From contig URIE01000001.1 in assembly GCA_900547805.1 (NCBI GenBank), positions 1-49,422 on the forward strand: a stretch of 49,422 nt of DNA, written 5' to 3'. The notes under the pieces were generated by a model. The model worked only from the letters and a program-made list of their open reading frames with translations, did not search any database and was not told the origin of the DNA. Numbering within the stretch: the first letter of the stretch is position 1; each line of letters starts with the position of its first letter. Positions 1 to 49,422 of the stretch are shown one piece after another. A program made the position numbers and the translations under genes. Origin of the DNA: an uncultured Collinsella sp. Its GTDB lineage: Bacteria; Actinomycetota; Coriobacteriia; Coriobacteriales; Coriobacteriaceae.

Positions 1-2586
1 CGCCTAGACGCCGCCGGCCCCAACACCATCGAGACGCCGACCAAGACGCTCGCCCGCCGCATCGCCGACGCGCTCATCGACCCCTTCGCCGGCATCCTCG
101 CCGCGCTCGCGCTGGTCTCGCTCTACATCGACGTGCTCGCCGTGCCCGAGCCGCAGCGCGACCCCTCCACGGTCATCGTCATCGGCATCATGCTGCTGGT
201 ATCGGGCGGCATGAAGTTTATCCAGGAAGCCCGCAGCGGCAATGCGGCCGAGGCCCTCAAGGATCTGGTCTCCAACACCTGCACCGCCCTGCGCGACGGC
301 GAGCGCATCGAGATCCCCTTCGATGAGCTCGTCCCCGGCGACGTGATCCGCCTCTCTGCCGGCGACATGGTGCCGGCCGATGCCCGTATCATCACCGCAC
401 GCGACCTGTTTGTAATCGAGTCCGCCCTCACCGGCGAAAGCGAAGCCGTCGAGAAGACCATGGCCGCCACCGTCATCGAGGGCGCCGACGGCTCCACGCT
501 GCCGCTCTCCGCCTGCAAGAACATCGTCTTTACCGGCACCTCCGTACAAAGCGGCACCGCCATGGCACTTGTCGTCGCCACCGGTTCGAACACCTACCTG
601 GGCGGCATCGCCAAGATGCTCAACGGACGCGGCGAGAAAAGCGCGTTTGACCGCGGCGTCTCGAGCGTCTCGATGCTCCTGGTGCGCCTGATGCTCGCCA
701 TGGCGCCGGCCGTGTTTGCCATCAACGCCGCCACCAAGGGCAACGTCATCGACGCGCTGCTGTTCGCCACGAGCGTGGCCGTGGGCATCACGCCGCAAAT
801 GTTGCCTGTCATCGTGACCACGAGCCTGTCGCAGGGCGCCAAGGACCTCGCCCGTCGCCAGGTTATCGTCAAGGAGCTGCCCGCGATCCAAAACCTGGGC
901 GCGATGGACGTGCTGTGCTGCGACAAGACCGGCACCCTCACCGAGGACCGCATCGTGCTCGAGCGCTATCTCAACACCGACGGAAACGAGGACACACGTG
1001 TGCTGCGCCATGCGTTTTTGAACAGTTTCTTCCAGACCGGCCTCAAGAACCTCATCGACCTGGCCGTGATCGACCGCGCCGATGTGACGCCCTCGGCCGT
1101 CACGCCCGATTCCATGCTGGGCCAGAGCCTGCGCAACCGCTACACCAAGGTCGACGAGGTGCCCTTCGATTTCTCGCGCCGTCGCCTGAGCGTGGTGGTC
1201 GCCGACGCCCAAGACAAAACCCAGATGGTTACCAAGGGCGCTGCCGAGGAAATGCTCGAGATCTGCTCCTTTGTCGAGGTCGACGGCACCGCCCAGACGC
1301 TTACCGACGAAAAGCTCGCCCAGATTCGCAAGCAAGTCGCAGGACTCAACGCCGAAGGCCTGCGCGTGATCGCCGTGGCGCAGAAGACCAACCCGCGCAC
1401 CGTGGGCGAGTTTGACATCGCCGACGAGTGCGACATGGTGCTGATGGGCTTTTTGGCCTTCCTCGATCCGCCCAAAGCGAGCGCCGCGGGCGCCGTCGCC
1501 ACCCTCGAGGCCAAGGGCGTGGCGGTAAAGGTCCTGACCGGCGACAACGACCGTGTCGCCGCCACCGTCTGCGAGCAGATCGGCATCGACGCATGCAACG
1601 TTTTGCTGGGCTCCGAGATCGACGCGCTCGACGACGCCGAGCTGGCGGAGCGCGCCGAACAGACGCATCTCTTTGCCAAGCTCTCGCCGCTGCAGAAGGC
1701 ACGCCTGGTGCGCGTCATGCGCGAGGTGCTCGGCCATACCGTGGGCTTTATGGGCGACGGCATCAACGACGCCGCCGCCATGCGTGCGAGCGACTGCGGC
1801 ATCTCGGTCGACTCCGCCGTCGATATCGCCAAGGAATCCGCCGATATCATCTTGCTCCAGAAGGACCTGGGCGTGCTCGAGCGCGGCATCATCGAAGGCC
1901 GTCGCACCTACGGCAACCTGCTCAAGTACCTCAAGACCACGGTGAGCTCCAACTTTGGCAACGTACTGTCCGTGACCGTCGCGAGCCTGTTCCTGCCGTT
2001 CTTGCCCATGAGCGCCCTGCAACTGGTACTGCTGTCGCTGGTCTATGAGATCGTGTGCATCGCGCTGCCGTGGGACACCGTCGACGACGCCTGGACTGCC
2101 CGCCCGCGCGCCTGGGACGCCGCGTCCATCAAGGGCTTTATGCTCGAGCTTGGCCCCGTGAGCTCGCTGTTTGACATTGCGACCTTCGCCGCACTCTTCT
2201 TTGTGGTGTGTCCCACCGCCGTGGGCGTGAGCTGGGCAGAGCTTGCCGCCGCGGGCAATGTTGCCGGCATGGCGACCTTTGCGGCGATCTTCCAGAGCGG
2301 CTGGTTTGTCGAGTGCATGTGGTCGCAGACGCTCGTGATCCACATGCTGCGCTCCCCGCGCCTGCCAAGCCCGCGCGACCACGCCGCCCCCGCGCTGTGC
2401 GTGCTCACCGTGCTGGGGCTGGCGCTTGTCACCTGGCTGCCGGCAAGCCCCATCGCCGACGCACTGGGCCTCATGCCGCTGCCGCCGAGCTTCTTTGCGC
2501 TGCTCATCGGCATCGTCGCCGCCTATATTGCGCTGACCCAGCTGACAAAGCGCCGCTTCATAGCCCGCCACGGCGAACTGCTGTAA
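1..2586 (+). CDS. mgtA: Mg2+-translocating P-type ATPase (P3B family), 5'-truncated by window edge
   Basis: Frame is open from base 1 (RLDAAGPNTI...). Motifs TGES, DKTGTLT, SFFQTGLKNLID, TGDN, GDGIND and SSNFGN match MgtA/MgtB. Confidence 0.9.
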   Translation, partial: RLDAAGPNTIETPTKTLARRIADALIDPFAGILAALALVSLYIDVLAVPEPQRDPSTVIVIGIMLLVSGGMKFIQEARSGNAAEALKDLVSNTCTALRDGERIEIPFDELVPGDVIRLSAGDMVPADARIITARDLFVIESALTGESEAVEKTMAATVIEGADGSTLPLSACKNIVFTGTSVQSGTAMALVVATGSNTYLGGIAKMLNGRGEKSAFDRGVSSVSMLLVRLMLAMAPAVFAINAATKGNVIDALLFATSVAVGITPQMLPVIVTTSLSQGAKDLARRQVIVKELPAIQNLGAMDVLCCDKTGTLTEDRIVLERYLNTDGNEDTRVLRHAFLNSFFQTGLKNLIDLAVIDRADVTPSAVTPDSMLGQSLRNRYTKVDEVPFDFSRRRLSVVVADAQDKTQMVTKGAAEEMLEICSFVEVDGTAQTLTDEKLAQIRKQVAGLNAEGLRVIAVAQKTNPRTVGEFDIADECDMVLMGFLAFLDPPKASAAGAVATLEAKGVAVKVLTGDNDRVAATVCEQIGIDACNVLLGSEIDALDDAELAERAEQTHLFAKLSPLQKARLVRVMREVLGHTVGFMGDGINDAAAMRASDCGISVDSAVDIAKESADIILLQKDLGVLERGIIEGRRTYGNLLKYLKTTVSSNFGNVLSVTVASLFLPFLPMSALQLVLLSLVYEIVCIALPWDTVDDAWTARPRAWDAASIKGFMLELGPVSSLFDIATFAALFFVVCPTAVGVSWAELAAAGNVAGMATFAAIFQSGWFVECMWSQTLVIHMLRSPRLPSPRDHAAPALCVLTVLGLALVTWLPASPIADALGLMPLPPSFFALLIGIVAAYIALTQLTKRRFIARHGELL

Positions 2587-2601
2587 CAGACAGCCCTAAG
2601 G

Positions 2602-2644
2602 CAAAACCACCACAAAGGTGCCTGTCCCCTTTGTGGTGGTTTTG
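2602..2644. repeat. REP-like palindrome, family A, copy 1 (aaaaccaccacaaagg-tgcctgtcc-cctttgtggtggtttt)
   Basis: 17-bp stem between convergent genes. Near-identical copies at 6328-6368 and, inverted, at 26618-26657. Confidence 0.85.
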
Positions 2645-2649
2645 GAGCG

Positions 2650-3327
2650 TTACGAGGCGTTGGTCAGGCGGCTCCAGAGCTCATCGATATCGATCTGGTC
2701 GCCGCCGCTCAAGTAGCCGGTTCGAATAAAAGCCTCATTGTAGATATAGATGTCATGAGCGCTATCGCCATCGTCTTCGGTGTCGTTGGCCATAATCACG
2801 TAGCGGTGGCCGTCAAGCGCCTTGACCAGCCAATACTGGGTATCATCGATCGTGCATTTCTCCTGCACCATCGCCGCATCGCCAATCGCGCCGATGAGCG
2901 CCCGCTCGCCCTTCGTATAGCCGCCCACCGAGAGTAGAATCGCGACGTTTTCGTCTCCGCCGCCCGGTTCAAGCTCCTCGTACTCGGACTCCGAAAGCGG
3001 TATCGCGCTGTTCGCAAGTTCGTCCACATCGTCCGAAACCTTGGAAAAGGTAAAAGCGAAAAATCCCGCGTCATCGACGGCGCCGTAGCCCACGTTCTCG
3101 CCTTGCCACTCATAATTTTGATGTTTGAGCAGGCGCACCATATCGGCACCAGCCAAGTTGATCGCGGCATAGACCGTCACGTTAGCATTGTCGTCCACGC
3201 AGGCGGCGTCCGCCGTGCTCGCTGCTTTGGCGCCGCCCGTTGTGCCCGAGCAGCCAGTCAGCGCACAAGCCAGCGCACCCGCGCCTGTCACAAAGGCCGC
3301 ACGGTTCATCGTCACTTCATTCATCAT
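2650..3327 (-). CDS. Putative lipoprotein, unknown function (paralog of 3363-4118)
   Basis: Lipobox LTGC, GAGGA RBS, and shared blocks with the neighbouring gene. Confidence 0.75.
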   Translation of the reverse strand: MMNEVTMNRAAFVTGAGALACALTGCSGTTGGAKAASTADAACVDDNANVTVYAAINLAGADMVRLLKHQNYEWQGENVGYGAVDDAGFFAFTFSKVSDDVDELANSAIPLSESEYEELEPGGGDENVAILLSVGGYTKGERALIGAIGDAAMVQEKCTIDDTQYWLVKALDGHRYVIMANDTEDDGDSAHDIYIYNEAFIRTGYLSGGDQIDIDELWSRLTNAS

Positions 3328-3362
3328 GTTCGTTCCTCGCTATGGTATTGGCCACGTCGCAC

Positions 3363-4118
3363 CTAGCCGAGCGCGCGTCCAGTCTTTTCCTGCCAAAATT
3401 CGTCTATTGTCGGAGCACCGCCGCCCTGGGTAAACCTACCGGTCTTGATAGCCTCCTCGGTAATGAGGTCCAGGCGGTAGTCGCCGTTTTCCATCGGGCT
3501 CACCATGGCAACGTGACGCGCCATGTTGGAACCGTAGACGCACGCAATCCACGAGCCCGAGGTAATCTGCGCGCGGTCCTCAACCGGAACGGAAAAGCCC
3601 GCGATAACATCCTCGCAGCTCGAATAGCCCGCAAGCTGCAGCGTAAACATCACGGTACTCCCGGTGCCGCCCTTGTCGAGCTTTCCGATTTCATCCTCGC
3701 CGAGCCATTCGGTTGCGCCATCCTTGCTGATATTGCAGACGCTGAGCACGCGACCTGCCTCGTTCTCGTACATCTCGAGCGCATCTTGCCAGGTATAACC
3801 CTGTTGCGACGCAAACTCCTGCAACTGCCAGCCCTTAAGCTCGAGCAACGCTGCGATGCTGATGTTGCGGTGCGCATCCCAGCAGTCATCCGACCACGTA
3901 TCGAACGCGTCCGCCGAGCCGCTGTCTGTGTCCGCACCGCCGCCCGCATCACCGGAATCACCCGATGACGAGCCCGCATCCATCTTGTCCTTTACCGGGC
4001 GATCGTCGTTAAAACCCGTCGTGTCCTGCGCCTGCTGTCCGCCGCATCCCGCAAGCGTCAGCAACGCCGTTCCCGCCGCCGCGACAAACGCCGTGCGCGA
4101 AATAACCGTCTCCCTCAT
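3363..4118 (-). CDS. Putative lipoprotein, unknown function
   Basis: ATG at 4118 after AAAGGAA; lipobox LAGC; D/G/S-rich linker. Confidence 0.75.
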   Translation of the reverse strand: MRETVISRTAFVAAAGTALLTLAGCGGQQAQDTTGFNDDRPVKDKMDAGSSSGDSGDAGGGADTDSGSADAFDTWSDDCWDAHRNISIAALLELKGWQLQEFASQQGYTWQDALEMYENEAGRVLSVCNISKDGATEWLGEDEIGKLDKGGTGSTVMFTLQLAGYSSCEDVIAGFSVPVEDRAQITSGSWIACVYGSNMARHVAMVSPMENGDYRLDLITEEAIKTGRFTQGGGAPTIDEFWQEKTGRALG

Positions 4119-4192
4119 CGTTGTTCCTTTCCCGTTTCTTATCACAGCGCCGAGCAACGCCTCGACACCGATCCTCCCGTAGCCCACTCACG

Positions 4193-5755
4193 CTATTGAC
4201 GGGGCAGCTCCGTCCAGCCAAAACCGGGCTCAAAGCCATCGCGCGTGCCGATCACGTCGCCCGAGCCGTTCACCCAAGCTTGATCCGCCATCACCGAAAC
4301 CTCGACATCGGTACCGTCGGGCCTGGTGTAATGGTTGACCCCGCGGATGGCATCGGAATACGACGCCGCGCCCGTTCCCACACCTGCGCTGGAGAAATTG
4401 GCCGCGCTGGCGGCCATATTCGCGGCGTGTTGACGATCGCTGCGCTCAAACCAAGCCTGCTGGTAGCTGTCGAACGCCGCCTGCTGCGAGGCATGCATCT
4501 GCTGCCAGGCTGCGAACTGCTGTTGCTGCTGGGCGATGTTCATCTGCGTGCGCTGACGCTGCTCGAGCACCATCTGCTGCTTTTGAGCGCACGCTTCGCG
4601 CGCAATCGACGGGTTGAGCCGCAGAGTCGACGCCATTGAGGCAAGCGCCGTGGAGGCCGCCTCGTCCAGACGGCCTTCCGGCGCAACCAGGCAGAAGCTG
4701 TCCCTGATACGCCACTGCAACAGGTCTGCCGCGCCCAGCTTGAACGGCGCCCCGTCTGGGCAATCGCCCTGATCCGGAGCCTGATCTTTCGCGGCGCGCT
4801 GACCCGCCGCCGCAGCCGCCTGGCGCTCGCGCAGGCGCTTACCCAGAACGCCACCGATCAGTCCGCTCGAAAGGCCCGCGCCCAGCAGCGCCTCGGCCCC
4901 GGCGGCAACGCCTTTACCCACAGAACCCGCGACTCCACCGATCGAGACTACATAGCCCTCGACCTTTGCCGCCACTGCAAGCTCGGTAGGCGCCGGGACG
5001 CCCGCGAGCCGATATCGACGCATGCGACACTCATAGACCACATCGCTCGGTTCCATCGAAAAGCCCTGAATCGCAAAGTCGTTTGCAGCCTCGCGCTTTA
5101 CGCGAGCACGCTCATGTTCAATATCGCCTGCCGCGCTCGACGGATAGGGTTGCTCGGCCACAACCTCCGCCCGTGCGCCCAATTGCGCCGCGCAGGCTTG
5201 AGCTAACTCGTCGCACGCCGCCTCCACGTGCACAAACGCCTTGCGCTCGGTTTGCGTGGGGATACGCTTGGCAACGGCGCCCGCGTCCACGTAGCAGAGC
5301 TCGGAGCGATACATGATGCGTTCGCCCGCCGGGCCTGCCGCCGTCACGCCAACTGAAATCGGGCAGTCGAAACTACTGCTGCGCTCAAGATGCGCCTCTT
5401 CGATACGCCAACCCCGCGGCAGCGCCACTTGCGCGAGCGCTTGGCCGCCAGAGGCATCGCATGCGGTGTGGAGCTCAAGGTCGCCGACGCGGGGAGCATC
5501 CGCTGCGGCCACGTCGCGGACCGGCGACGCGGCGTCGGCATCCTGCATCGGCACATCGACCGGCGCGTTCGCGCTCGGCTCACAACCTTCGCCCGCGCCA
5601 TCATCGGCAGCCGCCCCATTTGCGTGTTCCGCGACACCCGGGTCATCCTCAACGCTCTCAAGCCGAACACCGCAGCCCGGGCAAAATCGCACCGGCACGC
5701 CGGCGACCCGCGGCAGCTACATCCCGCACGCCGGGCAGAATCTCAAATCACTCAT
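4193..5755 (-). pseudogene. Double zinc-ribbon protein with Q-rich C-terminus, interrupted by in-frame TAG at codon 13 (restart at GTG 5698 possible)
   Basis: ATG 5755 after GAGGGG reads MSDLRFCPACGM*LPRVAGVPVRFCPGCG, in frame with the 501-aa ORF. Confidence 0.65.
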
Positions 5756-5772
5756 CCCGTACACCCCTCATT

Positions 5773-6225
5773 TCATTGGCTGTTCTTGATGGCGGCTAGC
5801 TGTCGCCACAGTTCATCAGCACCGTCAAGGCGATATGCCGTCTTGTCGAGCACGATATTCCCGCCCTCGAACTCCACCGATTGCTCCGAGCCGTCTTCAT
5901 AGACAAAGACGAGCGTGCGACCGGCATCGCTCATCCGCTCATCCACCGCACCTCCCACGGTGCAATCGTCGAGCGCGGCAAAAGTCGATGCGACCAGCTC
6001 GGCATCGTCGGTCTCATAGATCGTCCGCGCCTCGCCGTCCTCGATAAGCTTGACTGCCACCGGATCGGCAGCACAATCGTTCAGCAACGCTTGCGCGGCG
6101 TTCTTTCCCTGGTCGGCACGGGCACCAAAGCCGTATGCCCGCACAAGCGTCACCGCCGCAGCAAGGACCACCACGGCGATAAGCGCGCCCGCAATTTTAT
6201 TAGACGAGCAACCACGAGACGCCAT
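5773..6225 (-). CDS. Small N-terminally membrane-anchored hypothetical protein
   Basis: GGAAGGGG RBS, one hydrophobic N-terminal helix, co-oriented with downstream genes. Confidence 0.7.
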   Translation of the reverse strand: MASRGCSSNKIAGALIAVVVLAAAVTLVRAYGFGARADQGKNAAQALLNDCAADPVAVKLIEDGEARTIYETDDAELVASTFAALDDCTVGGAVDERMSDAGRTLVFVYEDGSEQSVEFEGGNIVLDKTAYRLDGADELWRQLAAIKNSQ

Positions 6226-6327
6226 AGGCCCACCCCTTCCGTTCTGCTCCGCTCAACATCACATTCATATGCCTTTGAGCGCCAAAACGGCAGGTGACAA
6301 ATGTCTCATATTCATATTTTTGCAGGT

Positions 6328-6368
6328 AAAACCACCACAAAGGTGCCTGTCCCCTTCGTGGTGGTTTT
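6328..6368. repeat. REP-like palindrome, family A, copy 2
   Basis: One mismatch versus 2603-2643; lies directly after the luxR-family stop codon. Confidence 0.85.
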
Positions 6369-6370
6369 GG

Positions 6371-7915
6371 CTAGTCTTGGGGTGTCCAGGACCAGAAGAA
6401 ATTGATGAGGGCCACGCGCGAGGCAGCACCGGTCTTTTTGTTGATCGAGGCGATATGGCGGTAGAGCGTAGAACGCGAAAGGAAGAGCGCTGCCGCAACG
6501 TCCTGCACGCTGTCGTCCGATACGACCAGCGCCTCCAGTACATCGCGCTCGCGCTTGGTAAGTCCAAAGGCGGCTACAAAACCGTCGAGTCGATCGTCAA
6601 ACGAAAGCTCCGGTGTCTCCAGGGACACCGTGTCGACCTGATCGGGCGCACGGCTCACGCCAAGATCGTCGGTGGCAAACGCCAGCCCCCTGTGACCCGC
6701 TTCGTCCTCAACGCCTTGTCCAAACTGCCCCAACAGCGAGATCGCAATGCCGACAAACAGCACGAGTACGACACCCACCGCCATCAGCACGTTTTGGCTC
6801 GAGATGATCGCCACCGCCGGAGCCGTCACAAGCATTGAGCAAATGTTGTTGATGACGCGGCCCATGCACGGCCACAGATACGACCAGCGGGCATACATCG
6901 AAATCGCGGCGAACTTCGCGGTGAAGAACACCACGAAAAAGCCCGTGCCCAGGTAAAAGATAATCGTGGCGGCGAGCGCATTGCCGCCGTTGCCATCGGT
7001 GATAAGCACAAAGAACGAGAGCGTGGACAGCATGGCGGCGCACGTCATGATGATATTCATATACGAGCGTCCGCGCAGGTCATACAGGGCGCCGGCAGCA
7101 AGCGCACTCACAACCAGCAGCAAGCGCGGCCAGTCACCCAGATCGATAGCGCCGGCGGCATGCGAGGTCGTAAGACCGGCATTGAGAGCCGCGAATACGC
7201 CGGTGAGGCAGGCGGTCGCCACCGTCAAGCGCACTACGGCACCCTGGAAGGCCGCCTTTGCCTCGGGATTATCGCGCCACTTGGCGCCATGCTCCGACGC
7301 ATCGACCGATAGCTCGGCAATCTCGGCTTCGAACTCGGGCGCGGACTCATCGCGTAATTTAGCTCGGCGGGTACCGTGAAGCAGCCCAACCAGCGCAATC
7401 GCACAGGCAATAAGGACAAACTGTTGAGGAATGCCCGCAGGCATCACCATATGGTTGAGCACCTGTACCAAAATGCCCGCAGCATAAGAAACCGCCACGG
7501 CACGTGCCAGACAAGGCGTCTGCGCAAAACGCCGCGCCAGATTGGCATGAGCGGTCGATCCGCAGTAGCCCAGGGCGCAGCACGCCACCAGACCGCCCGC
7601 AATCACAACCTGAAACTGCGCCGCCATAATCAGCAGCAGCAATGCCGACACCAGCAGCACGCCCGTCATATCGCTCGTTGCATCGATTGTCTGGGGACGG
7701 CGATAGTACAGGAGAGGACGCACAAAATAGCCGATCACGCTCGCGCCGACGACGATGCTCTCGTAGATAACGACCTCGTTCGCCGGCACAAACTCGGCCA
7801 CGCGCACGTCAAAGAGGTACTCGCCGGCCAAAAACGTGAAAAAGAAAAGCGCCAGGCACAGAATCTCCCGTATGCCCCGGCGCAAATATGCGGTTGTGTC
7901 TCCCAGGTCCCTCAT
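6371..7915 (-). CDS. Polytopic membrane-bound LuxR-family transcriptional regulator (alternative start 7951)
   Basis: Many hydrophobic helices, then a C-terminal LuxR HTH (GLTKRERDVL...VAAALFLSRSTLYRHIASINKKTG). Confidence 0.85.
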   Translation of the reverse strand: MRDLGDTTAYLRRGIREILCLALFFFTFLAGEYLFDVRVAEFVPANEVVIYESIVVGASVIGYFVRPLLYYRRPQTIDATSDMTGVLLVSALLLLIMAAQFQVVIAGGLVACCALGYCGSTAHANLARRFAQTPCLARAVAVSYAAGILVQVLNHMVMPAGIPQQFVLIACAIALVGLLHGTRRAKLRDESAPEFEAEIAELSVDASEHGAKWRDNPEAKAAFQGAVVRLTVATACLTGVFAALNAGLTTSHAAGAIDLGDWPRLLLVVSALAAGALYDLRGRSYMNIIMTCAAMLSTLSFFVLITDGNGGNALAATIIFYLGTGFFVVFFTAKFAAISMYARWSYLWPCMGRVINNICSMLVTAPAVAIISSQNVLMAVGVVLVLFVGIAISLLGQFGQGVEDEAGHRGLAFATDDLGVSRAPDQVDTVSLETPELSFDDRLDGFVAAFGLTKRERDVLEALVVSDDSVQDVAAALFLSRSTLYRHIASINKKTGAASRVALINFFWSWTPQD

Positions 7916-8026
7916 GGTAACCCCCACACGCTTAGATGTCCGGAAAACCATTTTAATGGAGAATGGGTCTTAGTATCCACGCAATGCCCGAACTGTTACG
8001 CATCCGGCGCAAATGCCCCAACAGCA

Positions 8027-8091
8027 GTTGCGGTGAAATAGTTCCTGTTTGACCGGCCCGGGCTGTCATTTAGGAACTATTCCACCGCAAC
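8027..8091. repeat. 65-bp inverted-repeat element, family B, copy 1
   Basis: gttgcggtgaaatagttcct...aggaactattccaccgcaac (20-bp arms, 1 mismatch); second copy at 14812-14876. Confidence 0.85.
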
Positions 8092-8176
8092 ATATAAAGG
8101 GGACTGGGTTGTTGATATCGGAAAAGGGAGGGAGGTGCCCGGACCGAGGGAGCAACTCGGGATCGAAGCTCGAGCG

Positions 8177-9490
8177 TTAGTGCTCGGGCGTCAGGATCAC
8201 CAGGGCGTCGTGCTCAAAGGAATGCTGAGCCACGCGCACGGTGCCGTCGCCATTGTCGCGAACGGGCAGCTTGGCGATACGCTTGGCCTCCATGTCGAGG
8301 GCCGTCGCCGACCAGCCGCGCGCACTATCGAGCTTAAACGTAAGTGCCGTGGTGCGCGGCAGATAGGTGACGACACGCTCGCCAATACGCGCCACACGGA
8401 TGGACTCGCGCGCGTCATCGAGCAGCTCCTGTGCCGGGATAACGGCGAGAGCGTCGTCGCTAGCCGTGGCACCCAGGCCGGCAAGCACGTGCTCGATGGC
8501 GGCAAAATCCCACACGCCCGCAAACTGCAGACACTCCTGCCAGCGGAACGGCATGTCAAAGCCCTCGCCCAGCACCGAACCCTGGCTGCGCGATGTCTGC
8601 CAGTTCCAAACGCCGTGGGCGCCGTAGGTCACGCCCGCGCTGGCGCCGGCAAGGATCGAAGACCACACGCTCGCGCGACAGTCCTGCGCGGTAAAACGCC
8701 AGTACACGTTGCGCGACGCACCCATCTGCTCGTAGCAGGGCTCGGAGTTGACCATCGGCTTTTTGGGATAGCTGGCGATAAAGTCCTGCGGCAGGTGCCA
8801 GGCCTCGGGCTGGCCTTCGTAGTTGTGGCCGGGCTGGAACATATAGAAGTCCAGGCGGTCCAAATACTGCGCGGGAATCGTGCGGTTACCGCGATTGATG
8901 TGCATGGTACGCAGGGCCTCGGGCGCGCGCTTCGCAACCTCGTCGAGCGCATCCTCGTAATAGGCAATCGCCTCGTCACCGGCAAAGTCCGTGTCGCCCG
9001 TCACCACATAGACGGGATCGAACTCGCCCAGGTTCTCGACGACGCGGGCAACGTGGGCACGGACCTCCTCGCGCGGCATAACCTCGGCACCGCAACGCTC
9101 GGCGATCTTAGCGCCCCAGGTACCGGGCACGTAGTTGCACCACATGAGCACGAGCGCCGGACGAATGCCGTGCTCGACGGCAGCGCGGCACATGGCGGCG
9201 GCGCGATCCCAATACGCCTGGTTGGGTTGAGACCAATCAAAGCGCACGCCATCCTCGCTGGCATAGGGCCAAATGCCCAGATCGGGGCAGCAGCGATCCC
9301 ACTGCGGCAGCGTGTTAATCTGCAGCACGTTCATGCCCTGCTCGGCGCGGCGGGTCAGATAGTAGTCCCAGTCGGCCTCGGGGATGCTGGTAAACGCACT
9401 CCAGCACGTATCGGCAAACCAAAAGAACGGCTTGCCCTCGCACAAAAAACCGTCCTGACGACCGTTGACGGTCAGTTTTCCCAAACTCAT
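8177..9490 (-). CDS. DUF4038 (apiosidase-like, GH140-related) glycoside hydrolase
   Basis: GKPFFWFADTCW, Y..RRAEQGMNVLQ, MFQPGH, KPMVNSEPCYE and GVTYGAHGVW match DUF4038 proteins. GAAAGGA RBS fits ATG 9490. No signal peptide. Confidence 0.8.
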   Translation of the reverse strand: MSLGKLTVNGRQDGFLCEGKPFFWFADTCWSAFTSIPEADWDYYLTRRAEQGMNVLQINTLPQWDRCCPDLGIWPYASEDGVRFDWSQPNQAYWDRAAAMCRAAVEHGIRPALVLMWCNYVPGTWGAKIAERCGAEVMPREEVRAHVARVVENLGEFDPVYVVTGDTDFAGDEAIAYYEDALDEVAKRAPEALRTMHINRGNRTIPAQYLDRLDFYMFQPGHNYEGQPEAWHLPQDFIASYPKKPMVNSEPCYEQMGASRNVYWRFTAQDCRASVWSSILAGASAGVTYGAHGVWNWQTSRSQGSVLGEGFDMPFRWQECLQFAGVWDFAAIEHVLAGLGATASDDALAVIPAQELLDDARESIRVARIGERVVTYLPRTTALTFKLDSARGWSATALDMEAKRIAKLPVRDNGDGTVRVAQHSFEHDALVILTPEH

Positions 9491-9623
9491 CTGCATGTCC
9501 TTTCGCTCGATAAAGGAATTGCGAACCGGCAGAAGCTTTCGCGGTAACCCCTGATGCGAAAGCCCCCGCCGTTTAACAAACCCCTGCGGGCGGACACCAC
9601 TTGCCCACTCCAGTCTACCTTGC

Positions 9624-9660
9624 AAGAAGGGCCCCGCCGGGCTTGCGCCTGACGGGGCCC
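9624..9660 (-). terminator. Putative intrinsic terminator/hairpin after PTS gene
   Basis: gggccccg...cggggccc stem followed by TTCTT on the minus strand. Confidence 0.55.
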
Positions 9661-9701
9661 TGTCGTGTAGGTAAGGTCGTATGCGACCGAATGGCTTGGC
9701 C

Positions 9702-11129
9702 TTAGGCCTCCATCTCGGCGAGCTCCTCCTTGGAGAAGCCGGCGACGAAGACGACGGCAGCGGCGATGACAAAGGAGATTGCCATACCGACGATAGCCCA
9801 GACGGTGTTCATCTGGCCACCCTGCAGGTAGTTGGTGAAGACCAGGAAGTTGGAGGCACCGCCAGCGAGGTAATAGGTAACGCCCATGAGGCCGGAGAAC
9901 ACAGCGCCGATGGCACCGCCGATGAACATACCGAACATGGTGCGACGGAAGCGCATGAGGATACCGAAGAGTGCGGGCTCGGTGACGCCGCCGGCGATGG
10001 CGGAGATGACGTAGCCCAGGGCAAGACCCTTCTCGTCGGGGTTCTTCATCTTGAGGAAGGCACCGAAGGCGCAGCCCCAGACAGCGGCCATAGCGCAGTT
10101 GGTGGAAACGAAGACGAAGGGATCGTAGCCGGCAGCGATGATCTGAACCTGAGCGAGCAGGATGACGGGCATGTGCATACCGCAGACCACGAAGAGCTGC
10201 CAGAAGGCGCCGAGGACGGCCATGACGAGCAGGATACCGATGCCACCCATGTCAGCGAGACCGAAGAGGGCGTTAGCGATGAGGCTGCCGATCTCGTTGC
10301 CGAGCGGGGCGAGGACGATGAAGGCGATGGGGATGGTAACGATCATGGTGCAGAACGGCGTGAAGACCGTGGAGAGCACGTCGGGCATGACCTTCTTAAA
10401 GAACTTCTCGACGAAGTAGAGGACAGGCACCGAAAGGATAATCGGCAGGACGGACTGCTGATAGTTGGCAGCGGCGATCTGAATGCCGTAGACGGAGATG
10501 ATTCCGCCGCCATCCTGGGTCGCGACACTCACGACGGACGGGGCCATGAGGGCGCCGCCGAGGAGCATGCCCAGAACCGGGGAGGCGCCGAGCTTCTTAG
10601 CGGCGGCATAGCCCAGGTAGATGGGGATAAAGGTGAACGTGGCCTCGTACAGGGTGGTGTAGAGGAACGTGTAGGTCGGATCGGTGTCAGAGAGAACGCC
10701 GAGCATGGTGGGACCGAGGACCGCAGCGATGGTGCGGAACAGACCGCCGGCCATGAGCAGCGGGATCAGCTGGGTCATGGAGCCCGACAGATAGTCGAGG
10801 ATGATGTTCGGCAGGTTCTTGAGCTCGAACTTCTCCTTGGGAGCATCGAGGTTCTCGTCGACCGCGGCACCCTGCTTGACGCCGGACATGGCGACGAACT
10901 CGGCGAGCACCTTGGGCACGTTCTGGCCGATGATGACCTGGAGCTGGCTGCCGGCGAACTGGCAACCCAGAACACCCTTGACCTTCTTGATCTTCTCCAC
11001 GTCGGCCTTGTTGTTGTCCTTGAGCGTCAGACGCAGACGCGTCATGCAGTTGGTGGCGACGGAAACATTCTCCGCACCGCCCACGAGCTCGAGGACATCG
11101 GTGGCAATCTGCTTGTTATCTACTGCCAT
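9702..11129 (-). CDS. PTS beta-glucoside/sucrose-family EIIBC (no EIIA domain)
   Basis: EIIB motif NCMTRLRL; EIIC motifs GMH and GVTEPALFG; GGGAGGGG RBS. Confidence 0.9.
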   Translation of the reverse strand: MAVDNKQIATDVLELVGGAENVSVATNCMTRLRLTLKDNNKADVEKIKKVKGVLGCQFAGSQLQVIIGQNVPKVLAEFVAMSGVKQGAAVDENLDAPKEKFELKNLPNIILDYLSGSMTQLIPLLMAGGLFRTIAAVLGPTMLGVLSDTDPTYTFLYTTLYEATFTFIPIYLGYAAAKKLGASPVLGMLLGGALMAPSVVSVATQDGGGIISVYGIQIAAANYQQSVLPIILSVPVLYFVEKFFKKVMPDVLSTVFTPFCTMIVTIPIAFIVLAPLGNEIGSLIANALFGLADMGGIGILLVMAVLGAFWQLFVVCGMHMPVILLAQVQIIAAGYDPFVFVSTNCAMAAVWGCAFGAFLKMKNPDEKGLALGYVISAIAGGVTEPALFGILMRFRRTMFGMFIGGAIGAVFSGLMGVTYYLAGGASNFLVFTNYLQGGQMNTVWAIVGMAISFVIAAAVVFVAGFSKEELAEMEA

Positions 11130-11235
11130 GGGACCCCTCCCCATATCATCGTGTGCCTACTCGTTTGGGCGTAGGCACGCCTTTGGCTCGGCGACTATAA
11201 CCCCTTACGGCCACCGAACCCTTGGATACGCTGTC

Positions 11236-11264
11236 GTAAACAATGTGTTTACTGAACGTTTACT
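11236..11264. promoter_or_regulatory. Putative LacI-type operator (gtttactgaacgtttact) in the divergent PTS/esterase promoter region
   Basis: CG-centred quasi-palindrome; similar motifs at 11558-11569, 34512-34568 and 35847-35862. Confidence 0.55.
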
Positions 11265-11619
11265 GGCTTTAGTTTACACGGAACGTCTAATTTGTGGCAA
11301 TTTTGCCGTCTGTAGTCCGGTGAACGGTAGGAAATCGGGGGTGAACGTACTTGAACGGTAAGGGATTGTCTATTTGACGCTCTGCTGCTAAATGCCTATT
11401 TACGTGGTCTTTTAATTTGGTAAACACCTCTATTCTTTGTTGACCCATCAACAAAAGCCCTGCTAAATGGTGATAAACGAATGTTTAGTAATTTGTTGAG
11501 TGTTCATTTTGACCGTTTACCGAGTTCATCTGCCTGTTCTGTAGCTCTGCATTAAACTAAACATGTTTAAGTTGTATTGCCGCTGATGTTTACCACTCGC
11601 GGCGCAGAGGAGGCAGCTC

Positions 11620-12957
11620 ATGGAACTCAAATCGTGCACCTACGCAACCGTCACCACGCTGGGAGACTTTGGCCCCTGGATCAGCAAAGTCGTGCTCGAC
11701 CTGCCGTGCACCGTTCGCGCCAACGATATCGATGCGCGCACCTTCCATATATATGTAGAGCGCCATGAACGCACGGGCGAGATCCTGATGCGCAAAGAGC
11801 GCGGCGCCGACCACGCCGCACCTTCCGTAGGCTATGTCGACGTCCTCGCCGCCTATCCGTGCGATGAGTGCGGACGCAAGCTCGCCTTTGGCACCCATGT
11901 GGCGCTCGAGATCGCCGAGCAGCGCCTGACCAAGAAGATCGAGGGCAGCGTGATGGGCTCGCGCTTGCTCGACGACCAGCTGCGCATCACGCAGCTCGCG
12001 GCCCTTCCCGGCAATGACGGTGACGATCCAACCTGCGGCCTGGTCTTTGACACCTGCCGCGGCGACATCTGTCCCGCGCTCAAGGGCTGGAGCAATGCCA
12101 CGCAAAAGACCGCCGTCAACGGCATCGCGCTCGAGTACGGCTTCTTTGAGCCCAGCTTTAAGGCCGAGGACTCCGCCTGCTTCAACCCCTTCGCGCCCGA
12201 AACGACAGTCGTGCCCCAGAAGGCCCCGCTCGTGGTGTACCTGCACGGCGCTGGCGAGGGCAAGGGCGCTACGCAAGGCGAGGGCGCCACGCGCGCTTAT
12301 ATCGGCAACCGCGTGACGGCCATCAGCCAGGCGCAGATCCAACGCTACTTTGGCGGCTTTGCCTGGGTTCTCGTGCCGCAGTCGCCCACGTTTTGGATGG
12401 ACAACGGCACTGAGCAGCTCGGCCACTCCAACCAGAGCATCTACTCCCCCGTCATTAAGGCGCTCATCGACGAGTTTGTCGCCGAGCATGCCGACCGCAT
12501 CGACACCGACCGCATCGTGGTCGCTGGCCTTTCCAACGGCGGCTTTATGACGCTGCGCCTGTGCGCCGACTACCCCGAGTTCTTCGCCGCGGGCCTTCCC
12601 TGCTGCGCGCCGTGGTACAACGCCACGGACGAGGACGTTGCTGCCCTTGCCAAGACACCGCTGTGGTTTACGCACTCCAAGGGCGATGAGCTCGTGATAC
12701 CGCAGGAGACCGTGCTGCCGCTCACGGCTCGCCTGCGCGCTGCCGGCGCCAACGTGCATCTCACCTACTTTAGCCATGTCGAGGACCTGACCGGGCGCTA
12801 CCGCGAGGCCGACGGCTCGCCCAAGAAGACGTTCAACCATGGCGTGTGGATCCACCAATTCAACGACCTGTGTTATCAAGACTTCGACGGGGGCAACGTA
12901 CTCATCGACGGCGAGCCGGTGGGCTGCTGGGAGTGGTCGGCCAGGGTCGACAGGTAA
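11620..12957 (+). CDS. Alpha/beta-hydrolase esterase with N-terminal Ig-like domain (EstA-like)
   Basis: PLVVYLHGAGE, nucleophile elbow GLSNGG, C-terminal HGVW; GAGGAGG RBS. Confidence 0.8.
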   Translation: MELKSCTYATVTTLGDFGPWISKVVLDLPCTVRANDIDARTFHIYVERHERTGEILMRKERGADHAAPSVGYVDVLAAYPCDECGRKLAFGTHVALEIAEQRLTKKIEGSVMGSRLLDDQLRITQLAALPGNDGDDPTCGLVFDTCRGDICPALKGWSNATQKTAVNGIALEYGFFEPSFKAEDSACFNPFAPETTVVPQKAPLVVYLHGAGEGKGATQGEGATRAYIGNRVTAISQAQIQRYFGGFAWVLVPQSPTFWMDNGTEQLGHSNQSIYSPVIKALIDEFVAEHADRIDTDRIVVAGLSNGGFMTLRLCADYPEFFAAGLPCCAPWYNATDEDVAALAKTPLWFTHSKGDELVIPQETVLPLTARLRAAGANVHLTYFSHVEDLTGRYREADGSPKKTFNHGVWIHQFNDLCYQDFDGGNVLIDGEPVGCWEWSARVDR

Positions 12958-12969
12958 TCCTTTCCCGAC

Positions 12970-13092
12970 GCGGGGACCGGGGCTTAGTTTTGCAAACGTC
13001 CTCGGGCATGCATGGGTCGGCGCTTTGCGCTTCGCGCTGCGCCGACCCATGCCCCCTGTGGAATGTTTGCAAAACTAAGCCCCGGTCCCCGC
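12970..13092. repeat. 123-bp nested palindrome
   Basis: Perfect 28-bp outer arms (gcggggaccggggcttagttttgcaaac) plus 14-bp inner arms (gcatgggtcggcgc). Confidence 0.9.
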
Positions 13093-13220
13093 TGCGTTGA
13101 CGTTGCTGTTGACCCCGGGCGAGCGCTTCCGGCGGGCCGCCGGGTTGACGACGATGAGGGCGGGGGTCCCGTCTTGCCTTGCGCGTGACTGACTGAAATG
13201 ATTTTGGTTGGAGCTTTCTT

Positions 13221-14732
13221 ATGACTCGCGATTTAACTCGGGTGATTGTTACTACTGATATGGAAGTCGATGATATGAACTCGCTCGTTCATTTGGCTCT
13301 GTATCTTAATGTACTTGATGTTCAGGCTGTGGTGTATACGGCTTCGCAGTATCACTTTCTTGGGGATGGGGTTCATACGCTCGGCGAGGTGAATCCTCAT
13401 TGGCGGACTAAAGGGCGTCGCTCTTATGAGTGGGATGTTGTGCCTCATGAGCCTGATCCCACGGCTGGGGAGCTTCTTGAGTATCGACCGTTTCCTGAGC
13501 ATTGGATCGAGAGCCTCTGGAGCAATGAGTATGCCCAAGCCTGGCCTCAGCTGCAGGCTAATGCGGCCGCTGCCGGCGAGTCTCCGTTTCCCTCGCCTGC
13601 TCAGTTGATTGAGCGTACGTTTGTGGGCAATGTTGCCTTTGAGGGCGATGTGCGTGAGGAGACTGAGGGCTCGCGCGCGATTGCTCAAGCGATCTTGGAT
13701 GATGACCCGCGTACGCTTTGGCTGCTCAGCTGGGGCGGCATGAATACCATTGTTCGTGCGCTCATGAGTATTGCTGAGCGCTATCGCGATACGCCCGAAT
13801 GGCCTTCTGTGCAGCAGCGCGTCTATCAGAAGGTGCGCGTGATGGGTGTTGCCGATGGCGTGGGGCAGGACAATTCTTGGCTCGACCATGGGCATGAGCT
13901 CTTCCCCGATCTCATCTTTTGGTGTGTGCCCTATATGTATGGCGGCTATGTCGATGCCAAGATGGCTCAGCCCGATACGCTGCCGCTCTTTCAGGCTCCC
14001 TGGCCCGAGCAAAATCTCACGCAGGGCAACGGTCCCCTTATGGCGCGCTATATGCTCTATGGCGATGGCAAGGTGTACGAAAACGAGCCCGAGCGCTTTC
14101 AGTTTGGCAAGCATGCGCGCTTGGATTGGGGCTTAGAAGGCATGCCTGCGATGCAGTTTGAGCGCGGCGACTTTATGGCCGAGGGCGACAGCATGACCTA
14201 TATCCCGCTGCTGCCGTTTGGCCTGCGCGGCATCGATAATCGCGACTTTGACACGTTGCTCGGCCGCATGTTCCTTGACGGGCATCCCGACTCGGACGCA
14301 CCCGCCGGCTTTGCAGCCATAGGCACGCCCGTCGATGGCAATCCTAATCCCTATCTGCGCGCCTACCAGGAAGACTTCGCCGCTCGCGCGCAGTGGTGCG
14401 CCCATGAGCCCGCGGCCTGCTCGCATCCGGCGTATGTTGCCGAGGTCACGGGCGACATGAGCGCCGCGGCCGGCGAGCGCGTTGCTCTTGCAGCGACCAT
14501 CGTCGACCCCGATGGCAGGGGCTTCGATGCTCATTGGAATGTCACCATGGGACCGTCGCGCTATGCAGGCGCTCAAGATCTGTCGCTATGGCAGGAATGC
14601 GCGACGGACGCCACGTTCACCGTACCCGCCGACGCGCAGCCCGGTGACCGCTTCGTGCTCACCCTCAGCGTTAAAACCCGCGCCGAGCGCCCCTGCACCC
14701 GCTACGCCCAGGTCGCCATCACCGTCGCGTAG
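13221..14732 (+). CDS. DUF1593 nucleoside-hydrolase-like protein with C-terminal Ig-like domain
   Basis: RVIVTTDMEVDDMNS, ETEGS...DDDPRTLW..WGGMNT, EGDS and QEDFAARAQW match DUF1593 proteins. Confidence 0.8.
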   Translation: MTRDLTRVIVTTDMEVDDMNSLVHLALYLNVLDVQAVVYTASQYHFLGDGVHTLGEVNPHWRTKGRRSYEWDVVPHEPDPTAGELLEYRPFPEHWIESLWSNEYAQAWPQLQANAAAAGESPFPSPAQLIERTFVGNVAFEGDVREETEGSRAIAQAILDDDPRTLWLLSWGGMNTIVRALMSIAERYRDTPEWPSVQQRVYQKVRVMGVADGVGQDNSWLDHGHELFPDLIFWCVPYMYGGYVDAKMAQPDTLPLFQAPWPEQNLTQGNGPLMARYMLYGDGKVYENEPERFQFGKHARLDWGLEGMPAMQFERGDFMAEGDSMTYIPLLPFGLRGIDNRDFDTLLGRMFLDGHPDSDAPAGFAAIGTPVDGNPNPYLRAYQEDFAARAQWCAHEPAACSHPAYVAEVTGDMSAAAGERVALAATIVDPDGRGFDAHWNVTMGPSRYAGAQDLSLWQECATDATFTVPADAQPGDRFVLTLSVKTRAERPCTRYAQVAITVA

Positions 14733-14775
14733 CAAGCGGCGGCACCCACATTCGGCACGGAGTGCCCCCAACTGC

Positions 14776-14805
14776 CACTCATTTAAGAACGTCCCCGATG
14801 ACTAC
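14776..14805 (-). repeat. GTAG-headed REP-like element, family C
   Basis: Reverse strand reads gtagtcatcggggacgttcttaaatgagtg; related to 28104-28204 and 48368-48398. Confidence 0.6.
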
Positions 14806-14811
14806 CCAGAA

Positions 14812-14876
14812 GTTGCGGTGGAATAGTTCCTGTTTGACCTTCTAAGGCCGCCATTTAGGAACTATTTCACCGCAAG
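14812..14876. repeat. 65-bp inverted-repeat element, family B, copy 2
   Basis: Same arms and spacer ends (gtttgacc...cattt) as 8027-8091, in the same orientation. Confidence 0.85.
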
Positions 14877-14890
14877 TTATTTGGGGATGA

Positions 14891-14910
14891 AAAATGGGCC
14901 ATGTGTCCCA
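14891..14910. promoter_or_regulatory. Putative NarL/LuxR-type binding box
   Basis: aaaatgggccatgtgtccca is 16/20 identical to aaaacgggccgcatgtccca at 23441-23460. Confidence 0.5.
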
Positions 14911-15007
14911 GTTGTGGAGACCTCTTGAGCCGTCTGGGTATCGTGAAAGATCGCGCGCTCCCCCATCATCAAAAGTGACACACGCTACCTGTTGATGGGA
15001 GGCAACC

Positions 15008-15745
15008 ATGGGCTTCTTTGACAAGATGTTCGAGAAGAAAGAGTGCGCGATTTGCGGTACCGAGCTGGGACTTCTAGGTAAGACCAAGATCAACGAAGGC
15101 TACCTGTGCAAAGAATGCGTCGGCAAGCTCTCTCCCTTCTTTGGCGGTTATCGCTCTAGCACCGCGGACGACATTCGCGAGCAGCTCGCCTATCGCGAGG
15201 CTAACGCCGAACGCCTGGCATCGTTCAACCCCACGCGCACGCTCTCGGCCGGGCGCACCAATATTATGCTCGACGAGGACGCGGGCCTGCTGATCATTAC
15301 CTCGCAGACGCGCTGGCGCGACGCCAACCCCGACATCATCGAGTTTTCGCAGGTACTGGGCTGCGATATGGATATCGATGAGCATCGCACCGAAATCTAT
15401 CGCGAGACCAAAGACGGCGAGCGCAAGAGCTACGATCCGCCGCGCTACGACCTGGATTACGACTTTAACCTGACCATCCACGTCAATACGCCGTACTTTA
15501 CCGAAATCAATCTGTGCGTGAACGAATCCACCATCGAGCAGCGCGGGTCCATCGAGTACCGCGAGGCCAAGCGCCAGGCTACCGAGGTCCGCGACGCGCT
15601 GGTGCAGCTGCGCCAGGAAACGCGCGACAGCGTCGTTGCCGCCAAGGCCCCCAAGACCGCGGTCACCTGCCCCTTCTGCGGCGCGACCACCATTCCCGAT
15701 GCCAGCGGGCGCTGCGAATACTGCGGCGGCGCCATCGGCGCATAG
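15008..15745 (+). CDS. DUF4428-like zinc-ribbon protein
   Basis: N-terminal KKECAICG...GYLCKEC; C-terminal CPFCG...CEYCG; GGGAGG RBS. Confidence 0.8.
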   Translation: MGFFDKMFEKKECAICGTELGLLGKTKINEGYLCKECVGKLSPFFGGYRSSTADDIREQLAYREANAERLASFNPTRTLSAGRTNIMLDEDAGLLIITSQTRWRDANPDIIEFSQVLGCDMDIDEHRTEIYRETKDGERKSYDPPRYDLDYDFNLTIHVNTPYFTEINLCVNESTIEQRGSIEYREAKRQATEVRDALVQLRQETRDSVVAAKAPKTAVTCPFCGATTIPDASGRCEYCGGAIGA

Positions 15746-15769
15746 CCCTCGGCACGGAAAGGACCGATC

Positions 15770-17089
15770 ATGGCCTTCGAAAGCGTTAACTATCAGTGCC
15801 CCGCCTGCGGCGGCCCCCTGCATTTTGCCAGTGCCGAGCAAAAGCTCGTCTGCGACTACTGCGACTCGCGCTTTGAAGTCGAAGAAGTCGAGGCCCTCTA
15901 CCGGGAGCGCCAGAGCAAGGCAGATGCCAAGGCCGATGCGGCGGCATCCCCCAAGCCCGCGGCCAACGAGGCTGTGCAGGAGCTTGCCCAAAACGCCGGC
16001 TATATTTGCTCGTCATGCGGCGCCGAGCTGATCTCGGACGGCACCGTTGCCGTCACCACCTGCCCGTACTGCGGTAACCCCGCCGTGGCACCCGGCCAGC
16101 TCTCGGGTGACTTCTCCCCCGACCTGGTGATTCCATTTAAGCTCGGGCGCGACGACGTCATGAAAGCCCTCAAAGAGCACTACAAGGGCAAGATCTTGCT
16201 GCCCAAGAGCTTTGTCACCGGAAACCACATCGATGAGGTCCAAGGCGTTTACGTGCCATTTTGGCTCTACGGCGCCCATGTTGACGGCGAAGTGTACTTT
16301 GATGCGACCAACGAGACCGTGACCGAGGAATCCGACCGCACCGTCACGACCACCGACCACTACGATGCCTACCGTAAGGGCAATATCTCGTTTGAGCGCG
16401 TGCCCGTCGACGGATCGTCCAAGATGCCCGACGGCCACATGGACGCCATCGAGCCGTTTGACTACGACGCGCTGCGCCCGTTCTCGGTCGCCTACATGCC
16501 CGGCTACATCGCCAACCGTTACGATGAGGACTGCGAGACTTGCAAGGCCCGTGCCGAGCGCCGTATGGAAGAAAGCACGATCTCGGCCCTGCGCGAGACC
16601 GTTATCGATGAGTACGACGATGCCTCGGTCGAGAGCAAGCAGCTCGACTACACCTGGGAAGACAGCGACTACGCCTTGTTCCCCGTCTGGATGCTCTCGA
16701 CCTCGTGGAACGGCAAGAGCTACCTGTTTGCCATGAACGGCCAAACCGGCCGTATGGTCGGCGAGCTCCCCTGCTCCAAGCCCAAGCTCATTATCGCCTC
16801 GCTGCTGTTCTTTGTGATCGGATTTGTCCTCTCCCAGATTCTCTTTATGGGCGAATACGCCTTCGATCCGGATTACCTCACCTTTGATATCGAGGGCATC
16901 CTCATCAACATCGTCGCGCCGCTGATCATCGTGATCATCGGAGACGTGCTGCTGGTAGGCCAGCTCAAGACAGCCAACGAAGCGACCCACGCCGACGAGT
17001 ACTGCGGCGAGCTCGACCTGGTCGAGAAACACGACACCTTCAGCCACACCGAGACCACCGTTGTCATGAAGGACGACAAGGACGACTAA
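15770..17089 (+). CDS. YdjG-like zinc-ribbon membrane protein
   Basis: Four CxxC pairs; P..VIPF, GVYVPFWLY, IEPFDY, PVW and NGQTG motifs; two C-terminal TM helices. Confidence 0.8.
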   Translation: MAFESVNYQCPACGGPLHFASAEQKLVCDYCDSRFEVEEVEALYRERQSKADAKADAAASPKPAANEAVQELAQNAGYICSSCGAELISDGTVAVTTCPYCGNPAVAPGQLSGDFSPDLVIPFKLGRDDVMKALKEHYKGKILLPKSFVTGNHIDEVQGVYVPFWLYGAHVDGEVYFDATNETVTEESDRTVTTTDHYDAYRKGNISFERVPVDGSSKMPDGHMDAIEPFDYDALRPFSVAYMPGYIANRYDEDCETCKARAERRMEESTISALRETVIDEYDDASVESKQLDYTWEDSDYALFPVWMLSTSWNGKSYLFAMNGQTGRMVGELPCSKPKLIIASLLFFVIGFVLSQILFMGEYAFDPDYLTFDIEGILINIVAPLIIVIIGDVLLVGQLKTANEATHADEYCGELDLVEKHDTFSHTETTVVMKDDKDD

Positions 17090-17137
17090 GTAACCCGACC
17101 AACACCACCCGGACTTTGACGAGAAAGGAAGATCACC

Positions 17138-18379
17138 ATGGGACTCTTGAAAGCTGGATTGGGAGCTGCCGGCGGCGTCATGGCCGACCAGTGGAAGGAA
17201 TTTATCTACTGCGAATCGATGCCCGCTGACGTCTTGGCCTGCAAGGGCAGCAAGCGCACCGGCGGCCGCAGCTCCAACACGCGCGGCGAGGACAACGTCA
17301 TCTCCAACGGCTCCGTCATCGCCGTCAACGACGGCCAGGGCATGCTCGTGGTGCAAAACGGCAAGATCATCGAAGTCGCACTGGAGCCCGGCGAGTTCGT
17401 CTTCGATACCGGCAGCGAGCCGAGCGTCTTTAGCGGCAACCTGGGCGACTCCATCAAGGAGACCTTCGCCAATATCGGCAGCCGCTTTACCTTCGGCGGC
17501 GACGCGGGCAAGGACCAGCGCGTCTACTTCATTAACACCAAGGAGATTATCGGCAATAAGTACGGCACCGCCTCGCCCGTGCCCTTCCGCGTAGTCGACA
17601 ACAACATTGGCCTGGACGTCGACATCTCCGTGCGCTGCAACGGCGAGTATTCGTACCGCATCACCAACCCGCTGCTGTTCTACACCAATGTATGCGGCAA
17701 CGTGACCGATAGCTACACGCGCGACAAGATCGACAGCCAGCTTAAGTCCGAGCTGCTCACCGCCCTGCAGCCCGCCTTTGCCAAGATCTCGGAGATGGGC
17801 ATCCGCTACAGCGCCATCCCCGGCCACACCACCGAGCTCGCCCGCGCGCTCAACGAGGTCCTCTCCGCCGACTGGCGTGACCTGCGCGGCGTCGAGATCG
17901 TGAGCTTTGGCGTCAACTCAATCGCCGCTTCGCAAGAAGACGAGCAGATGATCAAGGACCTGCAGAAGGCCGCGGTCATGCGCGATCCCACGATGGCGGC
18001 CGCCAATATCGCCAGCGCCCAGAGCGACGCGATGCGTGCGGCAGCAGCCAACCCCAACGGCGCGATGGCAGGCTTTATGGGCATGGGCATGGCAGGCGGC
18101 ATGGGCGGCATGAACGCCAGCCAGCTGTTCGCTGCCGGCCAGGCGCAGCAGCAGGCCGCCCCGCAACCGGCTCCGGCCCCCGCCCCCGCACCGGCTCCCG
18201 CCGCCGCGCCTGCGGCCGGCACGTGGACCTGCAGCTGCGGCGCCACCAACACCGGCAAGTTCTGCCCCGAGTGCGGCAGCCCCGCGCCTGTCCCGGCACC
18301 GGCCAAGTGGTTCTGCCCCAACTGCGGTAGCGAAAACGGCGGCAAGTTCTGCAGCAACTGCGGAACGCCCAGGCCCTAG
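17138..18379 (+). CDS. SPFH/band-7 (YdjI-like 'virion core') protein with C-terminal double zinc ribbon
   Basis: ADQWKEF, DNVISNGS and RFTFGG; Pro-Ala linker; WTCSCG..N.GKFCPECG-type motif occurs twice. Confidence 0.85.
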   Translation: MGLLKAGLGAAGGVMADQWKEFIYCESMPADVLACKGSKRTGGRSSNTRGEDNVISNGSVIAVNDGQGMLVVQNGKIIEVALEPGEFVFDTGSEPSVFSGNLGDSIKETFANIGSRFTFGGDAGKDQRVYFINTKEIIGNKYGTASPVPFRVVDNNIGLDVDISVRCNGEYSYRITNPLLFYTNVCGNVTDSYTRDKIDSQLKSELLTALQPAFAKISEMGIRYSAIPGHTTELARALNEVLSADWRDLRGVEIVSFGVNSIAASQEDEQMIKDLQKAAVMRDPTMAAANIASAQSDAMRAAAANPNGAMAGFMGMGMAGGMGGMNASQLFAAGQAQQQAAPQPAPAPAPAPAPAAAPAAGTWTCSCGATNTGKFCPECGSPAPVPAPAKWFCPNCGSENGGKFCSNCGTPRP

Positions 18380-18459
18380 CCCCTCTATCTGGTAATTGGC
18401 GGGGGATCCGCCGCCCCCGCTCCTGCTTCTATGGGTTTCGTTCGATTAAGGAGGACACC

Positions 18460-19302
18460 ATGAAGACAACGTTCAAAAAGTCCGTACTCGCATTCCTGAC
18501 ATGCGTCCTGGCGCTCGCCTTTGCCCTGACGGGCTGCAGCGGCGGCGGCAAGGACCCCAAGGCCAACTTCGTCGGCAGCTGGCAGTACTCGGGTGGAACC
18601 TTGGATGGCGAAGAGCTCACCGATGAGTACATGGATATGCTCAAGGAGTGGGGCCTCAACTGCGTCCTGATCCTCGACGAGGACGGCACAGGCGTCCTCG
18701 ATATGTTCCTTGAAATCGCCGACCTGAAATGGGAAGCCAAGGACGCCACCACCGTAACGATCACCGCCGAAGATGAGTCGCACGACCTGAAGCTCAAGGA
18801 CGACAAGCTCGTCCTTGAGGTGGACGGCGACAAGCTTATCTTCACCAAGTCCGACAAGGATCTGTCCGGCACGGTGAAGAAGGATCGCGAGGCGGCCGAG
18901 AAGGAAGAGGAGATCGATGAGGCCGTCGAAGACGACGATGTCCAGAGCGTCGAAATCTCCCCCGCCGTTACCGTCGCCGATGACGATTTGTGCACCATCA
19001 CCATCACCGAGAAGTTCAAGGACGACTGGGGCGATATCGGCTTTGTCGTCAACATCACCAACAAGAGCGACAAGGACCTGACCTTCTACGCTCCTTCCGG
19101 CAAGACCAACGTCAACGGCACCATGAAGGAACCCTGGTTCTCGGCTCACCTGATGCCCGGCACCAACGCCACCGAGGAATTCACGTTCTCGAACGGCGAG
19201 CTTGACAGCCTTGACGACCTGGTCAACACGACCATCGGCATCGACGCCTACCTGACCGATTCCTACGAGGACGTCGCCTCTTACAGCGCAACCATCGCGT
19301 AG
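18460..19302 (+). CDS. Acidic lipoprotein, unknown function
   Basis: AAGGAGG RBS; signal peptide with lipobox LTGC. Confidence 0.8.
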   Translation: MKTTFKKSVLAFLTCVLALAFALTGCSGGGKDPKANFVGSWQYSGGTLDGEELTDEYMDMLKEWGLNCVLILDEDGTGVLDMFLEIADLKWEAKDATTVTITAEDESHDLKLKDDKLVLEVDGDKLIFTKSDKDLSGTVKKDREAAEKEEEIDEAVEDDDVQSVEISPAVTVADDDLCTITITEKFKDDWGDIGFVVNITNKSDKDLTFYAPSGKTNVNGTMKEPWFSAHLMPGTNATEEFTFSNGELDSLDDLVNTTIGIDAYLTDSYEDVASYSATIA

Positions 19303-19352
19303 CGGCATGTAACATCAGCCGCGGATTGGCGGACACATCCGCGCACACCAGA

Positions 19353-19391
19353 CGGGGCCGCAGGAGTTAATCCTGCGACCCCGCCGTTTTT
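19353..19391 (+). terminator. Intrinsic terminator between convergent operons
   Basis: cggggccgcagga...tcctgcgaccccg stem followed by a T-run. Confidence 0.65.
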
Positions 19392-19411
19392 ATGCCGATG
19401 CGCGACGAGCT

Positions 19412-20032
19412 TTAGCGCTCCATGTTGGGAACGATACTGCCCTCGGTCACCGCATGTACGGCTAGGCGCATGATGTTGTCGTAGCCGGTCTTGCTCAGGA
19501 TCTCCGAGATGCGGCGCTTGATGGTACCCTCACTCATAAACAGCTCGGCCGCAATCTCGCGACGGCTCTTGCCCTCGCAGGCAAGGCGTAAAATCGACAG
19601 CTCGACATCGTCGAGTGCCGCCGTGCCCGAAAAAATGCTCTCGGGCGGCTTGGGAAACGTGCAATAGCCCGCCAGCGTGGAGCGCATCACGGCGAACAGC
19701 TCGTCGATACCGACGTTCTTGTACACAAAGCTATCGACGCCCGCCTCGCGGGCTTGATCGACAAAGGTGATCTCGGGCATGCCGGTCATGATAATGATGC
19801 GACACTCGGGCAGCTGCTCCTTGATGCGCGCCGCCGCCACGATGCCGTTTGAATCGTGTTCGGTGCACACGTCCATCAGTATCATGTCCGGACGCTCCTT
19901 GAGCGCGACACCCAAGGCCTCGGAGGCATCGGCGATGGCGGAAACAACGGTCATATCGGGCTGGTCGCCAACGGAGCGCGCCAGGCTCTCGCGCAGGATG
20001 GCCTGGTCTTCGACGATTAACACGCGGATCAT
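19412..20032 (-). CDS. NarL/LuxR-family response regulator
   Basis: REC domain (IVEDQ, LMDV, T, K) plus LuxR HTH (EIAAELFMSEGTIK); ATGA overlap with the kinase. Confidence 0.9.
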   Translation of the reverse strand: MIRVLIVEDQAILRESLARSVGDQPDMTVVSAIADASEALGVALKERPDMILMDVCTEHDSNGIVAAARIKEQLPECRIIIMTGMPEITFVDQAREAGVDSFVYKNVGIDELFAVMRSTLAGYCTFPKPPESIFSGTAALDDVELSILRLACEGKSRREIAAELFMSEGTIKRRISEILSKTGYDNIMRLAVHAVTEGSIVPNMER

Positions 20033-21528
20033 GAGCTTCTCCTTTGGGACGTGTCGTTGGCGTTAAGCGGGATGGACACCGCAAGCGTAAAGGGCGGGGC
20101 GGCGTGGACCTCTAGGCTGCCACCCAGATCTTGCGCGACATGCCTCATACCTGGGATACCCGTTCCCTCGCGATACGATACGGGGGCCGGGGACCCGTCG
20201 TTAGAAATCGTCATGCGCGCGACGGCGCCAGCATCCGCCCCCTCCTGCCACAGACGCACGTGGACCCGATGCGCCTGCGCATGCTTGGTGGCATTGGTCG
20301 AGGCCTCACGGATAATCTGCAAAAATGCGGTGGCGACACGCGCGTCCTCAGGCAGCGCACCCTCAACATCGATCTGCACACTCACCAAACCAAAAGCATG
20401 GACGATATCACCCAGCTGTTCTGCAGGCTCGCTGGCACCGCCACCGCGCAGATCGGCAGCAATTGAGCGCAGCAACGGATCAATCTGCTCGATCGACTCA
20501 TCGTCCAGACGCCCCTCCTCCAAATAGCGATGAAGAATGGACAGGCGCTGCCCGATCACGTCGTGCACGCGAGCGCGCATACGTAGGTAGGCCGCATTGT
20601 CAGCAACTTTTTTGACTTCTTCGATCTGGGTTTGGAGCTCTTGGCCCGCAAGCTCAAGCAGGTGGTTGGCTTGCGCCAAGCGGTCATGGGCATGCGCGTA
20701 CTCTGTCACATCAAGACCGATAATGCGCTCGAACGAACGGCCCGAAACCATAACGCGATCGCGCACAAATAGGCGAATCTCGGCGGGAGAGACCTCGACC
20801 ACCGCACGCGCCTCACCAAAGCGGTCTAGATTAATCCGCACACGGTTCCTGCTGCTTTCGGGCATTTGCATGCTCAGTTTGCGCAGGTCGTTCCATGTGC
20901 TGCTCATGTCGCCTAGGTCGGTTGGCATATGAAGTTCCACCAGGTTTTTGCGCATGCAGCGGTTCATGAGCAGCGGACGGCCCCTCGGGTCCAGATACAG
21001 GATGCCCACGGGAATCACGTTGATGGTCTCGATCGTCGAGAACATGGTGATATCCTCTTGGCGGTTACGGACGTCCATCAAGAGCGCCGCGATGGAACGG
21101 AACAGGAAGAACGCTCCCTCTGCGATAAGGACAACGGTCCACGCCGAGCCCATGGCAAAAACCACCGGTGGTGTAACGGCGACAACAAGCAGCAGCTCGA
21201 CCAGCATGACGAGGCGACGATAGTGCGCCATAAGTACCACGCCATAGGCAAAGATCGCGGCATTGAGCCACAACGCTCCGCCCATTGCCCTGGCGCAAAC
21301 GTCAAGCGGCGCCACCAGATATGAGCCGCTCGATGCGAACAAGATAAGCGCCGAAATTATCAGGTGAAGCACAAGGCTCGCCTCGTAGGCGCAAATCACC
21401 TTACGGTTATAGGACGAGCGGCGCGATGCGATGAGCGGGACGTGGATCGTCTGCAGACACGCAGCCAGGGCAAAGACAACATCGAGCGCAACGATTTGGG
21501 GAAGGATGAGCGAAATCCGCATCGTCAC
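20029..21528 (-). CDS. Membrane sensor histidine kinase (HisKA_3/NarX-type)
   Basis: H-box RVHDVIGQRL, N-box REASTNATKH, NDG and GTGI motifs; N-terminal TM helices; PAS-like segment. Confidence 0.85.
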   Translation of the reverse strand: MTMRISLILPQIVALDVVFALAACLQTIHVPLIASRRSSYNRKVICAYEASLVLHLIISALILFASSGSYLVAPLDVCARAMGGALWLNAAIFAYGVVLMAHYRRLVMLVELLLVVAVTPPVVFAMGSAWTVVLIAEGAFFLFRSIAALLMDVRNRQEDITMFSTIETINVIPVGILYLDPRGRPLLMNRCMRKNLVELHMPTDLGDMSSTWNDLRKLSMQMPESSRNRVRINLDRFGEARAVVEVSPAEIRLFVRDRVMVSGRSFERIIGLDVTEYAHAHDRLAQANHLLELAGQELQTQIEEVKKVADNAAYLRMRARVHDVIGQRLSILHRYLEEGRLDDESIEQIDPLLRSIAADLRGGGASEPAEQLGDIVHAFGLVSVQIDVEGALPEDARVATAFLQIIREASTNATKHAQAHRVHVRLWQEGADAGAVARMTISNDGSPAPVSYREGTGIPGMRHVAQDLGGSLEVHAAPPFTLAVSIPLNANDTSQRRSS

Positions 21529-23408
21529 TCACCCGCCCTCGGCATCAAGACGATCATGCGCAGCTGGCCGGGCTCGCCCTCAAGGCGGTATGCCACGTTG
21601 CGCCCTTGCAGAGCGCTTTCGAGCTCTTGCGCAGCGGGCGTCTGCGAAAGATCTTCATCATCGTTGGAAAAAAGTGTGGCGCGCAGCTCGACACTGCATC
21701 GGTCATGGTCGCCCAAGTGATACATAAGCGCCGGATGGTCGGTGGTGTAGGCAAAAAACGCAAAGTCATACACGCAGTCGTACAGGGCGCTTACCGTACT
21801 GGCGTGCAACGGGCGCCGTATGGCGACAATCGAGGCGCAATCGATATCGATGGTGCGCAGGTCACTTGCGAGCTCATTGGCAATGAGTTGAATGCGGTCA
21901 CGATCAAAACCGCTCTCCCCGTGCTGTGCCAACGTGAGCGACCCCTTGCGCTTGCAATAGGCGACGAGCATCTTGGCGCGCTGCAGCATGCGGTAACGCT
22001 CGTGCGAAGACGCCTCGTCGGTCAACGGCGGCAGCGAACTCAGCAGGTCGTACATCCCTTCGAGCGCGCGGGCAAGTGCTTGGTCCACGTCTTGGACCAG
22101 CAAGGTCTCGGCCTCTTGATCTGCCAGGTGCGTCTTAAGGTCGTAGTCGGCGGCGAGCAGCTCGTTTTGACGCTGCAGTTCCATGCGACGATGTGCCAGT
22201 TCACGGTTAAGCTCGTTGAGATCCGACACGTCTTGGGCAAGCAGGGCCGATCCGCCCAGCAGTGGAAAGGCACGGTACACCACATCGGGATCGGACGCCA
22301 CAGCAAAGGCATGGGCATGGCCGTGCTCCTGGGTCCGCAACTCCTCGCGCACGCCTACCGGCATTGGCTTTGACGCCGGCGTGGCATAGACCTCCTGCAG
22401 GTCGCGCGTTAGAACTTTGAGGTCGAGCGGCAAGGTGTCGAAGATGCCGGCGATGTCGTGAAACGACGGAATGACACCGCAATCGAGACAGATTTCCATC
22501 GCCACCACGCACAGGACGCAATAGACGAGCGAAAAGTTGAGCCTCCATGCCCAGGGCACGCGCAACGCATACGAGACGGCAAAGAATGCGCCACCCAGCA
22601 GTACGAGCGCCGCCGTGCCCGAGAAACGCTGGATGCGAAAGGACGAGGACCGGCCCACCAGGATAAAAAAGGCCACAAAGTTAAAGGCCGTCCACACTAA
22701 GACGGCGAAATAACCCCAGCCGTACGTGTAATCGTTGCTCCAGGTGTCGCTTGCACGGTCAAAGTGGAATACCTGCCGGTGGAAATCGTTGGTGAGCACA
22801 AAACCGATAAGTAGGATGGCCACGACCCACAGGATGCTGCGATAGCGACGGCCCACACGGTGTTGTTCCAGCCCCGCAAGGCGCAGGCCGCACAGCTGGT
22901 AGAGCAGCGGAATGAGCGTCATGGGCACGTAGTACAGGTACCACAGCACGGTGGCATAGAACGGTGTGAACGACTTGTATTTGAGGATGACCTCAATCAT
23001 CCAGAGGGCGCAGATGGTGGCGACGGCAACAAGGCGGCGGCGCAACACATAGTCCAAACAGCGTAGATAGACCGATACACCCCAGATCGAAAATATAATT
23101 GCGGCGACAAGCAACGGGAGAGAGCTCGAGTGGACGAGCGCATCCACGACCTCTTCGGACACCTCGCTATAGGCGGGCACGGCGTTGGAAAGCTTGGGGT
23201 CGGAGGCAAACAGCGCCGGCAAGACTGCCAAAACCATGAGGAACAGCGCGGTGATGGCGCCGGCGATAGCAAAGACGCGGTGACGGTACACCCGATGTGT
23301 TATGCCAACGAGGAATCGCGGCATGGCGAAGAGCCTGCCGCCCCTGGGATCCGCCACCGGCGCGGATCGGGCGGCCGCATGGCCGATATGTCGCTCGCGG
23401 GTACCCAT
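21525..23408 (-). CDS. 7TM-type sensor with degenerate kinase core (putative pseudokinase)
   Basis: HisKA_7TM-like region (VLTNDFHRQVF...YTYG) and coiled coil; no H-, N- or G-box recognisable; GTGA overlap with the kinase. Confidence 0.7.
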   Translation of the reverse strand: MGTRERHIGHAAARSAPVADPRGGRLFAMPRFLVGITHRVYRHRVFAIAGAITALFLMVLAVLPALFASDPKLSNAVPAYSEVSEEVVDALVHSSSLPLLVAAIIFSIWGVSVYLRCLDYVLRRRLVAVATICALWMIEVILKYKSFTPFYATVLWYLYYVPMTLIPLLYQLCGLRLAGLEQHRVGRRYRSILWVVAILLIGFVLTNDFHRQVFHFDRASDTWSNDYTYGWGYFAVLVWTAFNFVAFFILVGRSSSFRIQRFSGTAALVLLGGAFFAVSYALRVPWAWRLNFSLVYCVLCVVAMEICLDCGVIPSFHDIAGIFDTLPLDLKVLTRDLQEVYATPASKPMPVGVREELRTQEHGHAHAFAVASDPDVVYRAFPLLGGSALLAQDVSDLNELNRELAHRRMELQRQNELLAADYDLKTHLADQEAETLLVQDVDQALARALEGMYDLLSSLPPLTDEASSHERYRMLQRAKMLVAYCKRKGSLTLAQHGESGFDRDRIQLIANELASDLRTIDIDCASIVAIRRPLHASTVSALYDCVYDFAFFAYTTDHPALMYHLGDHDRCSVELRATLFSNDDEDLSQTPAAQELESALQGRNVAYRLEGEPGQLRMIVLMPRAGE

Positions 23409-23440
23409 AGTGCTTTTAGTGTACCGACAGGCAGGCTCAA

Positions 23441-23460
23441 AAAACGGGCCGCATGTCCCA
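23441..23460. promoter_or_regulatory. Putative autoregulatory response-regulator box
   Basis: Matches 14891-14910; lies just upstream of a TACACT -10-like hexamer on the minus strand. Confidence 0.5.
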
Positions 23461-23558
23461 AAATCCGCGGACGGCAAAACGCCCGGCAAGCACAAACTGC
23501 TCGCCGGGCGCTTTGGTTAGGAGACTATGATTGCCGGGAAAGCCTAGGACAGGTCTGT

Positions 23559-25114
<1,556 letters not shown>

Positions 25115-25285
25115 TCACACGCTGTTTGTCGTGATTTCAGTATCCCCGCAAATGGGGCCCTGCCCAACGACAACAGCGCAGGTCGACACTTCTTTTCGCA
25201 CGCAGCCGCCCAACAGCCGCCCACACCTGACACTTTTTGATACCTCGCGTGCACGAAAAAGCACCCGCCCACACGCCGCGAACGT

Positions 25286-25406
25286 CAAGTGAGTAGACTT
25301 TTTGGCAAAACTCAACCAGACCCGCCTTTGACGCCATCAAAACCGCAGGTAGCTTACCTGGCATGTTCCGGCGTGGTCAGACTAAGCCAAAAAGTCTACT
25401 CACTTG
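25286..25406. repeat. 121-bp element with perfect 21-bp terminal inverted repeats
   Basis: caagtgagtagactttttggc ... gccaaaaagtctactcacttg. Confidence 0.85.
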
Positions 25407-25464
25407 CAAAAAAGGGCGCCTCCACAACAGCGAAGGCGCCCTCGGGTGGCAGACCATTTGACTG

Positions 25465-25502
25465 AATAGGAAAGAAAGGAAAAAATAGGAAAGAAAGGAA
25501 AG
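25465..25502 (+). promoter_or_regulatory. Tandem 19-bp direct repeat overlapping promoter/RBS of the AAA ATPase
   Basis: aataggaaagaaaggaaaa followed by aataggaaagaaaggaaag, right after TTGACT (25458-25463). Confidence 0.7.
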
Positions 25503-25509
25503 GAGACTT

Positions 25510-26616
25510 ATGACTGAAACCATCTTCTCCCCCTCATTTGGAAATCGCCCATCCTATCTCGTCGGGCGCGAAACTGTAATTTCGACATTCATATCCGGCC
25601 TTGAGCAGGAACCGGGCAATCGCGACCGAGCCATGCTCATGCTTGGACAGCGAGGCAGCGGCAAGACAGTTCTTCTGTGGGAACTTGCCGACCGCGCACG
25701 CAAGCTCGGCTTTGTTGTCGCCACGCCTACCGTAGCCTCCGAGGATATGCTCGAGCGCATTGTCGAGAAAATCCAAGAAGCAGGCAAACCTTACGTCAAC
25801 AAACGCCGCCTTCCCAAACTCGCGAGCGGCAGCCTAAGTGTTTTCGGGCTCTCGGCAGGCCTCGAGTTCACACGAGACGTGCAGGAGACCAAGAGCTTTC
25901 AGTTCAAGCTCACGCAGCTCGCGCGCAAACTGACCGAGCAGGGGCACGGCATCCTCATCCTCATCGACGAGCTCCAAGCAAATTCACCCGAGATCAGACA
26001 GCTCGTCACCGCCTATCAAGAGCTGGTCGGCGAACGACTCAACGTCGCGCTCGTCATGGCGGGCCTTCCGGGAGCCGTCTGCGCAACACTCAATGACCGT
26101 GTGCTGACATTTCTCAACCGCGCTCGAAAGGTCACGCTCGAGCCACTTTCGGTCGGAGATGTCGATACCTATTACCAGCGGGCTTTCGATGAGCTCGGCC
26201 TTGATATTCCAAGCGATCTTCGCCTCCGTGCCGCTCGCGCAACCCAAGGCTCGCCCTATATGCTGCAACTCATCGGCTATAACATCGCCAATCGCTGCAG
26301 GACAGGCGAACGTGCGACGCAAGGGTTAATCGACGGAGCTATCGAAGCGTCGAAAGTCGATTTCGAAAACGATGTGTGCGAAACGACGCTCGCCGCGCTG
26401 TCAGACCAAGACGTCGCGTTTCTCTCCGCAATGACTGATGACGAAGACGCTGTGTCTCGCATTTCTGATGTTGCGAAGCGCATGTCAGTCACACCCGACT
26501 ATGCGCAAAAGTATCGCCGGCGCCTCATCGACGCCGGCGTTATCGAGCAGGCGCGCCGCGGCTACGTGCGCTTCGCCGTCCCCTATATGGCCGATTACCT
26601 GCGCAGCCAGCTCTAG
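25510..26616 (+). CDS. AAA-family ATP-binding protein with C-terminal winged helix
   Basis: F.PSFG.RP..LVGR, Walker A GQRGSGKT, Walker B LILIDELQ, GSPY, C-terminal YRRRLIDAGVI...RG. Confidence 0.85.
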   Translation: MTETIFSPSFGNRPSYLVGRETVISTFISGLEQEPGNRDRAMLMLGQRGSGKTVLLWELADRARKLGFVVATPTVASEDMLERIVEKIQEAGKPYVNKRRLPKLASGSLSVFGLSAGLEFTRDVQETKSFQFKLTQLARKLTEQGHGILILIDELQANSPEIRQLVTAYQELVGERLNVALVMAGLPGAVCATLNDRVLTFLNRARKVTLEPLSVGDVDTYYQRAFDELGLDIPSDLRLRAARATQGSPYMLQLIGYNIANRCRTGERATQGLIDGAIEASKVDFENDVCETTLAALSDQDVAFLSAMTDDEDAVSRISDVAKRMSVTPDYAQKYRRRLIDAGVIEQARRGYVRFAVPYMADYLRSQL

Positions 26617-26617
26617 G

Positions 26618-26657
26618 CAACCACCGCAAAGGGGACAGGCACCTTTGTGGCGGATTG
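26618..26657. repeat. REP-like palindrome, family A, copy 3 (inverted)
   Basis: ccaccgcaaaggggacaggcacctttgtggcgg is the reverse complement of the family A core. Confidence 0.8.
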
Positions 26658-26667
26658 GGCCCGTTTG

Positions 26668-26802
26668 TCTCAATCTGTAACAGTTAGGCCGTCAAAACCG
26701 GGCTTGGCGTTACAGATTGAGATTGTCCGGGCGGCCCCCGCGGTTCGTCTTGATCTGTAACAGATAGAGACGATTTAGCGCGCCAACTGTTACAGACCGA
26801 GA
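26668..26802. repeat. Two tandem 55-bp palindromic units (80-bp period)
   Basis: tctcaatctgtaac..gttacagattgaga (26668-26722) and tcttgatctgtaac..gttacagaccgaga (26748-26802). Confidence 0.8.
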
Positions 26803-26811
26803 TGAAGGACC

Positions 26812-27456
26812 CTAATCCACGGTGATGTCGAGGTTCTTGCCGACGAGGCCTACGTAGCCGCCCTCGGCAGCCTTGGGGCTATCGGCGTGGCAGAGGACCC
26901 ACTTGTCGGCCTTCCAGTAGCAGTAGCTGTCGCCGGCCGCGGGCATGTTGGCAGCAGCCTCGGGGCGCGGGCCATTAGTACCAGCGGGCAGCGCGACCAT
27001 CACCTGGAAGCCGCCCTCGTCGACCATGCACGGCGTATAGTGCAGCGTGGTGGCGTAGACCTCGACAAGCGTGCCGGCAGGGGCACGGAAGGCCTTGACC
27101 TGCGCGGTGTCGAGCTTGCCGTCGACAATCTGCTCACGCTTAGCGAGCAGCAGGATAAAGTCACGAGCACCCAGGTTGAACTCGCTCGCGCGGTGATACT
27201 CCAGGCAGTTGAGCTTCGTGTTGTGGCCGTTGCACCAGCCCAGCTGGAACGGACGGCCGCCATACATGAGCAGGCCGAGCGTGTCGGAGCCCTCGACCTG
27301 TTCGAGCTCGGGCGCGGAGGCCACGTACTTGCTGCCTTCGGGGATGGGCGTTGCGGAGAGCGTCTCGACGAACGGGGCGGTCAGGCCGGACGGGACGTCA
27401 TCCCACACGCGGCCATAGGGTTTGAATTCGGGGTCGGTAACAGAGTAGATATGCAT
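26812..27456 (-). CDS. DUF4867 family protein
   Basis: IYSVTDPEFKPYG, GWCNGHNTKLNCLEYH, VEVYATTLHYTP and LPAGTN; CAGGAG RBS. Confidence 0.85.
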   Translation of the reverse strand: MHIYSVTDPEFKPYGRVWDDVPSGLTAPFVETLSATPIPEGSKYVASAPELEQVEGSDTLGLLMYGGRPFQLGWCNGHNTKLNCLEYHRASEFNLGARDFILLLAKREQIVDGKLDTAQVKAFRAPAGTLVEVYATTLHYTPCMVDEGGFQVMVALPAGTNGPRPEAAANMPAAGDSYCYWKADKWVLCHADSPKAAEGGYVGLVGKNLDITVD

Positions 27457-27540
27457 GTTCGCTCCTGTTCGTTTGTGTGATATTACGAACATTCTAGAAC
27501 AATCACGCGCGGTTTTAAACGTCCACCATGTCCGCTCAAC

Positions 27541-27572
27541 AAAAAGGCGCCCCCGCATAAGCGAAGGCGCCC
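27541..27572 (-). terminator. Intrinsic terminator after luxS
   Basis: ggcgcc stem followed by TTTTT on the minus strand. Confidence 0.65.
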
Positions 27573-27600
27573 CGTGAGCTCATTTTGAGCGACGAAACCT

Positions 27601-28089
27601 TTACGCCTGCTGATAGTGCAGGTGCGCCTCGTCGATATCGGCCAGATCGCGGTCGAGATAGCGACGCGCGAGCCAATTGGCCATGGGGAGATTCTGGTCC
27701 AGGTAGTTACCGCACTCTTCGGGAGCGGCACCGGGGACATCGCCCTCGAAACCAGCGACAAACTCGAACAACTCGCGCACGAGCGGCAAGATCTCCTCAC
27801 TCGTCACCTCGCCAAACACGACAAGGTAAAAGCCCGTGCGGCAGCCCATGGGCCCAAAGTAGACGATGCGGCTCGACCACTCGGCATGGTTGCGAAGGAA
27901 CGTCGCGCCCAGGTGCTCGATGGTGTGGCACTCGGCCGTGTTCATGACCGGCTCCTTGTTGGGCGTGGTCAGACGCAGGTCAAAGGTGGTGACGGCGGCG
28001 CCGGTCGCCGGATCGCGGTCGACGCGGCTCACATACACGCCTGGTTCAAGCAGCAGATGATCAACGGAAAAACTCGCGATGCGCTCCAT
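27601..28089 (-). CDS. luxS: S-ribosylhomocysteine lyase
   Basis: IASF.VDH, HTIEH, GPMGCRTGFY and ECGNY motifs. Confidence 0.96.
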   Translation of the reverse strand: MERIASFSVDHLLLEPGVYVSRVDRDPATGAAVTTFDLRLTTPNKEPVMNTAECHTIEHLGATFLRNHAEWSSRIVYFGPMGCRTGFYLVVFGEVTSEEILPLVRELFEFVAGFEGDVPGAAPEECGNYLDQNLPMANWLARRYLDRDLADIDEAHLHYQQA

Positions 28090-28103
28090 GGCAAATCCTT
28101 TCG

Positions 28104-28204
28104 GTAGTCAATTTGGGACGGGGCTCTTTTAGTTGGTCGCAACAATCGCACCCATGATAGCAGTCAAAAAAGCCCCGTCCCAAATGACTACTTTGGGACG
28201 GGGC
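28104..28204. repeat. Cluster of three GTAG-headed REP-like units (family C) in the luxS leader
   Basis: gtagtcaatttgggacggggc (28104); inverted copy at 28160-28191; partial copy at 28192-28204. Confidence 0.75.
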
Positions 28205-28360
28205 GCCGCGCAGCCGATAATATCGACCGTTCAGCATCTAGTTTTCTGACCCCTCACCTATTGATGCTGCGTCGTCCGCAATGCAGAGCGTGCGAGCAGC
28301 TCAACAGCCAAGAACCCGGCAGCGACTGTAATCGCCACCAGACCAATCGATGGCCTGCAC

Positions 28361-29299
28361 TTACAGCACTCGCAAACAAGTTGCAACGGCACCGTAGATA
28401 TTGGCGTCGTTACCCAGCTGTGCCGGGACTACGTGCGGACGAGGCATATCTTTCAGAAAACCAGTGTAGTGCGCCATGACGTCATCCATCTTACGGTCGA
28501 GCGCCTCGAACAGCGCGGGATGGCAGCTGATGCCACCACCAATCGCGAAGACCGCCGGGTCGATAACGCACTGCAGATTCACAAGCACACGATCAAACAG
28601 CTCAGCATAGGCATCCAATCCGCGCTGCACGGCGGCGACTTCGGACGCGCCCCCGCGCTCCAATAGCTCGAAGATCCGTCGGCCATCGAGGGCCTCCAGT
28701 TCAGCTTCATCCGAAATGCCAAGTTCGACTGCCACGAGATTCTGCAGGCCGTGCCATCCGCTCGAAGTCGCGAATGTATCGCAATGATCAAGCGGTTCGT
28801 TTACGTTGTTGGACAGGAAGCTGAACTCGCCCGCGAAGCCGCCCGCACCCGTCAGCACCCGGCCGTCAACCACGATGCCTCCGCCGATGCCCGTACCGAG
28901 TACCGCCACGCAACCCACGTCCACGCCGCGCAACGCGCCGGCAGCGTACTCGCCAAGCGCACAGCTTTTGCCGTCGTTGACAACGGTCACAGGCAGCCCC
29001 AGCCGTTCGCGCAGCGCTCGGCCAAGCGGAAACCCGTCCATGTACGGCAGCGCACCACCGCGATGGATCGTCCCGTCTGGATCGACCTCGTAACCGAAGA
29101 TGCCACCCGGGGCCGAGATGCCCACGCCTACAACCTGTCCGCGATACGGCCCTACGAGTGCCGCGAGCGCGTCGACCAGCTGATCGGCCGAGACGAACGC
29201 CGTCGGAATCGAACCACGGTCACCAAACTCGTAGTTCTCATTCACAATCGCCCATTTGACGCTCGTTCCGCCGATATCAATTCCAAACAGCTGCCTCAT
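28361..29299 (-). CDS. ROK family sugar kinase (BglK-like, no Cys-rich Zn motif)
   Basis: GIDIGGT, NDGKSCALGE, GTGIGGG, AGEF, LGNDANIYGA; no N-terminal HTH. Confidence 0.88.
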   Translation of the reverse strand: MRQLFGIDIGGTSVKWAIVNENYEFGDRGSIPTAFVSADQLVDALAALVGPYRGQVVGVGISAPGGIFGYEVDPDGTIHRGGALPYMDGFPLGRALRERLGLPVTVVNDGKSCALGEYAAGALRGVDVGCVAVLGTGIGGGIVVDGRVLTGAGGFAGEFSFLSNNVNEPLDHCDTFATSSGWHGLQNLVAVELGISDEAELEALDGRRIFELLERGGASEVAAVQRGLDAYAELFDRVLVNLQCVIDPAVFAIGGGISCHPALFEALDRKMDDVMAHYTGFLKDMPRPHVVPAQLGNDANIYGAVATCLRVL

Positions 29300-29325
29300 G
29301 GCCGCTCCCCTCTCGCTCAATGCGT

Positions 29326-29706
29326 CTACATGCTCGCAGGCTCTTCCATAAAGGCCATGAGCCTGCGGTTGAGCAGACGACCCCAAAACGTGCAGATACC
29401 GCCCGCCAGGAGCGCGGCGGCTACGGTGCCGATACCGATGCCCACCACAGTACCCGTACGCACAAGCCCGTAGACCAGTGCGATACATACACAGCCCCCG
29501 TCAAAGAAATACTCTGCCTTACCAAATTCACAGTGAAACACCTAGGAGAGCGTCTGCACCATGCCGTCAGGCGCAACGGGGACGAGCCGCGCGGAAACGA
29601 TCAGCGTCACGCCGAGCGCCGTGCGTGCATTCATTACAACGCCGCAACTCAGGAATAGAATCCCACATACGTAGACCATCATTCGACGCGTTGGACTCTA
29701 CCGCAT
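29326..29706 (-). pseudogene. YczE/YitT-like (DUF6198-type) membrane protein remnant
   Basis: MR*SPTRRMMVYVCGILFLSCG...ALGV|TLIVSARLVPVAPDGMVQTLS*...FD...GIGIGTV. Two TAG stops (29698, 29542) and about half the usual length. Confidence 0.75.
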
Positions 29707-29775
29707 CACATCACACTCTCGTTCGCATCTTTACCTATCGGCACGAATAGCGCTCCGTGATATCGCCCCAGGGCG

Positions 29776-31263
29776 TCACTTGTACGCAATCGTCGCCTCG
29801 ACGGCATGGCGCCAGCCGGCGATCTTTTTGGCTCGCTCGTCGGCGGGCATCGACGGCTCCACGATGCCGCGGGCGCCGTAGACGTCGACGACATCGCGCG
29901 TATACATGCCCAGCGCGATACCGCAGGCCCAAGCCGCGCCCAGACCGCTCATCTCGTCGTTGCTCGCAATGCGGATGGGCGAGCCGACCAAATCGCTCTC
30001 AAACTGCATCAGGTACGCATCGCGCGTGGGGCCGCCGTCAACACGAAGCTCGGCAAGCGCCGCGCCCGAATCCTCGACCATCGCATCAATGACGTCAAAA
30101 ATCTGATAGGCGATCGACTCGTCGGCAGCCTTTACGAACTCCGCGCGGCCCGTGGTGCGTGTCATGCCAAAAACGCATCCCTCGGCATCACTTGCCCAGT
30201 GCGGCGCACCCAGGCCGGTAAACGCCGGCACAAAGTAAACATGGCTCGCCGGGTTGGCGGCGTAGCACAGGTCGGTGACCTCCTCGGGGTTGTTGATGAG
30301 CTCCAGGTCGTCGCGCAGCCAGGTCTTGACGGCGCCGGCGTAGCTCACGTTGCCCTCGAGTACATACTCGGTCACACCATCCATACGCCACGCAAGCGAG
30401 CTCGAAAGCCCGTGCGAGCTGGCGACAAACTCGTTGCCGACGTTCATCATGACCGAGCTGCCGGTGCCATAGGTCGCTTTGGCCATGCCGCGGCTGTGGC
30501 AACCCTGCGCAAACAGGGCCGCATGGCTGTCACCCAGCACGCCGTGCACCGGCACGGGCGCCGGCAAAAAGCCGCCCAGGTCCGTTGTGCCAAACAGACC
30601 GTCGGAGTCGGTCACCTGCGGCAGACAGGACGGATCGATGCCAAAGGCCTCGCACACCGGCTCGCTCCAGCAGCCACGGCGCAGGTCGAAGAGCTGCGTG
30701 CGGCTGGCATTGGACCAGTCACAGCGAAACTCCGCGCCGCCCGTGAGCGTCCAGACCACCCAGGCATCGATGGTGCCCAGACACAGCTCACCCGACGCCG
30801 CGGCCTCGGCAGCCGCCGGAACGTTCGCAAGGATCCAAGCCATCTTGCCCGCCGGATAGTAGGGCGAGAGCACCAGACCCGTTGTGTCACGCACCAGCTC
30901 TGCCACGCCTTCACGCGCCGCAAGCTCGTCACACAGCTCGCGGGCGCGGGCACACTGCCACACCACGGCGTCGCACAGCGGCTCGCCCGTCGTGCGGTTC
31001 CAGGCAACGGTGGTCTCGCGCTGGTTGGAGATGCCAATACCAGCAATGTCGGCCGGATTGACCCCGGTCTCCTCCACCACGGCACGCGCCACGGCCAACA
31101 CGTTGGCGGCGATCTCGACCGGATCATGGCTCACCCAGCCGGCATCATTGACAATCTGGCGATGCGAGCGGTCGGCACGATGAATCAGATGGCCGCCCTC
31201 GTCCACCAGCAGCGCCTTCGTGCCCTGCGTGGATTGATCGATTCCGATGATGTAGCGGCCCAT
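29776..31263 (-). CDS. FGGY-family kinase (glycerol-kinase-like; candidate apulose kinase)
   Basis: IDQSTQGTKA, SNQRETT, SNASRTQLF, KATYGTGS, RVDGG; in operon with split transketolase. Confidence 0.88.
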   Translation of the reverse strand: MGRYIIGIDQSTQGTKALLVDEGGHLIHRADRSHRQIVNDAGWVSHDPVEIAANVLAVARAVVEETGVNPADIAGIGISNQRETTVAWNRTTGEPLCDAVVWQCARARELCDELAAREGVAELVRDTTGLVLSPYYPAGKMAWILANVPAAAEAAASGELCLGTIDAWVVWTLTGGAEFRCDWSNASRTQLFDLRRGCWSEPVCEAFGIDPSCLPQVTDSDGLFGTTDLGGFLPAPVPVHGVLGDSHAALFAQGCHSRGMAKATYGTGSSVMMNVGNEFVASSHGLSSSLAWRMDGVTEYVLEGNVSYAGAVKTWLRDDLELINNPEEVTDLCYAANPASHVYFVPAFTGLGAPHWASDAEGCVFGMTRTTGRAEFVKAADESIAYQIFDVIDAMVEDSGAALAELRVDGGPTRDAYLMQFESDLVGSPIRIASNDEMSGLGAAWACGIALGMYTRDVVDVYGARGIVEPSMPADERAKKIAGWRHAVEATIAYK

Positions 31264-31281
31264 GGCCACCCCTTTCAAAAT

Positions 31282-31316
31282 GAATGTGACAAAGGGACTG
31301 TCCCTTTGTCACATTC
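31282..31316. repeat. Perfect intra-operon palindrome related to family A
   Basis: gaatgtgacaaagggac-t-gtccctttgtcacattc (17-bp arms). Confidence 0.8.
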
Positions 31317-31319
31317 CAA

Positions 31320-32261
31320 TTACTCTGCGGGAAGGAACTCGGCAACGGTCTTGGCGATTCCTTCGCCGGTGAGGCCGTAGTGCGCGAAGACCTCGGGCGA
31401 GGTGCCGGTGATGACCGGCGCGTCGGGCAGGCTCAGGCACTTAACCGGACGCGGGCAATGCTCGCCCACGACCTGCGCGACCATGGAACCCAGACCGCCG
31501 AAGGGGCTGTGCTCCTCGACCGTCACGACGGCGCGCGTGGCACCGGCGGCCTCAATCACGGCCTCGGCGTCGAGCGGCTTGACGCAGTACATGTCGAGCA
31601 CGGTGGCGGAGATGCCCTGCTCGGCGAGCAGATCAGCGGCGTCCACGGCATGGCGGACCATCTCGCCGGTGGCGACAATCGTCACATCGGTGCCGCGACG
31701 CACCCAGGTGGCGCGGTCCATCTGGAACGGGCACTCGTCCTCGGTGTACACGTCCTCGACCGGGTTGCGGCCCACGCGGATATAGGCCGGCTTGTTGTCG
31801 GCAACCAGTGCGCGCACGAGCTCGGCAGTCTGAAAACGATCGCTCGGCAGATACACGCGCATGTTGGGAATCGCGCTCATGGCAGCGATATCCTGCGCGG
31901 AGTGATGGCTCATGCCCAGAGCGCCGTAGGACACGCCGCCCGAAATGCCGATGAGCTTGACGTTGGTGTTGGAGTACGAGACGTCGACCTTGCACTGCTC
32001 ATACGAGCGCGTGGTCACAAAGGACGCCGGCGAGGCGGCCCAGGCCTTCTTGCCGCACGAAGCCATGCCGGCGGCGATACTCACCAGGTCCTGCTCGGCG
32101 ATGCCGACCTCGACGGACTGCTGGGGATACTGATCGAAGAACGGCGTGAGCGATGCGGAGCCGCGGGAGTCGGAGCACAGGACGACGATGTCCTTATCGG
32201 TTGCGGCGGCCTCGAGCAGCGTGTCGCAGATAACCTTGCGGTTGGCGATCTTGTTAGCCAT
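31320..32261 (-). CDS. Transketolase C-terminal subunit (candidate AptB)
   Basis: DSRGS, EVGIAEQ, GVSYGALGMSHHS and TVEEH; overlaps the N-subunit stop. Confidence 0.9.
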   Translation of the reverse strand: MANKIANRKVICDTLLEAAATDKDIVVLCSDSRGSASLTPFFDQYPQQSVEVGIAEQDLVSIAAGMASCGKKAWAASPASFVTTRSYEQCKVDVSYSNTNVKLIGISGGVSYGALGMSHHSAQDIAAMSAIPNMRVYLPSDRFQTAELVRALVADNKPAYIRVGRNPVEDVYTEDECPFQMDRATWVRRGTDVTIVATGEMVRHAVDAADLLAEQGISATVLDMYCVKPLDAEAVIEAAGATRAVVTVEEHSPFGGLGSMVAQVVGEHCPRPVKCLSLPDAPVITGTSPEVFAHYGLTGEGIAKTVAEFLPAE

Positions 32262-33090
32262 TGATGGCCTCCTTATGGGCAGCGAAATCGGCGATGATCT
32301 GGGCATATTCCTCATCGTTGGGCAGGTGGTGATGCCAGGCGGCTTTGTCCTCCATGACGGGCGAGCCATAGCCCTTCACCGTGTTGAGGATGATGACCGT
32401 GGGCTTTCCGCAGGTCTCGGCCGCAAGCGTCAGCGCGGCATCGATGGCCCGAACGTCGTTGCCCGGAATGGAGAGCACGTTCCAGCCGAAGGCAGCCCAG
32501 CGCTCCTCCTGCGAATCCTGCTTCATGACGTCCTCGGTGCTGCCGCTGATCTGCAGGCGGTTGCGGTCCACGAGCGCGCACAGGTTATCGAGCTGGTAGT
32601 TGCCACCGCTCATGGCGCCTTCCCAGACCGAGCCCTCGGCAAGCTCGCCGTCGCCCATGATGGTGTAGACGCGGTAGTCGCGGCCGTCCATCTTGCCGGC
32701 AAGCGCCATGCCGACGGCCACGGGCAGGCCATGGCCCAGCGAACCGGAGTTCATCTCGATGCCCTTGAGCTTATTGTTGGGGTGGCCGATGTAGGGGCTG
32801 CCGAACTTGGAGAAACGGGCCTTGACGTCGTCGAGGTCCAGATAGCCCTCGTGGCACAGCACCGCGTAGTAGGCCTCCATGGCGTGGCCCTTGGAGAGCA
32901 CGAAGCGGTCGCGGTTGGGATCGTCGACGGTCTCGGGCGAAATGTTAAGGTGGTTGGCATAGAGGGTCATGAGGGCGTCGATCACCGACATGTCGCCGCC
33001 AATATGGCCGCCGGCGCCAGCCATGATGATATCGACGCAATCACGGCGAAGGTCCCAGCGCAGGGACTCAAGCTCTTCGATAGTTGCCAT
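32254..33090 (-). CDS. Transketolase N-terminal subunit (candidate AptA)
   Basis: GHIGGDMS, RDRFVLSKGH, GSLGHG, TPP motif GDGELAEG...DRN, WHH. Confidence 0.92.
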   Translation of the reverse strand: MATIEELESLRWDLRRDCVDIIMAGAGGHIGGDMSVIDALMTLYANHLNISPETVDDPNRDRFVLSKGHAMEAYYAVLCHEGYLDLDDVKARFSKFGSPYIGHPNNKLKGIEMNSGSLGHGLPVAVGMALAGKMDGRDYRVYTIMGDGELAEGSVWEGAMSGGNYQLDNLCALVDRNRLQISGSTEDVMKQDSQEERWAAFGWNVLSIPGNDVRAIDAALTLAAETCGKPTVIILNTVKGYGSPVMEDKAAWHHHLPNDEEYAQIIADFAAHKEAING

Positions 33091-33092
33091 TT

Positions 33093-34493
33093 CTACTCTC
33101 CTCGCAGGTAGGCTTTGACGTCTTCTTCAATGGGGTCGTACAGGTCGGGCTGGATGCCGATGTACTTGCACGCCTCGTAGAGCACCGGCACCACGTTGGC
33201 GTGAATGGCCACGCAGTGGTGAATGTAGGGGCCCTCGACGATCTTGGCCTCGAGGCGCTTGAGGTTTTCGACCTCCACCCACAGGTAGGTGCCCATGCCG
33301 GCCGGGCCGTCGATGCCGCGGGCGTTGCCCAGCAGCAGCGAATACTCGCCGTTGTCGCCGTCAAAGCGGGCAAGGGTGAGATCGCCGTGTTTGGCCTCGG
33401 CCGTCAGCGCGCCGGGGTGGTCGAAAGCCAGCGGGTAGGTGAGCTTGGGCTTGACGGCCGCGCAGCTGCAGGGCCAGGGGCCGCAGTGCTGCAGCAGCTC
33501 GCCGTTCTCGTTATCGGGATGGCGCACGGTCCAGTCGGCGAACATGCCGCGGTGACGGCCCAGGTCGGCGGCCTCGACCATCAGCGCAGTGATGGCGCCG
33601 TGGATATCGGTCTCGCATACGACGGGAATGCCCATCTCGTTGAGGATGGCGTTGGCGGCGCAGGGCATAATGCCCAGCTCGTCCTGCAGGGCGTTCCAGC
33701 ACTGGATGGCGCCGGCGTTGCAGCCGTACTTCTCGACCAGGCGCTTCATAGCGATGGCGAGCCCTGCGACCGCGGGGACCTTGTCCTCGGGTATGCAGAT
33801 CTCAAAGCTGTGGCGAATGTGGTCGAGCATGGCGGCCATGGCCTGCTCGTCGGCCTGAGCGTCGCGCACAGCCTGAACAAGTTCGGTCATGGGAATGGGC
33901 GAAAGCTGAATATTGAACTTCTCGAGCAGCTCGCCCTCGTTGCACATGGTGGACCAGAAGTCGAACGGACGGGTCGCCATCTGCAGGATGCGCGTGTGCT
34001 TGAAGGTCTTGACCACGTTGCACACGGCCAAAAAGTCCCAGACGCCGCGCTCGAACTCGGGATCGGTCAGGCGGCAGTTGGTCATATAGGTAAAGGGAAC
34101 CTGGAAGCGGCGCAGAACCTTGCCGGTGGCGAACAGGCCGCACTGGCTATCGCGCAGGCGGGTGCCGTCGGGCTCGGGACGCTCGTCGCGCGGGCCCCAC
34201 AGCAGCACAGGCAGACCGAGCTCGCGGGCAAGACGGGCGCAAACGTACTCGGTACCAAAGTTGGCGTGGCACAGCATGATGCCGTCGACGCCCTCGGCGC
34301 GGAACTTCTTGACGATGGGCTCGATATGGCTGTCGTCAAACAGCAGGCCCTCGTCGTTAATGTCGTCGATGTCCACGATGTCAACACCGATCTCGCGCAG
34401 GCGATCAGCCGTCAGACCGCGATACTTAAGCGCGTCCGGCGCGCTAAAGATGCTGCGGCGCGTGGGCACAAAACCGAGCTTGATCTTATCCAT
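33093..34493 (-). CDS. L-fucose/L-arabinose isomerase family protein (candidate apiose isomerase)
   Basis: NFGTE, RDSQCG, AIQCW, CETDIHG, HCG and YIHH motifs. Confidence 0.85.
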   Translation of the reverse strand: MDKIKLGFVPTRRSIFSAPDALKYRGLTADRLREIGVDIVDIDDINDEGLLFDDSHIEPIVKKFRAEGVDGIMLCHANFGTEYVCARLARELGLPVLLWGPRDERPEPDGTRLRDSQCGLFATGKVLRRFQVPFTYMTNCRLTDPEFERGVWDFLAVCNVVKTFKHTRILQMATRPFDFWSTMCNEGELLEKFNIQLSPIPMTELVQAVRDAQADEQAMAAMLDHIRHSFEICIPEDKVPAVAGLAIAMKRLVEKYGCNAGAIQCWNALQDELGIMPCAANAILNEMGIPVVCETDIHGAITALMVEAADLGRHRGMFADWTVRHPDNENGELLQHCGPWPCSCAAVKPKLTYPLAFDHPGALTAEAKHGDLTLARFDGDNGEYSLLLGNARGIDGPAGMGTYLWVEVENLKRLEAKIVEGPYIHHCVAIHANVVPVLYEACKYIGIQPDLYDPIEEDVKAYLRGE

Positions 34494-34511
34494 GTACGTC
34501 CTCCCCTAGTT

Positions 34512-34568
34512 ACATGTTCAGTAAACAGACGCATGTTTCGTTTTGTTCTGTTTACTAAATGTTTTACT
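34512..34568. promoter_or_regulatory. Putative LacI operators upstream of the isomerase operon
   Basis: acatgttcagtaaac and gtttactaaatgttttact resemble 11247-11264. Confidence 0.55.
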
Positions 34569-34659
34569 CTACTGTTTAGAAGTTTAACGCGAAATACCCG
34601 TAGACGGTAGAGAAATCAGCCTAAACGGTATGTAAACAAACTGAACATACAAGGGCATC

Positions 34660-34685
34660 AAAAAGAGGGCCCAAAGGACCCTCTC
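34660..34685 (-). terminator. Terminator after LacI gene
   Basis: agaggg...ccctct stem with a T-run on the minus strand. Confidence 0.6.
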
Positions 34686-34750
34686 TTAGTAGCGTTATGT
34701 ATGGCTGCCTTAGCGAGCTTTGCCTCCCTACGGCCCAGCGTTGCCTTTGC

Positions 34751-35761
34751 CTAGATCTCACGCACGCTTTGGCGCTCGACAAAATAGGTCGACACGGCCG
34801 TCTTGCAGGTATAGCTCTTGGGATTGCGGATGTTGCCCACCAGGCGGCGCACCGCGATCTCGCCCACCTCGTGCTTGGGAACGTGCACCGTGGTGAGCGG
34901 CGGATTGGAGAAGGCGCCCAAAGACAGATCGTCAAAGCCGATGATTGAGACATCCTCGGGGACACGTATGCCGTGCTCGTTCAGCGCGCGCATGGCGCCT
35001 ACGGCGAGCACGTCGTTTTCGGCAAAGAAAGCCGTCGGCAGGTCGTCGCGCGAGACGCTGTCGAGCCATGCGCCCATGTCGCGATAAGCACCTTCGAGCG
35101 TGGTGCCCAGTGTGACGCGCCATGTCGGGTTGGCCTCAAGGTCCGCATCCTCAAGCGCTTGGCGATAGCCGCGCTCGCGATCCTTAAAGTTGCGGATGCG
35201 AAGGTCGCCTGCCAGATAGCCGATTTGCTTGTGACCCTTCTCGATAAGGTAGTCCACGGCGCGCAGCACCGAGTCGGTGTTGGCAATGACTACGGCATCG
35301 AAGTACTGACGATCGCTCCAGCCATCGAGCACGATCAAGTGGGCGGCAGCGTTGGCGAACAAGGCATAGTCTTCCTCACCCAGCTCGGTACCCATCAGCA
35401 CGATAGCGGCGGATGGATCGGCGATCAGGCCCTCGACCTGCGGACGCACGGCGTCCAAGTCGCTAAAGTCGAGCGAGACAAAGCTCGTGCTCATACCGTG
35501 ACGGCGCGCCTGGCGCTCCACGCCCTCAATGACCGCAGGATGGAAGGTGCTCTCGTCCAGAATGGCGCCCGTCTTGCGCGCGAGCACGAACTGAATGCTC
35601 TCGAGCTGCGTCGACTGCTGATAGCCCAGCGACTGTGCGCACTCCAGGATGACCTTGGCGGTCTCCTCACTCACGCTGCGCTTGCGGTTGAGCGCGTTGG
35701 ACACGGTCGCAGGCGAAAAACCGGTGATGCGGCTGATCTCGCGAACACTTGCTTTGGCCAT
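34751..35761 (-). CDS. LacI-family transcriptional regulator
   Basis: HTH SVREIS..GFSPATVSNALN; C-terminal VPEDVSIIGFDD...PPLTTV. Confidence 0.93.
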   Translation of the reverse strand: MAKASVREISRITGFSPATVSNALNRKRSVSEETAKVILECAQSLGYQQSTQLESIQFVLARKTGAILDESTFHPAVIEGVERQARRHGMSTSFVSLDFSDLDAVRPQVEGLIADPSAAIVLMGTELGEEDYALFANAAAHLIVLDGWSDRQYFDAVVIANTDSVLRAVDYLIEKGHKQIGYLAGDLRIRNFKDRERGYRQALEDADLEANPTWRVTLGTTLEGAYRDMGAWLDSVSRDDLPTAFFAENDVLAVGAMRALNEHGIRVPEDVSIIGFDDLSLGAFSNPPLTTVHVPKHEVGEIAVRRLVGNIRNPKSYTCKTAVSTYFVERQSVREI

Positions 35762-35935
35762 TGTTCCCCCTAGCAACGGCCGTGGCGGAGCATCGCAACT
35801 CGATAGCTCGGCAAATAAACGACCGCAAATTCAATCTAAACAGAGTAGTAAATGTTTATTAGCTAGTTTAGCCTGTTGTCAAGCGAAGTGGCACGACTAT
35901 TCCCCCAACGGGCGCATTTGTCCATCTTAACGTTA

Positions 35936-38952
<3,017 letters not shown>

Positions 38953-38995
38953 TGGCTCCTTTGCACAATCTTGGCTTACTGTTCGAATCGGCAAA

Positions 38996-39028
38996 GGTCA
39001 TGCCCCGAATGGCTACGGGTTACAATCC
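38996..39028 (-). promoter_or_regulatory. RAT-like element overlapping the antiterminator stop codon
   Basis: GGATTGTAACCCG...CGGGGCATGACC matches the BglG/LicT RAT pattern GGATTGTTAC...GCA..ACC. Confidence 0.7.
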
Positions 39029-39859
39029 TTTTTTGGAGATGATCCGGTTGAGATGGATCATCAGATAGAGTTCCTCCTCCTCGGAGAGCGTGGCGTCCCA
39101 CGTTTCACGACAATAGGAACCGATATGCTTCACGCACTCTGCCAACTGCGGAAACTCCTCACGAAAGTTCTTGTACATCTGCATGTTGGCGCTGTTCAGC
39201 GACTCGCCGGCTTGAATGCGCTTGAACAGGTACCGCAGATGCGTGGCGAAGCGGGTGAAATCAAAGGAATCGCGGTCGACAATAATGCGGAAATCGCTTT
39301 CGAGAATCTCGATAACGTCCTCGAGCATATCGTCGAACTGCTTTGCGGGCTCGGCCGTGGCTTTGACGGCTTCAACAACCCGTGCGTTCACGAGATTCAT
39401 CGCAATACTGGCAATCTCATCCTTGGGAAGCCGCTCTCCGAGCTCCTTCTCGAGTCGCATGACGATAAACTGGGCAGCCTTGTATTCCTTCGGATACGTC
39501 TCCCGCACTTCATAGGCAAGAGGCATCGCGATGCGGACCCCCTTTTGGGCTCGCGCAACGGCAAACGACAGGTGATCAGCCATGAACAGCGTCGCATTGG
39601 TCGAGAGGTCGTAGGGCAGTTCGTTGGCAACGATGTCCATAACTTTCGCCGCAAACATCACGATATCCGAGGGAAGATCCCTCATGACATCTTGTCCTTT
39701 AGGATCAATGTCGTAAAACGTATGCTCGATTTTAGAAAGAGGGAGCTCTCGAGGAAAATCTCCGCCGAAACCGACGCCCCTGCCCATGGCGATGACATCT
39801 CGCCCCTGTCCGTCACGGCAAAGAACCGCGTTGTTGTTAAGCTTTTTAATTGCAAGCAT
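39020..39859 (-). CDS. BglG/LicT-family PRD antiterminator
   Basis: CAT domain IKKLNNNAV...MGRGVGF; PRD histidines (ADHL, ATHL, MIHL); AAGGAGG RBS. Confidence 0.92.
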   Translation of the reverse strand: MLAIKKLNNNAVLCRDGQGRDVIAMGRGVGFGGDFPRELPLSKIEHTFYDIDPKGQDVMRDLPSDIVMFAAKVMDIVANELPYDLSTNATLFMADHLSFAVARAQKGVRIAMPLAYEVRETYPKEYKAAQFIVMRLEKELGERLPKDEIASIAMNLVNARVVEAVKATAEPAKQFDDMLEDVIEILESDFRIIVDRDSFDFTRFATHLRYLFKRIQAGESLNSANMQMYKNFREEFPQLAECVKHIGSYCRETWDATLSEEEELYLMIHLNRIISKKGL

Positions 39860-39888
39860 GGTGAACCTCCTTTCAAGAACACTCACAG

Positions 39889-39991
39889 AAAAAGGCATGA
39901 TAGCCAATAGCAGTGCTATTGCGGTCATGTCTTACGTAACAATCCGTGTTGTATTGCTCTTGGGCATGCCTCCACACAGGAGTAACAATCC
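39889..39991 (-). promoter_or_regulatory. Leader with two RAT elements and a terminator
   Basis: RAT1 at 39962-39991 and RAT2 at 39923-39945; RAT2 overlaps a catga..caatag/ctattg..tcatg stem with T-run; TATAAT at 40006-40011. Confidence 0.8.
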
Positions 39992-40108
39992 AAGATGCAG
40001 AATGCATTATAGCGCTCTCCCCGCCCCGGGGACCATCGGGCTGGCGAACGGTAGATGTCGGCCCGCCAGCGGCCACATCGAGCAGATGGGCGTGCTTCGA
40101 TCCCGAGC

Positions 40109-41083
40109 CTAGCCTAGGATGCGGGCCATGCGCGCCTTGAACTCGGACAGAAAGCGCGGGGCGTCCACGGTGAGTGCCACAAGCGCGCTCTTGTCGGGGT
40201 CGGACAGGCGATGCTCGTCGCAGATAGTGCGGCCGCGATACTCGCCGAGCAGGTCGACGCGCAAGTTGCAACCAAGTGCACCCACGAGCGTGGGATCAAT
40301 CGCCACGGCAACGGCTAGCGGATCGTGCAGCGCACAGCCGCCAAGATAAGGCGCGTTCATCTCGTATGAGCCAATGTAGTGCTCGACCATGCCTGCAAAC
40401 GCGCAGCCCGCCATGGTGCCCGAACCCGTCCAGCCGGCGATATCGCGGCGCGTCAGCACCACACGGTGCGTCACATCCAACCCCACCATGGTGAGCTTGC
40501 GGCCCGAGCGCAGCACGGCATCGGCGGCCTCGGGGTCGCTTGCCATGTTGGCCTCGGCGCCCGCGCTCACGTTGCCGGGCACGGTAAGGGCGCCGCCCAT
40601 CACAACCACGCGGCCGATAGACATCATCGCCGCCGCATCGCGCTCAAGAGCAAGCGCCAAGTTTGAGAGCGGGCCGGTCGCCACGTAGACCAAATCGGGG
40701 CCATAGGTGCGTGCGGCATCGATCAGATAATCGACCGCCGCATTGCCATCGGCCGACGTCGCCCCAACCGGCTCATACGGCGATGCAGGCACGCTCGCGC
40801 CGCCAATGCCGTTTTTGCCATGGATAAGCGTGGTGGACGCCGGCGGCGTATAGGGCTCGTTCGCCTTAATGGGACGATCGGCGCCCAGGTACACCGGCAC
40901 CTCGGGTCGGCCCAGCAGGTCGAGTACCGCCAGGCAGTTATGCGCCGACTGCTCGACGCGCACGTTGCCAAAGCACGTGGTAATGCCCACGAGCTCCACC
41001 TCGGGGCTCGCGATGGCATAGGCGAGCGCCATCGCATCGTCTACGCCCATATCCAGATCAAGGATCAGCTTCTTGGTTGCCAT
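40109..41083 (-). CDS. Inosine/uridine-preferring nucleoside hydrolase family
   Basis: DLDMGVDDA, GN, HGKNG, TGPLSN, AEAN, LHDP. Confidence 0.92.
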   Translation of the reverse strand: MATKKLILDLDMGVDDAMALAYAIASPEVELVGITTCFGNVRVEQSAHNCLAVLDLLGRPEVPVYLGADRPIKANEPYTPPASTTLIHGKNGIGGASVPASPYEPVGATSADGNAAVDYLIDAARTYGPDLVYVATGPLSNLALALERDAAAMMSIGRVVVMGGALTVPGNVSAGAEANMASDPEAADAVLRSGRKLTMVGLDVTHRVVLTRRDIAGWTGSGTMAGCAFAGMVEHYIGSYEMNAPYLGGCALHDPLAVAVAIDPTLVGALGCNLRVDLLGEYRGRTICDEHRLSDPDKSALVALTVDAPRFLSEFKARMARILG

Positions 41084-41087
41084 TGTT

Positions 41088-42077
41088 CTACTCCGCTTCT
41101 CCGTCTAAACCGTCTAAACCAAACTTACGCTCAACTTCGGCGCGCGTGGGAATCGATTGCTGAGCACCCAGGCGCGATACCGTCACTGCCGAGGCGCGAG
41201 CGCCTGCGACCATGCACTCAAAAAGGGGCAAGCCCTGCAGCCGAGCCGCCGCAAGTGCGCCGATAAACGTATCGCCGGCGGCCGTCGTGTCGACCACCTC
41301 GCTAGAGAGCGCCGGCATGCGTAGCAGCCCTCCATCATCGCCGAGCGTAACCGATCCGGATCCGCCCAGTGTGATAACCGCGGCACCGACACCCTTAGCG
41401 AGCAAGGCCTTAAGCGCGGCCACGCAGCTCGCGTCACCCGTGGGCAAGATGCCCGTCAGCACCTGGCACTCGGTCTCGTTGGGACAAACCAAGTCGACCG
41501 CAGGCCACGCTCCCGCCGGCAGGTCGCAGGCGGGCGCCGGATTAAAGACCGTATAGAACCCCAACCCGTGGGCGCAAGAGAGCGCCGCAGCCGTTGCCAT
41601 CAGGTCGCATTCGCCCTGGGCGATAAAGACGCCGCCGGCAGCCGGGGCGAGGTCGCAGATATCGGCGTCAAGCTCGTCAGCCACCAGATAGCGCAGCGCG
41701 CAGGCCACGTCCTCGCCCGAAAGCGCATGGTTGGCGCCCGGCGACAACACGATGCGGTTGTCGTTCTCGCAGCGAATGATAGTCGCGGTGCCAGTCTCCA
41801 CGTCGTCGCGACGCGCCACAAACTCAACGCCCACGCCGGCATCTTGGAGTCCCGCCACCAGTGCATCGCCAAATGCATCGCGCCCGACGGCGCCGATCAT
41901 GCACGTGCGCGCACCCATGCGCGCGGCGGCCACAGCCTGGTTGGCACCCTTGCCGCCGGCGTTGGTGATAAAACCGCTACCGCCGACGGTCTCGCCCGCA
42001 CGCGGCATGCGCTCACACGCCACCGAAAGGTCCATGTTCATGCTGCCGAACACCGCAACGATGCCGCGATCTGCCAT
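41088..42077 (-). CDS. rbsK: Ribokinase (PfkB family)
   Basis: GSMNMD, GGKGANQAVA, NPAP, NETE, DTTAAGDTF. Confidence 0.9.
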   Translation of the reverse strand: MADRGIVAVFGSMNMDLSVACERMPRAGETVGGSGFITNAGGKGANQAVAAARMGARTCMIGAVGRDAFGDALVAGLQDAGVGVEFVARRDDVETGTATIIRCENDNRIVLSPGANHALSGEDVACALRYLVADELDADICDLAPAAGGVFIAQGECDLMATAAALSCAHGLGFYTVFNPAPACDLPAGAWPAVDLVCPNETECQVLTGILPTGDASCVAALKALLAKGVGAAVITLGGSGSVTLGDDGGLLRMPALSSEVVDTTAAGDTFIGALAAARLQGLPLFECMVAGARASAVTVSRLGAQQSIPTRAEVERKFGLDGLDGEAE

Positions 42078-42248
42078 GGAAACCTCCTCATCTGCGGGCT
42101 TTATGCCCACCGTCGGCCGTCAATCGTATGCTTTCGCACTCTATAACTTTAGTTCACTTTGATGTGAACGCGCGCTTGAGGTTGCGCCAGCAGCAAGCAT
42201 TCACAGGAGCGGGCAGTTACAATGAATACGTGCTGATTTTTCTCGTCA

Positions 42249-44465
42249 TTGGATGATGTTTTATGGAACAATTCCCGCAATCGAGCTCACGCGGCCCGCG
42301 CCGCGCGCCCGATAACCAGGCGCCGCACGAACGCCCGCGCAGGCGACCCGCGACGCACCCCGAGCCCCCATCGAGCACCCGCCAACAAAGCGGACCACGC
42401 CAGCGCCGCCGCCGCGGACCAGACGCCCACTCGTCCCAAATCTCGTTACATTCCCGCCCTCGACGGCCTGCGCACGCTCGCCGTTGTCGCGGTGGTGCTC
42501 TATCACCTCAATCTTACGTGGGCTCAGGGCGGCCTGCTCGGCGTCACGATCTTCTTTGTGCTTTCGGGCTATCTAATCACGCGCCTGCTGCTCAACGAAG
42601 TCGCCAAGACCGGGCGCATCGACCTCAAGAGCTTCTGGATTCGCCGCATCCGCCGTCTGTTCCCCGCCGTAGTGACCGTCGTGGTGGTTACCTGCGCGCT
42701 GTGCACGATCTTTAACCACGTGATGCTCACCAAGATGCGTCCCGACATCCTGCCGTCGCTGCTGTTCTTCAACAACTGGTGGCAGATCGCGCAGGACGTC
42801 TCGTACTTCAACGCCTTGGGCGACCCCTCGCCGCTCACGCACTTTTGGTCGCTCGCCATCGAGGAGCAGTTCTACCTGGTTTGGCCGCCGCTGCTGCTTG
42901 CCATGGTATCCATGCACATGAGCAAGCCCAGCACGCGCCGCGTGGTTCTGGGCTTGGCTGCGGTTTCCGCCATCGCCATGATGGTGCTCTACAACCCTGC
43001 CGCCGACCCCAGCCGCGTGTACTACGGCACCGACACCCGCGTCTTCTCGCTGCTGCTGGGCGCCTGGATGGCCTTTATCCCCGATCGCGACCTGGCGCCC
43101 GTGCGCCTCGCGCATCGTCTGGGGCTCGACCGCCTGGTTGGCGCCGCCAGGCACGGAAAGAATGCCGAGAACAAACAGGGTACGAAGGCCGACAACGCAG
43201 CCGAGACTGCCCCAGCCCAGCCGAGCGCGCTCGTACGCTTTTGGTCCTCACCCGCATCCATCGATGTGTTGGGCGTTGTGGGCCTGGTTGGCCTTGCCGC
43301 CATGGTCGCGCTCACCAACGGCTACACGGCATTCCAGTATCGCGGAGGCACGCTGCTGTGCTCCATCCTTACGCTCATGGTCATCGCGGCCTGCGTGCAG
43401 CCCCAGGGAATGGTGGCCCGCGCGCTATCCGCCGAGCCGCTCGTATGGGTTGGCAAGCGCTCCTACAGCATCTACCTGTGGCACTATCCGCTGTTGCTGC
43501 TCATGAACCCGGTCGCCAACATCAACGATACGCCCTGGTGGCAGTACATTTTGCAGGTACTGCTGGTGGTCGCCGTGGCCGAGTGCTCCTACCGCTTTAT
43601 CGAGACGCCGTTTAGGAAGGGCGTCTTCGGACGCACCGTCTCCGAGTTCCGCAATGGCACCACCACGCCTGCCAATTGGGTGCGCGCGCATATTCCCGTT
43701 TGCGCCGCCTGCGCTGTCGTACTGGTCGTTGCACTGGGCGGCTTGATCTTTGTGCCCGAGACGTCTGCACTCAGCGGCGAAGGTGCCGAAGTCCTCAACA
43801 AAGAAGCCAAAAACGCCACGCCTAAGGACCAGCAAGCGGCAGACGACACCGACAAGGACAACGACGGCTTCGCTGACGGCTCCTACGACCTGCTGATGAT
43901 CGGCGACTCCGTATCGCTGCGCGCCGTGGATTCCTTTGATGGCGTGTTCCCGCACAGTCATATCGATGCCGAAAAGGGCCGCCAATTCGATGCGGGCCGT
44001 GCGACATTTGAGGGCTATATCCAGCAGAACCTTGCCGGCAAAATCGTGGTCTTTGCCCTGGGCACCAACGGCTTGGTGACCGACGACCAGATCGATGCCA
44101 TCATGTCCCATGCCGGAGACAAGCGCATCGTGGTGTTTGTAAACACGCGCAGCCCGCAGCCGTGGGTTGGTTCGACCAACCAGGCCATTGCCAACGCTGC
44201 CACGCGCTACAAGAACGTGCGCGTTGTCGACTGGTACGGATACAGCGCTAACCGAAATGACCTGTTCGACGGCGATGGCACGCATCTATCGACCACCGGC
44301 GTGACCGAGTATCTCAACTTGATCCACGACGCGGTCAAGAAGGACCTGCCCGTGCACCCCGAGGACCACGTCAACGACCCGCAGCCGGCAGCGGTCAAGT
44401 CTGCCACCGACGCACTCGTCAACGCGCTCGCCTTCAAGCCGCACAAGCTGGGTACCGATAAGTAA
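42249..44465 (+). CDS. AT3-SGNH O-acyltransferase (OatA-like); start uncertain
   Basis: LDGLR, FFVLSGYLIT, RR.RRL, HFWSLAIEEQFY, RVYYGTDTR and SYSIYLWH; SGNH domain IGDSV, GTNG, DGTH. Confidence 0.88.
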   Translation: MDDVLWNNSRNRAHAARAARPITRRRTNARAGDPRRTPSPHRAPANKADHASAAAADQTPTRPKSRYIPALDGLRTLAVVAVVLYHLNLTWAQGGLLGVTIFFVLSGYLITRLLLNEVAKTGRIDLKSFWIRRIRRLFPAVVTVVVVTCALCTIFNHVMLTKMRPDILPSLLFFNNWWQIAQDVSYFNALGDPSPLTHFWSLAIEEQFYLVWPPLLLAMVSMHMSKPSTRRVVLGLAAVSAIAMMVLYNPAADPSRVYYGTDTRVFSLLLGAWMAFIPDRDLAPVRLAHRLGLDRLVGAARHGKNAENKQGTKADNAAETAPAQPSALVRFWSSPASIDVLGVVGLVGLAAMVALTNGYTAFQYRGGTLLCSILTLMVIAACVQPQGMVARALSAEPLVWVGKRSYSIYLWHYPLLLLMNPVANINDTPWWQYILQVLLVVAVAECSYRFIETPFRKGVFGRTVSEFRNGTTTPANWVRAHIPVCAACAVVLVVALGGLIFVPETSALSGEGAEVLNKEAKNATPKDQQAADDTDKDNDGFADGSYDLLMIGDSVSLRAVDSFDGVFPHSHIDAEKGRQFDAGRATFEGYIQQNLAGKIVVFALGTNGLVTDDQIDAIMSHAGDKRIVVFVNTRSPQPWVGSTNQAIANAATRYKNVRVVDWYGYSANRNDLFDGDGTHLSTTGVTEYLNLIHDAVKKDLPVHPEDHVNDPQPAAVKSATDALVNALAFKPHKLGTDK

Positions 44466-44488
44466 CGCGCAGTCAAATCTGCTTGCAC

Positions 44489-44526
44489 CCGCAGGGGGCG
44501 TCGGCCGCGGCCGACGCCCCCTGCGG
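44489..44526. repeat. Perfect 38-bp loopless palindrome
   Basis: ccgcagggggcgtcggccg|cggccgacgccccctgcgg. Confidence 0.9.
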
Positions 44527-44648
44527 CAGTTAGGGACGTTCCTTTTATGCCGGACCTGGGGACAGGACACTCCTACGACAAGCGAAAGCCGCCCCTGGGC
44601 TGTCAATTCCAGTCCGGGGGCGGCTTCGCAACAACATGCCAAGGGGTC

Positions 44649-44866
44649 GTGGGCAAAAAATGGCAAATATGAGTACTGTTACCATTTTAGTAGCAGGCAA
44701 AACCGCCGAAAATAACGCCTGAGTGACCCCTGCGCATCCATGCGGCAACCAACCAGACCTGCCGAGGCAAATTTTAATGAACACAATTCTAATTGTGTTC
44801 ATTATTTTATTGGTTATAAATGATATCCATATAGCAACAGTACTCATATTTGGCATTTTTGCCCAC
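44649..44866. repeat. 218-bp MITE-like element with about 34-bp imperfect terminal inverted repeats and AT-rich interior
   Basis: gtgggcaaaaaatggcaaatatgagtactgtt ... aacagtactcatatttggcatttttgcccac. Confidence 0.75.
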
Positions 44867-44898
44867 TGCGATATAACTAACCCCCCCCTATAGCAAGC

Positions 44899-44931
44899 AA
44901 AAAACAGGCCGCGGCCCATTGCTGCGGCCTG
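44899..44931 (-). terminator. Terminator after NRAMP gene
   Basis: caggccgc...gcggcctg stem followed by TTTTTT on the minus strand. Confidence 0.7.
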
Positions 44932-44952
44932 CCCGAAGCCCCAAAAGGGACG

Positions 44953-46215
44953 TTAAGCGCTGTAACCCATCGCCTGAAGCACAAACATAACAACCGTCAG
45001 CACCGTGATCACGCCGATGGTCGCCCACGTGAGCACGTTCCACACGCGGCCGTTGCGGTTGGCGCCCATAATGTGGCGATCGGCGGCGATAACCACCTGG
45101 AACACCAGAACCACAGGCAGCAGCACGCCGTTGATGACCTGCGAGGTCATCATGATCTGGAACAAATCGACGCCGGGCATAAGCACCAGCACGGCAGAGA
45201 TACCGATAATGGCTGTAATGATGCCGCGGTAGACCGGAGCCTCGTCCCAGCTGCGATCGGCGCCGCGCTCCCAGCCAAATGCCTCGCAAATGGCGCTGGA
45301 CGTAACACCCGGCAGCACGCAGGCGGCCAAGAAGCTCGCGGCGACCAGGCCCGAGGCAAACAGTACCGTGGACCACTGACCCGCAATAGGCTCCAGCGCG
45401 CGGGCAGCATCGGCAGCATCGCTGATCTGAATACCCGCCGGGAACAACACCGTACCAGTCGTGATGATAATAAAGCCGGCAATGACATCGGCGGCAAGCG
45501 AGCCGCTCACGGTATCGATGCGCTGCAGCACGATATCGTCCTCGCCCGCGTTCTTGTCGACCACGTTGTTCTGTGCCAGGAAAATCATCCACGGGGCGAT
45601 GGTGGTACCGATCGTTGCGACCACGAGCGACACATAGTTGGGATCGTTTTGAATATTGGGCACGACCAAATCGACCGCGACCTCGCCCCAGTTGGGACCA
45701 GCCATAAACGCGGCGACGATATAGGTCACGAACACACAGCTCACCAGCAGCAAAATCTTCTCGATGCGCTGGAAACTTCCCGACATGGTAAGCATCCACA
45801 CCAGCAGCGCCACCAACGGCACCGAGATGCTCGCCGGCACGCCAAAAAGAGCAAGGCCGCTGGCGATGCCCGCAAACTCCGAAATGGTCACGGCCGTGTT
45901 GGCGATCAACAGCGCCGCCATGGCCAGCACGCTCTTGCGCACGCCAAAGCGCTCGCGAATGAGCGAAGCCAGGCCCTTACCCGTGACACAACCGCAACGC
46001 GCCGCGGTCTCCTGCGTCACGATAAGCAGCACGGTCATGACGGGGAGCATCCAGAGCATCTTGTAGCCATAGCTGGCGCCCGCGCTGGAATACGTGGCGA
46101 TGCCGCCAGCGTCATTGCCCGAAAGCGCCGCCAGCAGACCAGGGCCCATAGCGCCAAAGATGGCGGCAATGGTCAGCTTTTGCTTGGTGCTCGGCTTTTG
46201 CTTCGTGTTTTGCAC
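44953..46215 (-). CDS. NRAMP-related Mg2+ transporter (NRMT-type)
   Basis: TM1 GPG...NDAGG in place of DPGN and TM6 GTTIAPW in place of MPH; GTG 46215 after AGGTGG; coupled to the MgtE-N gene. Confidence 0.85.
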   Translation of the reverse strand: MQNTKQKPSTKQKLTIAAIFGAMGPGLLAALSGNDAGGIATYSSAGASYGYKMLWMLPVMTVLLIVTQETAARCGCVTGKGLASLIRERFGVRKSVLAMAALLIANTAVTISEFAGIASGLALFGVPASISVPLVALLVWMLTMSGSFQRIEKILLLVSCVFVTYIVAAFMAGPNWGEVAVDLVVPNIQNDPNYVSLVVATIGTTIAPWMIFLAQNNVVDKNAGEDDIVLQRIDTVSGSLAADVIAGFIIITTGTVLFPAGIQISDAADAARALEPIAGQWSTVLFASGLVAASFLAACVLPGVTSSAICEAFGWERGADRSWDEAPVYRGIITAIIGISAVLVLMPGVDLFQIMMTSQVINGVLLPVVLVFQVVIAADRHIMGANRNGRVWNVLTWATIGVITVLTVVMFVLQAMGYSA

Positions 46216-46223
46216 GCGACCAC

Positions 46224-48068
46224 CTATCCCATGACCGACATGGTGAGCAACACCGCAGCGGTGCAGTACGCCACACACGAGATCATGACGGCAATAACGT
46301 TCATGGCGGTACCCGACGTATTGAGGTCGTGCTCATCGCGCCAGAACAGCACCATCAGATAGATCACGGCGCTCATGTTGCTGACCAGGCAGATGATGGC
46401 AGCGATGTTAAAGCACCCGGTAAAGAGCTGCTCCTCGAACATGGGGGCATCGGGGAACGCGGCAGTACGCACCAGCTGGGCGCACAGGTAAGTCACGAGC
46501 GACAAGATCAGGCCCATGCCCGTGCTCTGGAAGAAGAATCCCAGGTACGGTTTGGGCTCGTCGTCGTGCCCGTCGTACTCCAGGAAGTAGTTCTTGACGA
46601 ACGACACCATGCGCGACGCCGCCAGCAGCACGAGCGGCATGGCGCACATGGGAAACACCACCAGGTGCGCGGAGCCGAGCGCCGTCCCCAGCACGGTCGC
46701 CATAATGCACGAGGCGATGCCCCACACGACAACCCAGTACTGGCGGTGCACGAACCAGCTAAGCACGTTCGTCGAGTCGTCCGATGCGCTGTCGCCCGAG
46801 CCGATGCCGGCGATCTGCAGGTCCTCCTGGTGCTCCTCGGCGATAACGTCCATAGCGTCGTCGAAGGTCACGATACCCAGGATGTGGCGGTTCTCGTCGC
46901 AGACGGGGATGGCGACCAGGTCGTACTTGGTCATCTCGTCCGTTACATCTTCCTGGTCCTCGTCGGGTGACACATAAACCAGGTCACGGTAGGCGAGCTG
47001 GCCCAGCGTGGCGTCGCGGTCGGCCACGATCAGCGTGCGTAGCGAAAGCACACCCGTCAGCATGCCGCTCGGATCCTCGGTGTAAACGTAGTAGACGCTC
47101 TCGAAGTCCTCGTCGAGTTTGCGGATTGCCTCGATGGCATCGCCGACCGTCGCCGTGGCGGGCAGGGAGACAAACTCCGAGGTCATGATGCGGCCGGCGG
47201 TGTTGTCCTCGTAGCCCAGCAGGTTGCGAATCGCCTTCTCCTCCTTGACGCCCATCAGGCGCAGGAGCTTCTCGGCCTTCTCGTAATCGAGCTCGTCGAT
47301 CAGGTCGGCGGCGTCGTCCGGGTCCATCATGGCCAGCATCGACGATGCGTCGGTGTCGGACATGCCCTCGAGCATCTCGGTCATGAGCTCGTCGTCATCG
47401 AACTCAGAGATGGCCTCGGCGGCCTGGGCGGTGTCGAGCTGCGCGAACACCTGCGCGCGCAGGCGCGGGTCGAGCTGCTCGATAATGTCGGCGATGTCGG
47501 CAGGGTGCAGCTCGCCGAGCGTCTTGTGCGACACCGAGAGCTGGATGTTCTTGGTCGAGCGGTCGAGCAGGTCCATGTAGGACCAGGCGATGATGTCCTC
47601 GCTGAGCGGCTTGCCCAGGTGCTTCATAAAGCCCTCGACGACATGCTCGAGCGCGGGGCTGATGGCGCGCAGCAGACCGCGGGCGCCGACCTCGGCACCC
47701 AGCAGACGCAGCTGGTTTTCGCCCGACATGGAGAACTTGATGTCGTTTACGCGCACGACCTTCATGCCCTGCGTATCGACGATCTGCTTATTGAGAACAT
47801 CGCGCGCCAGCAGGAGCTCGGTCGGCTGCAGGTACGAGAAGCGAATATTGGTGGCAGACGTATTGAGATACACGCCCGTCTCGTCGATGCGGTCGACCCA
47901 TTTGCGCCAGCTGATCATGAACGGCGTCTTGCCGGGACCGCGGAACGCGAGCGACGTCACGTGCGGAAAAACTTCGCCGGTTGCAATGCCAAAATCGTTG
48001 ACCACGCCGAGCTTTTCGCCGTCGACGTCCAAGACCGGCAATTTGAGCATCTCACTCAGATAATTCAA
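46224..48068 (-). CDS. PRC-barrel + MgtE N-domain + CBS-pair protein with atypical C-terminal membrane part
   Basis: LHPADIADIIEQL, PDDAADL, YEDNTAGRIMT and LGIVTFDD; TTG start after GGGGAG. Confidence 0.85.
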   Translation of the reverse strand: MNYLSEMLKLPVLDVDGEKLGVVNDFGIATGEVFPHVTSLAFRGPGKTPFMISWRKWVDRIDETGVYLNTSATNIRFSYLQPTELLLARDVLNKQIVDTQGMKVVRVNDIKFSMSGENQLRLLGAEVGARGLLRAISPALEHVVEGFMKHLGKPLSEDIIAWSYMDLLDRSTKNIQLSVSHKTLGELHPADIADIIEQLDPRLRAQVFAQLDTAQAAEAISEFDDDELMTEMLEGMSDTDASSMLAMMDPDDAADLIDELDYEKAEKLLRLMGVKEEKAIRNLLGYEDNTAGRIMTSEFVSLPATATVGDAIEAIRKLDEDFESVYYVYTEDPSGMLTGVLSLRTLIVADRDATLGQLAYRDLVYVSPDEDQEDVTDEMTKYDLVAIPVCDENRHILGIVTFDDAMDVIAEEHQEDLQIAGIGSGDSASDDSTNVLSWFVHRQYWVVVWGIASCIMATVLGTALGSAHLVVFPMCAMPLVLLAASRMVSFVKNYFLEYDGHDDEPKPYLGFFFQSTGMGLILSLVTYLCAQLVRTAAFPDAPMFEEQLFTGCFNIAAIICLVSNMSAVIYLMVLFWRDEHDLNTSGTAMNVIAVMISCVAYCTAAVLLTMSVMG

Positions 48069-48207
48069 TGGTGCTCCCCATCATTATTCCTCCGGACGCG
48101 GCCGCGCGTGCGGCGTCCGGGGGCTTCTGGATATGTATACGCATGCGCGGGCGGCACGCCGCTCGACGCTTACACCCCGTGCATGCGCAAAAAGCACCTG
48201 CATGGGG

Positions 48208-48240
48208 TCATCGACTGTATGGTCGAGGTTTGGATTTCAC
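48208..48240 (-). CDS. Putative 10-aa leader peptide MKSKPRPYSR
   Basis: GAGAAAGG-N6-GTG...TGA, downstream of extended -10 TGcTATAGT (48277-48285), followed by hairpins. Confidence 0.45.
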   Translation of the reverse strand: MKSKPRPYSR

Positions 48241-48394
48241 CTGTAACCTTTCTCTTGACCCTCATTAACCGCAGTAACTATAGCATCAGCATCGCCCTGC
48301 GGCATCGAATTTATGCGCTGCACATTGCAGGCATACCAAACGCTGACGCATCCGTGACATAGCTGTTGGGTGTTCTTAAACGACTACCCAATGA

Positions 48395-49422
48395 CTACTC
48401 TGTGGTGTCGTCGTCCTCGGCAAGTTGGGGGAACACGGCGTCCTTGGGCATGGCGGCCTTCGTCAGCGAGGTGAGCTTTTTGCTCAGCGACGTGTCCGTC
48501 TTGACCAGGTCGCTGAGCGTCACGATCTTGTAGCCGTCGGCGACAAGACCGTCGATAATCTGCGGCAGCGCCTCGAGCGTCTGCTCGGCGCATTCGTCTC
48601 TATCGGTGAGCAGCACGATATTGCCCGGCGTCACCGAATCGAGCACCGTCGAGACCTGCTCGTCGGCACCGTTGAGCAGCCAGTCGCCCGAGTCAATATT
48701 CCACGAGACCACGGCGGAGACCAGGTCCATCGCATCAATCCAGTTTTGCTCGTCAAAGGCAGCGTAGGGAGCACGCAGCAGCATCGTCTTCACGCCGGTC
48801 GTCGACTTAATCGCATCGGTGCCTTTCGTGATCTGTTCGCGTACCGTCTCACGGTCCTGACCCTTGAGCGAATCGTCACTGTAGCTGTTGGATCCGATCT
48901 CGCACCCGGCATCGACAATCGCCTTGGCCGTGGCAGGCGAGGCCTCGGCCGCATCACCCGAAAGGAAGAACGTCGCGGTAACGCCCTTTTCCTTGAGCAC
49001 CTGCAAGATCTGTTTGGTGGCGCCGCTCGGACCCTCGTCAAACGTCAGCGCCACGTACTTTTTGTTGCCCTTGGGCGCCACGCTGGCGCACGCAACAACG
49101 CAATCGGTGGCGGGCACAACCTCGCCGCGGTCTTGCGTCTTGCCCGACTGCTCACCAATCCACACCTCGGAGCGGCCCTGGACACCCCATGTCTGCACAT
49201 ACTCGATAGCGCCCGTACCCTCGACCTTGAGCTTGGGCTCGATAACCGTAGCCTGAACCTCATGCTTCTCGTAGGTGTTACGGCCATCCTTGACCGTCAC
49301 CTTCTCGCCGCCCTCAAGTTCGCGGCTTTTCCACTTACCCTGTTTTATGCGCTTGCCGTCCACCTTAACCGACAGCTTTTCGCCCCCATGGCGCTTGAGC
49401 ACGCTGTCATCGACGGCCAGCA
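48395..49422 (-). CDS. Polysaccharide deacetylase (NodB/CE4)-like protein, degenerate active site, 5'-truncated by window edge
   Basis: VALTFDEGP, ATFF, RAPY, WNIDSGDW, GNIVLL; frame is open to the window end. Confidence 0.85.
   Translation of the reverse strand, partial: LAVDDSVLKRHGGEKLSVKVDGKRIKQGKWKSRELEGGEKVTVKDGRNTYEKHEVQATVIEPKLKVEGTGAIEYVQTWGVQGRSEVWIGEQSGKTQDRGEVVPATDCVVACASVAPKGNKKYVALTFDEGPSGATKQILQVLKEKGVTATFFLSGDAAEASPATAKAIVDAGCEIGSNSYSDDSLKGQDRETVREQITKGTDAIKSTTGVKTMLLRAPYAAFDEQNWIDAMDLVSAVVSWNIDSGDWLLNGADEQVSTVLDSVTPGNIVLLTDRDECAEQTLEALPQIIDGLVADGYKIVTLSDLVKTDTSLSKKLTSLTKAAMPKDAVFPQLAEDDDTTE

Follow-up and report, generated by a model that had tools for sequence, protein, structure and literature searches.

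A candidate two-part, PTS-fed system for the use of apiose-containing plant glycosides in an uncultured Collinsella

The transketolase pathway of D-apiose catabolism, with ApsI, AplK and AptA/AptB, was reportedly described by Carter et al. in 2018, while the function of the GH140 apiosidase BT1012, from the Bacteroides thetaiotaomicron RG-II locus, is said to have been established by Ndeh et al. in 2017; its structures are PDB entries 3kzs and 5msy. In the bgl, asc and lic operons a beta-glucoside PTS is combined with a 6-phospho-beta-glucosidase, and lactobacilli take up plant glucosides by PTS. The known apiose clusters import free apiose through a CUT2 ABC transporter and have a SorC-type regulator, whereas the locus described here has a PTS permease, cytoplasmic glycosidases and a LacI-type regulator. 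The E. coli ST131/E. fergusonii cluster enables E. coli to grow on D-apiose (PMC13001218).

A stretch of 49,422 nt of contig URIE01000001.1 (hereafter the window), from assembly GCA_900547805.1 of an uncultured Collinsella sp. (1,930,887 bases), was analysed for gene content, cytoplasmic location by sequence, shared motifs, synteny, co-occurrence and transketolase phylogeny. Genes were called with Pfam and NCBIfam profiles, and several starts were re-set. The profiles bear out both gene sets of the original prediction: locus 1, with a DUF4038 hydrolase, PTS EIIBC, esterase and DUF1593 protein, and locus 2, with an isomerase, split transketolase, FGGY kinase and LacI. As predicted, locus 1 contains no regulator, a LuxR-type gene (6371-7951) lying immediately beyond it, and the distance claimed, about 15-20 kb, agrees with the 15.0 kb between the DUF1593 and kinase genes. 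An ordinary bglG-PTS-GH1 operon is also located in the neighbourhood. The features are as follows:

8177..9496, minus strand: PF13204 (DUF4038, GH140-like) glycoside hydrolase (Pfam, 243.6 bits, cut-off 26.5)
9702..11144 (probable start 11129), minus strand: PTS1, Glc-family EIIBC permease (PF00367 and PF02378)
11246..11263, unstranded: operator-like site 1, TGTTTACTGAACGTTTAC, about 100 bp upstream of PTS1, in a word cluster
11554..11573, unstranded: 20-bp palindrome, AAACTAAACATGTTTAAGTT, 47 bp upstream of the esterase start
11620..12957, plus strand: EstA-like esterase, Ig-like N-domain (EstA_Ig-like) and alpha/beta hydrolase (Pfam)
13221..14732, plus strand: DUF1593 (nucleoside-hydrolase-like domain) protein (PF07632, 125.6 bits)
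23672..25102, minus strand: GH1 6-phospho-beta-glucosidase, GH1_a (NF007158, 895 bits, cut-off 639)
28361..29299, minus strand: ROK-family sugar kinase (PF00480; start at M64)
29776..31278, minus strand: GlpK-like FGGY kinase (Pfam)
31320..32261, minus strand: transketolase C-terminal (Pyr + C) subunit, TK-C, AptB-like (Pfam)
32254..33090, minus strand: transketolase N-terminal (ThDP) subunit, TK-N, AptA-like (Pfam; tree)
33093..34493, minus strand: FucI/AraA-superfamily aldose-ketose isomerase, 466 aa (NCBIfam, BLASTP, Pfam sub-threshold)
34549..34567, unstranded: operator-like site 2, TGTTTACTAAATGTTTTAC, 57-71 bp upstream of the isomerase start
34751..35761, minus strand: LacI-family regulator (Pfam and NCBIfam)
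35845..35859, unstranded: degenerate third motif copy, GTAGTAAATGTTTAT, upstream of lacI

The PF13204 hydrolase is a candidate intracellular apiosidase. Its real start is ATG 9496/9490, a TTG at 9772 having been rejected, and from this start the sequence contains no hydrophobic N-terminus or signal peptide, in line with the cytoplasmic location originally claimed. The protein retains the FFW, MFQxGH and EPxYE motifs of the apiosidase-type structures in the PDB; like BT1012 and PDB entry 8t9w it belongs to PF13204, with motifs conserved along the barrel. Its matches to the solved apiosidases, 8t9w ("Apiosidase", E 4.6e-20) and 3kzs/5msy (E 6.7e-15), are distant ones, so that its specificity is a candidate one. 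Unlike those enzymes, it lacks a signal peptide and extra domains and shares its locus with a PTS permease gene; its substrate may be a small phosphorylated glycoside instead of pectin fragments. The esterase, the sequence of which has no signal peptide, matches the esterase of PDB entry 3doh (E 1.4e-15), and the DUF1593 protein, which regularly accompanies the system, matches PDB entry 2yhg (E 6.2e-16).

The EIIB cysteine of PTS1 is Cys33, in a CMTRLR motif, and its top NCBIfam model is a beta-glucoside IIABC (346 bits, under the cut-off of 614.7). By Pfam, PTS1 has no EIIA domain; four EIIA-Glc domains and HPr are encoded in the assembly, while EI was not found in this assembly, which is 86% complete, and is present in 5/5 close relatives. 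The locus resembles the beta-glucoside PTS systems in the EIIBC superfamily, the EIIB cysteine motif, the nearby GH1 6-phospho-beta-glucosidases and the sequence of import, phosphorylation and intracellular hydrolysis. It differs from them in lacking a BglG antiterminator and EIIA, in having a GH140-like partner hydrolase in place of GH1 or GH4, and in its link to an operon for pentose catabolism. GH1_a, which may supply a downstream step, directly adjoins the DUF1593 gene in three related contigs; no common GTAAAC/GTTTAC-type motif was found upstream of it. The ROK kinase gene is kept beside the FGGY kinase gene in two relatives (G122 and G266); read from the corrected start, M64, its product has no HTH domain.

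Comparison with relatives qualifies the description of the system as split: the loci are indeed apart in the window, but this is a derived state, since the whole gene set is contiguous in G266 and in a metagenome contig (L160), and the window has an extra 8.5-kb block. In other Coriobacteriia genera the two sets form a single operon or divergon. In G070 and G234, genes for LacI, PF13204, DUF5060-PF13204, PTS1 and LacI are divergent from those for isomerase, TK-N, TK-C, kinase and esterase (in G070 the esterase orthologue follows the kinase gene), while in G248 and G206 lacI is divergent from genes for isomerase, the two transketolase subunits, kinase, PTS1 and DUF5060-PF13204, a DUF1593 gene being adjacent. 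In a survey of 301 Coriobacteriia genomes (PTS1 orthologues defined by at least 60% identity), the isomerase is present in 42, the PF13204 orthologue in 38 (all 38 among those 42), PTS1 in 40 (40/40 with the isomerase) and DUF1593 in 37 (37/37 with both PTS1 and the isomerase), counts that overstate independence because the genes share a single island and the genomes that have them are related to one another. This gene context and the near-perfect co-occurrence link the two loci functionally, and the shared operons support the core of the original prediction, a PTS-fed apioside locus tied to an apiose transketolase operon.

The same evidence makes it rather unlikely that locus 2 degrades D-apiose while locus 1 handles an apiose-free plant glycoside, the link being one island and a common regulator. 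Such a cargo would suit the distance of the PF13204 protein from known apiosidases, in a family with largely uncharted specificities, the fact that neither DUF1593 nor the esterase has a known substrate, and the bglG-PTS-GH1 operon nearby; yet in relatives the catabolic operon or divergon includes the PTS1 and PF13204 genes, PTS1 orthologues are confined to isomerase-bearing genomes, and unrelated lineages repeatedly place PF13204, along with a different transporter, beside the module. Five metagenome loci have PF13204 genes beside the module, as do four Kluyvera/Silvania loci, in which ROK-like, PF13204 and MFS_2 genes adjoin aptA-aptB-(FucI-like)-aplK. These last resemble the window in combining an apiose catabolic operon with adjacent genes for a glycoside transporter and an apiosidase-like enzyme, but they import through a cation symporter instead of a PTS, and their hydrolase has a C-terminal Collagen_bind_2 domain; a literature search on the Kluyvera/Silvania PF13204-MFS_2-apt loci found no paper.

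Like the D-apiose transketolase pathway, locus 2 unites an isomerase, a GlpK-like FGGY kinase and a two-subunit transketolase in one operon, and its isomerase has a homologue in the FucI-like gene product of enterobacterial aptAB/aplK clusters, although identities are only 25-41%. The isomerase is a candidate D-apiose isomerase. Pfam supports its description as FucI-like poorly (PF02952, 23.1 bits, under the 29.3 cut-off); backing comes from the NCBIfam sulfoquinovose isomerase model SftI (E 9e-27, 94 bits) and from BLASTP, which aligned it over its full length with an isomerase that is PF02952-positive (E 3e-42). In the relatives examined, its orthologues (69-99% identity) are invariably encoded ahead of the transketolase and kinase. 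In enterobacterial-type aplK loci, a homologous FucI-like gene (candidate ApsI, 25% identical) is present in 37/80, in 34 of these between aptB and aplK; an SDR pair takes its place in 34/80, and both kinds occur in 1/80.

TK-N and E. coli AptA form one clade (support 97/93), with the genome's two generic split transketolases outside, in a tree of 12 rows for which the program flagged long branches meeting. The two share four substitutions where generic transketolases do not vary, while four other columns unite the window type with the generic proteins against AptA; TK-N is 41-44% identical to AptA and 43-44% to the genome's own generic transketolases. TK-C is 36% identical to E. coli AptB. 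The FGGY kinase, a candidate apulose kinase, scores 535 with the GlpK equivalog model, short of its cut-off of 590, and a separate canonical GlpK is encoded on another contig (C27). Its pocket, GTG-SSV(M/V) with GDS(H/Q), is found in 3/3 AplK and 5/5 window-type kinases, the GlpK counterpart being GTG-CFM with GDQQ (2/2). The kinase is 40-41% identical to GlpK and 39% to AplK, and the kinase tree is a trichotomy, with no closer grouping for the window protein. The phylogenetic check proposed originally thus came out positive for TK-N and not for the kinase, and the claimed likeness to AplK/AptAB stands in the TK-N clade and the kinase pocket, which support a D-apiose transketolase-type operon, but not in plain identity.

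Identities of 36-41% to AplK and AptAB, not above those to housekeeping paralogues, would also be expected if the module served another rare or branched sugar and its likeness to ApsI, AplK and AptAB reflected enzyme class only, a reading that the divergence of the isomerase, its match to the sulfoquinovose isomerase model and the kinase trichotomy would likewise suit. We consider it unlikely, given the TK-N/AptA clade, the common pocket substitutions in kinase and TK-N, the repeated linkage to apiosidase-like genes and the importer found in relatives: in G258 and 12 metagenome loci the module is paired with an ABC importer (SBP and DUF2291) resembling the one in the E. coli apiose cluster, the G258 SBP being 41% identical to the E. 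coli one. Together with the enterobacterial FucI-like homologue, the clade, the AplK-type pocket and this importer are the grounds for the apiose assignment.

PTS1 adjoins or nearly adjoins a PF13204 gene in all contexts examined (the window, G266, G078, G122, G070, G234, G248, G206 and L160), which implies a glycoside as cargo. Quite improbable, then, is the import by PTS1 of free apiose or of an oligosaccharide made of apiose alone (apiobiose, for example), with no phosphoglucoside and no GH1 step; if apiose were phosphorylated by the PTS itself, there would be no need for a further ATP-dependent kinase, and Glc-family EIIBC proteins, among them the NCBIfam neighbours, are known for glucopyranosides and phosphorylate the hexose part of their cargo. 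What speaks for such import is the position of PTS1 directly after the kinase gene in G248 and G206, the lack of a GH1 gene consistently in the cluster outside Collinsella, and the motif-free upstream region of GH1_a.

The 15-mer GTTTACTRAAYGTTT has two matches at 0 or 1 mismatch in the 1.93-Mb assembly, at 11247 and 34550, one ahead of each operon. Single GTAAAC/GTTTAC words occur 484 times across the genome, and clusters of at least three per 150 bp only at 11236-11272 and 34521-34632. Site 1 is kept in G266, G078 and G122, and site 2 in these and in G200. The motif is retained at both promoters in a second genus; in G266 and G078 the orthologous sites persist while their flanks diverge. The core of AAACTAAACATGTTTAAGTT is retained in G266 and G122, and a perfect GTAAACGTTTAC palindrome lies ahead of PTS1 in G206. 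The operator-like motif claimed for both loci is therefore beyond chance, unique genome-wide and conserved at orthologous promoters, and with the co-occurrence it supports a functional and regulatory tie. The same element at both promoters points to one regulator. A lacI gene borders the isomerase operon in all relatives examined, and its product might be the repressor of both loci; this assignment is a guess, because the common motif contains no clean fixed-spacing palindrome, its dyad spacings vary and no clean palindrome was found upstream of the isomerase. Those irregularities would also suit promoter or AT-rich spacer features or duplication remnants at independently regulated loci, which is very improbable in view of the genome-wide restriction of the 15-mer to two promoters, the sites kept in G266 and G078 and the G206 palindrome.

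We consider it probable, though far from certain, that the two loci form a jointly controlled, PTS-fed utilisation system for apiose-containing plant glycosides (apiosides). As predicted from sequence, the glycoside would be imported by PTS1 and the cytoplasmic GH140-like enzyme would free D-apiose; separately encoded EIIA, HPr and EI would feed PTS1, and the hexose part of the glycoside would be phosphorylated. The esterase and DUF1593 protein may assist by deacylation or by cleavage of a second linkage, and a 6-phospho-beta-glucosidase, for example GH1_a, would handle the leftover phosphoglucoside; by the argument from a free glucose O6, apiin-type substrates might be favoured. The FucI-like isomerase would convert free apiose to apulose, to be phosphorylated by the GlpK-like kinase, and the split transketolase would convert apulose-4-phosphate and glyceraldehyde-3-phosphate to xylulose-5-phosphate and DHAP. 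One regulator, most likely the LacI protein encoded beside the isomerase, would control both promoters. If this is true, PTS import, intracellular splitting and apiose breakdown in a gut Collinsella-like bacterium would constitute a route not yet described.

The source assembly amounts to 1.93 Mb in 208 contigs and is 86% complete; by protein, its closest named relatives are Collinsella and Coriobacterium. The gene list of the original prediction was borne out when every long open reading frame was scanned with Pfam and NCBIfam, and the relevant features are the following:

8177-9496, minus strand: PF13204 "apiosidase-like" hydrolase (Pfam, 243.6 bits against a cut-off of 26.5), locus 1
9702-11144, minus strand: PTS1, a PTS EIIB-EIIC permease, locus 1
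11620-12957, plus strand: EstA-like esterase, divergent from PTS1, locus 1
13221-14732, plus strand: DUF1593 protein, locus 1
28361-29299, minus strand: ROK sugar kinase, after the FGGY kinase
29776-31278, minus strand: FGGY kinase, locus 2
31320-32261, minus strand: transketolase C-half (TK-C), locus 2
32254-33090, minus strand: transketolase N-half (TK-N), locus 2
33093-34493, minus strand: isomerase of 466 amino acids, locus 2
34751-35761, minus strand: LacI regulator, locus 2
35845-35859: degenerate copy of the motif shared by both loci, preceding lacI
35936-39928: operon of the classical type (bglG antiterminator, PTS EIIBC, GH1 6-phospho-beta-glucosidase), directly upstream of lacI

Below, the prefix G denotes sampled Coriobacteriia genomes (G000 being the source assembly, with contigs C) and L other contigs or loci; window-type proteins are those of the window and their orthologues. 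The classical operon is followed by a nucleoside hydrolase and ribokinase pair (40109-42110). A DUF4867-LuxS pair (26812-28089) is located between the two loci and adjoins the kinase and ROK genes also in G122 and G200.

Synteny, co-occurrence and a shared upstream motif argue that the two loci form one system, which is real, conserved and probably co-regulated. All parts are contiguous in the Coriobacterium-like genome G266 and in the metagenome contig L160. In genus g16 (G070 and G234), a series encoding, in this order, LacI, the PF13204 hydrolase, a DUF5060-PF13204 protein, PTS1 and a further LacI is divergent from the isomerase, TK-N, TK-C, kinase and esterase genes, with a phosphoketolase gene nearby. 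In G248 and G206, the LacI gene is divergent from a series encoding the isomerase, TK-N, TK-C, kinase, PTS1 and a DUF5060-PF13204 protein, with the DUF1593 gene adjacent. The GH1 6-phospho-beta-glucosidase GH1_a (23672-25102, minus strand; NF007158, 895 bits) lies about 0.3 kb from the DUF1593 gene in the Collinsella contigs L147, L157 and L165, and 1.7 kb from it in G122. Between these two genes, the window contains a six-gene block (15008-23495) encoding DUF4428, zinc-ribbon and SPFH proteins, a LuxR response regulator and two histidine kinases (one HisKA_7TM), which by comparison with the relatives is read as an insertion into the supercluster. Since the window has this extra block and the parts are contiguous in relatives, the "split" arrangement is derived; the two separate loci originally described do exist in the window, as a secondary state.

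In a sample of 301 Coriobacteriia genomes, the isomerase is present in 42. All 38 genomes with a PF13204 orthologue and all 40 with PTS1 at 60% identity or more are among these 42, and all 37 with DUF1593 are among the 40 with PTS1; since these genomes are related to one another and the genes share an island, the counts are not independent events. Five further genomes contain only PTS1 paralogues of 42-49% identity. Being divergent, the DUF5060-PF13204 genes in G248 and G206 escaped the protein search at E <= 1e-20 and were picked up with Pfam. Besides the source species, 33 of the 72 sampled Collinsella species carry the system. RNA libraries (three runs from one study, in which DNA carry-over is possible) contain contigs 90-99% alike to the kinase-to-isomerase stretch, LacI and GH1_a, one of which bridges 31333-34170, and locus 1 is represented by 26-34% of sampled words in the same runs. 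The stretches 16000-23300 and 25338-29339 are without such contigs.

Several repeats were observed in the window. Locus 1 is bracketed by two copies of a 63-bp hairpin (arms TTGCGGTG.AATAGTTCCT and AGGAACTATT.CACCGCAA), at 8028-8090 and 14813-14875, in one orientation; with 41 arm matches, or about 20 copies, in the assembly, the hairpin resembles a REP or MITE element. The copy at 14813 is situated at the edge of the 15008-23495 block, which is absent from related strains. At 12985-13090 (between esterase and DUF1593 genes) and at 25283-25410 (upstream of GH1_a) there are long inverted repeats, each arm measuring about 40 bp, which could be terminators or further repeat elements. A search with Rfam over 6000-41000 gave no matches.

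The claim that both loci share an operator-like motif held up. The pattern GTTTACTRAAYGTTT has exactly two matches in the assembly at zero or one mismatch, both on the plus strand; the distance upstream is 103-117 bp for PTS1 and 57-71 bp for the isomerase. The element is retained at matching positions in G266 and G078 (another genus) and in G122 and G200, with divergent flanks, and the best k-mer common to nine orthologous promoter regions is TGTTTACT(G/A)AA(C/T)GTTT. The words GTAAAC and GTTTAC occur 484 times genome-wide, with three or more within 150 bp only at 11236-11272 and 34521-34632; for the 12-mer TGTTTACTGAAC, 11246 and 34516 are the only positions. A simple LacI palindrome of fixed spacing was considered and rejected: scanning for even-length palindromes gave one close to the esterase gene and none upstream of the isomerase, and the dyads in these regions have variable spacers. 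As the element is only pseudo-palindromic and the other dyads nearby vary in spacing, it is termed operator-like. The LacI protein, which contains both the helix-turn-helix and the sugar-binding domain (Pfam), is the most plausible candidate to bind it. The ROK protein was discarded as regulator because correcting its start to M64 leaves an ordinary sugar kinase.

The GTGAACGGTA repeats of the PTS1 promoter were also rejected as a specific motif, there being 15 exact copies genome-wide. In the PTS1 promoter (11320-11360), words of this type recur with 21- and 11-bp phasing, conserved in G266 and G078, and they are also found in the source assembly at C12:14039-14064 and C16:17392-17416; twice in the genome, the word forms inverted pairs. 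They are probably sites of another, more global regulator.

The PF13204 hydrolase matches the solved structures 8t9w, 3kzs/5msy and 4qfu, with motifs conserved. Its start is placed at the ATG at 9496 or 9490, which lies behind a ribosome-binding site and is preferred over a TTG at 9772. A hydrophobic amino-terminus is absent from the hydrolase, the esterase and the DUF1593 protein. From its gene context, the hydrolase is a candidate beta-D-apiofuranosidase; a literature search on 8T9W and on DUF1593 turned up nothing informative. PTS1 is composed of an EIIB domain (PF00367, 52 bits), with the phosphorylatable cysteine in a CMTRLR motif at residue 33, and an EIIC domain (PF02378, 104 bits). It scores 346 bits against the curated beta-glucoside model TIGR01995, below the cut-off of 614.7 bits of a model that includes the EIIA domain absent from PTS1, and is therefore described as a Glc-family permease of undefined specificity. 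The genome encodes four EIIA-Glc domains and HPr; no EI turned up in the 86%-complete assembly, and EI is present in five of five close relatives.

No gene of the system matches an apiose-specific NCBIfam model, and pairwise identity to the locus 2 enzymes does not set the known D-apiose proteins (the transketolase subunits AptA and AptB and the kinase AplK) apart from housekeeping paralogues. TK-N is 41% identical to AptA in direct comparison, and 43-44% identical both to enterobacterial AptA homologues and to generic halves of its own genome; TK-C is 36% identical to AptB, and the kinase is 39% identical to AplK versus 40-41% to GlpK. As the genome encodes, elsewhere, a canonical GlpK (672 bits) as well as two further split transketolases, the kinase and transketolase of locus 2 are specialised paralogues. 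In the phylogeny against AptA suggested with the original prediction, TK-N groups with AptA: in a maximum-likelihood tree, window-type proteins and AptA form a clade (support 97/93) that excludes the two other split transketolases of the genome and three E. coli Tkt sequences, in a set of 12 N-subunit rows with E. coli Tkt as root and a long-branch warning. At four columns where five generic transketolases do not vary, AptA (three of three) and window-type proteins (four of four) show the same changes, namely G to S, LGQG to LGHG, F to W and WHG to WHH; counter-columns are also present, four grouping the window-type proteins with the generic ones and one grouping AptA with them. The tree of window-type kinases, AplK and GlpK is a trichotomy. 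The motifs GTG-SSV(M/V) and GDS(H/Q) are shared by AplK (3/3) and window-type kinases (5/5), while GlpK (2/2) has GTG-CFM and GDQQ; the phenylalanine of GTG-CFM packs against glycerol in E. coli GlpK.

For the isomerase, a search of PDB sequences returned only a de novo protein at a meaningless E-value of 0.0032, and the ESM Atlas and homologue names gave nothing beyond "fucose isomerase family". Of the 80 loci retrieved with E. coli AplK, a FucI-like gene (PF02952, 112 bits) is present in 37, between aptB and aplK in 34 of these; an SDR pair takes its place in 34 of the 80, and only one locus has both. The enterobacterial FucI-like protein is a full-length homologue of the window isomerase, with 25% identity (E 3e-42). 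The comparison cluster of E. coli SE15, made up of aplK, aptA, aptB, an ABC importer with DUF2291 and two SDR genes, is reported to support growth on D-apiose, its SDRs being hypothesised in the same paper as replacements for the Pectobacterium isomerase ApsI (PMC13001218).

G258 and 12 metagenome loci combine the module with an E. coli-like importer (SBP, DUF2291, ATPase and permease), with identities to E. coli in G258 of 41% for the SBP, 47% for the ATPase and 51% for the permease. In unrelated lineages (Kluyvera, Silvania and the metagenome loci L188, L200, L202, L204 and L224), the module repeatedly has PF13204 hydrolases, esterases and MFS_2 glycoside symporters as neighbours. Because the apiose module adjoins PF13204 hydrolases, esterases and three transporter types, intracellular use of apiosides may be widespread.

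Further arrangements were seen. In L108 (538-10506, Kluyvera georgiana), L097, L103 and L136, genes for a ROK-like protein, PF13204 with Collagen_bind_2, MFS_2 and a SorC-type regulator lie by aptA-aptB-(FucI-like)-aplK, an apparent symporter-using apioside version of the enterobacterial apiose cluster. G266 has a second set (L052 3409-7997) of Abhydrolase_10, DUF5060-PF13204 and a PTS EIIC without EIIB, directly upstream of the isomerase, suggestive of two apioside uptake branches in one organism. An Xfp phosphoketolase gene is found beside the module in L049 (4963-7575, from G070) and in L181 (at about 14927); the enzyme would convert the xylulose-5-phosphate product to acetyl-phosphate and regenerate glyceraldehyde-3-phosphate for the transketolase.

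Taken together, the most likely reading of the system, all of whose functions are assigned by computation, is a PTS-fed pathway for the use of apiosides, a new combination of parts that are each of a known kind. In every context examined, PTS1 is adjacent or near-adjacent to a PF13204 gene, a pairing that suggests a glycoside, and not a free sugar, as the substrate. The retained ATP-dependent kinase argues that apiose is released unphosphorylated, so that the PTS phosphate would be on another moiety; this would be a hexopyranoside, as for the permease family of PTS1. Apiosyl-glucosides with a free glucose O6 would fit as substrates. GH1_a, located beside locus 1 in related strains and without the shared motif upstream, could perform the final step.

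Pectin contains apiose, as do more than 1,200 specialised metabolites of plants (PMC10602602), and a 2026 study states that microbial enzymes deglycosylating apiin "were not directly characterized" (PMC13740267). A literature search pairing apioside or apiose with PTS terms found no such pathway in titles and the beginnings of abstracts among the matches listed. A bolder reading, which we hold only tentatively and consider rather doubtful as a whole, is that of an undescribed PTS-dependent route in gut Coriobacteriia for dietary phenolic or flavonoid apiosides, such as apiosyl-(1->2)-glucosides of the apiin type. These would be phosphorylated on entry, the apiose would be removed in the cytoplasm by the GH140-like enzyme and the aglycone freed inside the cell; the DUF1593 protein, which has a nucleoside-hydrolase fold and is found only with the system, would be a new furanosidase for the ribose-like cis-diol of apiofuranosides.

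Specific candidates emerge from the analysis for a transporter, an apiosidase of the cytoplasm and an esterase, as well as for a DUF1593 enzyme that is so far uncharacterised and for a catabolic module together with its regulator and operator. Testable functions are thereby given to DUF1593 and to the window-type FucI-like isomerase. The presence of the system varies between strains of a common gut genus, and if the proposal is true, it would extend PTS-coupled glycoside use to a branched pentose glycoside. Under the bolder reading, its occurrence in about half of the sampled Collinsella species could explain person-to-person differences in apioside conversion.
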